Shown here: piece by piece, positions 1 to 64,000 of the stretch | Layout of the letters: the number at the start of each line of letters is the position of its first letter | How positions within the stretch are numbered: the stretch's first letter is position 1 | Virus record (IMG/VR): IMGVR_UViG_3300042691_041259 | Location: 64,001 to 128,000 of that record | Source of the DNA: a virus | Taxonomy: Duplodnaviria; Caudoviricetes | Length of the DNA: 64,000 bases | Direction: 5' to 3' (one strand) | The notes under the pieces: model-generated | What the model saw: only the letters and a program-made list of their open reading frames with translations | Databases searched by the model: none | What the model was told of the DNA's origin: nothing | Translations under genes and position numbers: made by a program

Positions 1-590
1 TCTGTTTCTGACTGATACGTGAATTCGAAAGTCTTTTCTATTCCTTGGTCTTCTGGGAATCCTACTTGGCATGGAACACGGAAACCTCTAAACTCTACTG
101 AAAATACTTGTGTTTTGTAAAAAGTCTCTAGCACCGATTGCTGTATCTTAAAAGCATCAAGAGAAGTATCCGCTACAATCTTTACATCAAAGTTCATTGA
201 TAGCGGTATTGGATTGATGAATGCGTTATATGTAATAACATCATTGCCAATCTGCTTTACATAATTGCCTCGTACAAATCGGTTAGCCATCATATTGGTG
301 TTGATGGTACTGGAACTGAGAGTAACTATTCCACGAGGTATTGGATCAACATTTCCATCCACCATCTGAGGAGTCATACATTCATTCCACTGAAGAAAAT
401 AGTCCTGTAAAAACCTCTCATCTCCACCAAAGTTATAGTAGAAAGGAACTGTCACCGATTTGATATCGGTATCCGAATAGATGTTTTCATACTGAACTTT
501 ACTATTCAGAAGATTGACTAAACCAACAATCACAGCTCGCGCATGTACATTGTCCGTATTGTACTTATGTAGGTAGTTGGAAGTTGGCAA
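1..590 (-). CDS. Putative T4 gp15-like tail terminator/sheath stabiliser, partial (runs off the window start; not in the ORF track)
   Basis: Manual translation from a TTG at 588-590 is open to base 1 (MPTSNYLHKYNTDNVHARAVIVGLVNLL...NPIPLSMNFDVKIVADTSLDAFKIQQSVLETFY...). A GATATATAG motif lies just upstream. The PLSMNFDV/QQSVLETFY segment resembles gp15-type proteins. Confidence 0.5.
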   Translation of the reverse strand, partial: MPTSNYLHKYNTDNVHARAVIVGLVNLLNSKVQYENIYSDTDIKSVTVPFYYNFGGDERFLQDYFLQWNECMTPQMVDGNVDPIPRGIVTLSSSTINTNMMANRFVRGNYVKQIGNDVITYNAFINPIPLSMNFDVKIVADTSLDAFKIQQSVLETFYKTQVFSVEFRGFRVPCQVGFPEDQGIEKTFEFTYQSET

Positions 591-605
591 AACTTAGTGC
601 TTTTT

Positions 606-614
606 CTATATATC
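606..614 (-). promoter_or_regulatory. Late-type promoter motif GATATATAG
   Basis: Same 9-mer at 8594, 13898, 17965, 38627 and 45255, each shortly upstream of a minus-strand start. Confidence 0.55.
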
Positions 615-2291
615 TTAGCTAACCGGTTCAATACTTAGTTCAGAGAACCCGTTCTTCTTTTCAATTTCCACTCGGTAGTTAAATAGCTCAGTAGGTAAGC
701 TACTATGGTTGATTACAAATGTATGCAGACCTAGTTCTCGAGAAGTATTTGATAGCACTCCTAAAATATGCCAGATTCCATCGGAATCAATAGATGAAAA
801 GATTTCGTCTAGGAAAATGAGGTTCAGTCCATGAAACTTAATTTTCATAATTTTGATCAAGGCAATAAGGACCGCAAAGTCAACCTTCTTTCGCTCGCCC
901 GTGCTTAATTGGTCTACGGAAACATCGTATCCCATGTGCATAATTTTTACGCCAAAGTCTTCTCCAAATGTAACTCGATAGTCTACGTTAAGATCCTTTA
1001 GAACTTTACGGACTTCCTGGTTGAGAACCGGTACGATCCTTTTAATGGCTGACAGCTTTACTCCTCGGTCTCCAAAGACTTCCTCAATTATTTTATAGAA
1101 ATGAGCCTTCTTTTCTTCCTCATCCTTTTTCTTGATAGCTTCTTCTCGCTTACGACCAGAATCCTCAATGATATTTTTAAGGGAGCTGGTTTGTTCATCT
1201 TTTATCAGCTCGTCAGAAAGAGAACCAAGATCTTTTTGTAAAGCCAAAATTTTGGCTCGAGCTGTAGTCTTCTTATTATTAAGATCCGTTTTGATTTCAG
1301 AAATCTTTTTGCCACTTTCGTCAAGCTTCTTTTGAGATTCCCGTATGTCACCAAGTTCTTTTTCAATTTCCACCGACTCTTCCGCAATCTGTTCTAAAAG
1401 ATTTTTGTGGTAGTCAGTATGCAAGTCACTTCCGCAAGTAGGACAGCAGTCATTGTTATACAAGGTTTCTTTCTCTTTCCGGGTCCTCAGTTCATACTGT
1501 TTTTCGGTAAGTTGCTTTCCAATCTCTCTAAGAGAAGCCTTTAAGGTTCCTTCGCGTTCTTCTACCTCAGTCAGCCTAATATCGGCTTCCTTAATATACG
1601 CCTGCACTTTTTGAATGCTTTCAATCAATTGAGTTTTCTTTTCCTCATCGGCAGACTTTAACTTTTCAAAAAGTATCTGCAGCTCATCAGAAGAAGTTTC
1701 AATGGATCTTTCCAAAACCGAAATCTCGGTTTCAACATTGGTGATACTTTCGCGAATTGTTTTGATGTGTTCCTTTACATGCCACCTCATAATTCCAAGC
1801 ATTTCTAGTCCAAAAAGCTTGTCAATAATTAGACGCTTATCGTACGGAGACATTCCCAAGAACGACTTAAAGTCGTTAATTGAGAGCGAAACTATATTGT
1901 TAAAAATGTAGTATGGCATTCCCAGGATCTCTTCCTCAAGAAACTCTTGCACATTTCTCTTCCCTGCCTGGTCATATTCCTTTCCATTGATAGAAACTCG
2001 GAAAAAGTTAGGGGCAAGTCCGCGTTCAATAGAAACTTCAACGCCTGCCATTTTTTCCACTACAATTTTCACATACATATTTCCATTGAAGCGGTTAGGA
2101 ATATCCCGGTTCTTCTTATTATCCAGCTTTCCATAAAGGCCGTACTTGATAACATCGGATATGGTGGATTTGCCAGCGCCATTATGGCCAGTCACTACAT
2201 AAAAGGCTCCTTGGTTTGGATCAAATTGGATTTTTTGTAGTCGGTTCCCGTATGAGCCGAAGTTCTTAAAAGCAATTTCTTTTATTTTCAT
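615..2291 (-). CDS. Rad50/SbcC-like ABC ATPase, recombination endonuclease subunit (T4 gp46-like)
   Basis: Walker A GHNGAGKST, zinc hook CCPTCG in the coiled coil, signature LSTGE, Walker B LIFLDE; adjacent to the Mre11-like gene. Confidence 0.93.
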   Translation of the reverse strand: MKIKEIAFKNFGSYGNRLQKIQFDPNQGAFYVVTGHNGAGKSTISDVIKYGLYGKLDNKKNRDIPNRFNGNMYVKIVVEKMAGVEVSIERGLAPNFFRVSINGKEYDQAGKRNVQEFLEEEILGMPYYIFNNIVSLSINDFKSFLGMSPYDKRLIIDKLFGLEMLGIMRWHVKEHIKTIRESITNVETEISVLERSIETSSDELQILFEKLKSADEEKKTQLIESIQKVQAYIKEADIRLTEVEEREGTLKASLREIGKQLTEKQYELRTRKEKETLYNNDCCPTCGSDLHTDYHKNLLEQIAEESVEIEKELGDIRESQKKLDESGKKISEIKTDLNNKKTTARAKILALQKDLGSLSDELIKDEQTSSLKNIIEDSGRKREEAIKKKDEEEKKAHFYKIIEEVFGDRGVKLSAIKRIVPVLNQEVRKVLKDLNVDYRVTFGEDFGVKIMHMGYDVSVDQLSTGERKKVDFAVLIALIKIMKIKFHGLNLIFLDEIFSSIDSDGIWHILGVLSNTSRELGLHTFVINHSSLPTELFNYRVEIEKKNGFSELSIEPVS

Positions 2292-3373
2292 TCGGTGGTT
2301 CCTTTACTTAGATTTTGAAGTGTTTTGTTGTAAAACTGTGTGGAAGCTTTAAACAACTTTTCTTTTAGAGCATCATTGTATGGCAGAGTTTGGATATGCA
2401 TTTCAATCATTCTCAAGAGATTGATTTCCTCAGTCTCTACCGGCAAGTCTTCATCGTTCTCAGATTCAACCGTGGTTATTACATAGTTAAGTTTACGGTA
2501 ACCGGTAAAAGCCTCGGTAAACATGGAAAACGGAAACCATGAAGCCCAGGTTGCATCCACCATTACATCCACATAGTTATTAAAGAACATTTTCTGCAAG
2601 TCTTCTATTGACTGATCCATGAGCCAAGCCAATTTGTATTTTACAAACTTAGGTGAATGTTCATTAACAAACTGTTGTTCTTCCAGCGTTTCCAAGTCCA
2701 ACAGCCAAACGCTTTTAGTATTTCCGTTATCGCTTCGGGTGAGCTGATATGGAGATCCAAGCATTCGAACATTTTTAAAAGACTGTGCCCAGTGAATGTG
2801 GCCTGAATAAACCTTTTGAAAGTTTTTGAAAGTATCAACATCGTTTCCTTCTTCTACCTTTTGAGTCTTATTGAAGGTGAATCCTCGGATATCCGTGTGA
2901 CAGAATACCAGATCAGCATAGTTCTCTGGGTTATTAAGGACTTCAGATTCTGCTTCATGTCCATCACGCCATGGCATCATTAAAGCAGTGCGCTTTCCGA
3001 ACCGAACCTTTGCAGGCTCTTCAAATACATGTATGTTTGGATTGTTTTTGAAGATCCTTAATGAATTGATTTCATTAGAACTCTTCATAAAGATATCGTG
3101 ATTGCCTATAATCATATAGGTAGGCAATATTGATGCTACGTCTTCAAAAATTGCAATGCCTTTGTTCATTACATATAGGTTAATTGACTGACGAGAGTCA
3201 AATACATCCCCACAATGAACTAATACATCTCCGGGCTGATAGTGTTCTTTCAGTATTGGAATAAAAAAGTCTCGAAAATAAGACTCAATATTGTCCATCC
3301 ACTCTCGAGAATTTGATCTCACACCCAAGTGAGTATCGCTAATCAGCCATATACGTTTTGCATCAATAGTCAT
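2288..3373 (-). CDS. Mre11/SbcD-like metallophosphoesterase nuclease (T4 gp47-like)
   Basis: Motifs SDTHLG, GDVFD, GNHD, CHTD, SGHIH. Likely start at MTIDAKRIWL (3373), not 3424. Confidence 0.92.
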   Translation of the reverse strand: MTIDAKRIWLISDTHLGVRSNSREWMDNIESYFRDFFIPILKEHYQPGDVLVHCGDVFDSRQSINLYVMNKGIAIFEDVASILPTYMIIGNHDIFMKSSNEINSLRIFKNNPNIHVFEEPAKVRFGKRTALMMPWRDGHEAESEVLNNPENYADLVFCHTDIRGFTFNKTQKVEEGNDVDTFKNFQKVYSGHIHWAQSFKNVRMLGSPYQLTRSDNGNTKSVWLLDLETLEEQQFVNEHSPKFVKYKLAWLMDQSIEDLQKMFFNNYVDVMVDATWASWFPFSMFTEAFTGYRKLNYVITTVESENDEDLPVETEEINLLRMIEMHIQTLPYNDALKEKLFKASTQFYNKTLQNLSKGTTE

Positions 3374-3374
3374 A

Positions 3375-3797
3375 TTAGAAAAGTCTGTGTATTTTTTTCT
3401 TTTTGAAAATGCCGTACTCCTCATCCATCTCTTTCAATAAGACTTCTTTATGTTTAACGCTCATTTCTCGGTAAAGAACTTCGTAACCCATTTCCATAAA
3501 GTCGGCTACTGCGATAAACTTTTCCATTAAGCGCATGTCGCGAGTTTTATCCAGTTCAATCTCAAAGTAGTAAAAGATTTTGCAGGAGTCTCCTTTTGGA
3601 ATTTTTCGGTTGGCAACGTATGATTGATAAAACGGAGCAGTTTTGAAAATTTCCAGTAACAATTGCTGCACTTCCATTGAAGTGTACTCATCCATTACAT
3701 CAAAGCTGTCCGGAGTATCAATCCTCATTTTAGGAAACGGCTCATACTCGATTTCTCCTGTATTGTACCGGTTGTTAAAGATTTTGTCTTCTTTCAT
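3375..3797 (-). CDS. Hypothetical protein
   Basis: 140-aa ORF filling the gap between helicase and gp47 with 1-bp spacing on each side. Confidence 0.7.
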   Translation of the reverse strand: MKEDKIFNNRYNTGEIEYEPFPKMRIDTPDSFDVMDEYTSMEVQQLLLEIFKTAPFYQSYVANRKIPKGDSCKIFYYFEIELDKTRDMRLMEKFIAVADFMEMGYEVLYREMSVKHKEVLLKEMDEEYGIFKKKKIHRLF

Positions 3798-3798
3798 G

Positions 3799-5100
3799 TT
3801 ACTCAGTTATTATTTCAGTTGTTGCATCTTCGGTGATGCGCATATAATCGTAATCGATTAAGAATTTCTTTCGGCTATTCTTGTAGCCATCATCACGGTT
3901 TGCCAGAAGCTTTAATGTATATTCCCGGTTTGCGTGCATGATCTCGTCTTGAATGATACCAAACATGGCATCCACCGTATGACCTAATGCAGAAGACTCG
4001 CTAATGTTGGTAATGGAAAGATCCGTTGAGCCAAAGCCTGAGCGGTTTACCTGTGTTGCGGTTACAATTGCCCAGTCGTTTCTCATTGCCATTGCCCTGA
4101 GATCTTCCGCAATCTGCTTGATCTTCATGTACATATTCTCGGAATTTGGATTTCGCCAGTTCTTCAAGATATTTACATAGTCGAGTACAATCAATTTAAA
4201 CTTGATGCCTTTAGTTTCCTCCATTTTCTTTAAGTACTTTTCCACATCGGGAACGCCAGCAGAGGATGTTGGAAATTCTTTTACCCAAAGTTTACCAGGA
4301 ACTTTAAGACTATCATAACCCACATTACCAAGTTTCTTCTTCATGGAAACTTCATCTCTGGACTTATCATTATAGTCACGCATAGAAATTCCCAAAAGGT
4401 TTGCACCTAAACGTTTGATAAGTTTTCGGTCCCGCATCTCAAGAGAGATTACCGCAGTGTTATGACCTTCCCGAACACTATTGGCCGCAAGATTAGCAAG
4501 CCAGATTGACTTACCGATTTTCATTTCACCAATAAAACAGAATAGTGCTTTAGAATAAAAGCCACCACCAAGAACTAAATCAAGATAGCCATACCCGGTG
4601 GTAAATGTATCCTTTGTTGGCTGTAAGTGAGAATCAGGATTAAAGAAGTCAAGACCTTCGTCAAATCCAAACTCGATAGAGTTTCTTTCGTTAACGATTT
4701 CCTTTACCTTTGATACGATTTCCTTAATGTTTTCTGCCGTTACCTTAGTGGTTTTTAAGTAACTGATTACATCAAAGATAGAAGTGTCCAGGTTCTTATA
4801 CTCAATCCAGGATTCCGTGGTTTCCTTCAGCCATTCTTCCTCGTATTCTGTCAGGTTTACATCAAACAGCGATACTAGATTGGTTTCGGATAGAGTTTCC
4901 TCTAGGCCTTGCATTTTGGCAAGTTCCAATATCTGATGACGAGTCGGAGCGTCGTGATACTTTGTGCAGAATTCCCTGCTCAGTTCATATACCTTTTTGA
5001 TTAAGCCGGATTCAAAAAAGCGTGGATCAACCACGCCTTGAAGTTCACGATTTTGTAAAAGATAATGAAAGAAGATTTTTTCTAGGTGTACGGATGTCAT
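3799..5100 (-). CDS. DnaB-family replicative helicase (T4 gp41-like)
   Basis: Walker A GEMKIGKS, ISLEM, Walker B IVLDYV, TATQVNR, SESSALGHTVD. Start moved to MTSVHLEK (5100) because a promoter motif lies at 5109-5134. Confidence 0.92.
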   Translation of the reverse strand: MTSVHLEKIFFHYLLQNRELQGVVDPRFFESGLIKKVYELSREFCTKYHDAPTRHQILELAKMQGLEETLSETNLVSLFDVNLTEYEEEWLKETTESWIEYKNLDTSIFDVISYLKTTKVTAENIKEIVSKVKEIVNERNSIEFGFDEGLDFFNPDSHLQPTKDTFTTGYGYLDLVLGGGFYSKALFCFIGEMKIGKSIWLANLAANSVREGHNTAVISLEMRDRKLIKRLGANLLGISMRDYNDKSRDEVSMKKKLGNVGYDSLKVPGKLWVKEFPTSSAGVPDVEKYLKKMEETKGIKFKLIVLDYVNILKNWRNPNSENMYMKIKQIAEDLRAMAMRNDWAIVTATQVNRSGFGSTDLSITNISESSALGHTVDAMFGIIQDEIMHANREYTLKLLANRDDGYKNSRKKFLIDYDYMRITEDATTEIITE

Positions 5101-5108
5101 ATAACAAT

Positions 5109-5134
5109 TATATTCACATTTAGGATAAGGTTTC
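5109..5134 (-). promoter_or_regulatory. Bipartite phage promoter motif (AAAC-N15-AATATA)
   Basis: Reads GAAACCTTATCCTAAATGTGAATATA on the minus strand. The same two boxes with 15-nt spacing recur before about ten genes. Confidence 0.65.
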
Positions 5135-5141
5135 AGATGTA

Positions 5142-5426
5142 CTATATCCAAGGATGCTTGGCCACTCGGTAAGCTCCTTCAGTAAATTCTAGCCAGCCTT
5201 CTTTCTGAAGCTTTGGCAAGGAATCTGCCAAATCCTCTTCTTCCAGGCGGGTAGTGACTTCTCTTAAAATGTCTTTTGCAATAAACGGCTCGGTAAGCTT
5301 TTCTCGTTCGCTAAGCACCGTTACAATTTCATACAAAAGATCAATGGTCGATGGGTACCCATCGACCATTTTGTATACCTCAAGCGCGTATTTTGCCTGA
5401 AGCTTGTTTCTATCAATTCTCATCAT
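5142..5426 (-). CDS. Hypothetical protein, possible winged-helix fold
   Basis: 94-aa ORF between uvsX and the helicase; C-terminal LQKEGWLEFTEGAYRV resembles a wHTH wing. Confidence 0.55.
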   Translation of the reverse strand: MMRIDRNKLQAKYALEVYKMVDGYPSTIDLLYEIVTVLSEREKLTEPFIAKDILREVTTRLEEEDLADSLPKLQKEGWLEFTEGAYRVAKHPWI

Positions 5427-6642
5427 CTTGTATCAGATCACTAATTTCTTCGTTCTCGATATCTCCAAGCGATGCTATATTTGGCAGCTTAAACATATTT
5501 TGAATGAACGTTTCATCAAGTTGTTTTAACAGCTCCTTAGTAAATACTTTTGCTGTGAAGAGTTCTTGTGGCTTAATTACATCGAATAGGTGAGCAACCG
5601 CAATAGTTCTTGAAGTTTCTTTTGCTTCCAAGTAAAACTTATCCTCAGTGCCATCCTCATTCTTGCGAATAATCTCAGTAGCTTTTACTTCGGCATGCTT
5701 TGGATTGTCTTCTTTGTAATACTTCAGGAAGTCCTTTTCCGCAAGCAGCTTTCCTCTTTGGATTCCACAGTTTTCCCAGCTTAAAAATTGCTCCAGTCCA
5801 ACATAAGGATTCATACCTTTGTAGAAGCTGATGTGAAACTTGATAGGTAATGGACGAGCAAAACGGTTTTTTGCAGGCTTTGAAGTTACAATGATACCAG
5901 TCTTATTGGTTCCATCTTCTTTCAGTCCAGCCTTTGAAAGCTGTAAGATTACTGATGCATTATAGATTGCACCGCCTCCACCTGAAATTGTTTGCCCTGG
6001 AACATATGAACCGATAGTTGCATACGTGTGGTTAGTGAATACAAATGGAATTTTTAATTCTGCCAGGTCAGCTGTGATAACACGGAAGAGAGAACGCAAT
6101 TCCTGCTGCTTGGTCATATCTCGTTTGTCCGAACCGCTGATAGCATCGGAACGCTCTTTTGTAGTTGCCAGGTTACCCAAAGAGTCTAGTACCAACATAA
6201 TTTTTGGAAGCGCCTTTCCACCTTCTTTTGCTTTTTTCAATTGGTCGCATAGGTGAGCAACAAACTGTCGAACTTCAAGTGGAGTACTTACAGGTTGGTA
6301 GCGAAACTTTTCTGGATCCACGCCAAAATTTTGAATTATGTCCTGGTCCACCGCTGCTTCAGAATCGCAGTAAATGATATTGTAATCCATCTCCTGTGCT
6401 TCACGACAGATGTTTAACGCCAAGAAAGTTTTGCCAGTTCCAGACTCGCCAGCCAAGCAGATTGAACGGCTATTTGGAATACCACCAAAAAGAGATCCAC
6501 TCAGCTGAGCATTGAGTAGATAGTTTCCTGTGCTAATCCATTCATCAATTCGTGAGTATGAATTATTTGAAATTACCGATCCTTTAGAGTTGATTTTGGT
6601 CAGTTGTTCGTCGAGTTCGTTGAATGAGAATTCTTTTGCCAT
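5413..6642 (-). CDS. uvsX: RecA-family recombinase (UvsX-like)
   Basis: STGNYLLNAQLSG, Walker A GESGTGKT, DSEAA, VLDSLGNL, FTNHTY, SGGGGAIYNAS. Confidence 0.93.
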   Translation of the reverse strand: MAKEFSFNELDEQLTKINSKGSVISNNSYSRIDEWISTGNYLLNAQLSGSLFGGIPNSRSICLAGESGTGKTFLALNICREAQEMDYNIIYCDSEAAVDQDIIQNFGVDPEKFRYQPVSTPLEVRQFVAHLCDQLKKAKEGGKALPKIMLVLDSLGNLATTKERSDAISGSDKRDMTKQQELRSLFRVITADLAELKIPFVFTNHTYATIGSYVPGQTISGGGGAIYNASVILQLSKAGLKEDGTNKTGIIVTSKPAKNRFARPLPIKFHISFYKGMNPYVGLEQFLSWENCGIQRGKLLAEKDFLKYYKEDNPKHAEVKATEIIRKNEDGTEDKFYLEAKETSRTIAVAHLFDVIKPQELFTAKVFTKELLKQLDETFIQNMFKLPNIASLGDIENEEISDLIQDDEN

Positions 6643-6646
6643 TATT

Positions 6647-6811
6647 TTACTTTATTTTTTTGACTTCCATCAAAATTAGTTCTAGATCAGTTATTACTGA
6701 GTACAATGGGTTTGATGGCTTGTTTTCGTATTCAATTTTTGCTAAGCTAATAGCGGCTGCAATGTTTCTTTCAATTGCATCAAAATTGGTTTCTTCTTTT
6801 TTCTTTGCCAT
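6647..6811 (-). CDS. Small hypothetical protein, 54 aa (below the ORF-track cut-off)
   Basis: Manual translation MAKKKEETNFDAIERNIAAAISLAKIEYENKPSNPLYSVITDLELILMEVKKIK*; exactly fills the polB-C/uvsX gap. Confidence 0.6.
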   Translation of the reverse strand: MAKKKEETNFDAIERNIAAAISLAKIEYENKPSNPLYSVITDLELILMEVKKIK

Positions 6812-6812
6812 A

Positions 6813-7997
6813 TTAGAAGAGCTGTGTTCTTACAATAATTTCAGGTGAGATTGGTGGAAGACCGATTGCTGAAATGAAACGGTTCAGTGGTTCAATCAAT
6901 CCTTTGGAAAACTGTGTGTCGTAATCAACCGGAGGAGCAAGCTCAGCCGGGAAGTTTCCGGGAAGGAACGCAAATACGTTTTCCTCACCGCGTTCTGCTT
7001 TTGCATAATAATACCGCACCTTATCGCCTGAGCGAATGAGCTGGTATTTGCCTTTCCACTTAGAAGTATTCAACAAATAATTATGGTAACCAGCCGCTCG
7101 AACGTGGATTGGACAACCTGAATTGATTACCAATTTCTTTCGATCTTCGGATATTCCTTTTTCATAGTCGCCAACGGCTGAAGAGAACGAAACGTTCTCA
7201 ATGTTTTCCATAATGAATGTTTGCTTTTCCTTCTTTAAGATTTCCGCAAAAGCTTTCAAATTAAGTTTGTTCTTTTCCCGGAAAATGTATTCCAGCATAG
7301 TCTTCATTCGAAGACGAATGAATGAAGGAGTAGACGACTGCGCAATTTCAACGCCTTTTGCTTTAATTTTCTTTTGAGGTTCATAGAAAACTCCAGGATC
7401 TTTCCAACGAATGTCCAATACATACTTTTTCTTACGAAGGAAGATTGCAGAATATGAGATTGTTTCCATCTCAAGATCTTGTATGTTCTCAGTTCCCCAT
7501 AATTCGGCATATCTATCAAATGCTTTTTTAAGGTAGTCCTTTAGTCGATGATTATAGACGCCAAGAACAAAATTAGTTGGATCCTCACCAGCCCAGTCCG
7601 AGCCAAACAGAGGTTCCTGAAAAGAAACGTAAGCCGAATCGGTGTCGCCATAGATTGTGACTTCGCCTTTTACAATTTCGGCTTTCGTAATACCAAGCTT
7701 TTTGTGGAGCTCAGTATCACGATGCCAAAATTCTTGGAAATACCTGTTAATGGTTTTAGATACAAACTTAATAATGTCTTGACCTTGCAGCGTAATGGCT
7801 TCCGCAACTCTTACATTATAGCCTACAAAGTAAGGCGATGCCGTTGCACCATAGATTGAGTTGATGAAGATTTTTATTGCCTGCTCCTCGTTAGTTTTTT
7901 CATTCATTACAAGGCTCAGTCGAGCAATTTCAGCCTGGATTTCTTCTCGCGAAGAAGCCGCTGGATCAATTTTACAATGTTTGTATTCTATCGTCAT
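6813..7997 (-). CDS. Family B DNA polymerase, C-terminal half (motifs B and C, thumb)
   Basis: KIFINSIYG (motif B), YGDTDS (motif C), KKKYV, KGVE; no exonuclease or motif A. Confidence 0.92.
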   Translation of the reverse strand: MTIEYKHCKIDPAASSREEIQAEIARLSLVMNEKTNEEQAIKIFINSIYGATASPYFVGYNVRVAEAITLQGQDIIKFVSKTINRYFQEFWHRDTELHKKLGITKAEIVKGEVTIYGDTDSAYVSFQEPLFGSDWAGEDPTNFVLGVYNHRLKDYLKKAFDRYAELWGTENIQDLEMETISYSAIFLRKKKYVLDIRWKDPGVFYEPQKKIKAKGVEIAQSSTPSFIRLRMKTMLEYIFREKNKLNLKAFAEILKKEKQTFIMENIENVSFSSAVGDYEKGISEDRKKLVINSGCPIHVRAAGYHNYLLNTSKWKGKYQLIRSGDKVRYYYAKAERGEENVFAFLPGNFPAELAPPVDYDTQFSKGLIEPLNRFISAIGLPPISPEIIVRTQLF

Positions 7998-8572
7998 ACT
8001 TTTTTGGCGTGTGTATTACCGTTCATCAATTCTTCTTTTTGTTTTCTAAGGCGTTCCGCCTTTGGATTTTCACGCCAAAATCTTCTAAGTGATTCAGAAC
8101 GTTTTCTTTTGGTGTCTTCACTTTGCTGATGAGATCTGAGAGTTTCAGAGATTTTTGAATTTGTTTCTGGAGTTCTCTTCCATTTTCCATATTTGCCTTT
8201 ACCGCTTTTAGAAAGCGCAGCTTTATGAGATTCCGAAAGAGGCCGGTATTCCCGCTTTTTATCGTGTTTTATTCCAAAAGTTCCATATCCACCACCTAGT
8301 TTTAGATTCATGCACATTGGATCATCTAATACTTCTTGAGTTACTAATTGAGATTCACGCAATTTTAATTTTTCACGGTCATCGCAAAATTCAAGTATTT
8401 CAATTGAAAAATTTTCTCGGCCATGCTTTTTAATAGCTTTTGCTAGTAATGTGCCACTTCCGATATATCCATCATTCAGATTAGACGTGGAATGCATTCC
8501 AATGTAAAACTTTCCGTTTACCTTATTTGTAGTTTTATACACGTAATGATAGGTGTGCGGTTTTCTTGGCAT
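7994..8572 (-). mobile_element. Free-standing GIY-YIG homing endonuclease (Seg-like) with NUMOD3-like repeats
   Basis: YVYKTTNKVNGKFYIGMH, YIGSG, conserved Glu (LRESQ), MNLKLGG; basic repeats SESHKAALSK, TPETNSKISE, SEDTKRKRSE. Overlaps the polB-C start by 4 nt. Confidence 0.88.
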
Positions 8573-8593
8573 TTGATAGTATAGTTATTTTGA

Positions 8594-8602
8594 CTATATA
8601 TC
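8594..8602 (-). promoter_or_regulatory. Late-type promoter motif GATATATAG upstream of the endonuclease
   Basis: Exact match to the recurrent 9-mer, about 20 nt before the ATG. Confidence 0.5.
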
Positions 8603-8625
8603 AAATGCCAAGGAACAAAAAGAGT

Positions 8626-9375
8626 CTACTCCGCTTTTCCGATGATTGTTTTTGTTTCTGTTTCGATTGATGAGAAAACGATACGGTCTCCTGAGAGGTA
8701 TGCAATTGCATCCTCACGATCCAAGAAGCCGAACTGGTTTTTGTAGATCGAAATTGAAACATCATCAGTAGGCTGATCAATATGCATCAGGGAAAGATCA
8801 TAACTGCGACCGGTAACTTTTACCTGGCCTTTGTTTACATCCAGTGTAAGCAACTTGTGGTCGCTATCAATTGTTGAGATGGATGAAATACGCTTCTGAT
8901 GTTCTTTGGTAAGAACAAAGTTGATAGGAGCAGACTCCGTGTTTGAGATACGGTCCATCATTTCGTCAGTGATGTGTGTAAACAAACGAAGACTTGCGCA
9001 TTGGAAGTTGATTTTCAAGCTTGGGCTTGAGAGAACCACCTCAGTACCAATCATGCCATCAGCAGTGTTTTCATACTTCAGGATAAATTCCACATCGGTG
9101 TCAGAAAAATGCTTGAATGCGTCAGTCAATTTGTCAACGCTGAAAATACCAAAAAGAACATTCTGTCCTGTGGCATTAGCAGATTCCATATCAAAAATCT
9201 GACTCATGTCAATTTTTGAAGATTTTACTACGCTACGTTCCGGCGTGTGGGTTTTGGCTTTAAGATAGCCGTTTTCAATTTCGAGAAGCAGTGTGCTCTC
9301 GATTGATGAGAATCGCTTAAGAAAGTTTGTGAACTCAGAAGCTGACTTTACTTTAAATGTGATTTGTTCTGCCAT
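8626..9375 (-). CDS. Sliding clamp (T4 gp45/PCNA-like)
   Basis: 249 aa with a duplicated beta-alpha-beta pattern, located in the replication cluster and preceded by the bipartite promoter at 9395-9420. Confidence 0.65.
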   Translation of the reverse strand: MAEQITFKVKSASEFTNFLKRFSSIESTLLLEIENGYLKAKTHTPERSVVKSSKIDMSQIFDMESANATGQNVLFGIFSVDKLTDAFKHFSDTDVEFILKYENTADGMIGTEVVLSSPSLKINFQCASLRLFTHITDEMMDRISNTESAPINFVLTKEHQKRISSISTIDSDHKLLTLDVNKGQVKVTGRSYDLSLMHIDQPTDDVSISIYKNQFGFLDREDAIAYLSGDRIVFSSIETETKTIIGKAE

Positions 9376-9418
9376 TTTACTTTTTGTTTGATTTTATATT
9401 CAGAAGTTAAACTTAGTT

Positions 9419-10024
9419 TTAGATGATGTCATCAACCAGGCCATTCTTACGACAGATAGCTGAATTCCACCAGATGTCATGTTTCAAAATCTCATCCAAT
9501 TTCTCGGCCTTGATTTTAGTGCGTTCTAAATACCATTCTTTCATGGTCTTCATAATCTCCTCGTTGCTTTTGTAACTGTCTTGCAACTCAGTAAATTTAC
9601 CCCATGAAGAATCGCTCAGCTCATGAATGAGCATATAAGCGTTTTTGCGCATCAGCCTACGAGTTCCTGAAGTAGAAATAACAGTGGCAGCAGAAGCCGC
9701 ACAGCCTTCCACAATAGTGACTACGGGAACGGTGGTCTTGATCCTCTCAATGGTATCTGCGATTGCAAACGCCGAAAAGAGTTCTCCACCATAAGAATTG
9801 ATGTGCAACCAGATAGGTGGCGGTGAATTCACTTCATACATACTGTTGAAGACTCCAGCCAGGTTTTGCATAGAAGCCTGGTGCAGCTTTTGATTCAACA
9901 GCAAAGCAGACTCGGGAGTTACCGGTGCATAGAAGTAAATGTGATCTCCGTGAGTAGAGATAAGTGGATTACTTTCGTAGTAGTCCTCGTTACGCTTCGA
10001 GCGTGGATGTTTGAGATTCTGCAT
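9419..10024 (-). CDS. clpP: ClpP-like (peptidase S14) protease
   Basis: PIWLHINSYGG, catalytic Ser in EGCAASAAT, catalytic His in MLIHE, GLVDDII end. Start at 10024 is uncertain. Confidence 0.85.
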   Translation of the reverse strand: MQNLKHPRSKRNEDYYESNPLISTHGDHIYFYAPVTPESALLLNQKLHQASMQNLAGVFNSMYEVNSPPPIWLHINSYGGELFSAFAIADTIERIKTTVPVVTIVEGCAASAATVISTSGTRRLMRKNAYMLIHELSDSSWGKFTELQDSYKSNEEIMKTMKEWYLERTKIKAEKLDEILKHDIWWNSAICRKNGLVDDII

Positions 10025-10382
10025 CTCGTTGTTCATTGGATCCATAATGTTCATTGTAAAACTTGTCAACTGCTACTTCCAGGTCTACATACAAAGGAAA
10101 GTTTTGTACCATATCTTCAATTTTCATGGTTCTGAATTTTTCATCAGTTCCATAAATGGCAACACCTTCGCCTCTTGCGTAGTACTGAACAGCAATAAAT
10201 TTTCTGTCATTTACTGAAATGTGCCAGGCAACATTTCGCGTTGTTGATTTAGGAATTTTAACAAGCTTCCAGGGCTTGGACTTTCGATCAAAGGTAGGGT
10301 TGAGATTGATCTCACGCATTACCTTTACATGAACGTCTGTTAGGTTGCCCGAAGGCGTTTCTCTAGATGTTGTAATTCGCAT
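9990..10382 (-). CDS. Hypothetical protein
   Basis: 130-aa ORF abutting the gp52 stop. Confidence 0.6.
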   Translation of the reverse strand: MRITTSRETPSGNLTDVHVKVMREINLNPTFDRKSKPWKLVKIPKSTTRNVAWHISVNDRKFIAVQYYARGEGVAIYGTDEKFRTMKIEDMVQNFPLYVDLEVAVDKFYNEHYGSNEQRDAESQTSTLEA

Positions 10383-11780
10383 TTATTCTTCGTTTGATGT
10401 TTCCGTTTCTTCAGTCTCAAGGTCTCCGTCCCAGAGTTCAATTCCGTCAATTTCGCCTTCATCCTCAAATAGGTTTGTGGCGGCAGCCTTACTCATAGTA
10501 CCGCGTTTTACGGCAGTGTCCTCCATTTTTGCAAGTTCAGTAGTTGCTACTGCAAGTTCTTTTGCCTGGTCGGAAACTTGTTTCTCGAGTTTTGCAATTT
10601 CCTTGCGAGTCCGTTCAAGCTCTTGTGAGTTAAGGGATTTCAGATAGATAGATTCCAATCGACGCTTTACTCTTGAATTGGAAGTAACCTTTTCCAAGAA
10701 CTTGTCAACCTCGGTTTCTCCACGTTGCTTTTCAAGCATATATACCAGGTACTTCTCTTTACAGCGTTGAAATTCCAACTCATCATTGGCTTCCAGCATA
10801 AAGTGTTCAGCACGTTTTACTCGCAACTGAGCAATACGGTACTTAAAATCTGTGATGTAGTCTTCAATTCGGTCGTACTCGAGAACTAATCCGTCTTTTA
10901 CAAATACTGGTGTTTCTGTTACTAGCATTTTTGTGCCTTTCATAATTGCGTCAGAAAAAGCATTCCAGCCTTCAAGGTCACCAGAATATCGAAGGAGAAT
11001 ATCCACATTTGTAGAGGAATTGTTAGTTACCTTTACTCCAGGATGGTAGTTCATTATTGAATCCAGCTTCTTTAGGAACGAACCGTACTTCATTAAAGGA
11101 GGAAGCTCGGTAACTCGCATCCATCGTTCAGCATCATTCTTTTCAACTACGCCTTCAATCAGCCATGATTTATTAAGACCTTGATAACGTGTGATTTTTC
11201 CGTTAAAGCCTTTAAACACTGGCTTAACCTCAGTGATTTTTCCATCCAAGAACTTCTGTACATCAGAAAGACTTCTTGGCAATACTGTGGTTTTGTAACC
11301 TACGGCAATACCGATGATAGTGGTTGTTAGACCAATTGGCAAGTCAACCCAGAGAGGATCCCATCCAGTCTCGTCATTTCGAGTATTAAGGAATACGTTC
11401 TTTCGAATTGTTTCCGAAATGCCCGGAGCAATTTTTACAGAGGTATAACGAGCAGCTGAAGGTTCTTGTTGAACTGGTGTTCCAAAGAATCCATCACCTA
11501 GTAGCAGCTGTTCCGAGCAACCAAACGGACGAGCCAGTTTATTAACCGCTCCCGTAAGTGATTTGTCACCGTGGTGATATCCATCAGAAATGCAGGATCC
11601 TACTACCGAAATTGTTTTATTGAAATTGGAAGGAGCGTTAACCAGAATGAATCTCTGAACATTAGTCAAACCATCATAAAAAGATGGAATGCCTCGGTTT
11701 TCCAATACGTACAATGCGTAATTTCGAAAGTTTGTGTTAATCTGCTTTGAAATGGGTAAGTTGTAGATTTTTTTCGCCAT
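10383..11780 (-). CDS. Type IIA topoisomerase DNA-breakage/reunion subunit (T4 gp52/GyrA-like)
   Basis: RGIPSFYDGLTNVQR, YHHGD, active-site AARYT, GIAVGY. Confidence 0.92.
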   Translation of the reverse strand: MAKKIYNLPISKQINTNFRNYALYVLENRGIPSFYDGLTNVQRFILVNAPSNFNKTISVVGSCISDGYHHGDKSLTGAVNKLARPFGCSEQLLLGDGFFGTPVQQEPSAARYTSVKIAPGISETIRKNVFLNTRNDETGWDPLWVDLPIGLTTTIIGIAVGYKTTVLPRSLSDVQKFLDGKITEVKPVFKGFNGKITRYQGLNKSWLIEGVVEKNDAERWMRVTELPPLMKYGSFLKKLDSIMNYHPGVKVTNNSSTNVDILLRYSGDLEGWNAFSDAIMKGTKMLVTETPVFVKDGLVLEYDRIEDYITDFKYRIAQLRVKRAEHFMLEANDELEFQRCKEKYLVYMLEKQRGETEVDKFLEKVTSNSRVKRRLESIYLKSLNSQELERTRKEIAKLEKQVSDQAKELAVATTELAKMEDTAVKRGTMSKAAATNLFEDEGEIDGIELWDGDLETEETETSNEE

Positions 11781-11847
11781 TTTATTTTATAGCATTTATG
11801 TTTATATTCAAATAAAGGATAAAAGTTTCAAAAGCTATTAACAAAAG

Positions 11848-11875
11848 AAAAGTCTCTACTTGCGTAGAGACTTTT
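11848..11875 (-). terminator. Intrinsic terminator downstream of the OMP gene
   Basis: Perfect inverted repeat AAAAGTCTCTAC-ttgc-GTAGAGACTTTT; GCAA loop and U-tract on the minus strand. Confidence 0.8.
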
Positions 11876-11896
11876 CCAATAGTGTTTGTTTTCAGT

Positions 11897-12535
11897 TTAG
11901 AAGTAGAGAGACAAGAAGATCGATCCGTCCAGGTTATCAACTCCAAGATTCAATGAAGTAGCTTTGTCAACCTTTCCGTAAGAAAGACCCCAGCCATATT
12001 CAGCACCGAGAGAAACTTTAGGTGCTACAAAATACTGTGCACCCAAGAAACCGCGAACGTTTACGTCAAAAGCATTTGGGGCTTTCGTTTCTACAGAGCT
12101 TATAGTAGTTTTTCCATTTGAAAAGCCAACTCCAGCTTCAGCTCCATAAAAGCCTTGCAAACGGCCATGACCACGGAAGTTCTGTACGCCTGCACCAAGA
12201 GCAATGCTTGTACCGGTAGTCTTTACTGAATCAGCTGATGTATTTGTATAACCAATTCCAACTTTTACACGGTAAGCCTTGGTATCAGTCTTCATATAGC
12301 TACCAGTAATGGTGTTGACGTTTTGGTACGCCATGTTTACGCTATTTTCGCTGTGACCGATAAAGTTTCCAAAGTAGTTCAAAACAGGGGTTGCATCAAA
12401 ACCAAGCGAACAGTCGCCGGCTTGTGGAAGAATAGCCTTGCCAGTCTTGTTACAACATGCAGCTGGCGTTTCCACCTGTGCATTAGCAATAGTGAGCCCA
12501 AATACAAGGGCAATCGTCAAAAACAGATTTTTCAT
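11897..12535 (-). CDS. Outer-membrane beta-barrel protein with signal peptide (Bacteroidetes-type)
   Basis: Sec signal MKNLFLTIALVFGLTIANA|Q, alternating beta-strands (GFLGAQYFVAPKVSLGAEYGWG), terminal aromatic strand SIFLSLYF; own promoter and terminator. Confidence 0.8.
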   Translation of the reverse strand: MKNLFLTIALVFGLTIANAQVETPAACCNKTGKAILPQAGDCSLGFDATPVLNYFGNFIGHSENSVNMAYQNVNTITGSYMKTDTKAYRVKVGIGYTNTSADSVKTTGTSIALGAGVQNFRGHGRLQGFYGAEAGVGFSNGKTTISSVETKAPNAFDVNVRGFLGAQYFVAPKVSLGAEYGWGLSYGKVDKATSLNLGVDNLDGSIFLSLYF

Positions 12536-12608
12536 TTGATTGATTTGTTTGTTTATGTTTATTTAGCAGTAGATATATTCACAAAATGTAAAAAGTTTCA
12601 CAAAAAAA

Positions 12609-12629
12609 GAGGCTATTGTTAATAGCCTC
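12609..12629 (-). terminator. Intrinsic terminator
   Basis: GAGGCTATT-gtt-AATAGCCTC hairpin with an adjacent A-run (U-tract on the minus strand). Confidence 0.7.
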
Positions 12630-12635
12630 CATTTG

Positions 12636-12893
12636 TTAAAGATTCTTTAAAATCTCTGCCGTACTTTTTATTGTGTCCTCCACTTCCGTTCGTTTAGAAT
12701 CATCCATGACTACGGTGATTACTACCCGATCTTTAGACTTACCGTCGGGCTGATTGTCAAGTACCTCAGCTCCAAGAGGTTTAAGGTCGTTCAACAAATT
12801 GAACGTGTTAAAGTCTTTACCGACTTTCAGCAAATAGCGGTACTGCTTTTTGCCTTCATAAAGAAACTCTACGTAATTTGATACGTGTCTCAT
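12636..12893 (-). CDS. Small protein with CTS-like leader (MRHVSNYVEFLYE)
   Basis: 85 aa; leader matches the repeated motif; ATGA overlap with the upstream gene. Confidence 0.65.
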   Translation of the reverse strand: MRHVSNYVEFLYEGKKQYRYLLKVGKDFNTFNLLNDLKPLGAEVLDNQPDGKSKDRVVITVVMDDSKRTEVEDTIKSTAEILKNL

Positions 12894-13249
12894 TTAAGAG
12901 TCAATAAGTATTTGAGTTTGTCAAGCGCTGCTTTGATCTCATCGCAAATGTTCTTTAATTCGCTATCGCCATCTGCAATAAACGCGTTAGAGAAGAAGTC
13001 CAGCAAGCCATCAATAAAGGGTTCAACTTTAATGTTGTCAATATCGGCAACCGCAATCTGCTTCATGCCACCAAACTTGGGACGGCCATACTTACCGCTA
13101 TATGCTTCAATCAAGCTGTCAAACAGCTCATCCAATGTATCGTAAGTCATGCCAAAAGCATTATGCTCTGCGTAGCTTTCTGTTTGCCAGTGTAATACTC
13201 GCAACTGTGCCTGGATTTGTAGCACGTTATTTAAGAGTTCTTTTTCCAT
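12890..13249 (-). CDS. Ferritin/Dps-like four-helix protein (DUF5856-like)
   Basis: QLRVLHWQTESYAEHNAFG...LFDSLIEAYSGKYGR...ICDEIKAALDKLKYLLTLK pattern typical of this phage family. Confidence 0.7.
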   Translation of the reverse strand: MEKELLNNVLQIQAQLRVLHWQTESYAEHNAFGMTYDTLDELFDSLIEAYSGKYGRPKFGGMKQIAVADIDNIKVEPFIDGLLDFFSNAFIADGDSELKNICDEIKAALDKLKYLLTLK

Positions 13250-13305
13250 TTATCTTTTTTGGTTTTTACGCTTCTTGTATAATCATTGCATCAATGATAT
13301 GACCT

Positions 13306-13623
13306 TTATTTGTTTACCCAAGCACCTTCTTCTCCGTATGTGTATACGGCAACTTCGGAATTGTGCTTAACCGCAATAAGTTCCATTTTGTCCCAGTCTG
13401 AATCCTTCTTCAACTCATCAGCTACACCGGATTGATCGTATTTCTTTAACTTCTTGTCAAAGTCTTTTCCAACCGCAGTGTCAACCACCTGCCATGCATT
13501 GTCATCTCCGTATACAAAGGCAGTATTGCCAGGTTTTACTTGGTCAAACGACTTTGGATTGTATTTAACAGCTTCGCTCATAGAATCGCTGATGAAGCTT
13601 TCATATGTTTTAATATGTTTCAT
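13306..13623 (-). CDS. Small protein with CTS-like leader (MKHIKTYESFISD..SE)
   Basis: 105 aa; leader motif. Confidence 0.7.
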   Translation of the reverse strand: MKHIKTYESFISDSMSEAVKYNPKSFDQVKPGNTAFVYGDDNAWQVVDTAVGKDFDKKLKKYDQSGVADELKKDSDWDKMELIAVKHNSEVAVYTYGEEGAWVNK

Positions 13624-13649
13624 TCCTTTGATTATTTTATTTGTAGAAG

Positions 13650-13877
13650 TTAGTCTTTGTATTCAGCTCTTTCCTCGGCCTTTGCAGCATCAATGATATC
13701 GATGATGCAATCTGCTAATCTATCTGCATGTTTATAGTCTAAGATTGCTCCAGTTGCTTGTAGCTCCTTTTCCAAAGCTTCCACAGCTACTTTAACTTCA
13801 CCTTCCAAACTTGGTCTGATAGCTTTTGTTATTGCTCCTTCATTTAAGAAGTTCTCAAATGTGCGTACGTGCTTCAT
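13650..13877 (-). CDS. Small protein with CTS-like leader (MKHVRTFENFLNE)
   Basis: 75 aa; leader motif; GATATATAG at 13898-13906 upstream. Confidence 0.7.
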   Translation of the reverse strand: MKHVRTFENFLNEGAITKAIRPSLEGEVKVAVEALEKELQATGAILDYKHADRLADCIIDIIDAAKAEERAEYKD

Positions 13878-13911
13878 TCTTTGATTTTTTTTACCTACTA
13901 TATATCTTAGG

Positions 13912-15729
13912 CTATAGAGCGCCTTCTAACCACTTCTTACGTTTGTTAGAATTTAAACCGAAAGCAATATCAATGTACTTACCCGAGGTACGGTCATTTT
14001 TGATCTTGAACATGGCTCGCTCGGCCATGACAACTTCCCAGTCCTGAATGCTTAATGAACCCAGACCCTTAAGGTAGCGGACGTTGCTCATCTTATTACC
14101 AGCCTTTTCATAATTACCAAAATCTTCCAATGAGTAAAAGTATTGCCTTTTGCTATTAACATCTATTGATGCAAGCGGCGTAATAAGAATATTGAGTTTT
14201 CCACTTTCAATTACATCAGGGAACCATTTATAGAAGAGGTTGATTACCAAGGAGGCAATGTGACCAATACCATCCGGGTCCCAGTCAGTTGCAATGGCAA
14301 CGTTTGCAAAGGTACAGCCTTTACCATTTCCAGGTTCCAGATTAAGGATGTTCATCAAGTCAATAATCTCCGCGTTGGTTCCCAAGTCCCTAACGGTGCG
14401 GGCATTCTTAATCTTACCTTTAAGTGAGTAGACTCCGTCAGTTCGAGGATCACGCTTTTGCAGAATGGATCCCATTGCCGAAGAGCCTTCCACAATAAAC
14501 AGGGTTCCTTTAGACTGAGAAGGCGGGAAGTACTTGTCGCTTACCTTTTTGTTGGCAGCTTTTTTCTTGGCCTTCAGATTATTAAGGTCTTGCTTTAGGT
14601 TTCGTTCGTCAATTTTCTTTCGAATAATCTGAAAGATTTCCGATCCAAGAAGTTGACGCTTAAGCTTTCCATAAAACTTCTTTTCCAACAGTGGTTGAAT
14701 TTCCCAGCGGCCACCTGCGTACTTGGTCTTATTTTGGTCGCCAAATTTGACAAGCTTAGGCGGAAGATTAAGAACAAACATGGTTCCATAAAATGCGTGT
14801 GCATCATTATAGTCAAACATCTCGTTTACCCAGTCATACATAATACGTTGGTGAATGCCTGAGCAGTTGGCGCCATTGATAAATGATACCGAAGTACCAT
14901 TGGCATAGCCTTCCCAGAGGAAGAAAGTTCCAACGTCGGTATGAACCTCAAGGAAGAGCTCGGGTAGAAATGGCAGGTCCAGGTTGAGTTCTTTTCCATC
15001 AAACACAAACTCAAGCTTCATGTTCTGAAGCTGTTGGTCGCGCTTGAGCAAGAACTGTCGAAACGCAAACATGGTATGAAGATACTCTTGATCCCATGTG
15101 CATCCTTTGAACGTGTCTTTTCGAGGCGTGTATGTAATAGTAGTACCAGTCTGTGCTTTGCCTACTGGTGAACATGTTTCCTCGCTCTTTTCAAAGCGAT
15201 TCCACTTGATGCAATAGTCCACTTCGCTATTGACTGTGTGAACCTCAAAAGAGTCAGATAGCATATTTACCAGAGCTGCACCAACACCATTGGTGCCTAT
15301 AAGACTTTCGGAAGAGTTTTCATTGTAAAAGTTGGATCCAGCACGTAGCATTGAGAGAGCCGTTTCCACATTACTCAAACCAGTTTTGCTGTTAGCCTTT
15401 TCAGCATTGACAAACCCGCCTCCGGTATCAACCACTTTTACTTGATTGGTCTTGGAATTGATTTCTACTCGGATCTTTGGCATTACGCCTTTCATGCGCT
15501 TGGCTTCATCAAATGCGTTATCAACAATTTCATTAAGCATCTTATAGAAGCCTACTGAAATTACTTTAGGTTTAGCAACGATTCGGCCGTTCTTACCGCC
15601 TTCATCAACTTCAATGATCTGCACTTTTTCGTCAGAGCGTTCAACCGAACCAATATACATGGTAGGTCGATGTAGTACGTGCTCAAAGTCCGAGAGAGCT
15701 ACGATTTCTTTACTGTTGTTTTTTGCCAT
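13912..15729 (-). CDS. Type IIA topoisomerase ATPase+TOPRIM subunit (T4 gp39+60/GyrB-like)
   Basis: HVLHRPTMYIGS, EIVDNA, DTGGG, AGSNF, GTNGVGA, IVEGSSA, SLKGKIKN, TDWDPDG, YLKGLGS. Confidence 0.93.
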   Translation of the reverse strand: MAKNNSKEIVALSDFEHVLHRPTMYIGSVERSDEKVQIIEVDEGGKNGRIVAKPKVISVGFYKMLNEIVDNAFDEAKRMKGVMPKIRVEINSKTNQVKVVDTGGGFVNAEKANSKTGLSNVETALSMLRAGSNFYNENSSESLIGTNGVGAALVNMLSDSFEVHTVNSEVDYCIKWNRFEKSEETCSPVGKAQTGTTITYTPRKDTFKGCTWDQEYLHTMFAFRQFLLKRDQQLQNMKLEFVFDGKELNLDLPFLPELFLEVHTDVGTFFLWEGYANGTSVSFINGANCSGIHQRIMYDWVNEMFDYNDAHAFYGTMFVLNLPPKLVKFGDQNKTKYAGGRWEIQPLLEKKFYGKLKRQLLGSEIFQIIRKKIDERNLKQDLNNLKAKKKAANKKVSDKYFPPSQSKGTLFIVEGSSAMGSILQKRDPRTDGVYSLKGKIKNARTVRDLGTNAEIIDLMNILNLEPGNGKGCTFANVAIATDWDPDGIGHIASLVINLFYKWFPDVIESGKLNILITPLASIDVNSKRQYFYSLEDFGNYEKAGNKMSNVRYLKGLGSLSIQDWEVVMAERAMFKIKNDRTSGKYIDIAFGLNSNKRKKWLEGAL

Positions 15730-15820
15730 TAGTTTATCTTAGAGTACATTTATTTTTGTGTACATTATTTATATTAACCCAAGTAATAAAGTTTTTCTAT
15801 GGTCACCTCTATACACTAGA

Positions 15821-17653
15821 TTAGCCTTCATTGATGACGGAATAAGATATAATCCGGATGCCTTTTTTACGGGCTTCTGCCATTTTGCTGCTAGTAGAAT
15901 TAAGATCATCGGTAAAAAGAACCTTTGCATCTTTTAAACCTGTATGGTGATAGCCTTTTGCTTTAGCAGATTCAATGAATTCTTGTTTGGTTTTAAAGCC
16001 AGCGCCTTTTGGTGAACCTGTCATTTCAAAAGAAATGCTTTCCTTTGAGATTGCTTCGGGCAGAACTACCTTAATGTATTTACTGATTTCCGCCACAGCA
16101 TTTTCATATGCTATACGTTTTGGTTGACCTGGTTCATAGCCGTTAACCACAGCTTTTTCCAAACCATGGAATGAATAATCAACTCCTGAAATGTAGTTGC
16201 CAATCTGTGTAGCAGTAGTTCTTCCCATATTACGAGAAGCCAAGATCATTAAGATTTCTTTTGGAGTAATTTCCTTGATACGGGCAAGCTGTTCAAGCAT
16301 ATTAGCCAGGATTTTTCCGTCCTTGAAACCTTTAGAGATTAAGATCTCCTTATTGAATTTGTTAGGATTCAACAATTCCAAACCGCTGCGGTAACCTACC
16401 GAAAATAGTTGTTTAATCATTGAACCGCCAACCCCGTCAAGATCCAGCCATGCTACGCCTTGGTAAAATTTATGCCATTCCAAAAGATAGCAGGATTCAT
16501 TTTCACACATTAGATGAACTCCGGTTTTAACCAATTCCGAACCACATTTACAGTGAGACGGATGCTCAAATTCTGTAACATTTCCAGGACTGATTACTCG
16601 AAGAATCTGAGGAATGATATCGCCAGATTTTGCAATAGCCACCTGTGCTCCTGGGTAAGCACCCATGTTTTTCAGATACGTGTAATTAAACAGTGCAGCT
16701 CGTGAAACGGTAGAACCATCCAGATCCACCGGTTCCATCACAGCAACTGGAGTAACCGCGCCGGTTTTACCATATTGCCAAGAAATAGATTTGATGGTAG
16801 TAACCGCCTCTTTAGGAGGAAACTTAATAGCCACTGCCCAGTTGGGATCATGGCTATTTTCACCCCAGACTGGTCGAAGGCCTTCCGGCGCCTTAATCAC
16901 AAAACCATCCAATTGGTATTCGGAAGTTTTGCGGTAATCTACCATGTCTTTGTAAGCGGCCTCAAAATTACTAGCACCGCCATAAAAGATATGAGCGGTA
17001 TGTTTGAATCCAGGAACCCGAGGTGTAACATAGATTATTTCGCCATCTTTATGTTGACGAACTTCCAGTGGTATGAAGTCAAGATCCTGAATAACTTCAG
17101 TAGGATTCTCGTCCCGGTTCAGGACGCCTGCCACATAGTTACGAGGATTCTTAAAAGAAGCGTACTTGGAATTAAAAGTAGCTATACGTATAACTACCTC
17201 GCCTCGAACTTCTACAGTTCCGCTAAGGTCAATTGTTTCTGGTAGATTGTGTTTTACCTTGTCAGTAATATCCCGACCTTTATTACCATTACCACGGGTG
17301 AGAACCTGTGAAAGACTTCCATCTACGTAAATTGCATTTGCAGCGTTTCCATCGTATTTTGGAGTGTATTCAAAAGAGTTAGATCCAAATTTATTCATCC
17401 ATGCTACCGCGGATTCAGTAGGAGGGTTTCCATCAAGAGAAGCTTGATACTTTGCCAGAGACAGCATTGGCGATGGATGAGAATACTTGGCTTTACGATC
17501 ATCGGCACCTACGATATACGGAACATCAGAACCAAGAGAAAGCAAGTCTGCTTCCAAACGGTCAAATTCATCATCAGTAAGAATAGGGGTTCCACTATAA
17601 TAGGCTTCCTTAGCAGCCATGTATTGTTGTTCTAAATCGAAACGGTTACTCAT
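15821..17653 (-). CDS. ligA: NAD-dependent DNA ligase
   Basis: HPSPMLSL, motif I PKYDG, TRGNG, EVRGEV, NPRNYVAG, DGFVIK, AIKFP, GDIIP, Cys4 zinc finger, degenerate BRCT end. Confidence 0.92.
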   Translation of the reverse strand: MSNRFDLEQQYMAAKEAYYSGTPILTDDEFDRLEADLLSLGSDVPYIVGADDRKAKYSHPSPMLSLAKYQASLDGNPPTESAVAWMNKFGSNSFEYTPKYDGNAANAIYVDGSLSQVLTRGNGNKGRDITDKVKHNLPETIDLSGTVEVRGEVVIRIATFNSKYASFKNPRNYVAGVLNRDENPTEVIQDLDFIPLEVRQHKDGEIIYVTPRVPGFKHTAHIFYGGASNFEAAYKDMVDYRKTSEYQLDGFVIKAPEGLRPVWGENSHDPNWAVAIKFPPKEAVTTIKSISWQYGKTGAVTPVAVMEPVDLDGSTVSRAALFNYTYLKNMGAYPGAQVAIAKSGDIIPQILRVISPGNVTEFEHPSHCKCGSELVKTGVHLMCENESCYLLEWHKFYQGVAWLDLDGVGGSMIKQLFSVGYRSGLELLNPNKFNKEILISKGFKDGKILANMLEQLARIKEITPKEILMILASRNMGRTTATQIGNYISGVDYSFHGLEKAVVNGYEPGQPKRIAYENAVAEISKYIKVVLPEAISKESISFEMTGSPKGAGFKTKQEFIESAKAKGYHHTGLKDAKVLFTDDLNSTSSKMAEARKKGIRIISYSVINEG

Positions 17654-17688
17654 TTGGTTTTTATTGACAGTATAAAAATAACCAAAAA

Positions 17689-17714
17689 AGCCGAAAGAAA
17701 AAAATCTTTCGGCT
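17689..17714 (-). terminator. Intrinsic terminator
   Basis: AGCCGAAAGA...TCTTTCGGCT inverted repeat with an A-run on the left (U-tract on the minus strand). Confidence 0.7.
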
Positions 17715-17741
17715 TAAAGTTATTAACAATTTTACTGCTTA

Positions 17742-17939
17742 TTAGAATCCTTTTGTGGCAATACCTTTTTCAATGGCTTCCAATGCTTTTGCTTCTGAGA
17801 GCATTGCATTCATTTTATTGCCATATGAGTTTAAGCCTTTTGCCATGTAACCACCGCGTGAAGTTTTTACGATAGTACATTCTGTGAACGGTACGTTCTT
17901 TTCCTTACGTTTCAAATCGTAAGCTGTCAAATTTTCCAT
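17742..17939 (-). CDS. Small hypothetical protein
   Basis: Start MENLTAYDLK at 17939; GATATATAG at 17965-17973 upstream and a terminator downstream. Confidence 0.65.
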   Translation of the reverse strand: MENLTAYDLKRKEKNVPFTECTIVKTSRGGYMAKGLNSYGNKMNAMLSEAKALEAIEKGIATKGF

Positions 17940-17971
17940 GATGTTTTTTTGTAGTTTAGTTTGGCTATATA

Positions 17972-18658
17972 TCAAAAGCATCTATCTTCCAACTGCTGAA
18001 GTATCGCACACTTTTCGTATTGCTCGGCTTGCAGGTACATACCTTTGATAAGGTCCAACACTCGTTTAAGGTTTTCCTTTTTGGTGCGGACTGTTACCAG
18101 GCTCTCATCCAAGAGTACTCCGTTCTGAAATTGTATTGGAGAGGCTGTAATGTAGTTGTATACCTTTTCCAAGAATTCGGCGGTGCCTTCATCAATTACC
18201 ACTTCTCCAATTGGAGGCTCATAAGTGTATTCCTCTTTTGGCGTAAAGTTGAACTGTGAATTAAAGAACTCTATTGGATTGACTGTCCAATCTGGGTTTT
18301 CCTCTTTTAATTTCTTTAAGGCCAAGGCATTTTGCAGAGAAAGCAGCATACCGCTATCCACCATGTCTGATGTAACAAATTGATCTTCGTATTCCATCAG
18401 ATCCCAGTCTCTTGGAAGCTGTTGCGGAGGTACCACCACAATTTCTCCGTACAAGGCCACTTCAAAAAAGAACGAAGCAAGCTCGTTGTATTGAGAATCA
18501 TTTATGGCTTTTTCTTTCTGCATTACCCAAACTGGTCCCACTTTAAAAGGTTCCACCCAACCTCCTACAAGGTCATTGAGCTCGTCAATAGTGAAGGTCG
18601 TTCCGTTTTCTGGACGGAACGACCTTACGATCTTTTCAGTTGTTAGTATAATTGCCAT
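17972..18658 (-). CDS. Hypothetical protein (DUF3846-like N-terminus, UVR-like C-terminal helix pair)
   Basis: FTIDELNDLVGGWVE and LYGEIVV; C-terminal EQYEKCAILQQL. Start moved to MAIILTTE. Confidence 0.5.
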   Translation of the reverse strand: MAIILTTEKIVRSFRPENGTTFTIDELNDLVGGWVEPFKVGPVWVMQKEKAINDSQYNELASFFFEVALYGEIVVVPPQQLPRDWDLMEYEDQFVTSDMVDSGMLLSLQNALALKKLKEENPDWTVNPIEFFNSQFNFTPKEEYTYEPPIGEVVIDEGTAEFLEKVYNYITASPIQFQNGVLLDESLVTVRTKKENLKRVLDLIKGMYLQAEQYEKCAILQQLEDRCF

Positions 18659-18660
18659 TG

Positions 18661-20517
18661 TTATACGATTTCGCAGGCCCCACCAGCGCATGCAGCTTCT
18701 CCTTTCAGATCGGTTGCATCTTCAATTTCGATTACTTTAGTGAGGTCTACATTATGTAAATTTTGGTACAGCTCATTAAATTGTTCTTCGGTGATATTTT
18801 CAAACGGAGCCTGAACATAGGTACCACCGTCATACGGAAGTACTGATAGTCCATTGTAGTATTTGCGGTTCTTCCACATCCATTCGCCAACAGTTGCCCA
18901 CTCGTCTTCTTTGATAGAAACTGTAGCAGATACGTTATGACTATTGTAACCACTTTTGTGACCGGGCTTAATCCATTCGCTGCTGAATTTCTTTACACGG
19001 TTGAGAAGATCCAAAGCAGACTCAGTACGAAGGATAGCACCTTTAGGAGCTCTTTGTGGAATTTCAATTACCGCTGTAGTATGAGGAGAGAAGAACTCGT
19101 CCTTTACCAGTTCTGGATGATTTTCAGCCAGGTAGTTGTAAATTGCCTCGTTCTTTCCTACGCGTACTCGGCGGATGTAGAAGTCGTTATGCCAAGCGTG
19201 AATACCAGATGATGAACCTACAACAAGAGAAGTAGTTCCGCTAGGCTTAACAGTGGTGGTACGAGCTGCAGGATTGATTCCAATAACAGCAGCCACTCTT
19301 TCATTCTCAGCACGAACCGCTTTTGAAGCAGCTGTGAGATCGTAATTAAGGACTGCGCCCGAACCAATGCCGGTCATGCCAACACCTACCAGTGCATCTT
19401 TCTCAGTAGTACGCTTCCAAACTGGACGGAGGTAGTGAAAGTCTGTGTAGCCAGCTTGGAGCGTTCCAATAAACGCTGCAGCTTTAGCACGTTCTACCAA
19501 GTCTTCTTGGCTTTCCACATCGCTAACATTCATTTCTGTAAGATTGCAAAACTGGAAAGGACGCAGAGCAATTTCACAGCATGGATTGGTTCCCCAATCT
19601 TTGTCGTTTGAGAAGTATAAACCAGGTTCACCTGATCCCGATGCTTCAATTTTCTTCCAAATATCTTGAAACTCTTCCTCGGTGATACGATTACGAATGA
19701 TTACTGCGCTATTGTTTGAGCGACCGCGCTGTGGGTTAAGTTCCCACCAGTTGCCAAACTTGCAAGTAAGCATTTCATCGTCATCAAAAGAGAACAGAGA
19801 AATCAAGGCAGCACGACGGATACCACCGGCAAGTACCGCATCAGCAATATGGCAAACAATATCGTGAACCTCAATAGGAGAAAGCTTGTCGCCATTTTCC
19901 TTACGGTCCAGGATAAGTTCCAAATTACTTAGGCAGCGCTTAAGTGGCTCAGGTCCAGGAGCCTTACCACCGGATGTTACAAGACGAGCACCCTTTGGAC
20001 GAACATCGCTAAAATCAAAGACTGGCTTATAGCCTCCATGAAAATACGACTTCATCAAAAACTTCACGGCATCAGCCCATCCTTCAATACTGTCGCCTAC
20101 AAGGAAACGGCGGTTTTTCTTGGGTTTGATGATTTCAGGAAGTTTTTCTACGTGATGGGATTGAACAGAATAGCCAACACCTGTTCCTCCTAATAATAGG
20201 AACATCACTTCGCCAAACGCTCTCCAGTCGTCAACTGGAAGGTAGGCACAATTAAAAATACGGTTCGGTGAAATTTCGATAGGTTTTCCACCAAATTGCA
20301 TACTTCTCATAGAAGGCAGAACCTTCTTGGTCTTTACAAAATTCTCGTAAACGTTTTCAATTTCGTCGGATAAGGCAGGGTACTTCTTCTTATGCATTTC
20401 TTTGTTGCGGTCAGAAATTTCTTCCCATGTTTCTCTGCGTTGTTTGTCCTCTTGGTACTTCGAGTACTTCATAAAGACTGTGATATCACTGAGGATATCA
20501 ATGGATTTGTCCTTCAT
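18661..20517 (-). CDS. nrdJ: Class II (adenosylcobalamin-dependent) ribonucleotide reductase, monomeric type
   Basis: VLPSMRSMQFGG, NCAY, GTGVGYS, GGIRRAA, TNPCCEI, FCNLTE, TVKPSGT, C-terminal CAGGAC; no NrdB small subunit nearby. Confidence 0.88.
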   Translation of the reverse strand: MKDKSIDILSDITVFMKYSKYQEDKQRRETWEEISDRNKEMHKKKYPALSDEIENVYENFVKTKKVLPSMRSMQFGGKPIEISPNRIFNCAYLPVDDWRAFGEVMFLLLGGTGVGYSVQSHHVEKLPEIIKPKKNRRFLVGDSIEGWADAVKFLMKSYFHGGYKPVFDFSDVRPKGARLVTSGGKAPGPEPLKRCLSNLELILDRKENGDKLSPIEVHDIVCHIADAVLAGGIRRAALISLFSFDDDEMLTCKFGNWWELNPQRGRSNNSAVIIRNRITEEEFQDIWKKIEASGSGEPGLYFSNDKDWGTNPCCEIALRPFQFCNLTEMNVSDVESQEDLVERAKAAAFIGTLQAGYTDFHYLRPVWKRTTEKDALVGVGMTGIGSGAVLNYDLTAASKAVRAENERVAAVIGINPAARTTTVKPSGTTSLVVGSSSGIHAWHNDFYIRRVRVGKNEAIYNYLAENHPELVKDEFFSPHTTAVIEIPQRAPKGAILRTESALDLLNRVKKFSSEWIKPGHKSGYNSHNVSATVSIKEDEWATVGEWMWKNRKYYNGLSVLPYDGGTYVQAPFENITEEQFNELYQNLHNVDLTKVIEIEDATDLKGEAACAGGACEIV

Positions 20518-20566
20518 TGTTGTTGGCTATTGTAATTTTTTTGATTGTTGAGGGTCCTTGAGGGGT

Positions 20567-21946
20567 TCAAACTATATATTTTTTCAATTCCTCAATCTCC
20601 TGTTCTATTTCCTGAGCGGTCTTCTTGGCCGCCTTTCTTTTTCCATAGTATTCAACCAGGATACTTTTGAATACCGATTCTTCATCTCGCGTAAAGATTG
20701 CGCCTGACGCTGTTTTAATGTACTTTTCCAGATCCACTTCTTCGCCAGGTGCCACGTTCTTTACGTAACTTTCCGGAGAGATATTCCACTGCCTCATTAC
20801 CGTCGGGTACAGAGAAGCGAAGTCAAAGGAGGTAACCCACTGATAGAGTCCGGTCTTGGGCTCGTGCACAAAAGCACCTTCATAAGCCTCGCGCTTTTTC
20901 TTGGAAGTATCCGCCTTTGGAAATACTCGATTTCTTCGGCAGTTTTCTCGAGCCATTGCAGCTTCCGCCATCCAGATTGGAGAATACGCTCGAGTGGCTT
21001 CCACCTTGGAAATGTTTCCTAGTTTGAGGAACGCCATCATGGTGTTCAGCTTACGGTCAATCATCTGTACAAGCTTGGCATCCACCGCATTATAGAAAAC
21101 GTATTGGTCAAAGTCAGATTCGTAAAGCTCTTGAAGAGTACCCGAGTACTTTACCTTTTGTACGCCTAATGCAGCTTTGGCTACCCAGTCCAGTGTATTG
21201 TTTTCTTTTACATCAATACTTCTATCCCACTTCTTATATACATCCAAATAATCCACTACCAATCGGTGCTGTGGAAGTTCATCTTGTCCTACAAGCTTTC
21301 GAGAAGGAGAAGCGGCAGAAGGATCAATATTGAGACGTTTGCAGCGGTTAATCAAATAAGTCCAGTCAAAACCTATGAAGTTCCAACCAGTGATTACCGG
21401 CATTTTTTGAATTGCCTTGTAAAAGAATGTGTATAACATATCATACTCAGACTTAAAGTACAAGTAACTAAAGTCAACTTCCTCTTTCAGATATTCATTA
21501 ATGCGCTTTCCAATTGACTCAATCTCCTCGGCTTTGAGAACTTTGGTTCCCATTACAATGATCTTGTTTTCTCGGCAAAAAGCCACTGTGGTTACAGGAA
21601 ACTTGGCAGTCTCTGGCTTAGGCCACTCATCGGTAACTTCTACCTCGATATCCACAAAGAACTTCTTGGGTATGTTGAACTCGTAAATGTCACGAGTCTC
21701 TTCTTCGGGAAGAGACCATAAGTATTCTTCCAACCTCCACTTACTCAAGAATTTTGCTCTTCTTTTTTTCACAGCCTTCCCATCCCAGCTCTTAACGCCC
21801 GGTTCAGCCTGACGATCTCGCTCATCGCAGTATTCCCATTCATACATTTCTGATGACGGAATGAGAAACTTTTTAATGGCAATGTCGCCGTCCTTGTCAA
21901 AAAAGGATATTTGAAGAGTTGAATCTCTTTGTTCGATATCTATCAT
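20567..21946 (-). CDS. Family B DNA polymerase, N-terminal half (3'-5' exonuclease + motif A)
   Basis: ExoI VDIEV, ExoII GWNFIGFD, ExoIII YNAVDA, motif A SFDFASLYP; ends just after YYGKRKAAKK in the fingers. Confidence 0.92.
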   Translation of the reverse strand: MIDIEQRDSTLQISFFDKDGDIAIKKFLIPSSEMYEWEYCDERDRQAEPGVKSWDGKAVKKRRAKFLSKWRLEEYLWSLPEEETRDIYEFNIPKKFFVDIEVEVTDEWPKPETAKFPVTTVAFCRENKIIVMGTKVLKAEEIESIGKRINEYLKEEVDFSYLYFKSEYDMLYTFFYKAIQKMPVITGWNFIGFDWTYLINRCKRLNIDPSAASPSRKLVGQDELPQHRLVVDYLDVYKKWDRSIDVKENNTLDWVAKAALGVQKVKYSGTLQELYESDFDQYVFYNAVDAKLVQMIDRKLNTMMAFLKLGNISKVEATRAYSPIWMAEAAMARENCRRNRVFPKADTSKKKREAYEGAFVHEPKTGLYQWVTSFDFASLYPTVMRQWNISPESYVKNVAPGEEVDLEKYIKTASGAIFTRDEESVFKSILVEYYGKRKAAKKTAQEIEQEIEELKKYIV

Positions 21947-22434
21947 GCATTTCCAGTTGAGCCAAACCCGCCTGCGCCACGGTCTGTTGTTTCTGTATAG
22001 AGTTCTTCCATCGGAACTTCCAATGTGCTTGCGTAATTGATAGGAATAAGCAAGAATTGAACCAGCTTTTCTCCCGGTGTAATTGTTACCGTTCCTGTAT
22101 CATTTACGTAGTTTCCATCTGTAAAGTATTCCTTGTTTTCATTGGTATTGATCATATTGATATGAACCTCACCTTGGTAGTCTTCATCAACTACGCATGC
22201 GCCTACAATCAATCCAGTTTTAGAGGCCACGCCGCTCTTATTGAAAGCAATTAGGGCATGCCCTGCTGGTATGTTGACCTTAATCCCACTTGGAATCAAG
22301 ATCCGATCTCCTGGTAAGACTACTCGAGGCTGCCCATTGTTCCAGTCGTTAGGAACAAAAAAGTCCACTCCCGCGGACTGAGCAGTTCCTCGAGACGGAG
22401 ATTTCACGTCTCGAAGTTTGCTGTACTTAATCAT
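21943..22434 (-). CDS. dut: Trimeric dUTPase
   Basis: SAGVDF, KSGVAS, VVDEDYQGE, LVQFL, RGAGGFGSTG. Start moved to MIKYSKLR (22434), downstream of the bipartite promoter at 22459-22485. Confidence 0.93.
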   Translation of the reverse strand: MIKYSKLRDVKSPSRGTAQSAGVDFFVPNDWNNGQPRVVLPGDRILIPSGIKVNIPAGHALIAFNKSGVASKTGLIVGACVVDEDYQGEVHINMINTNENKEYFTDGNYVNDTGTVTITPGEKLVQFLLIPINYASTLEVPMEELYTETTDRGAGGFGSTGNA

Positions 22435-22582
22435 GTATATGTTTTTTGAATTTGATTTTATATTCACGGCCGTTACCAGGTTTTCCAAATTGTATAATAT
22501 GTTTATCAAAACTTTTTGCCAAAGGTGTATAAAATAGTTATCAGAACGGTTAGGAGTAAGACTATCTAGCTAGGCACTGAGC

Positions 22583-22645
22583 TATGTCAATTAGACACTT
22601 CATTATGTCAATTAGTCATAAAAAGAGCACTGGCACACTTTTGAT
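22583..22645 (+). promoter_or_regulatory. Direct-repeat operator-like pair plus sigma54-like TGGCAC box upstream of hsp20
   Basis: TATGTCAATTAG at 22583-22594 and 22604-22615 (21-bp period); CTGGCACACTTTTGAT at 22630-22645. Confidence 0.45.
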
Positions 22646-22676
22646 AGATTATTAGGAAAAAACAAAATATAAAACT

Positions 22677-23036
22677 ATGCACAGAGCAACATCAATCTTT
22701 AATGCCGTTGATGACATGTTTGAGTTCGTCAACCACAATTCATCAACCTACTCAAAGACCGACCTTCGTCAAGACGAGAACGGTTACGCCATCGATATTC
22801 TCCTTCCTGGGTTCTCCAAAGAAGAAGTGACAGTGCGCACTGAAGGTAAAAACCTTATTGTAGAGGCAAGCACTGAGAGAAAGCTACCTAAGTTTCTCAA
22901 CAGCAGCATGAAGAAGACGTTCCAGGTAGATAACTTGGATTCTGAATCTGTCACTGCAAAACTTGAAAATGGCGTACTAACTATTGAATTCTCTACCGAG
23001 GCGAAGAAAAATGCTCGGAGCATCAGTATTCTGTAA
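22677..23036 (+). CDS. Small heat-shock protein (Hsp20/alpha-crystallin)
   Basis: IDILLPGFSKEEVTV and AKLENGVLTI motifs; the only credible plus-strand gene in the window. Confidence 0.9.
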   Translation: MHRATSIFNAVDDMFEFVNHNSSTYSKTDLRQDENGYAIDILLPGFSKEEVTVRTEGKNLIVEASTERKLPKFLNSSMKKTFQVDNLDSESVTAKLENGVLTIEFSTEAKKNARSISIL

Positions 23037-23052
23037 GAGACTGGTGTAAAAG

Positions 23053-23079
23053 AAAAAAGCGGTCTAATGGCCGCTTTTT
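23053..23079. terminator. Bidirectional terminator between convergent genes
   Basis: AAAAAAGCGGTC-taat-GGCCGCTTTTT hairpin with A/T tracts on both sides. Confidence 0.75.
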
Positions 23080-23314
23080 ATTTGTCTTTCTTTCCAAAAA
23101 GCTCATGATACTTCTTGGTGTGTTTAGATGTCTTTAATTGCTTCTTACCTTTAGTATCTCCAGGAAGCTCTTTGTAAGCATTAGGATCATCGTCATCAGC
23201 GGCAGCTTGATCCGCCATCTGATCTTTCTTCTTATCTGCAGTGCTTTTGCTAATTCCTTTGTAGTAAGGATGCTCTTCAGCTAAGAAGCTTTCGTATGTC
23301 TTTACGTGTTTCAT
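23078..23314 (-). CDS. Small protein with CTS-like leader (MKHVKTYESFLAE)
   Basis: 78 aa; YYKGISKST...DDDDPNAYKELPGD...SKHTKKY module recalled from T4-like internal-head-type proteins. Confidence 0.7.
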   Translation of the reverse strand: MKHVKTYESFLAEEHPYYKGISKSTADKKKDQMADQAAADDDDPNAYKELPGDTKGKKQLKTSKHTKKYHELFGKKDK

Positions 23315-23316
23315 CT

Positions 23317-23577
23317 TTATTTATGGAGCTTTTCAAAATAGTCTATTAGGCCTTCAATAGCCTTTTCCTTGGTCTTGAATATGTCGTCGGCCTCGGTCAT
23401 GCCTGTTCCCGACTTATTTTCTCGGTGCCAAGTCCATCCACCCAGATGAGTATCTTTGTATATCTCAACTTTATGACCTTTGTAAGTTCCTTCGTAATAA
23501 CCAGTAGTAATCTTACGAAGTTTTAGATCAGAAGCGGATTCATTAACAAAACTTTCAAATGTGCGGACGTGTTTCAT
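23317..23577 (-). CDS. Small protein with CTS-like leader (MKHVRTFESFVNE)
   Basis: 86 aa; leader motif. Confidence 0.7.
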   Translation of the reverse strand: MKHVRTFESFVNESASDLKLRKITTGYYEGTYKGHKVEIYKDTHLGGWTWHRENKSGTGMTEADDIFKTKEKAIEGLIDYFEKLHK

Positions 23578-23583
23578 TTCTTA

Positions 23584-23907
23584 CTATCCTTTTACTTCAT
23601 CGGCCAAGTCTTTATCAGCCTTGCCCCATGTACCTTTGCCTTTAGTAAGGAAGCTGTTAACACGAGCATATGCCCACTGTTCTTGCCCAGCTCCTGGACG
23701 GTGCCCACTCTTCCATGCAGCCATACCACGACGAAAAACCGCGCGAATGATTCCAATAGGAACGCCAGTCTCTTCAGCTTTTTTCTTTAGACCAGTTTCT
23801 ACAGCATCGTTGTCAATAGGACTACGGTCTGTGGATTTCTGTTCGCTGTCATCAGCTTCCCAGATCTTTTCCCACTCAAAACTTTCAAATGCGCTTATAT
23901 GTTTCAT
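23584..23907 (-). CDS. DUF5824-like protein with CTS-like leader
   Basis: LKKKAEETGVPIGIIRAVFRRGMAAWKSGHRPGAGQEQWAYARVNSFL; leader MKHISAFESFEWE. Confidence 0.75.
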   Translation of the reverse strand: MKHISAFESFEWEKIWEADDSEQKSTDRSPIDNDAVETGLKKKAEETGVPIGIIRAVFRRGMAAWKSGHRPGAGQEQWAYARVNSFLTKGKGTWGKADKDLADEVKG

Positions 23908-23912
23908 ACCTT

Positions 23913-24251
23913 TTACTTTTTTACGTAAATCGCTCCAATGATACCGCCTTTTCCGAAAACTTTGGCCTTGATTACTTTTTTATCTGGTGATAATCTAGCC
24001 TCACCCTGATATGATTGCGATCTCCAAATAACTTCCCATTTTTCCGTATCAGACGCATACTTCTTTATCATTTTGTCATATTCGCCCTTTGGAGCTTTAT
24101 CGTCAAACATGATGTATGCATCGTAGTCTTTACCCAGGACCTTATCAACGACATTTTTTCTCATTTCGTCATCGGTAAAATTGGAGTTGCCGCCAAGAAA
24201 CGCGTAATGCGATTCGGCAATAAAACTTTCAAAATTGTGTACGTGTTTCAT
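23913..24251 (-). CDS. Protein with CTS-like leader (MKHVHNFESFIAE)
   Basis: True start at M41 of the tracked ORF; ATGA overlap with the upstream stop. Confidence 0.7.
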   Translation of the reverse strand: MKHVHNFESFIAESHYAFLGGNSNFTDDEMRKNVVDKVLGKDYDAYIMFDDKAPKGEYDKMIKKYASDTEKWEVIWRSQSYQGEARLSPDKKVIKAKVFGKGGIIGAIYVKK

Positions 24252-24451
24252 TCTTCTACTTGTTTTTCTACCAGCTCCATTTCTGGACTGAGTTCTGTTA
24301 GTCGATGATTGGTGGTGGCTCCTCGGTAGTCTTTTACTTTGGCGTACACCACGTTGTTTTCCGTAACCCAAAAGCCTACAACCTTTCCAGTCTTTCCTCC
24401 GACTTTTACTGTTGCGTTTTTGAGTTCTCGAGCATCTCTCATTTTTTCCAA
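24248..24451 (-). CDS. Small hypothetical protein (SH3/KOW-like beta pattern)
   Basis: VKVGGKTGKVVGFWV; fills the gap with a coupled stop/start. Confidence 0.5.
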   Translation of the reverse strand: MEKMRDARELKNATVKVGGKTGKVVGFWVTENNVVYAKVKDYRGATTNHRLTELSPEMELVEKQVEE

Positions 24452-24456
24452 TCTTT

Positions 24457-25059
24457 TTAGGATAGGTAGCCTGAGATAAATTTAGAGTCTTCTACCAAGG
24501 AATCAAAAGTGTTTTCTACGTTCTCATCAATATCACTGATATTGTAACATACAATGAAACCAATGAGTTTCTTCTTAATGCAAAAAATTGGAACTGTTAC
24601 AAATTGCTGAATTCCAAGTCGATCCATTTCCTGGCGGTCTTTCATTTCAAGGTCTTCACTTAGTGTTGAGAAGCATTCCTTTTTAAGCATTGTAGAAATC
24701 CAGCGTGGGTATTCTGATGCCAAAATGTTCTGATGATCCCGTTTAGTCTTTTCATAGCCAGGCGCCACAGACTCATAGGTCATAGAGAATTTTTTCATGC
24801 TTCTTCCTTGAAAATACTTTCCACCGTTGTGGAACTGGAAAATTGAGGCCCGGTCAAATTGGTGTTTTTCTCTCAGTCCGTCCAGCCATTCTTGAACCTG
24901 AATCATTTCTTCAATGTCAGACTCCTCAATGTTTTCCTCTTTTTCTTTTGCATTTTTCGCTTTCCTATTGTCATAGTTATTCTTTACCATAACCGTGATT
25001 AGTGCAGCAACTATTGATCCTGCAGCTGTAATGACAGCCTTTAATAATTCCGTGTCCAT
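24457..25059 (-). CDS. Membrane-anchored GAF-like protein, possible T4 T-type holin
   Basis: One N-terminal TM helix (AVITAAGSIVAALITVMV) followed by a GAF-like pattern (DRASIFQFHNG...FVTVPIFCIKKKLIGFIVCY). Confidence 0.5.
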   Translation of the reverse strand: MDTELLKAVITAAGSIVAALITVMVKNNYDNRKAKNAKEKEENIEESDIEEMIQVQEWLDGLREKHQFDRASIFQFHNGGKYFQGRSMKKFSMTYESVAPGYEKTKRDHQNILASEYPRWISTMLKKECFSTLSEDLEMKDRQEMDRLGIQQFVTVPIFCIKKKLIGFIVCYNISDIDENVENTFDSLVEDSKFISGYLS

Positions 25060-25062
25060 CTG

Positions 25063-25200
25063 TTACCTCCCCTGGCCTACGTAAGCCTTTTTGTAATTTT
25101 TTGAGTTTTTGTTTTTACTATCTTTCTTTGAGTGCCTTCCGAGTTTCTTCTTTACTTTTTCTGTGAAATTTTTGCCTGGTTCATTTTTTGATTTTGCCAT
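25063..25200 (-). CDS. Small Lys-rich protein, 45 aa, ending YVGQGR (not in the ORF track)
   Basis: Manual translation MAKSKNEPGKNFTEKVKKKLGRHSKKDSKNKNSKNYKKAYVGQGR*. Confidence 0.7.
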   Translation of the reverse strand: MAKSKNEPGKNFTEKVKKKLGRHSKKDSKNKNSKNYKKAYVGQGR

Positions 25201-25219
25201 CTCTCATCAAATGCTTTTT

Positions 25220-25906
25220 TTACTTGGGCGGAGCAAGATCCAACTCTTTCATCATATCAACTAGTTCGTTGTATCCGATTTCGCGAAAGTCTTTTTCCAA
25301 CCGCTTTCTATCTGTGTGAGGTGATCCTGAGACTACCTCAGATATTTTCTTTTTCAACTTGTCATCTCCGGTGTCAAATGCGGAAAGAATTCTTTGCACA
25401 TTTACATCACCTAAAGCCATTTCTTCAATATAGGCTTCATAAAGTTTAACGTGTTTCATCTTTTTCTTCTTTTTCTTTTTTGTTCCGGCACCGAAAGTAT
25501 CTCCGCTTCCAACTTTACCAGAAGCGGCAGGTGTAACGTTTCCCATACCTGGTGTATTTGCTACGCTTGCAGCTGGCGCGCCAAAATCTTCTTCAACCTT
25601 TTTTGACTTTTTACCAGTCACAAAATCCATAAAAGCTTGGACCAGCGGATCTGTTTGATCACGCTTCATTGCCATTGCTTGACCAGCCATCATCTGTGGT
25701 TGAGTATCCCACCAGTAGTAGTATTCTTCCACATGGTTAGGTAGCCCTTCATGTTTTGTAGAAGCAAAGTCCTTCAGCTGTTTTAATGTCATGGAATCCG
25801 CAAGGTCTTTTACCTCATCACTTGCGTCTTTTGGATCCATCTCATCTTTTTTCAAGGCGTATGCCATGGCCATCAATTTTTGCTGGGCTTTGGATGTTGC
25901 TGGCAT
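25220..25906 (-). CDS. DUF3008-like N-terminal module fused to further modules, with an internal CTS-like leader
   Basis: MPATSKAQQKLMAMAY...LKDFASTKHEGLP; internal MKHVKLYEAYIEE starting at 25459. Confidence 0.7.
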   Translation of the reverse strand: MPATSKAQQKLMAMAYALKKDEMDPKDASDEVKDLADSMTLKQLKDFASTKHEGLPNHVEEYYYWWDTQPQMMAGQAMAMKRDQTDPLVQAFMDFVTGKKSKKVEEDFGAPAASVANTPGMGNVTPAASGKVGSGDTFGAGTKKKKKKKMKHVKLYEAYIEEMALGDVNVQRILSAFDTGDDKLKKKISEVVSGSPHTDRKRLEKDFREIGYNELVDMMKELDLAPPK

Positions 25907-25907
25907 A

Positions 25908-26090
25908 TTATTTGCCTCCTAATGTTATGATTGATTGACGAGCATCCTCAATTGCTTGTAAGGTCTGCTTCATATTCTTGTCATCTGCAATTGATGAAGC
26001 CTCATCAAAGCACTTTAAGATTTCTTGAAGCTGCGGAGTTAGCGCCTCTTCAATTGACATTTTTTCTTTGAATTCTCCAAAAGACCTCAT
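25908..26090 (-). CDS. Small protein with short CTS-like leader (MRSFGEF..MSIEE)
   Basis: 60 aa; tight coupling to neighbours. Confidence 0.55.
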   Translation of the reverse strand: MRSFGEFKEKMSIEEALTPQLQEILKCFDEASSIADDKNMKQTLQAIEDARQSIITLGGK

Positions 26091-26422
26091 TTCTGTGACG
26101 TTAATTTTTCGTGGATTCTCTTGCCTTCTGCAGACAGAGTATAGTACTTGATTCCTTCTTCCTCTTTCAGTTTGAAATACTTGGAATTAGCTTTCAGCCA
26201 ACCAGTATTAGTCTTTCTACCAGTTTCTTCATTCATCATCTTCAGGAACTGTGACATTTCTTCTTCACTCACCTTTCCTTTTTCGTTAACAAGTGAAAGG
26301 ATTCTTTCTCTGACTGGCGCATAGTTGGAAACCACCTTTTGGGGGTGCGACTCCGTGTATTTTCTTTTTACAACTACTATCGCTTCGTTAAGGAATTCGT
26401 TATATGATTTTACATGACTCAT
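26087..26422 (-). CDS. Probable winged-helix protein with CTS-like leader (MSHVKSYNEFLNE)
   Basis: RERILSLVNEKGKVSEEEM...YYTLSAEGKRIHEKL wHTH pattern. Confidence 0.6.
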   Translation of the reverse strand: MSHVKSYNEFLNEAIVVVKRKYTESHPQKVVSNYAPVRERILSLVNEKGKVSEEEMSQFLKMMNEETGRKTNTGWLKANSKYFKLKEEEGIKYYTLSAEGKRIHEKLTSQK

Positions 26423-26453
26423 CAGTCTTTCTGTATTTTTCTATATTTATCTC

Positions 26454-28133
26454 TTATAGGTATGCTTTCTGCTGCCAAGATGATTGCATTTGTGGCCAAA
26501 AGCTGTGAGTACACTGTGGGAATACTCCTTTGAACGCTTTGTAATCTTCTCTTTCAATACAGTCCCTAATTGCATTTGCTTCTTGCGACTGGATCTGAAA
26601 GATACTGTTTTCATATTTCTTTCCAGAAATGGTATTATGTGTATCTGCTTCTTTAACCAACGCATTAGTAGATCTTCCTACATATATGTCTCCAATCTGG
26701 CGGCCGCCTCCAGCCTTTAGCAGCTTCTTTAAACTGGGATCTTTCATAGATTCATAACAGTCAAACAAGTGTGGGTATTCTTTCACAAGTTGCTTCCCAA
26801 CAATATCTCCTTGTTCTGGATCCATTCCCCAGAGGCAATTACGGCCAGCTGCTGAATCATGGATAAGCACAAAAGATTTTCCACTAAATTTAAGTATCCT
26901 CTCGCACTCTGCCAGAACCTTGTTTGTAATTTCTCCCATGTTCATAAATAGCAGATTGCATTCATGCACCACCTCAGGTTTTTCATCCTCACTAGTAGTC
27001 ATAAAAGGCATTGCAAAATAAGATTGCATCATGCCTACGGCTCTCATTGCTTGGTCTTCCGAAAACCCAGTCTCTTCTCTGAAGTCAACTTCTTTTTCTT
27101 CCTTTTCAAGAATGGTGTTAAACTCAGGAAACCCAGAGTCCTCGGCATTTCTAACCGATTCTTCCAGAGTATAGATCTTCTGATTAAAGTTTTCCACAAA
27201 TGATTCTGTGAGCAGCCCGCCTGGCTTTTTAGGTTTTCTTAGGTTTACCAAGAAGATGCCTAGCAAATACTCGTAATCTTTATGAGATTCTAGTATTGAG
27301 AGAGTCTTGGGATTGCGTACCCATCTGCGATTAAACTTGCCGGACTTCTCTAGAAAGCTGGGTTTTTTAATTCCCATTTCCAAGAACTCAGATCCTTTTT
27401 CTTCAACGAAACGGTTGAAAGCTTCAGATACCAATTCAATATACCTTTCGTCAGGCCTTTCCGATCTAAATACAAAGCGATCAAAATCAAGTCTTTGGAT
27501 GTGTTCGTACATCTGAAGCATGAGGAGGTCAAATACCTGGCTCTTTTGTTCTCGTACTTCTCTTTCGCAAAGCGGTGCAATTTTGGCAATTCCGTCATCT
27601 CCTTTAAGAATGAATGTTTTTTGTGGCGCGCTTTCAAAAATAGGTTGTTGACCATTTTTCAATGAAGTCATAAGGGATTCAATTACCGAACCGTCAATAA
27701 GGCCTTCCAACTCTTCACCTGATTTTACATGCAAAAGGTTAGCCCATTTTGCTATAATATGATTTTCATTGATCTGCTTTATCACTTTCCCGTATTGTCT
27801 TACTGTAATATCTGTAAGAGTCAGCCCTCTTTCTGGAACCCAGCTAAAGCCAAACCTATGGCTTTTAGGCAGATTTAGAACTATGGCTTCGGGAAGCTTT
27901 TCAACTTTTGAAATTGCACTTTCATATAGATCACTGACAGTTCTGTCAATTCTATTAAGTGGCTTTTCGGAATTCTTTCCATAAAAACGGAGCTTTCCGT
28001 TCTTTGAAAGTTCAAAGGAGAAGCGATACGCTTCCGCCTTTTCAGTTACGCGCAGACCGGACGATAGAAAGTTTCTTGTCCATTCTTCTCCACGCTTTGC
28101 ATAGATTTCTTGTAAAGTGTTAATACCTGCCAT
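26454..28133 (-). CDS. Two-domain protein: degenerate ligase-type nucleotidyltransferase N-domain + degenerate HIGH-type C-domain
   Basis: N-terminal VTEKAEA...KNGKL aligns by eye with VQEKTDG...KNGKL of 35156-36478. C-terminal AIRDCIEREDYKAF...P..TH aligns with KVRQALKDDDKKAF...P..LH of 33960-34544. Confidence 0.6.
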   Translation of the reverse strand: MAGINTLQEIYAKRGEEWTRNFLSSGLRVTEKAEAYRFSFELSKNGKLRFYGKNSEKPLNRIDRTVSDLYESAISKVEKLPEAIVLNLPKSHRFGFSWVPERGLTLTDITVRQYGKVIKQINENHIIAKWANLLHVKSGEELEGLIDGSVIESLMTSLKNGQQPIFESAPQKTFILKGDDGIAKIAPLCEREVREQKSQVFDLLMLQMYEHIQRLDFDRFVFRSERPDERYIELVSEAFNRFVEEKGSEFLEMGIKKPSFLEKSGKFNRRWVRNPKTLSILESHKDYEYLLGIFLVNLRKPKKPGGLLTESFVENFNQKIYTLEESVRNAEDSGFPEFNTILEKEEKEVDFREETGFSEDQAMRAVGMMQSYFAMPFMTTSEDEKPEVVHECNLLFMNMGEITNKVLAECERILKFSGKSFVLIHDSAAGRNCLWGMDPEQGDIVGKQLVKEYPHLFDCYESMKDPSLKKLLKAGGGRQIGDIYVGRSTNALVKEADTHNTISGKKYENSIFQIQSQEANAIRDCIEREDYKAFKGVFPQCTHSFWPQMQSSWQQKAYL

Positions 28134-28191
28134 CTGTTTTTCGGCTTTGAGGTTTTTGTTTTTTCAACCCACATTATGAATTGTATACTAT

Positions 28192-29079
28192 TTATCCAAT
28201 TCCTTCGGGCAGCGGAAGCCCGGAATCATCAAGCTTTTTCTTATAGTCGCTCATGATATCATTTAAGCTTCCAGGATACTTAAAGTCTCCGGAAGTGAGC
28301 AACGAATAAAGTTTTTCATACGTATCAATATCAGAAGGCTTATGTCCACCATTAAATAGCAAGTCTACCACGCCTTGCGGCTCTCGAGTGATGAGTTTGT
28401 CATATTCGCTTAGAAGCTTCGCGGTCTTTACTAGTCCTTTCTTGCCTTCAAAGCTTTTTCTTACTTCCACAATGCCTTGATTTAACCTAACCACGTAGGC
28501 TTTGTACTCGGCAGTTTCTCCTTTGTCGGTTGTCTTTGTGGCCTCGAAAAAAGACTTGCCAATTGCTGCCATAAGCAAAAGGTTTCGGTATGCTCCTTTG
28601 TATTTAGACTCCGCAATTCGAAAGTCGGGTGAGTGGTAGATAAAAGTGCTCCATTCCAGGTCAGTGGAAAGCATGAGGTCAACTTGCCCAACACCATTTT
28701 TATAGTCTCCACCGATTGGAGCTCCAATACTTACTTGATTGAATCCTACTGCAAGTTTGGTGCTCATACCCATATCTTTTAATTTGTCATTCAAAGCAAA
28801 CAGAACTTTCTCGAGAGACACTCCTAAATGTCCAGCAATCTTGTCAGCCGAAACCGCCAAGTCAATGTCTCCGCTGGTTTGATCCGCCAATTTTTTGCCG
28901 GCACTTCCAAGAATTGCTGCATCATCTTTTATACCAGTTAGACCAATCTGTGGAAACACATTTTTTTCTACCCATGCTATGGTAGATTCTATTTGATCCT
29001 GTTTAAAAGGCACGGCATTCTCAATGGAGTTTCCGCTTTCAAATATGAACTGTTCAAATAGCTTAACGTATCTTTTCAT
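28192..29079 (-). CDS. DNA polymerase beta-superfamily nucleotidyltransferase with CTS-like leader
   Basis: hGS-x-DhDh motif LGSAGKKLADQTSGDIDLAV, third Asp in GQVDLM; leader MKRYVKLFEQFIFE; start moved to 29079 (TAATG overlap). Confidence 0.8.
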   Translation of the reverse strand: MKRYVKLFEQFIFESGNSIENAVPFKQDQIESTIAWVEKNVFPQIGLTGIKDDAAILGSAGKKLADQTSGDIDLAVSADKIAGHLGVSLEKVLFALNDKLKDMGMSTKLAVGFNQVSIGAPIGGDYKNGVGQVDLMLSTDLEWSTFIYHSPDFRIAESKYKGAYRNLLLMAAIGKSFFEATKTTDKGETAEYKAYVVRLNQGIVEVRKSFEGKKGLVKTAKLLSEYDKLITREPQGVVDLLFNGGHKPSDIDTYEKLYSLLTSGDFKYPGSLNDIMSDYKKKLDDSGLPLPEGIG

Positions 29080-29600
29080 TATTCCCAGTCTTTTCTCTTT
29101 GATGCTTCTGAAGCAGTTAGCCATTTTCCATCAACTACATCATAGTAGATTGAATCGTTTGGCTCGCCTGGAAAGATTAGCGAACAGCCATTGCTGCCAC
29201 CGCCAGCGTGCTTATAGCTATAGTTAAGAGTTGCCCAGATATATGGTGCAAACTCAAAGTTTTCACCAGACGCCTTGTTAATCTGTGGGAATCCGCCGCC
29301 AGAAAAAGTATTGATATAGACTTCAGCAAAACCATATTGCATAACACCTAGATCTTTACCGGTTAGTGGTTTGCTGTCGAAAGAAATACGCTTGCCGTGT
29401 GCTTTAGCAGTTAGCGCATTGTATTTAATTCCTTGGCGGCTTAGCAAATCGTTAAGAGCCGGACCGGCGTTCTTAAGAATATCAGCCATTAGGGTTGCTT
29501 CATCCTTGAATTTAGGATTGCTGGTGTAAAGAGTGTTGTCTTCGTTGAGGACATCAGCATTTTCGTTCAAATAGTTATCAAAAGACTTAATGTGTTTCAT
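29079..29600 (-). CDS. Protein with CTS-like leader (MKHIKSFDNYLNE)
   Basis: 173 aa; leader motif; unknown body. Confidence 0.7.
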   Translation of the reverse strand: MKHIKSFDNYLNENADVLNEDNTLYTSNPKFKDEATLMADILKNAGPALNDLLSRQGIKYNALTAKAHGKRISFDSKPLTGKDLGVMQYGFAEVYINTFSGGGFPQINKASGENFEFAPYIWATLNYSYKHAGGGSNGCSLIFPGEPNDSIYYDVVDGKWLTASEASKRKDWE

Positions 29601-29859
29601 TATATTTTGTTATTTTGGCTTCTAAATCCGTGGTGCCACGTATCACACGATGCATTACACCTTTTGGAATATAGATCGGTTTATTTATCCACGTAGGAAG
29701 TTGATTATCGAACTGAAATTGCCAGTCGTTTTCGTTTAGAGGTTCAACTATGCGGTCTTCGTCATCCCAATGCCACTTAAGTTCCATCTCGTCCAGATCC
29801 GCTGAAAAAGTCCGTATTACTACGGACTCACTAATTTTCTTTTCGGAATATGGCTTCAT
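29587..29859 (-). CDS. Small cupin-like protein
   Basis: LKWHWDDEDR...IYIPKGVMHRVIRG resembles the two His-containing cupin motifs. Confidence 0.55.
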   Translation of the reverse strand: MKPYSEKKISESVVIRTFSADLDEMELKWHWDDEDRIVEPLNENDWQFQFDNQLPTWINKPIYIPKGVMHRVIRGTTDLEAKITKYNETH

Positions 29860-30089
29860 TCTGTCACTTCAAATACCGCTTCGCCTACCTTTACAGTTTT
29901 ACCTAATAGATCATCAATAAAGTAGATGTTTCCATAATTGTCCTCAAATCGCATATCATCAGTAAATTCATCTGATGCTTTTAACACTTGTAAAATTTCT
30001 GCAGGGCTCTCAGACACCTGTTCTTTTCCGCTGTTATCTAGAACATCAGCAAAGAGCACAATTTCTATAAGACTATTTTCAGTAAACAT
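29856..30089 (-). CDS. Small acidic hypothetical protein
   Basis: 77 aa, coupled to neighbours. Confidence 0.55.
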   Translation of the reverse strand: MFTENSLIEIVLFADVLDNSGKEQVSESPAEILQVLKASDEFTDDMRFEDNYGNIYFIDDLLGKTVKVGEAVFEVTE

Positions 30090-30300
30090 TAGGTATAGGT
30101 TTTTTCCTTTTGGTAAGTTCCGCTTTTACTTCTTCAAGATCTTTACTGAGAAGCTCGGCTTCTTTCTTTTTTCCACGCGATTCTGCAGCCTTCTTTTCAT
30201 TGGAAAGCTCTATAACTTGAGCAGCCAATTCATTGTTAGAGTACGCACTCCAAGAATCTGTTTCATTTAAAAAGTTTTCAAATGTTTTTACGTGTTTCAT
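30079..30300 (-). CDS. Small coiled-coil protein with CTS-like leader (MKHVKTFENFLNE)
   Basis: Start at M6 of the tracked ORF; bipartite promoter motif at 30307-30330. Confidence 0.7.
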   Translation of the reverse strand: MKHVKTFENFLNETDSWSAYSNNELAAQVIELSNEKKAAESRGKKKEAELLSKDLEEVKAELTKRKKPIPNVY

Positions 30301-30319
30301 ATTGCTTATATTCATATTT

Positions 30320-30859
30320 TTACCAAGGTTCTTCTGAGCTTAAACCAAGTTGTTTTCCAAATAGTGAAGGAGCATAGCACGCCCAAAAACCTGCGGTGGT
30401 TGGATCCATCTTCTTTTTCAGATCGCACTGTTGGCGGGACCAAAAGCTTGCTGAAGCTTTAGGATCATCGTTTTTAATACTGAGACCGCTAGTATCGCCC
30501 CATGTGATCTTTACTGCAATGATATTTCCATCATCATCTTTCTTTCCACTATTATGATAGACTGTAAACTTTTTATCTCCTCCGCGGAAAGGGGTGTCGA
30601 GTTCTACGTCGATCATTTTTCCATCAGAAGTTTTAAACTTGGCCTTGGTTCCCACTTCTAAATTAGAGGCCATCCAAGCAGCCTTGTCCGAGAGAATCAC
30701 ATTATCCTCGTCCCAATACTTCTTGGTTTCTTCAAAAAGCTCTTTATAGGCTTGGCTGCCTAGACGGTAAATTGAGTTGGTAATGTCCAACCCGTTTTCC
30801 ATGTGGTAGCGAAATCCCTCAGAAACCTGAAAGTCTTCAAATGTCTTTACGTATTTCAT
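30320..30859 (-). CDS. Conserved phage protein (DUF6321-like) with CTS-like leader
   Basis: KITWGDTSGLSIKNDDPKASASFWSRQQC...AGFWAC pattern; leader MKYVKTFEDFQVSE. Confidence 0.6.
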   Translation of the reverse strand: MKYVKTFEDFQVSEGFRYHMENGLDITNSIYRLGSQAYKELFEETKKYWDEDNVILSDKAAWMASNLEVGTKAKFKTSDGKMIDVELDTPFRGGDKKFTVYHNSGKKDDDGNIIAVKITWGDTSGLSIKNDDPKASASFWSRQQCDLKKKMDPTTAGFWACYAPSLFGKQLGLSSEEPW

Positions 30860-31238
30860 GCTAGTATATGATTTTAACAGGTACTTCTTTGACCCCTATT
30901 TCTTGTAGAGCTAGCATGCGGTGTGAACCATCGTGAAACGATGGCGCAAGGCCTTTATCGTACTGAAACTTATCAGCAAACCACATAGTTGGTGCTGGAA
31001 TATCTTTGGCATTTCCTCGGAATTCTTTAACATAATTAGCAACTTTGGTTTTATTAACTTCAAATCTATGATGTTGGACTCTCTTTAAGAAGTCAATAGG
31101 ACTCATGTTAACAATAATCTGTATAAACTCACTACTATGCTTCTTTAAATCATCATCCCAATCTTCACGACCAGTAGTATCCGTGTTAAATGATATAGTC
31201 TCATTTAGGAAGTCTTCAAATGTCTTTACGTATTTCAT
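30831..31238 (-). repeat. Identical 29-nt direct repeat at the 5' ends of two adjacent genes (30831-30859 and 31210-31238)
   Basis: Both read ATGAAATACGTAAAGACATTTGAAGACTT on the minus strand. Confidence 0.9.
30861..31238 (-). CDS. ParB/Srx-like domain protein with CTS-like leader
   Basis: FHDGSHRMLALQEIGVKEVPVKI (ParB-N DGxHR motif); leader MKYVKTFEDFLNE. Confidence 0.7.
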   Translation of the reverse strand: MKYVKTFEDFLNETISFNTDTTGREDWDDDLKKHSSEFIQIIVNMSPIDFLKRVQHHRFEVNKTKVANYVKEFRGNAKDIPAPTMWFADKFQYDKGLAPSFHDGSHRMLALQEIGVKEVPVKIIY

Positions 31239-31243
31239 AAGTG

Positions 31244-32293
31244 TTATCTTCCTTGAAATTTGTTGATGTTTTGGTTAATTACAACTCCTCTAAATATATC
31301 TATAGATCTATCTATTACCGGCTCAGCCATCCATTTTTCAGGGTTAATAATAGTTTCCAAGTACGGAACTAGCGCATTAGAAATTTCTCGTGATGCAGCA
31401 TTCCACAAGTATGTAGGAGTATGATCTACTGAGTAATATGAAATGCCTCTTTCAAGTTCAATAATTGGACTTTCAAATGTGGTAGGTTCTGCAAAGTAGA
31501 ACCCCATGCCTTTATCACAGCTGATGTCTATGATTGCTACGTTATTTCTAAGGAGCGCAAGTTCATTGGGAGTTTTTACATACATTAGTGGAGAATTTAC
31601 ATTCTGCAGTATGCCATTGAATATGATATCCGCGTCGGCAAGATCACTACTTAGGTCATCGGTAGAAATGCACTTATACCATACGTCCGGATTTTTATCA
31701 GCTACCAAGTGTGAAGGCCTTTGAGTGTACACCGTGATATTATTGAATCCGCGACCCTGCAATGCATAGATTGCGCCTCGACTTACAGACCCATAGCCTA
31801 AAACTACTACTTTCTTTCTTGGACCGTAATGACCGTCCATTCCTTTAAGTTCTAAGAAATGCAAAACTCCGGCATACCCCGCAAGTTCATTGTTCCTATA
31901 GAATATGTGTAACTTTCCGTGCTTATTTGTTAGATTCATTTCTTCCCAAGCAAGCAGTGTTAGCTTCTTTTCAATTGCCAAATCAGCAATATCTTTCTGC
32001 TGTACCGCGTGTGTCCAGCCACAAAGGATTCCGCCTTCTTTCATCTGTTCCAGGTCTGCTGCAACAGGCTTTGGCAAAATAATGATGTCACAGTTATACA
32101 GCTGTTCTCTTGGAGCTACTCTACAGCCAAAATTCAAAAAGTACTCATCGGAGTACCCATAGTCAGCGCCATAGCCTTCTTCAAACACAAGCTGCTCTCG
32201 GACGCTTTTCTCAATTTTACGAATATGCTCGGGATAAATTGGAATGCGTTTTTCGTTTTCCTTATACGATGTTTTGAATACTCCTGTTGTCAT
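31244..32293 (-). CDS. N5-(carboxyethyl)ornithine synthase-like NAD(P)H dehydrogenase (AlaDH/PNT family)
   Basis: KENEKRIPIYPE, FEEGYG, ILPKP, GWTH, LAGYAGV, Rossmann VVLGYGSVSRGA, IDISCD, VDHTP. Confidence 0.75.
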   Translation of the reverse strand: MTTGVFKTSYKENEKRIPIYPEHIRKIEKSVREQLVFEEGYGADYGYSDEYFLNFGCRVAPREQLYNCDIIILPKPVAADLEQMKEGGILCGWTHAVQQKDIADLAIEKKLTLLAWEEMNLTNKHGKLHIFYRNNELAGYAGVLHFLELKGMDGHYGPRKKVVVLGYGSVSRGAIYALQGRGFNNITVYTQRPSHLVADKNPDVWYKCISTDDLSSDLADADIIFNGILQNVNSPLMYVKTPNELALLRNNVAIIDISCDKGMGFYFAEPTTFESPIIELERGISYYSVDHTPTYLWNAASREISNALVPYLETIINPEKWMAEPVIDRSIDIFRGVVINQNINKFQGR

Positions 32294-33378
32294 TTCTTAT
32301 CTAGGTTGAAAAAGTACCGATAACCGTCTTTTGCTTTGGGATCTGTTATGAGTTCATAATCCATTGCCCATTGCGACGATTGAATTTCCTTTTTGTATTT
32401 TGGCCAGTAGTTCTGGTGTCCAGGAACTACGTATTTTTTGTAGATGTCTTCCAAGAATTCGTCGGGAAGCTGCTCACCGTAAAAGTCTTCATAAATTGCT
32501 TTATAGACTTCGCACATTTTCACGCTTCCCAACCCGGTTGCGGATGAAGTTTCCATCACCCACAGCTTTCCTTTCTTATCTACTACAATATCCAGCGACC
32601 AAAGGTTTAAGTCCAAGTCTTTCTTAATATCTGAACAGATTTGCAGAACGCTTTTGATAAATTCAGGAGAAACCTTATTTCTGTCTTGGTACACATATGT
32701 AAAAGCAATTTTTTCATTTGCTTTCTTGGTCTTAATAGAGCGGTCCTCATCAATGGTAGGAACTCGTTCATTAATGATGATGATCTGGTCCTGGCAAAAT
32801 ACTACCCGGTATTCTCTTTCAAAATCAATAAACTGGCAAAAAAGATCAAAATCTTCTTTGCTTTTCTTTAGTTCTTCGGGAGTGTCAAACTTTTGAACTC
32901 CTAATCCACTGTGGCCATTTTTAATTTTGGCAATCACAGGAAAACCAACAGCTCCGTCTAGCGCTTCTTTTTTAGAAAACACTGTTTTTGGAAGCCACTT
33001 GTATTTTCCAAAAGTTTTGCCAAACAAGGTTTTATCGCCCGACGTTGGCAAAAGTTCTCTTTTATTGTATAAGAGATCGCTGTTTACCTTTTTATTTTTG
33101 ATAAACATTTCAGACTCTTTGTCCTGTCCGCCTCCGTAATAGAGAAGCGGAATTCCATCTACAATCTGAACCTTTTCATTGTCAAAATCATCTTTGGTAA
33201 AGTAATTATGAAACAGCGCATTTTTAGCGGCCATGTTGTATTTTTTTTCGCGGCCGTTTACATCTCCCGAAGTTGTGCGTATGTCATTGGACTGCATGAC
33301 CCAGCCAACTTTCTTGGCGTACTTGTCATACATATTGGCTTCAAAGATAAATTGTTCGTAGAGTTTAACGTGTTTCAT
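32290..33378 (-). CDS. RimK-like ATP-grasp protein with CTS-like leader
   Basis: LPKTVF, FPVIAKIKNGHSGLGV, QFIDFEREYRV, SLDIVVD, VMETSSATGL (ExN reads ExS); leader MKHVKLYEQFIFE. Confidence 0.78.
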   Translation of the reverse strand: MKHVKLYEQFIFEANMYDKYAKKVGWVMQSNDIRTTSGDVNGREKKYNMAAKNALFHNYFTKDDFDNEKVQIVDGIPLLYYGGGQDKESEMFIKNKKVNSDLLYNKRELLPTSGDKTLFGKTFGKYKWLPKTVFSKKEALDGAVGFPVIAKIKNGHSGLGVQKFDTPEELKKSKEDFDLFCQFIDFEREYRVVFCQDQIIIINERVPTIDEDRSIKTKKANEKIAFTYVYQDRNKVSPEFIKSVLQICSDIKKDLDLNLWSLDIVVDKKGKLWVMETSSATGLGSVKMCEVYKAIYEDFYGEQLPDEFLEDIYKKYVVPGHQNYWPKYKKEIQSSQWAMDYELITDPKAKDGYRYFFNLDKK

Positions 33379-33386
33379 AAAAATTG

Positions 33387-33959
33387 TTATCCAAAGTATT
33401 CATTTTCAAAGTATAGAATCTCGAACTTGCTATCCGTGTTGATCAAGGTCAACGCGTTCAGAAGATCTGAGTATTCGCCCACTGCTTCATTCTGAATGTC
33501 AACATACCCTTGAATGAAGTTAAATGTAGCACAGTGAATGTCACAAAGAATTCTTTGACCTTTTTCACAGTACTTGTCATACAAATCGTATTCCATTTGG
33601 TAAGCGCGATTAATGATATCTACCAGGCTTACAAAATCAACTCGTGTAGGAGCTTGCGGAATGGCTGGCATTTCGTTCCACTGTACAAGGTAGTCCTGTA
33701 GACCTTTTGCGTGTTCTAGTTCGCTTGCCGCTTCAGCTTCAAAGAAAGCGGCTGCTTTTTTGTAGTTTACATTATTACACCAGTTTGCAGCATTTCTGTA
33801 GAAGTAATGCGCTGTATACTCGTCACCAATACGGTCATTGAGCATATTCACAACTTCTGCAGGAAGCTTATTAGGTGTGATTGGCTTAACCGCAGTCAGA
33901 TCAATTGCTTCATTGATCGTAATGTTGTTATCGCCTTTGAATGTTTGAAAAGTTTTCAT
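33387..33959 (-). CDS. Non-haem ferritin (FtnA-like) with IPI-like leader
   Basis: Ferroxidase ligands: GDEYTAHYFY, ELEHAK, QMEY, IQNEA; leader MKTFQTF...ITINE. Confidence 0.85.
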   Translation of the reverse strand: MKTFQTFKGDNNITINEAIDLTAVKPITPNKLPAEVVNMLNDRIGDEYTAHYFYRNAANWCNNVNYKKAAAFFEAEAASELEHAKGLQDYLVQWNEMPAIPQAPTRVDFVSLVDIINRAYQMEYDLYDKYCEKGQRILCDIHCATFNFIQGYVDIQNEAVGEYSDLLNALTLINTDSKFEILYFENEYFG

Positions 33960-34544
33960 CTATTTTATGTATTTTCTTAGCTCATCAAAGTACTTATGAA
34001 GCTCTTTAGGCATCTGTTCGTCGAAAGCTTTTTTGTCGTCGTCCTTTAATGCCTGACGAACTTTAGTTCCGCTTGGCCCACCGTCCTCTCTTGCGTCTAC
34101 CATCTTTACATTAAAGGATGGATCAACTGGAGTATCAGTTTTTGGACCAGTGATATATTCAACTTGTCTTTTGTAATCCGAGAATCGGTCACTTCCGCAA
34201 CCAACACCCATCGGCTCATAACCTTTGCTGCGTAGGAATTGCACCATCAGCGGTATTACCGTCTTTTGACCTTGTGGATAAATGAAATAGTCAGCAATGT
34301 AATTGTTAGCTTTTACCACATCGGCTCCCATCTTTTCCAGCAATGAATCCGGAAATGGAGACTCTTCTTTTTTGGAAAGAATTTGAATAGGTATCACAGG
34401 TAAGCCAAATTCCTCAGAAGTTCTTTTCAAAGCTGCCAAATGTCCATTGTGAAATGGCTGGAACCTTCCAGGAAAGAACACCACTTTTTGGCCTTCTTTC
34501 TCAAAAATAAAGCTTTCAAATGTCTTAACGTATTCTTTTCTCAT
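33960..34544 (-). CDS. HIGH-superfamily nucleotidyltransferase (NMNAT/cytidylyltransferase-like) with CTS-like leader
   Basis: FPGRFQPFHNGH, CGSDR, SGTKVR; leader MRKEYVKTFESFIFE. Confidence 0.85.
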   Translation of the reverse strand: MRKEYVKTFESFIFEKEGQKVVFFPGRFQPFHNGHLAALKRTSEEFGLPVIPIQILSKKEESPFPDSLLEKMGADVVKANNYIADYFIYPQGQKTVIPLMVQFLRSKGYEPMGVGCGSDRFSDYKRQVEYITGPKTDTPVDPSFNVKMVDAREDGGPSGTKVRQALKDDDKKAFDEQMPKELHKYFDELRKYIK

Positions 34545-35146
34545 TATGCAATATCTTTTGATTCAATCAATGTATACGTAAAAGAATTTCCATGCAGCAA
34601 AGCAGCCTTGCTGCAAATTGCCATGAATTGTTTAAAGTCTTTAATTCTTTTAAACACCTGACAGCCTTCGCTCCAGTTTTCTACGTATTGGCTTTCTGTT
34701 TTGGGATTGCTTCTGTGTATGTTAATTCCAAAAAGCCCTTCATCTACAATAACCTCATTAAAGGTCATATCTTTGTTTTTATCTCGCCAAACTTTTACAA
34801 GTCTTTGCTGGCAAAGAGCCTCATATTTTCCTTGATGCAGACGAATAGTATGCGATCCTCTGTATTGGTTAGGTATGAGTCTAGCAACACCCTTTGGATT
34901 GCTGTAATTCTTTACCGCCTTTGTTCCTGGATCAGTAGTGCATGCCCAAGAAAAAAACTTCCATTCACCGTTTTCCTTGTATGAAATAGTCAACAAATCG
35001 TCAAAAAGATTTGTGACCGACTTTCCAGTTGAAGAGTTTCTAACCCCAACAATGTTGACATCAAACCCTTTATTTTCTTCATCGTCAAACCAAACATATC
35101 CTTTGTTTTGTACGGCAGCTTTTATTTTTTCCAGTGTAAGACTCAT
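34544..35146 (-). CDS. YkuD/L,D-transpeptidase-like cell-wall enzyme, possible endolysin
   Basis: GINIH-X14-SEGCQV matches the HX14-17[ST]xGC catalytic motif; TTDPG upstream. Confidence 0.6.
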   Translation of the reverse strand: MSLTLEKIKAAVQNKGYVWFDDEENKGFDVNIVGVRNSSTGKSVTNLFDDLLTISYKENGEWKFFSWACTTDPGTKAVKNYSNPKGVARLIPNQYRGSHTIRLHQGKYEALCQQRLVKVWRDKNKDMTFNEVIVDEGLFGINIHRSNPKTESQYVENWSEGCQVFKRIKDFKQFMAICSKAALLHGNSFTYTLIESKDIA

Positions 35147-35155
35147 AACAAACTA

Positions 35156-36478
35156 TTATTTTTTATAGGCAAGTATGCTTCGGATTTGATGAAGCGGAGC
35201 AAAAATTCCAGTATACTTATAGAGCTTACCTTTGAATACAAAAGTAATTCCTTCGGTAGGTACTATACTTTCCAGTCCGCCAGCAGCTGCTACTCGAGTA
35301 AGCTCGTGTTCCAGCTTTGCTACATCTTTTTCATCACCATTAGTGCGAATAGAAGAAATCACAGAATCAATTTCTTTTCTCATAGAAGCTGCAGCAGCTG
35401 TAGGATTAGCTGACAAAAACGCACTGATGTTTTTCATCATTTCAGTTCCAACTTCCAGGAAGAGACTTTCCAACGGACCGTATACCTTTCTTTTGAGTTC
35501 TTTTCCACGGCTCTTTTCCATGTCAACAAACCAGTTAGCTCCTTCGCCCAAGTCTTTTTTCAGCTGTGCCGCAGTGTATGACTTGTCAATGTCTGCTATT
35601 CTTCGAGCCAAACCGTCCATTGAATTTTCTGGAATTTCCACTTTTGCTTTAGCAGCTTCTTCCTTCAGAATTTTCTTAGCCATGCCTAAAGCATAATCAC
35701 CAACCGTACTGTTAGAAGTAGAACCGCTTTCTGCCATAATGGAATCAAGCTTGCTCTTGTAATAGGAAGCCCGTTCCTTTGTTTTTGGAAATGGAATAGA
35801 AGCTATATCTTGCGGACCTCGAACAAAGAAAGTTTCTTGAGCAGTTGCATTAGCATCCGCCACAAGTTTTCCAAGTTCTCTACCGGCCTGCTTATCTTCA
35901 CCAATTGCGTTACCATCTGCATCGTGTTCAACTACGCCATGAAATACAAGCATATTCTGTCCATACGGAACAGTATTTTGTGTAATAGGCGTAATGACTT
36001 CAACCGAAGCAAAATTCTTTCCATCGTTAAAGTACTTCTTTTTGTCAGCTTCTGACAGTGAATTGATGGCACCAGTAAGATCTTTCATAGCCGCATTATA
36101 TGCGGTTTCAATATCACCTCGGCCCGCAAACATACTTGCGATACCCGCAGAATCCAAAGCAGCTTCTCCACCATTTTTAAGGTGAGACTTGTTACGAGCC
36201 GCAATAAGCTTCCCGTTTTTCCAAGAGATCATGATGTTTTGACCGTCGGTCTTTTCTTGAACAAAGTTCTCAGGCCCGAACGCGCCGCTAACGGTGGCCT
36301 CAATCATTTCGCGAAGGTCTGCCATCGTCAGTCCTACGTCTTCAAACGGATGACTGATATGGCCGTACGCTCCACCTTCATTTACCGCATTCCACTCTGC
36401 CCAAGAATTAGTACGGCCTTCGTAAAGCCTTACTTGTTCAAGAAATGCATTGTAGCTGTATAGTCTGTTTGTACTCAT
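35156..36478 (-). CDS. Ligase-type covalent nucleotidyltransferase (DUF6267-like) with N-terminal leader
   Basis: Motif I EKTDG (Lys76), SVEVI, LVFHGV, TEGITF, YKYTG resemble motifs I, III, IIIa, IV and V; leader ends AVNE|GGAYGH. Confidence 0.7.
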   Translation of the reverse strand: MSTNRLYSYNAFLEQVRLYEGRTNSWAEWNAVNEGGAYGHISHPFEDVGLTMADLREMIEATVSGAFGPENFVQEKTDGQNIMISWKNGKLIAARNKSHLKNGGEAALDSAGIASMFAGRGDIETAYNAAMKDLTGAINSLSEADKKKYFNDGKNFASVEVITPITQNTVPYGQNMLVFHGVVEHDADGNAIGEDKQAGRELGKLVADANATAQETFFVRGPQDIASIPFPKTKERASYYKSKLDSIMAESGSTSNSTVGDYALGMAKKILKEEAAKAKVEIPENSMDGLARRIADIDKSYTAAQLKKDLGEGANWFVDMEKSRGKELKRKVYGPLESLFLEVGTEMMKNISAFLSANPTAAAASMRKEIDSVISSIRTNGDEKDVAKLEHELTRVAAAGGLESIVPTEGITFVFKGKLYKYTGIFAPLHQIRSILAYKK

Positions 36479-36684
36479 TAGAATGTGCTGTCCATTATTA
36501 CTTTTGCGATATCATCAATTAAACCGCTTTTAGCAACATCCGCGCCTGGCTTAAGATAGTTTTCTTTCATCATATGTTCAATAATGACTGTTGCAAGAAC
36601 TTTAGCGCCTGATGGCTTATTCTTCCCTGCTACTTGTACTGCTGCTTCGGCAACAAATGTCTCAAATGATTTAGTGTAATTCAT
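36478..36684 (-). CDS. Small protein with CTS-like leader (MNYTKSFETFVAE)
   Basis: 68 aa; TAATG coupling. Confidence 0.7.
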   Translation of the reverse strand: MNYTKSFETFVAEAAVQVAGKNKPSGAKVLATVIIEHMMKENYLKPGADVAKSGLIDDIAKVIMDSTF

Positions 36685-36957
36685 TTACGGTGCTGTTTTT
36701 ACATGATCTATGAATGCTTCAAAGGCCTTTGTAAGATCCTCATACGCTTCATCAAGATTCGTAATATCTTTCTGATTAGGCACACCCGACACTGGATTGG
36801 GTTCTAGCGTTGCACGCATTGCAAGCTCTGCGGCTGCGGCTTTCGCCTTCTTTTGCAGATCAAGATATTTGTTAACATACTGCTTGAGGCGTGCCTCAGA
36901 AGGACTCGCCTCGTTGATTCCGTTTTCAAATTCTGAAAAGTTCATCTTATTTGGCAT
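36685..36957 (-). CDS. Small helical protein with CTS-like leader (MNFSEF..INE)
   Basis: 90 aa; abuts the next gene. Confidence 0.6.
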   Translation of the reverse strand: MPNKMNFSEFENGINEASPSEARLKQYVNKYLDLQKKAKAAAAELAMRATLEPNPVSGVPNQKDITNLDEAYEDLTKAFEAFIDHVKTAP

Positions 36958-37375
36958 CTTTTTCAGTATCGATTTCGCCTTCCTTGTTTACTTCTTCTCC
37001 CTGCTCTTCTTCTTTCTTAGGCTTAGCATCTTTTACTTCTTCACCGCCTTCTTGCGCGTCTTCAGCAGCAGGGAGTTTTTCAGTTTCTTTAGCATCTTTA
37101 GCAGCAGGAATTTCAGCTTCTTTAACACCAGCTTCATCTTTTTCTTTTTCAACTTTGTCTTTTGCCGCAGGCTTAACACCTTTGCCAGCATCCCAGTCAG
37201 CTGCAATCTCATTGAAGAACTCTTTCTTCTTCTCGTCGTCCAAGTCAGCAGGAGATTCTACTCCGTACTTTGCAAGTTTTGCTTGGAAATAGTCTTGGTA
37301 AGACTTTTGCAGCTCTGATTTTTTAGCATCTTCGGCTTCGCGGATTGAACCAATCCATTCACTAAATTTTTTCAT
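36947..37375 (-). CDS. Acidic internal-head-type protein with leader MKKFSEW..IRE
   Basis: YQDYFQAKLAKYGVESPADLDDEKKKEFFNEI helical module followed by an E/K/A-rich tail with PAAKD repeats. Confidence 0.65.
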   Translation of the reverse strand: MKKFSEWIGSIREAEDAKKSELQKSYQDYFQAKLAKYGVESPADLDDEKKKEFFNEIAADWDAGKGVKPAAKDKVEKEKDEAGVKEAEIPAAKDAKETEKLPAAEDAQEGGEEVKDAKPKKEEEQGEEVNKEGEIDTEKDAK

Positions 37376-37384
37376 TGTTCTATT

Positions 37385-38209
37385 TTATTTTATGTTTTCT
37401 TTTTTCTTTTGGAGCTTTTTAATCTCATCATTTATGCTCTGAATTGCAGACATAGCTTTTTTAGCCCCCGGATCGCTTGAATCACCTCCGTATTCATCCT
37501 CAATTTTTTTATTGAGAGACTTTTGTTTTTGCATCAGCGAATTTATCTTATCATCAATTTCTTGAACTTTATCGCTAACGCTACTTTCTTCATCTTTTTT
37601 CTTTACAAAGAAAATAGTATTTCCTTTAGGAGTATTTATAGGACCTGAACTATCATACTTTTTAGGGTCGGGAACTTCTGGACCGCCCTCCCCGGGCTTG
37701 TATTGATACATGCCCGCATCCTTTGCTTGCTTGACAGCTTTATCATAAATTTCCTTTGTTTTCTCGCTACTCATTATCCAGTATTCTTTTTTACCATCTG
37801 GATTAACGACTGACGCAGTTTTTGGGAACCCTTCAGAATCAGCTTCTTCGTATCGATCCTGGTCGGTTTTTACAAAGCCTTTAGATTCCAAATCTTCTTT
37901 TTTCTTTGCATAGTCCTCTTTTGCCTGTTCGGCCTTATCTTTTAGCAGATCTACCTGTTTTTGAATAATTTCCTTTTTCTTTGTGGAACCTTCCCCTTCA
38001 ACATCTTTCTTGGCACCTATTAAAGCTTTGATTTTGTCTCGTATAGCAGAAAGCAGTCCTTCATTCATGCATTCATCAATATTAACAAATTCAATAATCT
38101 CTTCTTCTGTTAAAGAATTAAATACATCAGAATTTTCTACTTCCAGCGTAAAACTTTTAATAGATTCTTTTAGAGCAAATTGCTCAAATTTCATAATACG
38201 AGTTTTCAT
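37385..38209 (-). CDS. Charged coiled-coil protein with leader MKTRIMKFEQF..KE
   Basis: 274 aa, K/E/D-rich; further candidate sites LTEE and MNE|G. Confidence 0.6.
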   Translation of the reverse strand: MKTRIMKFEQFALKESIKSFTLEVENSDVFNSLTEEEIIEFVNIDECMNEGLLSAIRDKIKALIGAKKDVEGEGSTKKKEIIQKQVDLLKDKAEQAKEDYAKKKEDLESKGFVKTDQDRYEEADSEGFPKTASVVNPDGKKEYWIMSSEKTKEIYDKAVKQAKDAGMYQYKPGEGGPEVPDPKKYDSSGPINTPKGNTIFFVKKKDEESSVSDKVQEIDDKINSLMQKQKSLNKKIEDEYGGDSSDPGAKKAMSAIQSINDEIKKLQKKKENIK

Positions 38210-38223
38210 TTTTCTTATTTTTT

Positions 38224-38610
38224 TTATGACATTCCGTAGATGTTCTGGAATTTTCCGTAGTATTTATCCAACTCCTCACTAAGTATTTTGGTAACAGCTT
38301 CCTGACCCATTCCTACCGCATCGGCAAGCTTCTTGATGATATCTTCATCAATACGAAGTTTTTTGTCCATTGCATGAACAAAGGTAGTAACACACTGGTT
38401 AATGAGAGTTTCTAACTGCTTATCGCCTTCGGCTTTAGGCCAAAATATGTCAAGCAGATGAGATCTGAGTCCATCTAAAGTGGGGTCTGCGTGGTTAACT
38501 CCCGATGCTACGGGATTGTTAGTCATGGGAAGATCGTGAGACTTGGAACTCTTTGCGTTTCCTGCTCCTCTTGCATAACCCTCGTTAAGAAATTCTTTGA
38601 AAGACTTCAT
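38224..38610 (-). CDS. Protein with T4-like CTS (MKSFKEFLNE)
   Basis: Ten-residue leader nearly identical in pattern to MKTYQEFIAE; GATATATAG at 38627-38635 heads the block. Confidence 0.75.
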   Translation of the reverse strand: MKSFKEFLNEGYARGAGNAKSSKSHDLPMTNNPVASGVNHADPTLDGLRSHLLDIFWPKAEGDKQLETLINQCVTTFVHAMDKKLRIDEDIIKKLADAVGMGQEAVTKILSEELDKYYGKFQNIYGMS

Positions 38611-38637
38611 TTACCGGATATTTATGCTATATATCCG

Positions 38638-40167
38638 TTAGAAAGAAACTTTATAGAGCTTATAGGGGAACCCTTGCTGTTTGTAGATTTTCATACGATC
38701 TTCTCCGTGCTTCATCAAATAGTTTTTATTCTTGGAACCGATAGAAAAGTCGTCCACAAAGTCAATGATATTTACCTTTTCCTTTCCTTCATACAGACGC
38801 ATTCCTCGACCGATTGATTGACGAACAATCTTTTCGCTTTTGTAAGATTCCACAAAGAAAACGTTGTGAATGTTATTGATGGAAATACCCGTTGAAAATG
38901 TTCCAAAGGAAGCAACCATAATTTTATTGGTTCCCTCTTCCATTCTTTTAATATAGTCTTCTCGCATATCTGGAGGAGTACTGCCATCTACATAAAATAC
39001 TTCTTTATCGGCGGTATGCTCTCGAATATAGTCATAGATTCTTCTTCCATATTGATCTTTTACATTCTGGAAAAGGACCAAGGAATTCTTGGTAGTTTTG
39101 CAAATAAAGTTACATACGTATAGGAATCGCGGACGGTTTTCTACCACCATCCGTTTCTCAATTTCTAGCAATTTAGCTCCATCAAGATCCCCGCTGTTCT
39201 TCTGTTCTCGTAATGACTCAAGTTTTTCTCGCACATCATGGTCCATATAGTCCATTTGTACAATCTTTACCTGTATTGGAGTGGCGTACTTATTTTCGGT
39301 AAGGAATGAGGCGCTAATGTTATTTACTTGCGGACCCAGGTATGCTTGAATGGTAAGAGCTTCAGTACTCCCGTTTTGTAGCATAGTTCCTGATAGGCCA
39401 ACCGCATAGGTAGCATCCATACAGTTTACCAAGATCTTTTTAATAGAACTTGCATTGGTATGATGCGCTTCATCCACAAGGACTGCGTCAATGCCTTCAA
39501 AGAAATAAAGCTCGCGCTTTACCAGTGATTGATATGTTCCTATAATGAGTTCTACGTCTTTCTTGGTTTTATCAGTACCTCCATGAATAAGCTGGGTAAC
39601 AAATTCCAGCTTTTTATTATTGTACAGCTCAAAGTCCTCGTTGGTCTGTAGAATCAAATTTGTATTAGGAACTACAATCATTAGACGGCTAGCTTTTCTG
39701 CGATCAATCATATATGCAAAAAGCATAAACATAATCAAGGTCTTTCCAGCAGAAGTCGCAATTTCACTAATGCTCCGTCGATATTTAAGGATTGGAATGC
39801 ACGCATCTACTTGATAGTCGCGAGGCTTAATTTTTGGATGGTCACTAAAGAATTCTGACACCCATGATCGAAAGTCTGCTTCATCAAAATCATTGTCAAT
39901 TACGCCTTCAAATCCTGCCACTTCAAGCTTAAAGCTATACTTATGGCATGTCTCCTTTAATTCATTCCAAAGCCCAACCGGGATTCGGTTGTAACGGTCA
40001 ATAAAAGATATGTAGCCATCCCATACCTTCTTTTTTACTAGCGGATGGAACCGCCAATTACTAATGCGTTTTTTAAAGGAGTGACGGATTTGATCCATCT
40101 CCAGTTCCGTGGCATCAGTTATCTGTATGAAACGTTTGTCTTGAGTTACTTCGGCTTTCACTTCCAT
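38638..40167 (-). CDS. uvsW: SF2 DNA helicase (UvsW-like)
   Basis: PRDYQ, IATSAGKT, VDEAH, GLSGT, STGISI, QSIGRGMR. Confidence 0.9.
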   Translation of the reverse strand: MEVKAEVTQDKRFIQITDATELEMDQIRHSFKKRISNWRFHPLVKKKVWDGYISFIDRYNRIPVGLWNELKETCHKYSFKLEVAGFEGVIDNDFDEADFRSWVSEFFSDHPKIKPRDYQVDACIPILKYRRSISEIATSAGKTLIMFMLFAYMIDRRKASRLMIVVPNTNLILQTNEDFELYNNKKLEFVTQLIHGGTDKTKKDVELIIGTYQSLVKRELYFFEGIDAVLVDEAHHTNASSIKKILVNCMDATYAVGLSGTMLQNGSTEALTIQAYLGPQVNNISASFLTENKYATPIQVKIVQMDYMDHDVREKLESLREQKNSGDLDGAKLLEIEKRMVVENRPRFLYVCNFICKTTKNSLVLFQNVKDQYGRRIYDYIREHTADKEVFYVDGSTPPDMREDYIKRMEEGTNKIMVASFGTFSTGISINNIHNVFFVESYKSEKIVRQSIGRGMRLYEGKEKVNIIDFVDDFSIGSKNKNYLMKHGEDRMKIYKQQGFPYKLYKVSF

Positions 40168-40169
40168 TT

Positions 40170-40949
40170 CTAGTCATTTTTAGAGTCTTTAAGGTTCTTG
40201 AGGTATTCAATGATAGGTTTTTTATTCCAGTTTTTGTGATAGTTCTCGCAAAGAAGCCGAAAATTTTCACGTTCATTGAGCAGATCAGTTCCTTCTAACA
40301 CTATTTTCTGTACTCCTTCTGGATAGGAAATCCACACTTCGGCTCTTTTTACCTTTCGGCCGGTTCTTTCTTCGTATGCAATGGAGTACGCGCCTAACTG
40401 CTTACGATATTTTTTAACTTGGTCTTCGCCTCTTGGAGAGCTTGCGCTTTTAAAGTCTCCCAGAATATCTCCATCTTCAATTTCTTCAATATACCCAAAG
40501 TCTGCCGTACCTGCAAACATACATTCATGAGACCATAAAAACTTTTCCGAAAACAGCGGTCTTTTCATCTGCTGAAACAGTTCGGATTCCAACATATTGT
40601 AAAAGAGGTCACGGCCTTTTGCAATAGTTCTCTCCTCGTATTTTCCTGCAAGCTCTTTAGAAGTTTTCTTTTGTGTGTATAAAAGGCATGCATCGCTTTT
40701 ACCATGGTAACCCATACAAATAAGGTAATTTTCCAGGAAAGTATGCATCACAGTTCCACGGTTAGCTGCATTGGAAGAAATACGTGCAAGTTCTTCAGCT
40801 CCAATATCCTCTGAAAGCTTTTCCAGCCAGGGCTGTGGCTCAGAAGAAAGCACAGTTGTTACTGATGGGTAGATGCGAATGTCTTCGCCATCCCGTACCA
40901 TGTAAACTCTCCCATGAGGAGTATCGACTCTTTTTATGTTTGCGTTCAT
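40170..40949 (-). CDS. PD-(D/E)xK exonuclease
   Basis: YPSVTTVL, RGTVMH, AGTAD, GDFKS, QLGAY. Confidence 0.85.
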   Translation of the reverse strand: MNANIKRVDTPHGRVYMVRDGEDIRIYPSVTTVLSSEPQPWLEKLSEDIGAEELARISSNAANRGTVMHTFLENYLICMGYHGKSDACLLYTQKKTSKELAGKYEERTIAKGRDLFYNMLESELFQQMKRPLFSEKFLWSHECMFAGTADFGYIEEIEDGDILGDFKSASSPRGEDQVKKYRKQLGAYSIAYEERTGRKVKRAEVWISYPEGVQKIVLEGTDLLNERENFRLLCENYHKNWNKKPIIEYLKNLKDSKND

Positions 40950-41407
40950 CCTCTTCGGTATTCTTCTAAAGCTATTCGATGTTTTACTCCATAACAGATA
41001 GTGTCTATGCTTCTGAGTGTTTCCCTCATATAATCCAAATGATTTTGTAGCAGCTCTCGTCTTTCTACAATATCTGCAAGGTCAACATCAATAAACAACA
41101 TCTTTGGATCCTTATCTAGCCTTAGATCGTAATTTTGAGTATAGTGCAAGTATCTTTCCCGCTTTCTCTCTCGGTAGATTCGATTCAGTTTTGAAGAATG
41201 AGCAACAAGCTCGTGTACATAGTCTCCAGCAATCTGTCTTTGACTATATAGGTCTGTAAGAAGCTCTGCTACATCATAAATGTTTTTCAGTCTCTCAGTA
41301 AGAGAACTTACTTTGGTAGTCCACTCTTCTCGTTCTGTCGCAAACCTTTGGTAAAGGCTGTCGTTCTTAGAAGAGGCTTCCTGCACCGTTGTCTTTTCTT
41401 CTGACAT
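40946..41407 (-). CDS. Helical protein, probable UvsY-like recombination mediator
   Basis: 153-aa all-helical protein next to UvsW and the exonuclease; FIDVDLADIVERRELL...YMRETLRSI..ICYGVK. Confidence 0.5.
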   Translation of the reverse strand: MSEEKTTVQEASSKNDSLYQRFATEREEWTTKVSSLTERLKNIYDVAELLTDLYSQRQIAGDYVHELVAHSSKLNRIYRERKRERYLHYTQNYDLRLDKDPKMLFIDVDLADIVERRELLQNHLDYMRETLRSIDTICYGVKHRIALEEYRRG

Positions 41408-41558
41408 ACACGTTATTTTTAGTAGACTTCAATCGTGGTTGTTCCGCCACAAAATCGGTCAGAGTATTTATTTCAGGCAAATTTGTTTGAAAAAATGCCA
41501 GGCCTTTCAGCTTTATCGGAGCTTCCAACCAAATCTGCTCAGATCCAATATGCGTCAT
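41367..41558 (-). CDS. Small hypothetical protein
   Basis: MTHIGSEQIW... fills the primase/UvsY gap; start uncertain. Confidence 0.4.
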   Translation of the reverse strand: MTHIGSEQIWLEAPIKLKGLAFFQTNLPEINTLTDFVAEQPRLKSTKNNVYVRRKDNGAGSLF

Positions 41559-42621
41559 ACTTATTGGTTGAGAAGAAGTCTCCGAATCTTGGGAGGCTGA
41601 TTTGTTTTCGTTTTGCATAAACTATCAGGTCGGTCAAGTCTATTTTTTTGTTGCCGTATGGTATTTTAGCGGTATCCAAGTACTTTTTCCACAAGAACAC
41701 TGGATAGCCTACTAGAAGCTTTTCCATTGAAGCCTCTCTGCCTGCGGCATCGTAGTCGTACATATACCGAACGCTTCCCATTTCAAGAGGAAAGTCAATC
41801 TTGGAAGAACATGTTGCGACAGCATTTTTAAAGAGGAAGCTATCCAGCGGGCCTTCAAATACCGTAATAGGTTGTTTAAAGTCAAGCTGAAGTATTCCAA
41901 AAGTAGTAGATATTTTGTCAATTTCCAATACATCCTCGGTAGGTTGAACACCTAAGTCTTCATAAATACGCGAAAGCTTCCAGGTCATATACTTGGGAGT
42001 TGACTTGAAATTACGTACCTGAAAACCTAATGCCCGGTCTGTCCCGGGAACCATGTGGTAAATGTAGAGCTTTTCCTTTTCGGAATCCCAAGAAAACTTG
42101 GTAAACTCCGGCTGACATCTTTTCTTTAGATACTGAAAAATACGAGCATTGTCTACTGGAACTGCTCCATAAAATTCATCCAGTGCCGAACGGCTGAGAG
42201 AAACTTTTTCAATTAGACCTTTATCAAGAAAAACAAAAGGATCAATTGATTTTGTACTAGGAGCAAATTCTTGTTGCTGGCTCTGGATGTAAATGATTTC
42301 ATTAGTGTCCAGCTGTTTAGAAAAGTCTTTGAATAATCCACGGACTGTGGTATGCTTTCCACAGTTATAGCAGTGATAGCCAAAGTTTTCCGTGTAGATA
42401 TTACCACGCTTTTTGTGGAGTTCGCTATACGAATCACCACAATAAGGGCATGCAAAATTAAGTCTTCCGACTTTCTCAGAAATTCTCCTTTTCTCGTGCT
42501 CCGGGAAGCGGCTATCTAAAATTTCTTGAAGAAGCTTTTGAATCTTTGCATTGAGCTCAGTCGGATCAACTTCCTTGGAATTAAAAGAAAAGGAGAATGA
42601 GTCAAACTCATTCTCCTTCAT
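41539..42621 (-). CDS. DNA primase (T4 gp61-like)
   Basis: Zinc finger CPYCGD...HCYNC, TOPRIM VFEGPLDS and YDYD. Start moved to MKENEF (42621), below the promoter motif at 42631-42655. Confidence 0.88.
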   Translation of the reverse strand: MKENEFDSFSFSFNSKEVDPTELNAKIQKLLQEILDSRFPEHEKRRISEKVGRLNFACPYCGDSYSELHKKRGNIYTENFGYHCYNCGKHTTVRGLFKDFSKQLDTNEIIYIQSQQQEFAPSTKSIDPFVFLDKGLIEKVSLSRSALDEFYGAVPVDNARIFQYLKKRCQPEFTKFSWDSEKEKLYIYHMVPGTDRALGFQVRNFKSTPKYMTWKLSRIYEDLGVQPTEDVLEIDKISTTFGILQLDFKQPITVFEGPLDSFLFKNAVATCSSKIDFPLEMGSVRYMYDYDAAGREASMEKLLVGYPVFLWKKYLDTAKIPYGNKKIDLTDLIVYAKRKQISLPRFGDFFSTNKYDAYWI

Positions 42622-42634
42622 TGTTGGGTTTATA

Positions 42635-43567
42635 TTAGAGTGAGTCGAATAGTTCATCATCAAAAGACTTACTGTCGAAATCATCTAGATTCAAGTCCGC
42701 CAAACCATCTCCGGTTGAAGAACTGATACTCGGAAGAGAATCAGATTTTTCTACCTGTGCAGTTGTTGTTGGAGCTTTTGCTACAGATTCACGATTAGTC
42801 TTTTCCGCGCTTGCGATGACTCTGCCACCAGGAACCGTGTTACGAATTACTTCATTTACAAAGTCCTCAGTTCCTTGATCCCAGTCTTGGTAATCATAAG
42901 AAGAAAGATCTGGTGATTGATCCAAGAAAGATTTGATCTTGCCCATATCATCGGCAGTCTTTTCCATTGCCTTACCATCCAAATTTACCGGCATTCTTTC
43001 ATCCAAGAATCGGCAGTTGTCGTAGTTATTGTAACCCGCAACCTTTGTAATGTGTACCAGGAAAGGCTTACCTTCAAACAAGTCAAAAGGAATATGTGGC
43101 TTACCAAACTCAGGCTTCATTTCTGCTTGAAGTTTGTTAAAGATCTTTACGCCATACGGCCATACCATAATCTTTCCTACGTTGTCAGGATTGTTATCGT
43201 CCTTCACAATTTGTACAAGTGAAGCGAAACGCTGACGGCGAGAAAAGTTTTCCGCCATTTTCTGTTCGGCAACAGAATCAGATTTTTTAAACTTCCAGAA
43301 CATATCCTGGAGGATTGATTTTTTACCGACTGTTGAAGGGCAATCTACCATTTTAGCCTCGTCATTGGCAGGATTAACCAACCAGCATGACCACTTTTTC
43401 ATGATAGATTTTTTAGGATCTTTGTGCCAAGGCAAGAATCGAACTACTGCCTTGTAAACGCCATCGCGACCTGCATTTGCATCAGGTTTAAAGATGTTTG
43501 ATTGTCTTTTTTCTTCAACTTTAAAGTCGTCTACTGAAAGGTTGAAAATGTCATTGAGATTTTCCAT
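42635..43567 (-). CDS. Single-stranded DNA-binding protein (T4 gp32-like)
   Basis: AVVRFLP, DCPSTVG, GKIMVWPYGVKIFNK, PFDLFEG, YNNYD, acidic tail DDELFDSL. Confidence 0.85.
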   Translation of the reverse strand: MENLNDIFNLSVDDFKVEEKRQSNIFKPDANAGRDGVYKAVVRFLPWHKDPKKSIMKKWSCWLVNPANDEAKMVDCPSTVGKKSILQDMFWKFKKSDSVAEQKMAENFSRRQRFASLVQIVKDDNNPDNVGKIMVWPYGVKIFNKLQAEMKPEFGKPHIPFDLFEGKPFLVHITKVAGYNNYDNCRFLDERMPVNLDGKAMEKTADDMGKIKSFLDQSPDLSSYDYQDWDQGTEDFVNEVIRNTVPGGRVIASAEKTNRESVAKAPTTTAQVEKSDSLPSISSSTGDGLADLNLDDFDSKSFDDELFDSL

Positions 43568-43614
43568 TTGTTTTTTAGTGATTTTAAGTTACTTTGAGGG
43601 ATTTATTTGATTTT

Positions 43615-43640
43615 TATATTCATCAGGGATAAAAGGTTTC
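43615..43640 (-). promoter_or_regulatory. Bipartite phage promoter motif upstream of gp32
   Basis: Reads GAAACCTTTTATCCCTGATGAATATA on the minus strand; 15-nt spacing. Confidence 0.65.
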
Positions 43641-43928
43641 CGTCCTATTTTCACTTGCCCACGTAGAGGCAATTCTTTTTAGTTCGGTTATTTCTATTCC
43701 AGACTTTTCTGATAGATTGATAAACCATTGAGATTCTGCTTTCCGTGTGTCTTCTAGTTCTTTCACAATGTCTCCTTGAAGAGCAATCACTTTCTGTACG
43801 TGATCTTCTAAATTCTTCAGCTCTGCATAGAGCTGATCATATTTGTTGACAAAATTGGCAATAGTTTCAAAATCATCCTTTTGAAACGGCTGCCCATTCT
43901 TCAACTCGATAGAGCTTTCTGAAATCAT
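43623..43928 (-). CDS. Small coiled-coil hypothetical protein
   Basis: 101-aa helical ORF. Confidence 0.6.
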   Translation of the reverse strand: MISESSIELKNGQPFQKDDFETIANFVNKYDQLYAELKNLEDHVQKVIALQGDIVKELEDTRKAESQWFINLSEKSGIEITELKRIASTWASENRTETFYP

Positions 43929-44061
43929 CGATGTTTAGTCCTTTTAGAGTTGCGAAAGATTGCTCAGCCCATTCCAGGCTTTCGCTTCTTAATTTTGCGA
44001 TCTTTTCCTTTGCCGGGTCAGATGCTTGATAAAAGTAATATGTTGTTATTGTATCTTCCAT
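43873..44061 (-). CDS. Small hypothetical protein
   Basis: Start MEDTITT (44061) lies directly below the promoter motif at 44068-44093. Confidence 0.55.
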   Translation of the reverse strand: MEDTITTYYFYQASDPAKEKIAKLRSESLEWAEQSFATLKGLNIDDFRKLYRVEEWAAVSKG

Positions 44062-44072
44062 ATCGTTTATAT

Positions 44073-44714
44073 TCATTTGGTGTTTAAAGTTTTCTCTAAA
44101 GTTTTTGCTATCCAATACGAATCTACAATATCGTCAACGGGCTTAAGCCAGGCACCTTTCTTTGTCTGAAATTCTGCTGGTGCTGTTCGCAAAGCCTGTG
44201 CAAAAGTAGAATCACAATCTGAATTTATGAACGCCTCGATCATCTGTTCTTTCTTAAAGTTTCCCTTTCCGGCAGTTGCCTTAATGGTCATAGGAGAAAA
44301 GAACCAGAGCTGGTCTGGACTGATTTTGCAGTCCTCAATTAAAAAAGATCGAAGCAACCATTGATACCCACTAATCTGGGCTAAACGGTTTCCGCTTGAC
44401 CCAAAGGAAAATCCTTCAATTGCTATTTGATCTTCCTCGTTAAAAGACCAGGCAGAAAGCATTTTTGAAATGCTACGAGTCTGCATTAAGCCATCCTTAA
44501 TGGAAGATCTTTCACGGTCAGTAAGTTTTGCGGATTTTGGTAGTGATTGCTCATCGGGTAATGCTATTACATTTACACCGTGTTGTTGAAGCGTAAGAAA
44601 AAAGTCTTCCTTGGCTACACTTTGTCTTGCAAATGTATAGAATTTCCATTCACCTGCATCTGTAAGCAGTGTAATGGCAGGAGACTTAATTGAAAAGTCT
44701 ATGCCTGCTATCAT
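44073..44714 (-). CDS. RuvC-like Holliday junction resolvase (phage type)
   Basis: AGIDFSIKSP, IAIEGFSF, KATAGKGN, DDIVDSYWI. Confidence 0.8.
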   Translation of the reverse strand: MIAGIDFSIKSPAITLLTDAGEWKFYTFARQSVAKEDFFLTLQQHGVNVIALPDEQSLPKSAKLTDRERSSIKDGLMQTRSISKMLSAWSFNEEDQIAIEGFSFGSSGNRLAQISGYQWLLRSFLIEDCKISPDQLWFFSPMTIKATAGKGNFKKEQMIEAFINSDCDSTFAQALRTAPAEFQTKKGAWLKPVDDIVDSYWIAKTLEKTLNTK

Positions 44715-45037
44715 TTTCCGATGTTTTTACCTATTGCGGATCCCAAAGCTGTAGAAACCAATCGTGAAGTAAGCATATCATAGAGGATTCCTCTTTCAAC
44801 GCCTAATGCATTTGCAATAATTTTTCCGATTGTTGGACCTACCAAGAAACCTGCTGCGCCTCCGATGATTGATCCCAGGATCCCTTCATCAATGCTTGCA
44901 ACACCGTGTATTTCTACAGCCTCTTGAATTTCTTTGTAGATTCGTTCTGCTTCAGCCTTTTCAGATTCGTTTAGGTAGCTCAGATCCATGCTTTCTTCCA
45001 GCAATTGAACCTTACGTGATTCGTCAAATGTTTTCAT
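44711..45037 (-). CDS. Glycine-zipper hydrophobic protein with leader (MKTFDE..LLEE)
   Basis: IDE|GILGSIIGGAAGFLVGPTIGKIIANALG...TALGSAIG. Confidence 0.65.
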   Translation of the reverse strand: MKTFDESRKVQLLEESMDLSYLNESEKAEAERIYKEIQEAVEIHGVASIDEGILGSIIGGAAGFLVGPTIGKIIANALGVERGILYDMLTSRLVSTALGSAIGKNIGK

Positions 45038-45038
45038 T

Positions 45039-45239
45039 CTATAGCAATTTTTTAAGCTCTTCTAGGAACGGCCCGTAATTACGATCGCCGTAATCATCTT
45101 CCATAATTTTGGCAACAGCCGCAGCAAAGTCTTTATATGACATGCTGTCGTCTATTTTTTCCATTCCGGCTTTTATGTGTTTAACCAAGCTGGAAACGGT
45201 TGAAGATGATTCATTGATAGCCTCGTTGAAAGATTTCAT
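45039..45239 (-). CDS. Small protein with CTS-like leader (MKSFNEAINE)
   Basis: 66 aa; GATATATAG at 45255-45263 upstream. Confidence 0.65.
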   Translation of the reverse strand: MKSFNEAINESSSTVSSLVKHIKAGMEKIDDSMSYKDFAAAVAKIMEDDYGDRNYGPFLEELKKLL

Positions 45240-45261
45240 GCCATTTAATTTTTTCTATATA

Positions 45262-45807
45262 TCACTGAAGCGTTTTGATGATTCTGATGTAGTTATACTT
45301 AAAGCTGGCAGTAAAGTTACGGAATTCCGCGGTATTTGAAGCGTAATTAAGCTCCAATTCTGATATACCTGACATTACTACCTGTTGAAAGTTGATAGCT
45401 ACAAATTCAAAACCTGTATGATCCAAAAATCCCAGATTAAGATCTGGAAGATACTTCTTTTTATTGTCCAGGTCCCAATACGCAAACATTTGGTCAAACA
45501 TAATCCAGTAGTTTATCCAGCCTTCATATGATTTAAATGTTATCGTAAACTGTCGATCCAAATATCGCTCAAATCTTTTACCACCTTTAGCAGTCACCGG
45601 TTCTTCATATAGAAGCTGTTCCACAGTATCGGCAGTAAGCGCGGGAAATGTAACCGACTGGATACTTGCGCTCATATAGTCCTCAATACTTTCATATGGA
45701 ATCGGTAGCCTTTTTAAGTATGTAGTATACTTTTCAGTAACCGTAGGATAGAAAAAGTTCTTAGGAAACCGTACAAGAAAATTGTTGTTTTTGCTATTTA
45801 ATATCAT
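45262..45807 (-). CDS. Tail-tube-fold protein (T4 gp19/gp3-like)
   Basis: SIQSVTFPAL, FTITFKSYEGWINYWIM, ELELNY, FTASFKYN pattern; located in the structural block. Confidence 0.5.
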   Translation of the reverse strand: MILNSKNNNFLVRFPKNFFYPTVTEKYTTYLKRLPIPYESIEDYMSASIQSVTFPALTADTVEQLLYEEPVTAKGGKRFERYLDRQFTITFKSYEGWINYWIMFDQMFAYWDLDNKKKYLPDLNLGFLDHTGFEFVAINFQQVVMSGISELELNYASNTAEFRNFTASFKYNYIRIIKTLQ

Positions 45808-45819
45808 GGTTTGCTTTTA

Positions 45820-48030
45820 TTAGCCTCTAGTATTATCGCCAAGGCCTCCACTTGACGTGTTTGTATTTCCTTTAGTTGTAGGATTGTTAGAAGAGTTAAA
45901 CCCTTTTTCTGGTTCAGCCGGCTTTTCAACATTCGGCATAAGACTCACTTGCGGATTGTCGCCAAACATACTCAATACGTTGCTAATAAACCCTGGTATT
46001 TCTACAATGTTTGGTGTAGGACCGCCATTTGCAGCTTGCTGAATAGCAGTCTGTGTAGCGGCTTGCGCGCTGGTCATTGTAGCTTGCTCCACTTGAGTAA
46101 TTTCTTGCTGCGCTGTTTGTTGAGCATCCAATACGGCATTTGCCACAGAACTTGGAGGTTTACCACCAGTTTCCGTGGTTACAGTAGTTGTATTTCCGCC
46201 ATTCATCTGATTGCTCGCAGAAGCTATATTAGCTGTTGCCTGCGCAAGTGCTTGTTGCTTATCCTTTATTTGCGAATCTAAAGAATCTAGCACACTCTTA
46301 ATATCTTTTGTTTTTCCGTCAGCTTTGTTTTGCAGCGAATCAAATTTCCCTGAATATATCACGGTTTCGGGATTGGTTTGATTGACTATAAAATAGTCTT
46401 TGTCGGTGCTAGCCAAAATCTTTGTTGCAGAAGAAGAATCAATCTTAAATACAACTTCACCCATATTAGGATTGGCAAGATTAATGTCAATATACGCAGG
46501 GATAGATACTTTTATTCCATCCGTAGTGTTAAATGTAAGTGCAACATTACCTATAAAGGAAGACAGATCAAACGATACATTCTGACTCTTATCCGCTGAT
46601 AGCGTAAAGATTTTGAATTTTATCATATTGTCAAACGGGCCTATGTAAATTGTATTAGTCCCTTGTGGATATACCACCTCTCCAAGAGTCGCGCTTAAAT
46701 CTGCCGCGCTACTAATACTAATCATATTGATATCATAGAAAACTGGTGTAACTACGTTCTGAGTTATGATTTCTTTTGGTATAGTCAATCCTGCGATAGA
46801 TGCGTTATCCGATGAAGACATTTGTACAATCTTATTGTATACTTTCACAGGAGTAAACCCTTGTAAAACATTGATCTTCTCTAGTTGCTTTCCGTACTTC
46901 TTTACATTGGTAGAAGTATAAGAAGCTTTTCGAACAATTTCTGTGTTGTCTACTCTATTGAAAAATCTCATAGTGTAGTCAATGGTATAAGAAAATGCTA
47001 GTGATGAGTTCATAATTACCGGGCGGTAGATCATAGGTTGATCAAAGTTTCCGTCTTGTAGCATTGTCATATTAGCAGATCTTACCTGTCCAGTCCCAAT
47101 CTGCTCGTAGAGTTCTATTTGGTTAATTACTACCCAGTCACCACCTACGGAATTTAAGTCATTGATATAGACTTCCAAGAAAGCGCCATTCCATGTAGGG
47201 TAGTACTCAATATAATCATTGAATTCGTCTTCCTTAATTACCAAACCTAGCTGTGAATAGTTATCCGCTGAGTTAAACACCGCGTTGTAAGAATTTCCAG
47301 TGTACAAATACAGATTGCCGTTTAGAGTTTCCGTGTAGTCAACTTCAAACAGGTGTGCGGTGATTTGTGAATTTTGTTGGAATCCTACATTATTAAATGT
47401 GTAATTGTAACCAATAGTGTTGGTAGCAGTCGGGCTATTCCAAAAGTCTTGTTGTACTGTGTATAGTGAAGGAACCTTTACGTCAATGTATCGGTCATAC
47501 AGGCGGTCTCCTAAAAACAGAGGATTTGAATTAAACTCTATTTGCTCCTGTCCTTTAAGATATACATAATTGCATGCGTCAAACAGACGGTTTTGAGTAG
47601 AACTATTTAAAGTCCATTCTTTCCATTGCAGTTGTAAGATTATACCGTCTAACCCAGGAAAATCAAAGCCTGATAGTATGTGTAACCTTGCAGTATCATA
47701 ACGGCCAGCTAATGTAGAAAGATTAGGAGTCTCAGTTTCAACTACAAAATTTGAATTTGTAAGATAGATTGGAACTGCCGTATCAATATCAAAATATGCC
47801 CACTTATTAAGCAGTGGACCCATTCTTCCAGCCGAGCGGTCCAACACGTTTCCTGTCAGTTTTACTGAAGGATTAGTATTAAGGAACTGATAGGTTCCCA
47901 TGTACTTATTTTCCAGTCGAAGAGCGCCGGCGCTACCGGCCGCTCCTGAAATTGGAATAAGCTCGTTATTGTATTGATATTCAAGAAGAGCGTACCTGCT
48001 AATCTGTATGTATGCGGAAGTTCCTGACAT
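45820..48030 (-). CDS. Putative virion structural protein
   Basis: 736 aa; beta-rich N/Y/T-rich body, coiled coil and low-complexity Q/A/T/G tail. Confidence 0.55.
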   Translation of the reverse strand: MSGTSAYIQISRYALLEYQYNNELIPISGAAGSAGALRLENKYMGTYQFLNTNPSVKLTGNVLDRSAGRMGPLLNKWAYFDIDTAVPIYLTNSNFVVETETPNLSTLAGRYDTARLHILSGFDFPGLDGIILQLQWKEWTLNSSTQNRLFDACNYVYLKGQEQIEFNSNPLFLGDRLYDRYIDVKVPSLYTVQQDFWNSPTATNTIGYNYTFNNVGFQQNSQITAHLFEVDYTETLNGNLYLYTGNSYNAVFNSADNYSQLGLVIKEDEFNDYIEYYPTWNGAFLEVYINDLNSVGGDWVVINQIELYEQIGTGQVRSANMTMLQDGNFDQPMIYRPVIMNSSLAFSYTIDYTMRFFNRVDNTEIVRKASYTSTNVKKYGKQLEKINVLQGFTPVKVYNKIVQMSSSDNASIAGLTIPKEIITQNVVTPVFYDINMISISSAADLSATLGEVVYPQGTNTIYIGPFDNMIKFKIFTLSADKSQNVSFDLSSFIGNVALTFNTTDGIKVSIPAYIDINLANPNMGEVVFKIDSSSATKILASTDKDYFIVNQTNPETVIYSGKFDSLQNKADGKTKDIKSVLDSLDSQIKDKQQALAQATANIASASNQMNGGNTTTVTTETGGKPPSSVANAVLDAQQTAQQEITQVEQATMTSAQAATQTAIQQAANGGPTPNIVEIPGFISNVLSMFGDNPQVSLMPNVEKPAEPEKGFNSSNNPTTKGNTNTSSGGLGDNTRG

Positions 48031-48039
48031 TCTACTTAT

Positions 48040-48831
48040 TTATTTTACTCGATAGTTTATACCAAACGTTACTCCGATACCAACATAAACCGATGGCCCG
48101 GCAGATCCAAATCCATATGAAATGTTAGGTCCTACAGTTGCTCCAAGCCCCCACTTTTTTGGAGAACCAAAAAGCGGATTATTTTTTCCAGGGATTATTG
48201 CGCCTTCAATATCGCTAACACCAAAATTAGGATGATCGCTTTTTACAAAGATCTTGTAATCATCTCCTTCTTTTGTAAGCCCGGTTACAATCTTAAAACC
48301 ATTAACATCCTTTGTAATGTCGGTTAGCCCTGGAACCACTGTGCTGTCATTTAGCAAAGTGAGTCGTGTAAACCCTTCAAGCTGTTTGAAGTTTCCAGAA
48401 GAATACATTGTGTCCATTCCCCAAGAGAGTTTGTAATTCTTAGGCCACGGGCTTTCTACAATAGTGATATCCTGATTGTCAGGAATTTGCTCTAACAGTG
48501 TTCTTAATCCGCGATTTTGCGACTTTAATGAAGCATTAGTAGAAGTGAGTTGTAACACATTACCTTTTTGCTTTGCCACTTCTGCTGCAAGTTCCGCATT
48601 AAGTTTTTCCAACTCTTTTTTGGTAGCAATAAGGGTAAGCTTCTCAGTTTGGATTTCGCCAGCACGATTTTTGGTCTCACGAATAGTATCTAAAAGAGCC
48701 TTTTCATTTTGCTGATGTCTTTCAACTTGACTTTTTAAGTCCGTGGAAGATCCGCACTCTTTTAACAGCAATATCAGTAATATGATGATTGCCGCAAAAA
48801 GAACTGTATTTGTGTTAAGTTTAAATTTCAT
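48040..48831 (-). CDS. Membrane-anchored coiled-coil protein, possible spanin
   Basis: N-terminal hydrophobic helix followed by Cys (LLLKEC), long coiled coil, C-terminal amphipathic beta-hairpin WGLGATVG...YVGIGVTFGINY. Confidence 0.5.
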   Translation of the reverse strand: MKFKLNTNTVLFAAIIILLILLLKECGSSTDLKSQVERHQQNEKALLDTIRETKNRAGEIQTEKLTLIATKKELEKLNAELAAEVAKQKGNVLQLTSTNASLKSQNRGLRTLLEQIPDNQDITIVESPWPKNYKLSWGMDTMYSSGNFKQLEGFTRLTLLNDSTVVPGLTDITKDVNGFKIVTGLTKEGDDYKIFVKSDHPNFGVSDIEGAIIPGKNNPLFGSPKKWGLGATVGPNISYGFGSAGPSVYVGIGVTFGINYRVK

Positions 48832-51800
48832 TAGAAACTTGATCTTGCGTATGATTTTCTGTACTGAACAATATTTTGACCACGTAAAGTAATACTTCCA
48901 AAAGGAGCATACGGATACACAAACTCTTGTCCATTATCTAGAGTGGTAGCATTTGTGTTAAACCAAAATCGGGTTTCTGCATTTATTTTATTTTCTATCA
49001 AAGTTTGATAAGCCCCATTAGTCAAGTCAAATACGTCTAGGGTTATATCTCTGTCCCAATCTGACCATTTATATTCGGAATCTGCAGGAACAGGTCTTCC
49101 ACCTGCTCCATTATTACCCGCAACATACTGGTCCCAATCGCCACTCGACGAGCTTATTGGATTCCTTTTTGCTCCTGATAGAAAAATAGGTTTATCGAAC
49201 ATGATTTCGATAGCTATAGAATTAAATTGTTGACCGCTTGAAACTGTTGAACCTATTTCGTCGGCATATTGCGGAGTTATTCTCCACTGAAAATTAACAT
49301 TTCTATTCCAGGCGTCTTCTCCAAAAGATCTCCAGACTATTGCATCAAAATATTGAGGTACTGTTACAAGAACAGTATGAGCATCAAACGCTGGATCAAT
49401 TGTACCCACGTATTGAAGCCAGTTTTTCATTAAGAATTTATAGCCATTTACATTTGCTAAGCTTTTCTTGAAATATTGATCGTAAACAAGACCAATTCTT
49501 GTATCAGGGAAATACGTCCCTGGAGCAGAGGCCGCAGTCTGCCACGGGTTTGCTCCAAAAAGACCCACTTTAGCTGAACCAGCGTCTTGCGAATCCGGAT
49601 CAACGCCGTCAGGAAACGCATTGGGAGTAACTGCCATAGCTACGTTCCAATCTTGAATTTGTTGGGTCCATTCTGCCATGCTAAAAGGCCTTAATAATGG
49701 ATCAGCTTGATATGTGCTCCAGTACCAATCAGTAAATCTGCCCGTCCATGTTTTTGAAACTAATGGAATGGCATCTTTATTATAGATAACATTACTGCCT
49801 TCTCCGGATCGATTGTACGGAGACCCGTCCCAATTGGGTGTGCTATACGCAGTTCCGATAACATTATTGTTATCCCAATGGTTTCTTTCTGAATACGGAA
49901 GAGGATCTCCCGCGTCGCTCAGATAATCCGATCCCACAACGGCAGTTCCCGGGTACCATGCTCTAAATTCAGACCAGTTACCGAAATTGGCTCCGCCACC
50001 AAATTGTCTTTCATAAAAATATGGATCTATTTGGTTAGGCAATCCGTCAAAATCATTGTCCAATGATATATCGTAAGTAAATCGAATATACTGCACCCAT
50101 CGTGCATCAATCCCAATCCAATTTCCACCAACGACTTGATCGCCGTCTCCATCGGGATTAAATGCTTGTAAGGCTTGACCGTAAGTACCCGCGGCGTAAG
50201 GACTATGTACATAGTATTCATAGTTGCTGCCAGCGCCATCAGTGCCTATGATTCCGGAGAGCGGAAGAGTCTCCGCGCCATTATTGAATGTAACAGTTCG
50301 AGGCTCGAGAGTTATATTGAAATCAAAGAGAACGTAATTCTCATTAAGTCTTCTATATCTTATTCCGCTTGACCAGTTTGTATTGATAAAATCTTCATTA
50401 AACTGTGTTCCGTTTTCATTAACAAAGTTTGATATGTCATCTCCATTGTAACTTTTAATTCCCCAATACAAATCAAGGTCTCGCGTAACCTCCGCCCATA
50501 CGCTTTGTGTTGGGTCAAGCGGGTTAATTCCATAAATTCCGCTTTCAATACCCCATTGATGAGGATACACAGGACTTCCTGGAAGCTTTACATATTGAAT
50601 TGGCAGCATTTCGTACGAAAACTGATCTGCCGTATTTTGTTGATTAAATCGATACACGCCTGCAGTTGCTTGGGAAAACAAACCTACTTTTTGAACTTCG
50701 TATGCAGTGACTCGATCAACACGCAGTCTTTGAGGATTGCCACCGCTAGGAGTAGGATATAAATTTGCAAGACCTGGCTGGTCCTGTTCACGGTTACCCA
50801 TGTGATCGGTAACTACCAAGAATGTTCCTCCAGTATTGTCTGCTTTTGGTATGGTATAAGTTCTTAAAGAAGCGTCAGTTTGCGCAGAATCAATAACAGT
50901 AGTGACTTTCATTAGAGGAGCAAGCCCTGCGTTAATCAGGTTTGTAATCTCTCCGGAAGTTAGTCCTGAAGCAGCGCTTTCCATTGTCATGTAGTCCGGC
51001 GCACCAAAAGTTAAAAGTAGTTTTGGTGAAGCAGTACGAGCTGTATAAATTTCTTGAGTTGCTGCAGAAGATGCATCCACCACAGTGGTTATATCTGTTG
51101 AATCCCCATTGCTTCTTATGAATTCATAGCCATCTCCAAGAACAAAGTTATTAAGTCGAACTACTGCGCTGCTAAGAGGTTCTCTTCTAAAAGTTGCTGT
51201 TGCAATAGTAGTTCCTGCATTGTAAATCAAAGAGCCAAGTATTGCTGCTGAAGCGGATGTAGGAATCCATATTTCAGCAAATGGATCAAGAACGCTGCCA
51301 TTTACTTCGCGAGTGTAACTAAATGTACCATTTGCCCAAAAATACGGATAGCCATTTGTAAGCGTATTGTATGACGGTTGATATAAACCAGTTGAACTAA
51401 ATTCCGTAGGATGCGGCAAAGTAACCTTTGGGCAATATTGTAATATGTCATCTCCATCTGTCCAGCCTCCTAGGAAATTAGCCGTGTAACTCATTATTCT
51501 ACCCAAGTTATCAAAGGTAAACGTGTGTACTGCCAACGACCAAAGAGCTTCAGTAGGAGTTCCGTCTATTCCAAAATAACGTTTTGCCCATGTAGCATTT
51601 GCATCATCGGTAATTGTAATAACACCACCCGTTCCAGAAGGTGTGCCTCCAGTACTAAGAAAAAATCCAGGATAACCATATCCTCTGCTTTCTATATGGT
51701 GGCCAATTCTAGACTGCGCTTTTTCTGCCGCAACCTCCAATCGAATGTTTTCAGAAAGAGTAGCTTGCGAATTGATCTGCGCTATTTGTCGAGGAGTCGC

Positions 51801-54800
51801 ATATGTTGGACCATAAGAAGCGTTTGCGTATCCGTAATAATCGGTTGTTCCTGGAACCCACACGCCTGATGGATTTGAAGAATATGACAGAGGCCCAGTT
51901 GCTGTCGGATTTTCTCCAGAAACTGCTGGATATGCATTTCCTAAGTAGTTAATATATCCTGTTGTTGGATCTCTATACAGCGCTGGGTATGCATTTTCAT
52001 CTAAACCGGGCGCATTTCCAATACCAATGTTTCCATCAGAATCAAATAGGATCTTTATGCTATTTACAATTTCACGTTGACCAATCCCCTGTTGTTCCCA
52101 TCGAGCATAATCAGATCCTCCGTCCCTGCCAGCTGCAATAAATGCAAAGCCAAGACGTCCTTCATCATCTGCCAATATGGCAGCGCCTCCATTTGCATCA
52201 TACGGTCTATTGTAAAGACCATCAATATTTACATCTCCGGTAGAATCAGGAAGACCTTGAGCACCGGTTCTCCAAACTGACGCGTATTGATCGTTTGCAA
52301 CCCCATCCACTCCTATGTTATCCAAACCCGCGTCCTGCCCTGCAGAATCGCCCTTTCCAAGAAGGTCTCGATAGAGATTAAAGCCAATATACTTATTAGG
52401 ATTAAAGTACGCGTTATACGCGCCTCCGTGAACCGCAGCAATTGCGTTAGATGTTGTTCCAGGTGTGTTTATAGCAAGCGCTAGATTAGAACCATTTGTG
52501 GTTGGATTAAAAGTTGCAAGTGTTGGCCCAGATGCGCTTGCTGCTTCTCGTGTTGGATAGTTCTTTACGTTTGCCGACCATGGAGTATAGGCCACTGCAG
52601 GAGATGAAAGTGTCACACCGTAATCGTATGCATAATCAAAAATTGCTGCATTGTATTTGTAAGCTTCACCTATGTAATCTATTGAAATTTGGAAATTGCT
52701 AGGCAGCGGGTAGTCTTCACCTACTGCAGGCAGAGCATTTAATCCGTCAACAGTACCTGGAGTAGCTGCTTCATCAAACATAAATGCCTTGTATCCATTT
52801 TTTCCAAAGAAATGGGATCGAGTTCTTGGATACAGAGTATGCATTCCAATCCCTGATAATGCGGCATAACCTACGTATTTGTCTGTTGTTTGATCAACCG
52901 AAAGAGGTGAAATGGATAATGAAAATTCAATTGACTGATAGTTTGCATCCACACCAATTTCTTGTGGCGGATTAGCAGCTCCTGAAACGCTACCGCCTCC
53001 CACTGGAGACGCCCCAAGACGAAGAGCTCCTTTGTGCAGCCAACCTCCATTTCTAGAAGGATTGTAATGATCTACCGGAGTACCAAATCTTCCTCCAAAA
53101 TTTTCTAAATAGCCATTAGCAAAAGTAGGAGTTCGTGAGTCTGATCTATAAACCAGCGCCTCATATCTTATTGCTGCTGCTGATTTTACGCTTGTAGTGA
53201 TACCGATGACTTGCGGTTCTGAAGCTGGCGGATTGACAGCTCCAAAGAGCACGTCATTAAACACACCGCCGTTGTACCAATCACTAAAAGTATTAGGGGC
53301 CGTTTGATACAGTGGGTTATCAGAGTATGGGCCGGTTGCATTAGAATCGTATATCAGTCCAGGCTGTGCTCTTTCAATTGTAAATGCAGCAGCCTTCATT
53401 CTTCTACGTGGAAGCCAAGTAGTGTATGATAACCAAGATTTATCTTCATCGGTATATGGTCCCGATTCAAGAGCCTCCACATAATTAGTGATAGTTTCTT
53501 GAGCTTCATTTTCTGGTCTCCAGTCGGCGTGAACGTGCAACCTTGCACTTGGTTCAAATACTCCAACCCTATCCATAGTAACGGTTCCAATACCGGTATT
53601 TCTCAAAGGCGAAAAATACGCAATAGGCAAACTCTGTAAGATGTTGTTATCAGCTGCCGTATCATAATTGGTAGGGCCGGTTGGCATATTTGAAGTGTAG
53701 ATAAGTACGCCATCGGTGGAAACGCTTGCAGGTATTACGCCAGCTCCAGCCTTTCCTCGAACCATTACCCCGGCAGAACGAACAAGTTCTTGCGTAGATG
53801 TAACATCTGCGTCAGACGCGTCAGGCAATTCAGCGTATATAGAAGTTCCATACCATGATTGACGGTTATTGTATACCCAATTGTCGTAGCCGGTATAAGT
53901 TTGCTGGTTTCCTGAGATTGCACCGTCAATCATCATCTGCCCAGTAAACATTGAATGGTAGCCTTGATATACCTTCCATGCGTAATCAGTATTCCACTCC
54001 ATAATAGTGGTTCCGGTTCGCAAATCAAATGGCGCGTACGCAGCAACTGTTGGATCGTTTTCAAGAGATGTAAACGATTCAGTGTCTTGCGGCATCATAT
54101 TCATAAATTGGTTTGATGTCATAAACCTTCTAACATCAAACAGCATCTCACCAGTATTTGTGGATCCTGTTAAATTTCCACCAAGATTAAAAAAGTCATC
54201 TATTCCATCACGAGTGGTAAAATTATGAATCTTTATGCTACCTGCTGTACCATCTGCTGGAGAAAGTTGATAGTAACCTAAAGTGGTACTTGAATCTACA
54301 GCGGTTCCTGTATAGCCTCTGTTAGTAAAAAATACAATTGGCGAGTATGCGTCAATTGAAACATTATAAAGAGGCTGTACAAATAAATTTTGATTTGCTC
54401 CAGGGCTTAGAGGAGACGGACCGCTGAGCGGCACCGGGTTTCCACCTACCGTATACGGTGCATAAATTATATCTCCCGAGTCAGTGGTTCTAAATCCACG
54501 CGCTTTCATATTGTCAAAATAGCGCGGACCATCAATGCTCATCTTAAACAGGGAGCGGTCTATACCCGAGTTTAATCTTGGGCTATTAAGATAGTCCCAG
54601 TCGTAAATTAGGCCAGTTTCGTTATCCGAAGTGGATCCGCCGTCTTCGTCATATGAAGTTATCCACACTGTTCCAAATTTGGAAGACATGCGTGCATTTG
54701 GAATATCAAAAGGTGCTTGCGTTAGCGGATCTGGCGGGCCAGGAGGGCTATTATATGCGCTTGACGCAATTAAACCCAGATAGTTTGTTCGATCTGATAC

Positions 54801-55394
54801 CCATACTCCAGCAGCGGCAGCAATAATTGCCGAAGTGTTAAGCGGGTACCAATACCAGTCAGGTCCTGTCCACGATCCGCCATCAACATCTAAATAATAC
54901 GGAGATTCTACGTAGTATTCAGATGGTTGGCCATCAATTGCTGTAGCCGATCCGCCTTCTGCTAACGGTGTAGGATCGGGAATATCCAAATACTTCCACC
55001 ATCCAAGCTGATTGTTATCAAAATAGAGCTGACCGTGAACTACTGGAAGCGATGTTGGTCCAGTTCCCCAAGGACCCCATGCATTAGGACCCGTAGTCAG
55101 AAATTCATAAGATCTGTCATTATACGCTGGCGGCGGGAAGAGTACACTGCCTGATGGTGTCACCAAGCTACCGGTGGTACTAAAAGGTATAATCTGTGTG
55201 GAAGGACCAGTAGCGCCAATCGGTCCAGAAGGACCTGTTGCGCCCTGTTTACCAGGAAGCCCGGGAATTCCCTGTTCTCCGCGAACTCCTTGTGGACCTC
55301 CGTTTGACAATGAAATTGTTTGAAAATTTGCATTGAGTTTTGCAACCAGCGTTGATATACTATCGCTGTCGAGTATGTTTTGAAGTGTCAGCAT
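48831..55394 (-). CDS. Large tail fibre/structural protein with N-terminal collagen-like segment
   Basis: 2187 aa; LVAKLNANF start followed by about 11 Gly-X-Y triplets (GPQGVRGEQGIPGLPGKQGATGPSGPIGATGPS); G/T/S/Y/W-rich. Confidence 0.7.
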   Translation of the reverse strand: MLTLQNILDSDSISTLVAKLNANFQTISLSNGGPQGVRGEQGIPGLPGKQGATGPSGPIGATGPSTQIIPFSTTGSLVTPSGSVLFPPPAYNDRSYEFLTTGPNAWGPWGTGPTSLPVVHGQLYFDNNQLGWWKYLDIPDPTPLAEGGSATAIDGQPSEYYVESPYYLDVDGGSWTGPDWYWYPLNTSAIIAAAAGVWVSDRTNYLGLIASSAYNSPPGPPDPLTQAPFDIPNARMSSKFGTVWITSYDEDGGSTSDNETGLIYDWDYLNSPRLNSGIDRSLFKMSIDGPRYFDNMKARGFRTTDSGDIIYAPYTVGGNPVPLSGPSPLSPGANQNLFVQPLYNVSIDAYSPIVFFTNRGYTGTAVDSSTTLGYYQLSPADGTAGSIKIHNFTTRDGIDDFFNLGGNLTGSTNTGEMLFDVRRFMTSNQFMNMMPQDTESFTSLENDPTVAAYAPFDLRTGTTIMEWNTDYAWKVYQGYHSMFTGQMMIDGAISGNQQTYTGYDNWVYNNRQSWYGTSIYAELPDASDADVTSTQELVRSAGVMVRGKAGAGVIPASVSTDGVLIYTSNMPTGPTNYDTAADNNILQSLPIAYFSPLRNTGIGTVTMDRVGVFEPSARLHVHADWRPENEAQETITNYVEALESGPYTDEDKSWLSYTTWLPRRRMKAAAFTIERAQPGLIYDSNATGPYSDNPLYQTAPNTFSDWYNGGVFNDVLFGAVNPPASEPQVIGITTSVKSAAAIRYEALVYRSDSRTPTFANGYLENFGGRFGTPVDHYNPSRNGGWLHKGALRLGASPVGGGSVSGAANPPQEIGVDANYQSIEFSLSISPLSVDQTTDKYVGYAALSGIGMHTLYPRTRSHFFGKNGYKAFMFDEAATPGTVDGLNALPAVGEDYPLPSNFQISIDYIGEAYKYNAAIFDYAYDYGVTLSSPAVAYTPWSANVKNYPTREAASASGPTLATFNPTTNGSNLALAINTPGTTSNAIAAVHGGAYNAYFNPNKYIGFNLYRDLLGKGDSAGQDAGLDNIGVDGVANDQYASVWRTGAQGLPDSTGDVNIDGLYNRPYDANGGAAILADDEGRLGFAFIAAGRDGGSDYARWEQQGIGQREIVNSIKILFDSDGNIGIGNAPGLDENAYPALYRDPTTGYINYLGNAYPAVSGENPTATGPLSYSSNPSGVWVPGTTDYYGYANASYGPTYATPRQIAQINSQATLSENIRLEVAAEKAQSRIGHHIESRGYGYPGFFLSTGGTPSGTGGVITITDDANATWAKRYFGIDGTPTEALWSLAVHTFTFDNLGRIMSYTANFLGGWTDGDDILQYCPKVTLPHPTEFSSTGLYQPSYNTLTNGYPYFWANGTFSYTREVNGSVLDPFAEIWIPTSASAAILGSLIYNAGTTIATATFRREPLSSAVVRLNNFVLGDGYEFIRSNGDSTDITTVVDASSAATQEIYTARTASPKLLLTFGAPDYMTMESAASGLTSGEITNLINAGLAPLMKVTTVIDSAQTDASLRTYTIPKADNTGGTFLVVTDHMGNREQDQPGLANLYPTPSGGNPQRLRVDRVTAYEVQKVGLFSQATAGVYRFNQQNTADQFSYEMLPIQYVKLPGSPVYPHQWGIESGIYGINPLDPTQSVWAEVTRDLDLYWGIKSYNGDDISNFVNENGTQFNEDFINTNWSSGIRYRRLNENYVLFDFNITLEPRTVTFNNGAETLPLSGIIGTDGAGSNYEYYVHSPYAAGTYGQALQAFNPDGDGDQVVGGNWIGIDARWVQYIRFTYDISLDNDFDGLPNQIDPYFYERQFGGGANFGNWSEFRAWYPGTAVVGSDYLSDAGDPLPYSERNHWDNNNVIGTAYSTPNWDGSPYNRSGEGSNVIYNKDAIPLVSKTWTGRFTDWYWSTYQADPLLRPFSMAEWTQQIQDWNVAMAVTPNAFPDGVDPDSQDAGSAKVGLFGANPWQTAASAPGTYFPDTRIGLVYDQYFKKSLANVNGYKFLMKNWLQYVGTIDPAFDAHTVLVTVPQYFDAIVWRSFGEDAWNRNVNFQWRITPQYADEIGSTVSSGQQFNSIAIEIMFDKPIFLSGAKRNPISSSSGDWDQYVAGNNGAGGRPVPADSEYKWSDWDRDITLDVFDLTNGAYQTLIENKINAETRFWFNTNATTLDNGQEFVYPYAPFGSITLRGQNIVQYRKSYARSSF

Positions 55395-55426
55395 CTATGA
55401 TTTTCTATATTACTTTTTCTATATAT

Positions 55427-58400
55427 TTAGATCCTTTTAAGTACCGCGCTTATGGAATACGCATTAGCAGCTTTTGTATCTAGCGTTTTTTCCAAAGAAT
55501 AAACAAAGCTACTCTGTGAAGTATTTTTGAAATTACTATCTGTACGATATCCGGCAGCCAGTTTGTCCGCTTCTGTGAGTTCCAACTCCAACACGGGAAG
55601 ACCTTCTCCATTATTTGCGTATAAAAGTATCTGTGTTACTTCATACAGTGGAATGATATTCTTTTCAATATACTCAGACTTTAGTACATCAAGCTCTGCT
55701 TGCGTGTATGTAATATCTGAAATTCCAAGAGAATTAAACCATGCAAATTCATCAAAACTTCCTGACGCAAGAATTCCCTCAAGCAATGCGCGTTTTAATC
55801 GTGTTCTCAAGTCTAAGCGTATCTGTAACAGTGGGAATGTTTGAAGCGAATTATTTTCTACTGTATTTGGAGAAGCTATTGTGGTAACTCCAATAGATTT
55901 TTTAGGTTGTATTACCTCAAAATTAACTTCACCTTCTATAAAAGTTTGAAACTCAAATGTCTTTGGCACCGCCATTGCTTTACTTGCTAAAAACACTTTA
56001 GTCTCTAACATTTCTTGTGTTCCTGAAAGATCCGCATAACTAGTGGTAGTCCTATACTTTCTATAGAAAGAGGCATCCCACGAGCTATCCAATGCAGAAA
56101 GATTTCTCTTATCAATGGAAACTTCTCCTATTAGCGGATACAAACTTTTGTAAGCCGATGTTCTTGAAATTCGTAAAACTTCTTCGTCAGAAACTTTATT
56201 GTAAAAGTAGTTTCTCATAAGTCCGGCTACCGAGGATACACTATTGATATGCGTATTCTTCAAAACGTAATCAGTCTCAAAGTGACGTGTAAAGCTTTCA
56301 TCCTCTCGTGCCCAGAAGCTTATGACTTCATTAGTCTTTGGTTCGTATAATCCTCTGTGTCTAAATTCAAATTCCTGTTCTTTTGTTTTTGTTAAATCAT
56401 AGCCAATAAACTCTGTATTTTCATATTCCAATGGTTTATCCAGGTCATCGCTATAGAAGTATCTACTTAATTTTTTAATTTTATCAAATTCTACAAATTG
56501 CAATGAAAAATCAGGGTTTGATTGTATAACAGAACCTGTTGTTGTTATTTTCCTATGCAAAATGTAATTTGATTGTTGGTTAAACATTTTTGAAATTGAT
56601 GCAAAAGATATAAAGTTTTTCCGATACTGATAAAAAAGTGAGCCACCTCTCAGATTAAAAGTTTGGTATGTATTATATGTAGTATTGATGACAAAGTTTT
56701 GCGAAGCTGAAACATAAGGATACGGAGGATAGCTTGGAAGATTTGATGGTAGCGTTACAAAACCAACATTGGTACTTGTAGTGGCTCTTACATTTATATC
56801 TGTAATATCAGAAACTCTGAAAGATCTATATCTTTCAGGAGTACTAAACGCCAAATAGTCAAGTTTTATATCATCAGCAGCTGCGCGAGAATCATAAACA
56901 ACTATTGAGCTTCTACCATTATTAAATGTATTTTTGCTCGCTACTCCAATCTCACTAAGAAATCCGTCCACCGTCATGGAAGATGCATCATAAGAAAAAT
57001 CCTCTAAATTAGGGGAAGACGTAAAAAACGGAATACCATATCCTATTAGGAATGAGTATGTAGCGCCTACTCCTGTAGAAGTTGCAGCCGTGCTAAGAGT
57101 AATTGTTGACGTGGTTTTAGCAGTTATAGTAGTGCCTGTTGGTATTCCACTTCCATAAACCAAAGCCCCTATATATGCATTATTAGGGGATGATACTCCT
57201 GTTAAAAGATTGGAACCGGTAGTTCTGTTTGCGGTAAACGTATTGTTGAACTCGTCGTTCCATCCACCTAAATAGTAGTCAATTGAGGTTCTATAATTGT
57301 CAAGCGTAGGAAATACCTCTTGATAGACTGGGTAGTAGTTTATGGAAGTGTCTGCAAAAGGATACGCAGAAGTGCCGTCTGTAGTAGTCAGCGGCTGAAA
57401 TATGATTTTGGTAATTAGGCTTGCTGGATCTTCAAATCCTCCAACCCATGCCTTTCCACCAAGTTTTGTATCATCCAACTCTAGTCGCCCGCCTCCTAAA
57501 AGCAGTTGTCGAGGCCGCATGATATTAAATGCTTTAGGGATGTCTTCTGCGTAATAACTCCAAGGAGCAACACCACTATTATTGTAAAAATAATTTGATG
57601 TTACTAAATATCCAGGAGAGCGCGTTGGCTGGGTTGTATAAGGAACTTCCATTGGATACTTATTGTCAACCGCTTCAGGGCCTACGTTATCATAAACCGG
57701 TCTAAAGAACTCACTAAAGGCTCCATATCCACCAATTGATTGCGTTTGCATTGAATTACGAAGCTGATCAATTGCGTAATAGAAAAATGAATAGTCTCCA
57801 AGACCAGCTTGCAATCTGTAGTCCTGTACGTGTATTGTAACTATGATTAAAATAGTCTTAAACAATTGGTTATCAATCACCTCAATATCGATAGGCTTCT
57901 CTTCTTCAAAATTGCCATGAGTAACGAATCTTGCAATGGAAGCAAATTTATAGAGATCAAATCTTTTAGATTCGTTAATCGGTGTTTTTGGAGTAACTGT
58001 AGTATCATAGTCAACCACATTGATCTTGGCACCTCTGAAAAGAGTCTGTGACAGGTCTAATCCGTTTATGTATTTGAAGAACGTGTATCGCTCTTCTCGG
58101 TTCTTTGGAACTTCTAATTTTTCCTGTGATATTTCATTTGGATAGCCTACAACAAAGTATTTCGTAAACCAGTCCTTAGTGTTATCAGTTGTTAAAAGCT
58201 CATACCAACTTTTATCCTGGTAAGCAATATCACTTAACTTCTGAAAGAAATAAGAACGTGATCCTTCAAGAGTTTCTTCAGGAAAATCTTTAGGGACGTT
58301 ATCCAGGTAAGGAAATTCATGAGTTAACAAAAGAGGCTCTGTAAAGTCGACTTCAGGATCTGGAGAAAAGTTTGTAATACCAAAAGCTGAAGAATTGTTA

Positions 58401-61400
58401 AGTCTATAATAGTTATCACGGGCATCTGTTCCTTCCTGCACCCATTTAAGTATGCTTGGCACTACCTTAGATTTTACAGCCAGATCTTTTTGCTGGTTTT
58501 CACGAAGTCTGTCATATTCAGAAAGCAACATTTGATATGTAAACTTTTCAAAGGACTGGTCATCGGAAAATCTTCCAATTGTTTCCAAGTCGTCGGCTGT
58601 TAAAAAGTCGGTCAAACTAGAAAATCCAGCAAATCTAGTAATGTTTGTATCTTTGTAATAGTTAGAGCCTTGTACCCGTATTTTGTACTTAATTGCCGTT
58701 GTGGGATCATCACTAGTATTATAGTCGCCCCATACATTTATTGCTGAAATACGTGCTTTGGTAAAAAAGCTCTCGTTGGTTCCATCCGTGTGTAAGAGTT
58801 TTCTTACAAAATTACGTGTACCTACTGCTGTATATTGTGGGCCTTTATTATCTTGTCCTGGATTTGCTCCTTGCGGATTCGCCGCATTAAACGGTCCTAA
58901 CGGTGGAGTCGCATCCCCTAAATAATCATTTGGAATTTCTAATACATCGTAAAAATAAGGTGGATATGTTGTATTCATCATTAATGTCTGCAAGCTTTTT
59001 GCTTGCTCGACATTATTTGCAATAGGAGTGGATCCGGCAAGCGGATCAATGTGAAGTATTGATACCGTTCGATCTACAAATTTCCATTTTTTATCATTAT
59101 TGTCAAAGAATTCAATATCCAATTCCAAATTGATAGTATCCAATGGAGAGCCTGTGTAATCTTCTACTATGATAGAAACATCATAATTTTCTCCCATATT
59201 AAGATTGATAGGATCTGTAAAATTTAAAGTTCCTGCCGAAAGAGCTGCTGTAAGAGAAGACGCAAGAGCGGGCTTACTTATTTTAATAGACCCAAGCGCT
59301 GGTAAAACAGCTGGAGTTACTTCTATGATTGTAGTATCTGCTTGTATATACGGTCCGCCAACTGCAAAAGTTGAATCTCTTAAAGGCATTCCTACAAAAA
59401 GATCATTTGGAAACGTAATATTGTTTATGATATCTGAACCGTTAGTCACATTACCAACAAAAGGAACAAACACAGAGCCTACCTCTTCACGATTAAAATA
59501 CCGTAGCAACTCTATAGTTGGTGCATAAGAGTACTCGGAGAAGTACGTATCCACATCAAATGTTTTGATTGGGAGAAGCGAAAATATACCAAAAGTTGGT
59601 CGATAGACTTGGTATGCCACTACTTTTTTATCCAATGTGTAGTAAAACTCATCTCGATCTTTGTCAATTTGGATGATTGAATAAATGTTATAGTCTGAAA
59701 AGTCAGAATTTTCCAAATACGGCAAAGAATATACATATTTTCCTTGCACATCCCAGCCTCTCAGTCTCGAGTAATTTCCTTTTTGCACCTGGAACCACTG
59801 TTGATAGACTTCTTTATCATTTGTTATTGATATTTCCCCCGCTTTAAAGGATACACTGGAAGCGGTTTCAGTTGCATTTTTGCTAATCACAACCGTTGAG
59901 GTATTTTCTCGAAGCTCTAAAATTACAGAGCCGACAGAAATTCCGGATCCACTAATAGGAGCCCCTACATATAGACTGTTAGGAAACGTTACAGATGTTA
60001 TTTGATCAGAAGCCAAAGCAATTGAACCGATAAAATTTGTATTTCGATCCGAATAGTATCTCTTGCCATCTTCAAAAGAAATTGCTGCTCGCGCTCTATT
60101 TCTTCTAACTCCACCAACAAAATACTGGCTGAGATGATCAGTGCCCCACTCAAAATGAATTAAAGCTGAAAAATTACCAGTTCCTGCTAGATCTATGCTA
60201 AATTCATCTATTTTAAGAACTGTAGAATCTGCAGGTGATATGTAAGTTGTGGAAGTTCCAGTCACATACGGATTATACGGATCAACGCCTTTTCTAATGT
60301 TAACCGACCATTGATCTGGAGTTGTAGAAATCTGTGTAGATGAGATAAAATAGTCAGAAACCGTATAAACTGGGGTGTACTCTTTCATTTGGAAAGAGAG
60401 TTCCGGAACGCTTGCGGTGGTTATTGCCAAATCAATATCGGCAGAAAGCGCAGCGCCTCCAATTAAATCTTTATCAATTGTTACTGTATCGGTATCTGAA
60501 TAACCGAATCCTCCATACGCAATAGTTACCGAGCTAATTGATCCTGTTCCATCTACAACAATATCAAAATTGGCAGCAACGCCACCTATAGGCGAAACAC
60601 TTGATGGTACATCATAATAAGAGCCCGTTGTATAACCGTTTGCTGTTGAAGTAATTCCAGTAATGCTATCAATTCTGCCTGTCAGTACATCTGCTGTAAA
60701 GCTTCCACGATTAGCGTTTCCTTTCTCGTAAAAGCCAGTGTTTCTTGGAACACTGATATTTTCTTTAAGCCGTCTTTTAATAGTGATTTTGTTTCCGTTC
60801 TCAAAATTCTCAAGAGATTTTATGTAAACGGAATCTCCTAGCGATTCTGCCTTTACAATGCAGTATTCAAAGGAATTGATACACTGTGCAATTGCTTGCG
60901 CAACCTGTGCTGGTGTACCTCTATTTGAAAATGTATTCTTATAGTCTCGCGTTTGTGGGTCATATACAGGATAGTCCCAGCCTTCTCCTGGAGAAAGGCC
61001 TACGGGATTTGCTTCAAGAATCCATTTGTATTGAAGATACTCCGTTTCACCATAGCACTCCAAATCTGTATTTAATCCGACAACACGATTTTGTGAAACA
61101 ATGTTTCCATTTTGCACACGAACCTCAAAAGAGTCTCCTACAGTAGGAGACCCTAGAAATTTGACAACCAAATAACTATCCACCCATGATGGTGAATTTG
61201 TTCCAGTAAACCCGGTAGTAAGATAGTCTTCTGGTAGAGATCCAAATACGCCAGTATCATTTTTCTGAACATCGTATTCTATATCGCCTCCTGGCGTGTT
61301 GATGATAGTAATTCTATAGTAATAGTCTCTCTGCTCCGAGCTGAGTTTTTCCAAAGAAATTTCAAAAGTTTCGTAATCGGCTATTGGCGTTTCATTTTTT

Positions 61401-63814
61401 AATATGTCTTCAATAACCATTACTACCTGTGAGTTTCCTCCGGGTAGAAGATCCGCATTACTTTGCGAAGAGATCTGTGTTATGCCTCCATAGTCGCTGA
61501 TGTTTTCTTGATTGTCAAATAGCTGTAATTGCGTAACTCTTTTAAAACTTGGAGATCCTGGAGTTCCATAATTTAATTCTTGAAGTTTATTGACTCTCTT
61601 AAAATTTCCAAATCGATCTTTTACATAAAAAAACCGAAGAGGATCATCCACCATTGAAGGCAGAGGAAACTTCCCATTTACAAATCCCGTGTACTCGGGT
61701 GTTGCTGAAGTGTTAATTGTTCCATCCGCCGGATTATGAAAATAGTCTACTGGCAGTTGTATGCCATTTGCGTTTGTTTGTACAAAAGGTTGAAGATTAT
61801 ACGGCTCTCCGTCAAGACCTAATTTTGGCAAAGGTGTTTGACCACTTATAGCGCCTAGAATTTCAGGAACAATTTCAAACTCTGCAAGCTGATTTTCTGT
61901 TACATAAAATCCATAGTATCTATTGATAGAGTACGGGGTTGCTTCCGTGTCATTAAACAAAAATTCCAAGTTGATTAGATTAGTACTAATTAAAGTATTT
62001 CTTTCAAAGCCGCTGGTAATAGTTTCCTCAAAATCGAGTATTCGATTGTCGCTTGTCCAAAAATCATTTAAGAATTCTCCTTTTCCAGTTATATTCCCAG
62101 TTGTGTAATCTATACCATACCATGTGGTAGGTGTGTCGGAACTAAAAGACACTTCAAGAGGTCGCTCTTTAAATCGTGGATCATCTACAATTTTTCTAAG
62201 ATACGTACCAAGCGGTGAAGACTCTCGCAAATCAAAAGTTTTAACAACTCTAGCGTCCTTAAAGAACTCTTGAAACTTTTCCGGATTTGTAGAATCGTGA
62301 TATGTAAGAGGGTTCAGCGGATGATCCAATCTAAATATCACAAAGAATTCCGGCAATTGTTTTCTCATCCAAAGAGGCGCCAGGAAAGTATAGTCTTCGT
62401 CATAGAATTTACTGTTTAACTGTTCTATGCCGTAATTGTAAAAGTTATCATATTGTTCGCTTAGCGATCTTTTTGTATTAAGATATTGATCATCCTTTTG
62501 ATACAGCTGATACAGTAGCTGTGGAGACAGTTTTCCTTGATCTAAGAAATAAAAGAGATCTCTTTGAAAAGTTGAATTTGAACTTATAGCGTATTTCTTA
62601 AATCTCGAGTTTGAAAGCTCCTCTGACGCATTAATAGAATTAAGCCATAAGGCTCCGCCAGAATCCACAGTAAGTTTAACATTACCTGTAAGCTTTGGAT
62701 TTGTCTTAAGTACACCATATGAAGTAAGGTCATCATAAATTTCCGACCCTGTATTAGGAAACTCATTTTGATAAGTTGTGCGCGTAGTTTTTACATCCGT
62801 TTCCGGGTAACCAAAAAGATGTAATTCGTGATAGTCAACTAAATGCTCTGTTGCAAGATCCGCTTGGGCCAATTTTTGTCCATAATTAACAGTAGCTCTT
62901 GCAATTTCTGCAGACATAGTTGGATCTGCGTCCCAAACAAAAGGAGCGGTAGCTGATGAATCTGTTTTTGCTATTAAAAAGTTTATCTTTAAATGCGAAT
63001 TGGCAACACCATCATAATCTATTCTGTAAGTTATTCTAGGAGGATTTGGATCAATCGTATTTTTTCGATAACTTGACCAAGGATTAACGACCCCTGAAAC
63101 AATTCTAGTAAAATAATCCGTGCTTGCTGGCCAATCATCGGTAGGCGTTTGGCCATCAAATTGATTAGGCCCTATTGGCGATGGATTATAGTATACTGGA
63201 GGAGCGCTTATCAAACTTTGTTCTGCAACGACTGCTGCGCTAATTTGATTGATTTGCCAATTGTTGTCCTCTTTCCAGTTACCAATTTGCATTAAAAAGC
63301 CTTCTCCTTGAATTTGGTCAATGCCAGAGTATGCCGAATCTATTGCAATGTAATAATAATAGGTTCCACTGATAAGATATCTGCCTTTTTCAACAACTTT
63401 TGATTGGAACCTCATAACATTTATAGGTCCTGCATATGATGACGCGGTTGATAAACCCGGAGGGGTTCTAGCGTACATAGAGACCGTTTTTATATCGTCT
63501 CCAATTTGAATAGCTTCCCATGAAGCCTTTTCAAAGGCTTTTCCAGTTTTTGCAAATTCGGAAAAATAGAATCTAAATTGAGTAGGCTCTGGCTGAGGCA
63601 TTGGCGACTCTGGAATCACGGTCATGGCCTCAAATTTCGATTCAAAAGTCTGTGGCTGTATGTATGGAGAAGCCCAAAGAGTTTCACCGTCAGCCCACGC
63701 GGTGCCGGTTGCAGGGTCCGGATCATTTGCCTCTATGCTAAGAAAAAGAGTTGTTCTGCCTTGCACAACAACCTCTTTCTCAAAATTTACTCTGTAGAAA
63801 TTTGAATTACGCAT
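55427..63814 (-). CDS. Very large structural (baseplate/tail-associated) protein
   Basis: 2795 aa uninterrupted; three internal beta-rich repeats; TAATG-coupled to the upstream gene. Confidence 0.65.
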   Translation of the reverse strand: MRNSNFYRVNFEKEVVVQGRTTLFLSIEANDPDPATGTAWADGETLWASPYIQPQTFESKFEAMTVIPESPMPQPEPTQFRFYFSEFAKTGKAFEKASWEAIQIGDDIKTVSMYARTPPGLSTASSYAGPINVMRFQSKVVEKGRYLISGTYYYYIAIDSAYSGIDQIQGEGFLMQIGNWKEDNNWQINQISAAVVAEQSLISAPPVYYNPSPIGPNQFDGQTPTDDWPASTDYFTRIVSGVVNPWSSYRKNTIDPNPPRITYRIDYDGVANSHLKINFLIAKTDSSATAPFVWDADPTMSAEIARATVNYGQKLAQADLATEHLVDYHELHLFGYPETDVKTTRTTYQNEFPNTGSEIYDDLTSYGVLKTNPKLTGNVKLTVDSGGALWLNSINASEELSNSRFKKYAISSNSTFQRDLFYFLDQGKLSPQLLYQLYQKDDQYLNTKRSLSEQYDNFYNYGIEQLNSKFYDEDYTFLAPLWMRKQLPEFFVIFRLDHPLNPLTYHDSTNPEKFQEFFKDARVVKTFDLRESSPLGTYLRKIVDDPRFKERPLEVSFSSDTPTTWYGIDYTTGNITGKGEFLNDFWTSDNRILDFEETITSGFERNTLISTNLINLEFLFNDTEATPYSINRYYGFYVTENQLAEFEIVPEILGAISGQTPLPKLGLDGEPYNLQPFVQTNANGIQLPVDYFHNPADGTINTSATPEYTGFVNGKFPLPSMVDDPLRFFYVKDRFGNFKRVNKLQELNYGTPGSPSFKRVTQLQLFDNQENISDYGGITQISSQSNADLLPGGNSQVVMVIEDILKNETPIADYETFEISLEKLSSEQRDYYYRITIINTPGGDIEYDVQKNDTGVFGSLPEDYLTTGFTGTNSPSWVDSYLVVKFLGSPTVGDSFEVRVQNGNIVSQNRVVGLNTDLECYGETEYLQYKWILEANPVGLSPGEGWDYPVYDPQTRDYKNTFSNRGTPAQVAQAIAQCINSFEYCIVKAESLGDSVYIKSLENFENGNKITIKRRLKENISVPRNTGFYEKGNANRGSFTADVLTGRIDSITGITSTANGYTTGSYYDVPSSVSPIGGVAANFDIVVDGTGSISSVTIAYGGFGYSDTDTVTIDKDLIGGAALSADIDLAITTASVPELSFQMKEYTPVYTVSDYFISSTQISTTPDQWSVNIRKGVDPYNPYVTGTSTTYISPADSTVLKIDEFSIDLAGTGNFSALIHFEWGTDHLSQYFVGGVRRNRARAAISFEDGKRYYSDRNTNFIGSIALASDQITSVTFPNSLYVGAPISGSGISVGSVILELRENTSTVVISKNATETASSVSFKAGEISITNDKEVYQQWFQVQKGNYSRLRGWDVQGKYVYSLPYLENSDFSDYNIYSIIQIDKDRDEFYYTLDKKVVAYQVYRPTFGIFSLLPIKTFDVDTYFSEYSYAPTIELLRYFNREEVGSVFVPFVGNVTNGSDIINNITFPNDLFVGMPLRDSTFAVGGPYIQADTTIIEVTPAVLPALGSIKISKPALASSLTAALSAGTLNFTDPINLNMGENYDVSIIVEDYTGSPLDTINLELDIEFFDNNDKKWKFVDRTVSILHIDPLAGSTPIANNVEQAKSLQTLMMNTTYPPYFYDVLEIPNDYLGDATPPLGPFNAANPQGANPGQDNKGPQYTAVGTRNFVRKLLHTDGTNESFFTKARISAINVWGDYNTSDDPTTAIKYKIRVQGSNYYKDTNITRFAGFSSLTDFLTADDLETIGRFSDDQSFEKFTYQMLLSEYDRLRENQQKDLAVKSKVVPSILKWVQEGTDARDNYYRLNNSSAFGITNFSPDPEVDFTEPLLLTHEFPYLDNVPKDFPEETLEGSRSYFFQKLSDIAYQDKSWYELLTTDNTKDWFTKYFVVGYPNEISQEKLEVPKNREERYTFFKYINGLDLSQTLFRGAKINVVDYDTTVTPKTPINESKRFDLYKFASIARFVTHGNFEEEKPIDIEVIDNQLFKTILIIVTIHVQDYRLQAGLGDYSFFYYAIDQLRNSMQTQSIGGYGAFSEFFRPVYDNVGPEAVDNKYPMEVPYTTQPTRSPGYLVTSNYFYNNSGVAPWSYYAEDIPKAFNIMRPRQLLLGGGRLELDDTKLGGKAWVGGFEDPASLITKIIFQPLTTTDGTSAYPFADTSINYYPVYQEVFPTLDNYRTSIDYYLGGWNDEFNNTFTANRTTGSNLLTGVSSPNNAYIGALVYGSGIPTGTTITAKTTSTITLSTAATSTGVGATYSFLIGYGIPFFTSSPNLEDFSYDASSMTVDGFLSEIGVASKNTFNNGRSSIVVYDSRAAADDIKLDYLAFSTPERYRSFRVSDITDINVRATTSTNVGFVTLPSNLPSYPPYPYVSASQNFVINTTYNTYQTFNLRGGSLFYQYRKNFISFASISKMFNQQSNYILHRKITTTGSVIQSNPDFSLQFVEFDKIKKLSRYFYSDDLDKPLEYENTEFIGYDLTKTKEQEFEFRHRGLYEPKTNEVISFWAREDESFTRHFETDYVLKNTHINSVSSVAGLMRNYFYNKVSDEEVLRISRTSAYKSLYPLIGEVSIDKRNLSALDSSWDASFYRKYRTTTSYADLSGTQEMLETKVFLASKAMAVPKTFEFQTFIEGEVNFEVIQPKKSIGVTTIASPNTVENNSLQTFPLLQIRLDLRTRLKRALLEGILASGSFDEFAWFNSLGISDITYTQAELDVLKSEYIEKNIIPLYEVTQILLYANNGEGLPVLELELTEADKLAAGYRTDSNFKNTSQSSFVYSLEKTLDTKAANAYSISAVLKRI

Positions 63815-64000
63815 TATCTAGTCAGCGTTTTAATGCTATTTTTATCGTATGTGATATTTTCTTTGGTTTTAACCAGAGAAGTCTGTAACTCATCCACTCT
63901 TTGAGCTGTTGATTGTCTCTTGTAAGTAGCGGAAACTTGCACATCAAAAGAAAACACCGTTGTTTCTTTTACATAGATATCTATTCCAATCTTTTTTGAA
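63814..64000 (-). CDS. C-terminal end of an upstream gene (partial)
   Basis: Manual translation SKKIGIDIYVKETTVFSFDVQVSATYK...KTLTR* ends in a TAA overlapping the ATG at 63814. Confidence 0.7.
   Translation of the reverse strand, partial: SKKIGIDIYVKETTVFSFDVQVSATYKRQSTAQRVDELQTSLVKTKENITYDKNSIKTLTR

Follow-up and report, generated by a model that had tools for sequence, protein, structure and literature searches.

Why do so many proteins of one uncultured huge phage begin in the same way? About 30 otherwise unrelated proteins, several of them enzymes, open with a common tag of 10-13 residues. We followed this tag through the window (the whole stretch of 64,000 nucleotides under analysis; Table 1), the 202.5 kb contig, which is estimated to be 66% complete, and related phages.

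Occurrence and form of the leader

The first-pass annotation placed 20 leader starts in one block and five outliers at 12893, 13623, 13877, 45037 and 45239. All of them exist as minus-strand ATGs that open the peptides it had read. The canonical 13-residue form, M-K-[HY]-[VI]-K-T-[FY]-E-x-F-[LIV]-x-E, is found in 13-14 block genes. Shorter or irregular forms are found in 6-7 (26090, 33959, 36478, 36957, 37375, 38209 and 38610). One extra leader lies at an in-frame internal Met. The leader is concentrated at N-termini: a conservative core expression matches 20 of 198 of them, whereas among internal 22-residue windows the rate is 0.86% (P about 2e-15). Behind the leader the proteins share no similarity, as had been stated: BLASTP of the mature parts gives no pair at E<0.01.

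A profile made from eight leaders of the present phage gives 20 matches in called genes of the contig, each N-terminal or at an in-frame Met, and one match in 451 decoy ORFs. It gives 24 matches in LR756500.1, a 462 kb relative, and none in Tenacibaculum phage PTm1. The whole-contig tally is 21 strong and 11 weaker cases, 32 candidates in total. Hence, the earlier figure of about 25 tagged proteins is if anything low, and the leader is a trait of a whole, large and uncultured clade rather than of one phage. Tagged ORFs within 10 kb of the capsid gene number 86, in 43 of 80 related loci. In a relative (L062) the ATP-grasp orthologue is leader-tagged too and sits two genes downstream of that for the capsid. 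In LR756502.1 most matches are confined to leader positions 1-10, with irregularity in the terminal [LIV]-x-E; cleavage at this site may not be universal.

The replication enzymes had been described as free of the leader, which is borne out for all those identified with PHROGs on the contig. We found no leader on the SbcCD-like nuclease, DnaB-like helicase, UvsX and topoisomerase II, nor on the NAD-ligase, RNR, DNA polymerase and a helicase.

Table 1. Leader genes of the window, with neighbouring block genes and predicted transcription signals. A slash marks the proposed cut.
Feature	Position	Strand	Leader or remark
Late-promoter-like element GATATATAG	38627..38635	-	16 nt upstream of first leader gene
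Leader gene, 128 aa	38224..38610	-	short T4-like form MKSFKEFLNE/G
Leader gene, 274 aa	37385..38209	-	irregular form MKTRIMKFEQFALKE/S
Leader gene, 142 aa, acidic, Lys-rich	36947..37375	-	MKKFSEWIGSIRE/A
Leader gene, 90 aa	36685..36957	-	MPNKMNFSEFENGINE/A
Leader gene, 68 aa	36478..36684	-	MNYTKSFETFVAE/A
Leader gene, 440 aa, virus-only DUF6267-like family	35156..36478	-	three successive [LV]-x-E sites before GGAYGH; LR756500.1 homologue has clean leader MKFLKSYEEFLNE
Block gene without leader, 200 aa	34544..35146	-	
Leader gene, 194 aa, cytidylyltransferase-like HxGH enzyme	33960..34544	-	MRKEYVKTFESFIFE/K; Pfam PF01467
Leader gene, 190 aa, ferritin-like	33387..33959	-	MKTFQTFKGDNNITINE/A; Pfam PF00210 from residue 38
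Leader gene, 362 aa, ATP-grasp (R2K/RimK-like)	32290..33378	-	MKHVKLYEQFIFE/A
Block gene without leader, AlaDH/PNT-like	31244..32293	-	4-nt overlap with ATP-grasp gene
Leader gene, 125 aa	30861..31238	-	MKYVKTFEDFLNE/T
Leader gene, 179 aa	30320..30859	-	MKYVKTFEDFQVSE/G
Leader gene, 73 aa from ATG at 30300	30079..30300	-	MKHVKTFENFLNE/T
Leader gene, 173 aa	29079..29600	-	MKHIKSFDNYLNE/N
Leader gene, 295 aa from ATG at 29079	28192..29079	-	MKRYVKLFEQFIFE/S
Block gene without leader, 559 aa	26454..28133	-	conserved in LR756500.1
Leader gene, 111 aa	26087..26422	-	MSHVKSYNEFLNE/A; variant AAATATAG upstream
Weak leader gene, 60 aa	25908..26090	-	MRSFGEFKEKMSIEE/A
Leader at in-frame internal Met (25459)	25220..25459	-	MKHVKLYEAYIEE, after poly-Lys run inside ORF 25220-25906, whose two halves are separate genes in LR756500.1
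Leader gene, 112 aa	23913..24251	-	MKHVHNFESFIAE/S
Leader gene, 107 aa, DUF5824	23584..23907	-	MKHISAFESFEWE
Leader gene, 86 aa	23317..23577	-	MKHVRTFESFVNE/S
Leader gene, 78 aa, Lys-rich, last of block	23078..23314	-	MKHVKTYESFLAE/E
Bidirectional hairpin terminator	23054..23079	.	11-pair stem then T run, both strands; closes block
Outlying leader gene, 75 aa	13650..13877	-	MKHVRTFENFLNE/G; GATATATAG 20 nt upstream
Outlying leader gene, 105 aa	13306..13623	-	MKHIKTYESFISD
Outlying weak leader gene, 85 aa	12636..12893	-	MRHVSNYVEFLYE/G
Outlying short-form leader gene, 66 aa	45039..45239	-	MKSFNEAINE/S; GATATATAG 15 nt upstream
Outlying weak leader gene, 108 aa	44711..45037	-	MKTFDESRKVQLLE/E

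A disordered extension ending in a cleavage-type site

Enzyme domains had been said to begin right after the final Glu. The leader does lie outside the fold, but the exact start at the Glu does not hold. In the cytidylyltransferase the leader ends at E15, the modelled fold starts from residue 19 and the Pfam domain from residue 23; in the ferritin-like protein the Pfam domain begins 20 residues past the leader Glu. The AF2 model of the cytidylyltransferase is of low confidence over residues 1-20 (pLDDT 54-65) and lowest at residues 13-16, where the cut is proposed. Among the homologues of this enzyme 113 of 120 carry the leader. Across the orthologues Phe fills the leader's aromatic positions in 93-96% of cases, and the leader has an information content of 2.93 bits, the enzyme body one of 3.17. 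Outgroup cytidylyltransferases are without leader and start at the Rossmann strand. In variants with inserts of 45-75 residues the leader stays at the extreme N-terminus, and a second x-F-E/A site precedes the fold.

An [LIV]-x-E followed by a small residue is found within residues 8-21 of 27 of the 32 leader proteins, versus 10 of the 166 others; all 11 irregular leader forms have a cleavage-type [LIV]-x-E. Spacing in the core [FY]-x-x-[FY]-[LIV]-x-E equals that in T4 MKTYQEFIAE, which forms the N-termini of ipII and ipIII (MKTYQEFIAE/A), and the conserved columns of the core are aromatic 0, aromatic +3, [LIV] +4 and Glu +6. Of the T4 residues, 4 and 7 are needed for targeting and 8 and 10 for processing; the gp21 cut follows L/I-x-E (PMC9026906). 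When the profile built from the present phage only is applied to 105 T4 ORFs, ipII takes the first rank and ipIII the second, with weak scores of 7.5 and 6.4 bits. The cleavage site of T4 gp23 itself, FGSFLTE65/A at the end of its 65-residue propeptide (PMC5694885), is the leader heptad.

Probable late transcription, head genes and the scaffold

The block runs from the late-promoter-like ATATATAG to a strong predicted terminator, which also ends a plus-strand Hsp20-like gene. The window has six occurrences of GATATATAG, each on the minus strand, against an expectation of 0.53. Genome-wide it lies 5-66 nt (most often 15-36 nt) upstream of genes, among them those for the tail sheath, a head-closure-like protein and structural proteins of 2187 and 2234 aa. 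The genes for sheath, head closure and fibres have ATATATAG in front of them, as does the first block gene, and a gp55-type late sigma factor is encoded in the genome. Block genes follow one another end to end; there is hardly any intergenic space, and no ribosome-binding site is obvious. They are surrounded by replication genes, not by the head module.

The contig has a gp20 portal gene, gp4- and gp2-like genes and, at its end, a gp23 fragment. A search for a protease or scaffold gene on its 202.5 kb found none, which we attribute to the capsid gene being cut by the contig end. In relatives whose capsid fragment is 96-97% identical, a 631-aa protease-scaffold gene lies directly upstream of the capsid gene and scores 44.8 bits for Peptidase_S77 (cut-off 27). 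The gp21-like protease that the earlier proposal called for is thus absent from the contig and present in near relatives, from which we infer it for the present phage. In 21 relatives the capsid protein begins M-x-[LIV]-[LI]-N-E/[SA], with the tetrapeptide that ends the consensus leader.

The clade scaffold contains 14-residue repeats that bear the leader heptad (YSEYLAEK). In the protease-scaffolds of six leader-positive phages the heptad [FYW]..[FYWH][LIVM].E is repeated 10, 10, 6, 3, 11 and 15 times with a 14-residue period, against about 0.2 expected per protein. It was sought and not found in the scaffolds of the leader-negative phages PTm1 and PAU.

Proposed packaging and its alternatives

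Hence, we suggest that the leader is a lineage-specific 13-residue capsid-targeting propeptide of the T4 kind, which also occurs in a 10-residue version nearly identical to that of T4, and we regard packaging as the best explanation and a reasonably probable one. The idea of a T4-type propeptide cut by a gp21-type protease has gained partial support from several independent lines of sequence evidence: the T4-residue spacing, the [LIV]-x-E enrichment, the position outside the fold, the conservation in more than 100 orthologues, the protease gene by the capsid gene of relatives, the scaffold heptad repeats and the late-promoter-like element.

The tagged genes would be transcribed together with the late genes. 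The exposed amphipathic N-terminal peptide would then offer the same heptad, [FY]-x-x-[FY]-[LIV]-x-E, as the tandem scaffold repeats, and we therefore propose that the tagged proteins co-assemble with the scaffolding core in the prohead. Scaffold and leaders would both be substrates of the gp21-type (Peptidase_S77) prohead protease, with the cut after the Glu. The released leaders and the pieces of scaffold would exit, and the mature cargo would remain in the head with the DNA. Thus, the tagged proteins probably enter the head and lose their leaders inside it. What we infer is that they bind the scaffold, are cut, end up in virions and reach the host; co-injection in particular is speculative.

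Several observations were counted against packaging. The block lies among replication genes, and the protease and scaffold genes are absent from the contig. The ATP-grasp gene overlaps the AlaDH-like gene, which has no tag, and the genes of 559 and 200 aa also lack one; it would be odd if only the tagged one of coupled partners was packaged. PTm1 has the same protease family and no tag, and a clade amidoligase co-occurs perfectly with the tag.

The tag might instead serve the prohead protease, or some other late factor, as a docking and cleavage module on proteins that are not retained in the virion. It could time the activation or removal of proteins at head assembly, for example, or be a chaperone or assembly-factor tag. 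This would explain the conserved [LIV]-x-E, the disordered add-on and the late promoter equally well, and it would suit the tagged metabolic enzymes, since the untagged partners of these presumably act in the cytoplasm. However, the likeness to the scaffold repeats favours co-assembly with the core over a free cytoplasmic substrate, and gp21-type proteases, as in T4, work inside the prohead. In T4 the same heptad also suffices for encapsidation (PMC9026906), and we consider the docking module unlikely. A recognition sequence for a clade-specific modifying enzyme, most plausibly an Amidoligase_2-type ligase and comparable to the leaders of RiPP- or Pup-type ligases, appears to us very unlikely. 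The amidoligase is present in 4/4 leader-positive genomes tested and 0/3 leader-negative ones, is found in 6 of 50,697 phage records, all of this clade, and has a small tagged or tag-like gene directly downstream in 3/4 genomes. Yet this co-occurrence is confounded by common ancestry (37 contig genes are common to LR756500.1 but absent from PTm1), and the adjacency amounts to a single conserved gene pair, in genomes with the tag on 10-15% of their genes. The other candidate modifying enzyme, the ATP-grasp protein, is absent from the genome with most leader matches. Moreover, a modifying enzyme leaves the match to the mapped T4 residues, the scaffold repeats and the capsid N-terminus unexplained.

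We find it hardly credible that the conservation lies in the nucleic acid or in translation initiation, for example in a start cassette that recombination has spread or in a downstream box for a Bacteroidota host without Shine-Dalgarno sites. The tight gene packing without obvious ribosome-binding sites suits this reading, and identical residues share a codon slightly above expectation (0.63 vs 0.52). However, the DNA upstream of leader genes is not conserved and varies from gene to gene, and synonymous codons in the leaders follow genomic usage (TTT 0.76 vs 0.74, GAA 0.72 vs 0.73); therefore selection acts on the peptide. A relative of 24% GC retains the same peptide, as do more than 100 orthologues that encode it with other codons, and the insertion variants hold it at the N-terminus.

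The leader resembles tags and propeptides of other phages, and a literature search found no paper tying this leader to huge phages. Giant phages of the phiKZ type (phiKZ, 201phi2-1, SPN3US; PMC5694885, PMC9026906) load 19 or more proteins into a large capsid and trim them after Glu, with a diverged gp21-type protease, paralogues with conserved N-termini and cargo enzymes including a virion RNA polymerase. Their propeptides differ: they are mostly about 80-275 residues long, end at S/A-x-E, have no single short common tag and belong to an unrelated lineage. Sphingomonas phage PAU (JQ362498), a jumbo phage with T4-type head genes, has its own common leader: about 10 genes around portal, protease and scaffold start with MKT[LI]xxLYExKLNE, which ends in L-N-E as here. 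The KLNE ending is on the scaffold and on two genes annotated, by the depositor only, as internal capsid protein; no published proteomics for these proteins was found in the literature search. However, the PAU sequence differs from the present leader (the profile has no match in PAU), and its scaffold has the tag at the N-terminus without internal heptad repeats.

The closest likeness is to the T4 capsid-targeting sequence of IPI, IPII and IPIII (Mullaney and Black; PMC9026906, PMC3012670). In both, an N-terminal sequence of 10-19 residues, here a putative propeptide, heads unrelated proteins. The four conserved columns, with Leu/Ile at +4, correspond to T4 Y4, F7, I8 and E10, and the leader ends as a gp21 site, L/I-x-E then a small residue. 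The head is also of T4 type (gp20, gp23), near relatives have the Peptidase_S77 protease, and the short forms MKSFKEFLNE and MKSFNEAINE are almost T4's own sequence. Unlike in T4, three more residues stand between M-K and the first aromatic of the 13-residue main form, and about 30 proteins are tagged on two thirds of the genome, compared with three. The tagged enzymes are of 20-67 kDa, with predicted functions (ferritin-like, HxGH nucleotidyltransferase, ATP-grasp, PAP2-domain protein). What is new here is a scaffold built of leader-heptad repeats, present in 6/6 leader-positive and 0/2 leader-negative scaffolds: no such tandem copies are seen in T4 gp22, where the heptad sits instead at the gp23 cleavage site.

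A leader shared by unrelated proteins

The first-pass annotation described a capsid-targeting-like leader on a block of genes, and all starts that it listed are minus-strand ATGs opening such peptides. The leader comprises 10-13 residues with the core [FY]-x-x-[FY]-[LIV]-x-E; the first aromatic residue, the second one, [LIV] and Glu are referred to as columns 0, +3, +4 and +6. The core is found by regular expression in 20 of 198 N-termini versus 0.86% of internal 22-residue windows (P ~2e-15), so that the N-terminal enrichment is confirmed. A profile was trained on eight leaders only, to escape circularity. On the contig it matches 20 domains, all at the N-terminus or at an in-frame Met, the latter being probably the true start. 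The controls gave one match per 451 decoy ORFs and none in the Tenacibaculum phage PTm1; with the same profile none was detected in the Sphingomonas phage PAU or in Lak-A1. With the shorter and irregular forms added, the contig has 32 candidates, 21 of them inside the block.

The tagged proteins had been called unrelated, and indeed no pair among the 32 has BLASTP E<0.01 after removal of the first 20 residues. Paralogy is thus rejected, as the mature parts are unrelated. As in a capsid targeting sequence (CTS) of phage T4, a short peptide at the extreme N-terminus (10-19 residues) is common to unrelated proteins. The replication enzymes were said to lack the leader, and this holds for those identified in the window, where the replication set comprises SbcCD-like nuclease, DnaB-like helicase, UvsX, topoisomerase II, NAD-ligase, RNR, DNA polymerase and helicase. 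Most tagged proteins received no assignment from Pfam and PHROGs. PDB sequence searches with the 440-aa and 295-aa tagged proteins returned nothing usable, and the Atlas groups the 440-aa protein with virus-only, DUF6267-like proteins. One leader had been overlooked; its start is the internal Met at 25459, which follows a poly-Lys run. The ORF that holds it consists of a homologue of a 127-aa gene of the huge phage LR756500.1 and a leader-tagged body, joined by seven Lys codons (A-rich homopolymer); LR756500.1 keeps the two halves as two genes. The ORF may be a real fusion, contain an internal start or reflect a homopolymer length error that deleted a stop.

The phage is uncultured. Its contig (202.5 kb, recorded as linear, estimated as 66% complete in the IMG/VR record; the window is 64001-128000) carries nearly all genes on the minus strand. 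By portal, its nearest database relatives are uncultured huge phages, with 49% identity to LR756500.1 (462 kb; tblastn), 37% to Lak megaphages of Prevotella, ~34-35% to genomes of 634-735 kb and 30-33% to the cultured jumbo phages PTm1 and PAU. Searched for near-identical DNA, GenBank phages gave no match to the block, and the 776-aa gene adjoining the capsid gene, used as a search anchor, found a single distant, uninformative locus. In IMG/VR, 591 stretches are related to the capsid fragment of the contig. LR756500.1 has 22-24 leader matches (24 by the profile, 22 of them N-terminal), LR756501.1 has seven, and LR756502.1 (642 kb) has 38 by the profile, mostly at positions 1-10 and with a less regular ending. 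Of 80 loci around the capsid gene of relatives, 43 contain tagged ORFs, 86 in all.

The DNA upstream of the leader starts varies gene by gene, synonymous codons in the leaders follow genomic usage (TTT 0.76 versus 0.74, GAA 0.72 versus 0.73, AAA 0.68 versus 0.60), and the same peptide, MKYIKEYEEF[LIV]xE, opens ~23 proteins of LR756500.1 despite its 24% GC. Hence, selection acts on the peptide. To the extent that sequence is informative, upstream DNA and codon usage exclude a DNA-level cassette or translation element.

The cytidylyltransferase-like enzyme of the block has 230 metagenomic homologues, and the best 120 include 113 with the leader. Among 105 orthologues that were not selected by motif, position 0 is Phe in 93% and position +3 in 96%, and mean information is 2.93 bits in the leader versus 3.17 in the enzyme body. 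In the AlphaFold2 model (mean pLDDT 90.7) residues 1-20 reach just 54-65, with the minimum at residues 13-16, spanning the proposed cut F-I-F-E15/K16 (a slash marks the cut), and the Rossmann fold starts at strand 19-26. Outgroup enzymes of cultured Stenotrophomonas and Xanthomonas phages open right at the Rossmann strand (e.g. MNILFPGRFQP). Natural variants that carry an insertion of 45-75 residues retain the leader at the extreme N-terminus and a second x-F-E/A site ahead of the enzyme; in a few proteins the leader is internal, behind a fused upstream protein. The leader is thus added on outside the fold and behaves as a short linear docking and cleavage motif.

In the Microcystis phage Mel-JY01 this enzyme and the 440-aa protein form one fused gene, and in LR756500.1 the homologue of another gene of the block carries a C-terminal cytidylyltransferase-like domain with degenerate HxGH (TLGH). 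These three or four genes probably work together.

Likeness to the T4 tag and to scaffold repeats

In T4, ipII and ipIII start with MKTYQEFIAE/A and ipI with MKTFKEF. For targeting, residues 4 and 7 matter most, and for processing residues 8 and 10; the prohead protease gp21 cleaves after L/I-x-E (PMC9026906). Y4, F7, I8 and E10 are spaced as the four most conserved columns of the leader, and the short forms MKSFKEFLNE and MKSFNEAINE of the window are almost T4's own sequence. F/Y occupies column 0 in 24/24 and F column +3 in 22/24 leaders, which is partly forced by the regular expression. Applied to 20 kb of T4 DNA with 105 ORFs, the leader profile puts ipII first and ipIII second, with low scores (7.5 and 6.4 bits; 2.9 for the next ORF). 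As for processing, [LIV]-x-E lies within residues 8-21 of 30/32 leader proteins versus 32/166 others. With a small residue following, the numbers are 27/32 and 10/166, and this longer form is present in all 11 irregular leaders.

The contig encodes a T4-type head, with a gp23-family capsid fragment at its extreme end (PF07068, 43.9 bits) and a gp20-type portal (phrog_213, E 8e-62). Tail sheath, large terminase, gp4-like head closure, gp2-like DNA end protector and a gp55-type late sigma factor are also encoded. Neither a Peptidase_S77 match nor a homologue of the LR756500.1 protease was found on the 202.5 kb, which stop inside the capsid gene. The two nearest relatives (capsid fragment 96-97% identical) have a protease-scaffold gene of 631 aa immediately upstream of the capsid gene, and its N-terminal domain is Peptidase_S77 (44.8 bits, cut-off 27); LR756500.1 and PTm1 have the same gene order. 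The capsid N-termini of 21 relatives read M-x-[LIV]-[LI]-N-E/[SA]...P-I-[IL]-E/[SE], where L-N-E before S or A is the end of the consensus leader.

In the protease-scaffold proteins of leader-positive phages the scaffold part shows a 3-4-fold enrichment of [LIV]-x-E, with P values between 1e-7 and 1e-9 for the nearest relatives. It is built of tandem 14-residue repeats, Y-[SA]-E-[YH]-[LI]-A-E-[KE] followed by x6, every one of which includes a gp21-type cleavage site. The heptad [FYW]..[FYWH][LIVM].E has a background of 17 per 55,523 residues; for the protease-scaffold proteins of six leader-positive phages the counts are 10, 10, 6, 3, 11 and 15. PTm1 and PAU, which are leader-negative, have none in their scaffolds. 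As the scaffold repeats carry the leader heptad, the leader looks like a single scaffold repeat unit, cleavage site included. Judged from these sequences, the shared unit suggests a simple co-assembly mechanism: the cargo would join the scaffolding core by the heptad, and the protease that dismantles the core would also cut the cargo free. The strict heptad is absent from T4 gp22, gp67 and gp68, and the scaffold-repeat relation is thus clade-specific and no general T4 property. In T4 too the targeting tag resembles the cleavage module of a structural protein, the gp23 maturation site FGSFLTE65/A fitting the CTS heptad (YQEFIAE/A); the gp23 propeptide has 65 residues (PMC5694885).

Expression of the block

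The T4 late promoter is TATAAATA. In this phage, ATATATAG precedes the start codons of tail sheath, head-closure-like, 2187-aa and 2234-aa structural, capsid-adjacent and other genes by 5-66 nt, mostly by 15-36 nt. Copies also stand 16 nt ahead of the first block gene and upstream of three further leader genes. With the gp55-type sigma factor encoded, ATATATAG is a plausible candidate for a T4-style late promoter. A sigma-70 promoter scan of the block gave 35 hits versus 41.9 expected, i.e. no enrichment, and is uninformative for a Bacteroidota host. The genes of the block follow one another closely: one gap is 58 nt, and the others range from -46 to +31 nt.

Just before the first block gene ATATATAG is situated partly in the loop and partly in the stem of an inverted repeat of 7 bp (CGGATAT...ATATCCG); folding could take place in DNA or in the mRNA leader. 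An Hsp20-like gene, assigned by eye and among the very few on the plus strand, converges on the block and shares its terminator. Among the replication genes, a gene resembling, by eye, a GIY-YIG homing endonuclease is preceded by the late-promoter-like GATATATAG.

Positions of the features discussed (numbers without prefix refer to the window; L-numbers denote comparison loci)
Feature	Position	Strand	Remark
GIY-YIG homing endonuclease-like gene	7994-8572
Hsp20-like gene	22677-23036	plus
Strong bidirectional terminator	23054-23079	both	block end
Block of tagged genes	23078-38610	minus
ORF with seven Lys codons	25220-25906
Gene with cytidylyltransferase-like domain in LR756500.1	26454-28133		homologue at L007:13259-15220
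Cytidylyltransferase-like enzyme	33960-34544
Enzyme and 440-aa protein	33960-36478		one gene in Mel-JY01 (L008)
7-bp inverted repeat region	38611-38637
Amidoligase_2-like gene	genome 150067-151470 (L001:4067-5470)		overlaps small leader-tagged gene by 4 nt; beside baseplate genes
Scaffold half with 6-15 tandem repeats	L062:6507-8402, L061:3931-5826, L058:8659-10758, L052:7891-10314		relatives
T4 gene 23	L146:8946-10511
PAU tagged genes	L053, 102554-115849
Lak-A1 417-aa protein	L050:8502-9755		downstream of portal

Proposed packaging, rival readings and known systems

Capsid targeting with injection, as proposed in the first-pass annotation, is supported in part. We suggest that the leader is probably a T4-type capsid-targeting and cleavage tag, which explains the sequence data best. 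Packaging itself is spoken against by the coupling of tagged enzymes to untagged partners, by the position of the block amid replication genes and by the irregular cleavage motif in the 640 kb relatives. One copy each of the 32 mature proteins amounts to ~585 kDa, little beside the content of a T4 head with its roughly 1000 internal protein molecules (PMC3012670); hence, capacity is no obstacle. Tentatively, and with rather less confidence than in the tag, we propose that an abundant clade of huge Bacteroidota phages could pack dozens of scaffold-unit-tagged proteins, enzymes among them, and inject them along with the DNA as a ready-made starter proteome for takeover and counter-defence. The cargo candidates include a ferritin-like protein, nucleotidyltransferases and an ATP-grasp ligase.

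The tag might also mark protease substrates that are not kept in the head. Quite improbably, it is the recognition sequence of an Amidoligase_2-type modifying enzyme. Such a gene accompanies the tag in 4/4 leader-positive genomes versus 0/3 leader-negative ones, is limited to six phage records among 50,697, each from a huge phage of the leader clade, and is adjoined by a small tagged gene in 3/4 genomes. However, this co-occurrence is confounded by shared ancestry, and the amidoligase leaves the T4 match and the scaffold repeats unexplained. ATP-grasp as the tag reader is rejected, since LR756502.1, which has more leader matches than the other genomes, lacks it.

If the capsid-targeting reading is true, a portable 13-residue address defines the packaged, and probably injected, proteome of widespread huge phages by sequence alone. 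Dozens of hypothetical proteins would then become candidate early effectors and anti-defence factors, part of the purpose of huge capsids would be explained, and the targeting mechanism would consist in cargo mimicking one scaffold repeat unit with the protease site built in. This picture further hints at a design principle, borrowed from nature, for getting foreign proteins into capsids, a use to which the T4 CTS is already put. Should the reading fail, there is nonetheless a short linear motif under strong selection on >10% of the proteome, which needs another explanation. Our literature search found neither a paper tying a capsid targeting sequence to huge phages or megaphages nor proteomic data for this clade.

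Other lineages offer parallels. In PAU, ~ten genes around portal, protease and scaffold start with MKT[LI]xxLYExKLNE; they include the scaffold and two annotated as internal capsid protein, and the capsid protein has KLNE near its N-terminus. No published PAU proteomics was found in the literature, and PAU serves as an analogy only. Its tag differs in sequence from that of our phage and is alike in the L-N-E ending. Separate lineages seem to use separate address tags with this common ending. In Lak-A1 a 417-aa protein opens with MRTFINDILNE/A, which has a CTS-like end, and Lak may have its own tag.

T4 has three internal proteins, whereas at least 30 proteins are tagged on this partial genome. 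The kind of system is known from T4; new are its scale, its cargo, the abundant uncultured clade and the relation to scaffold repeats.
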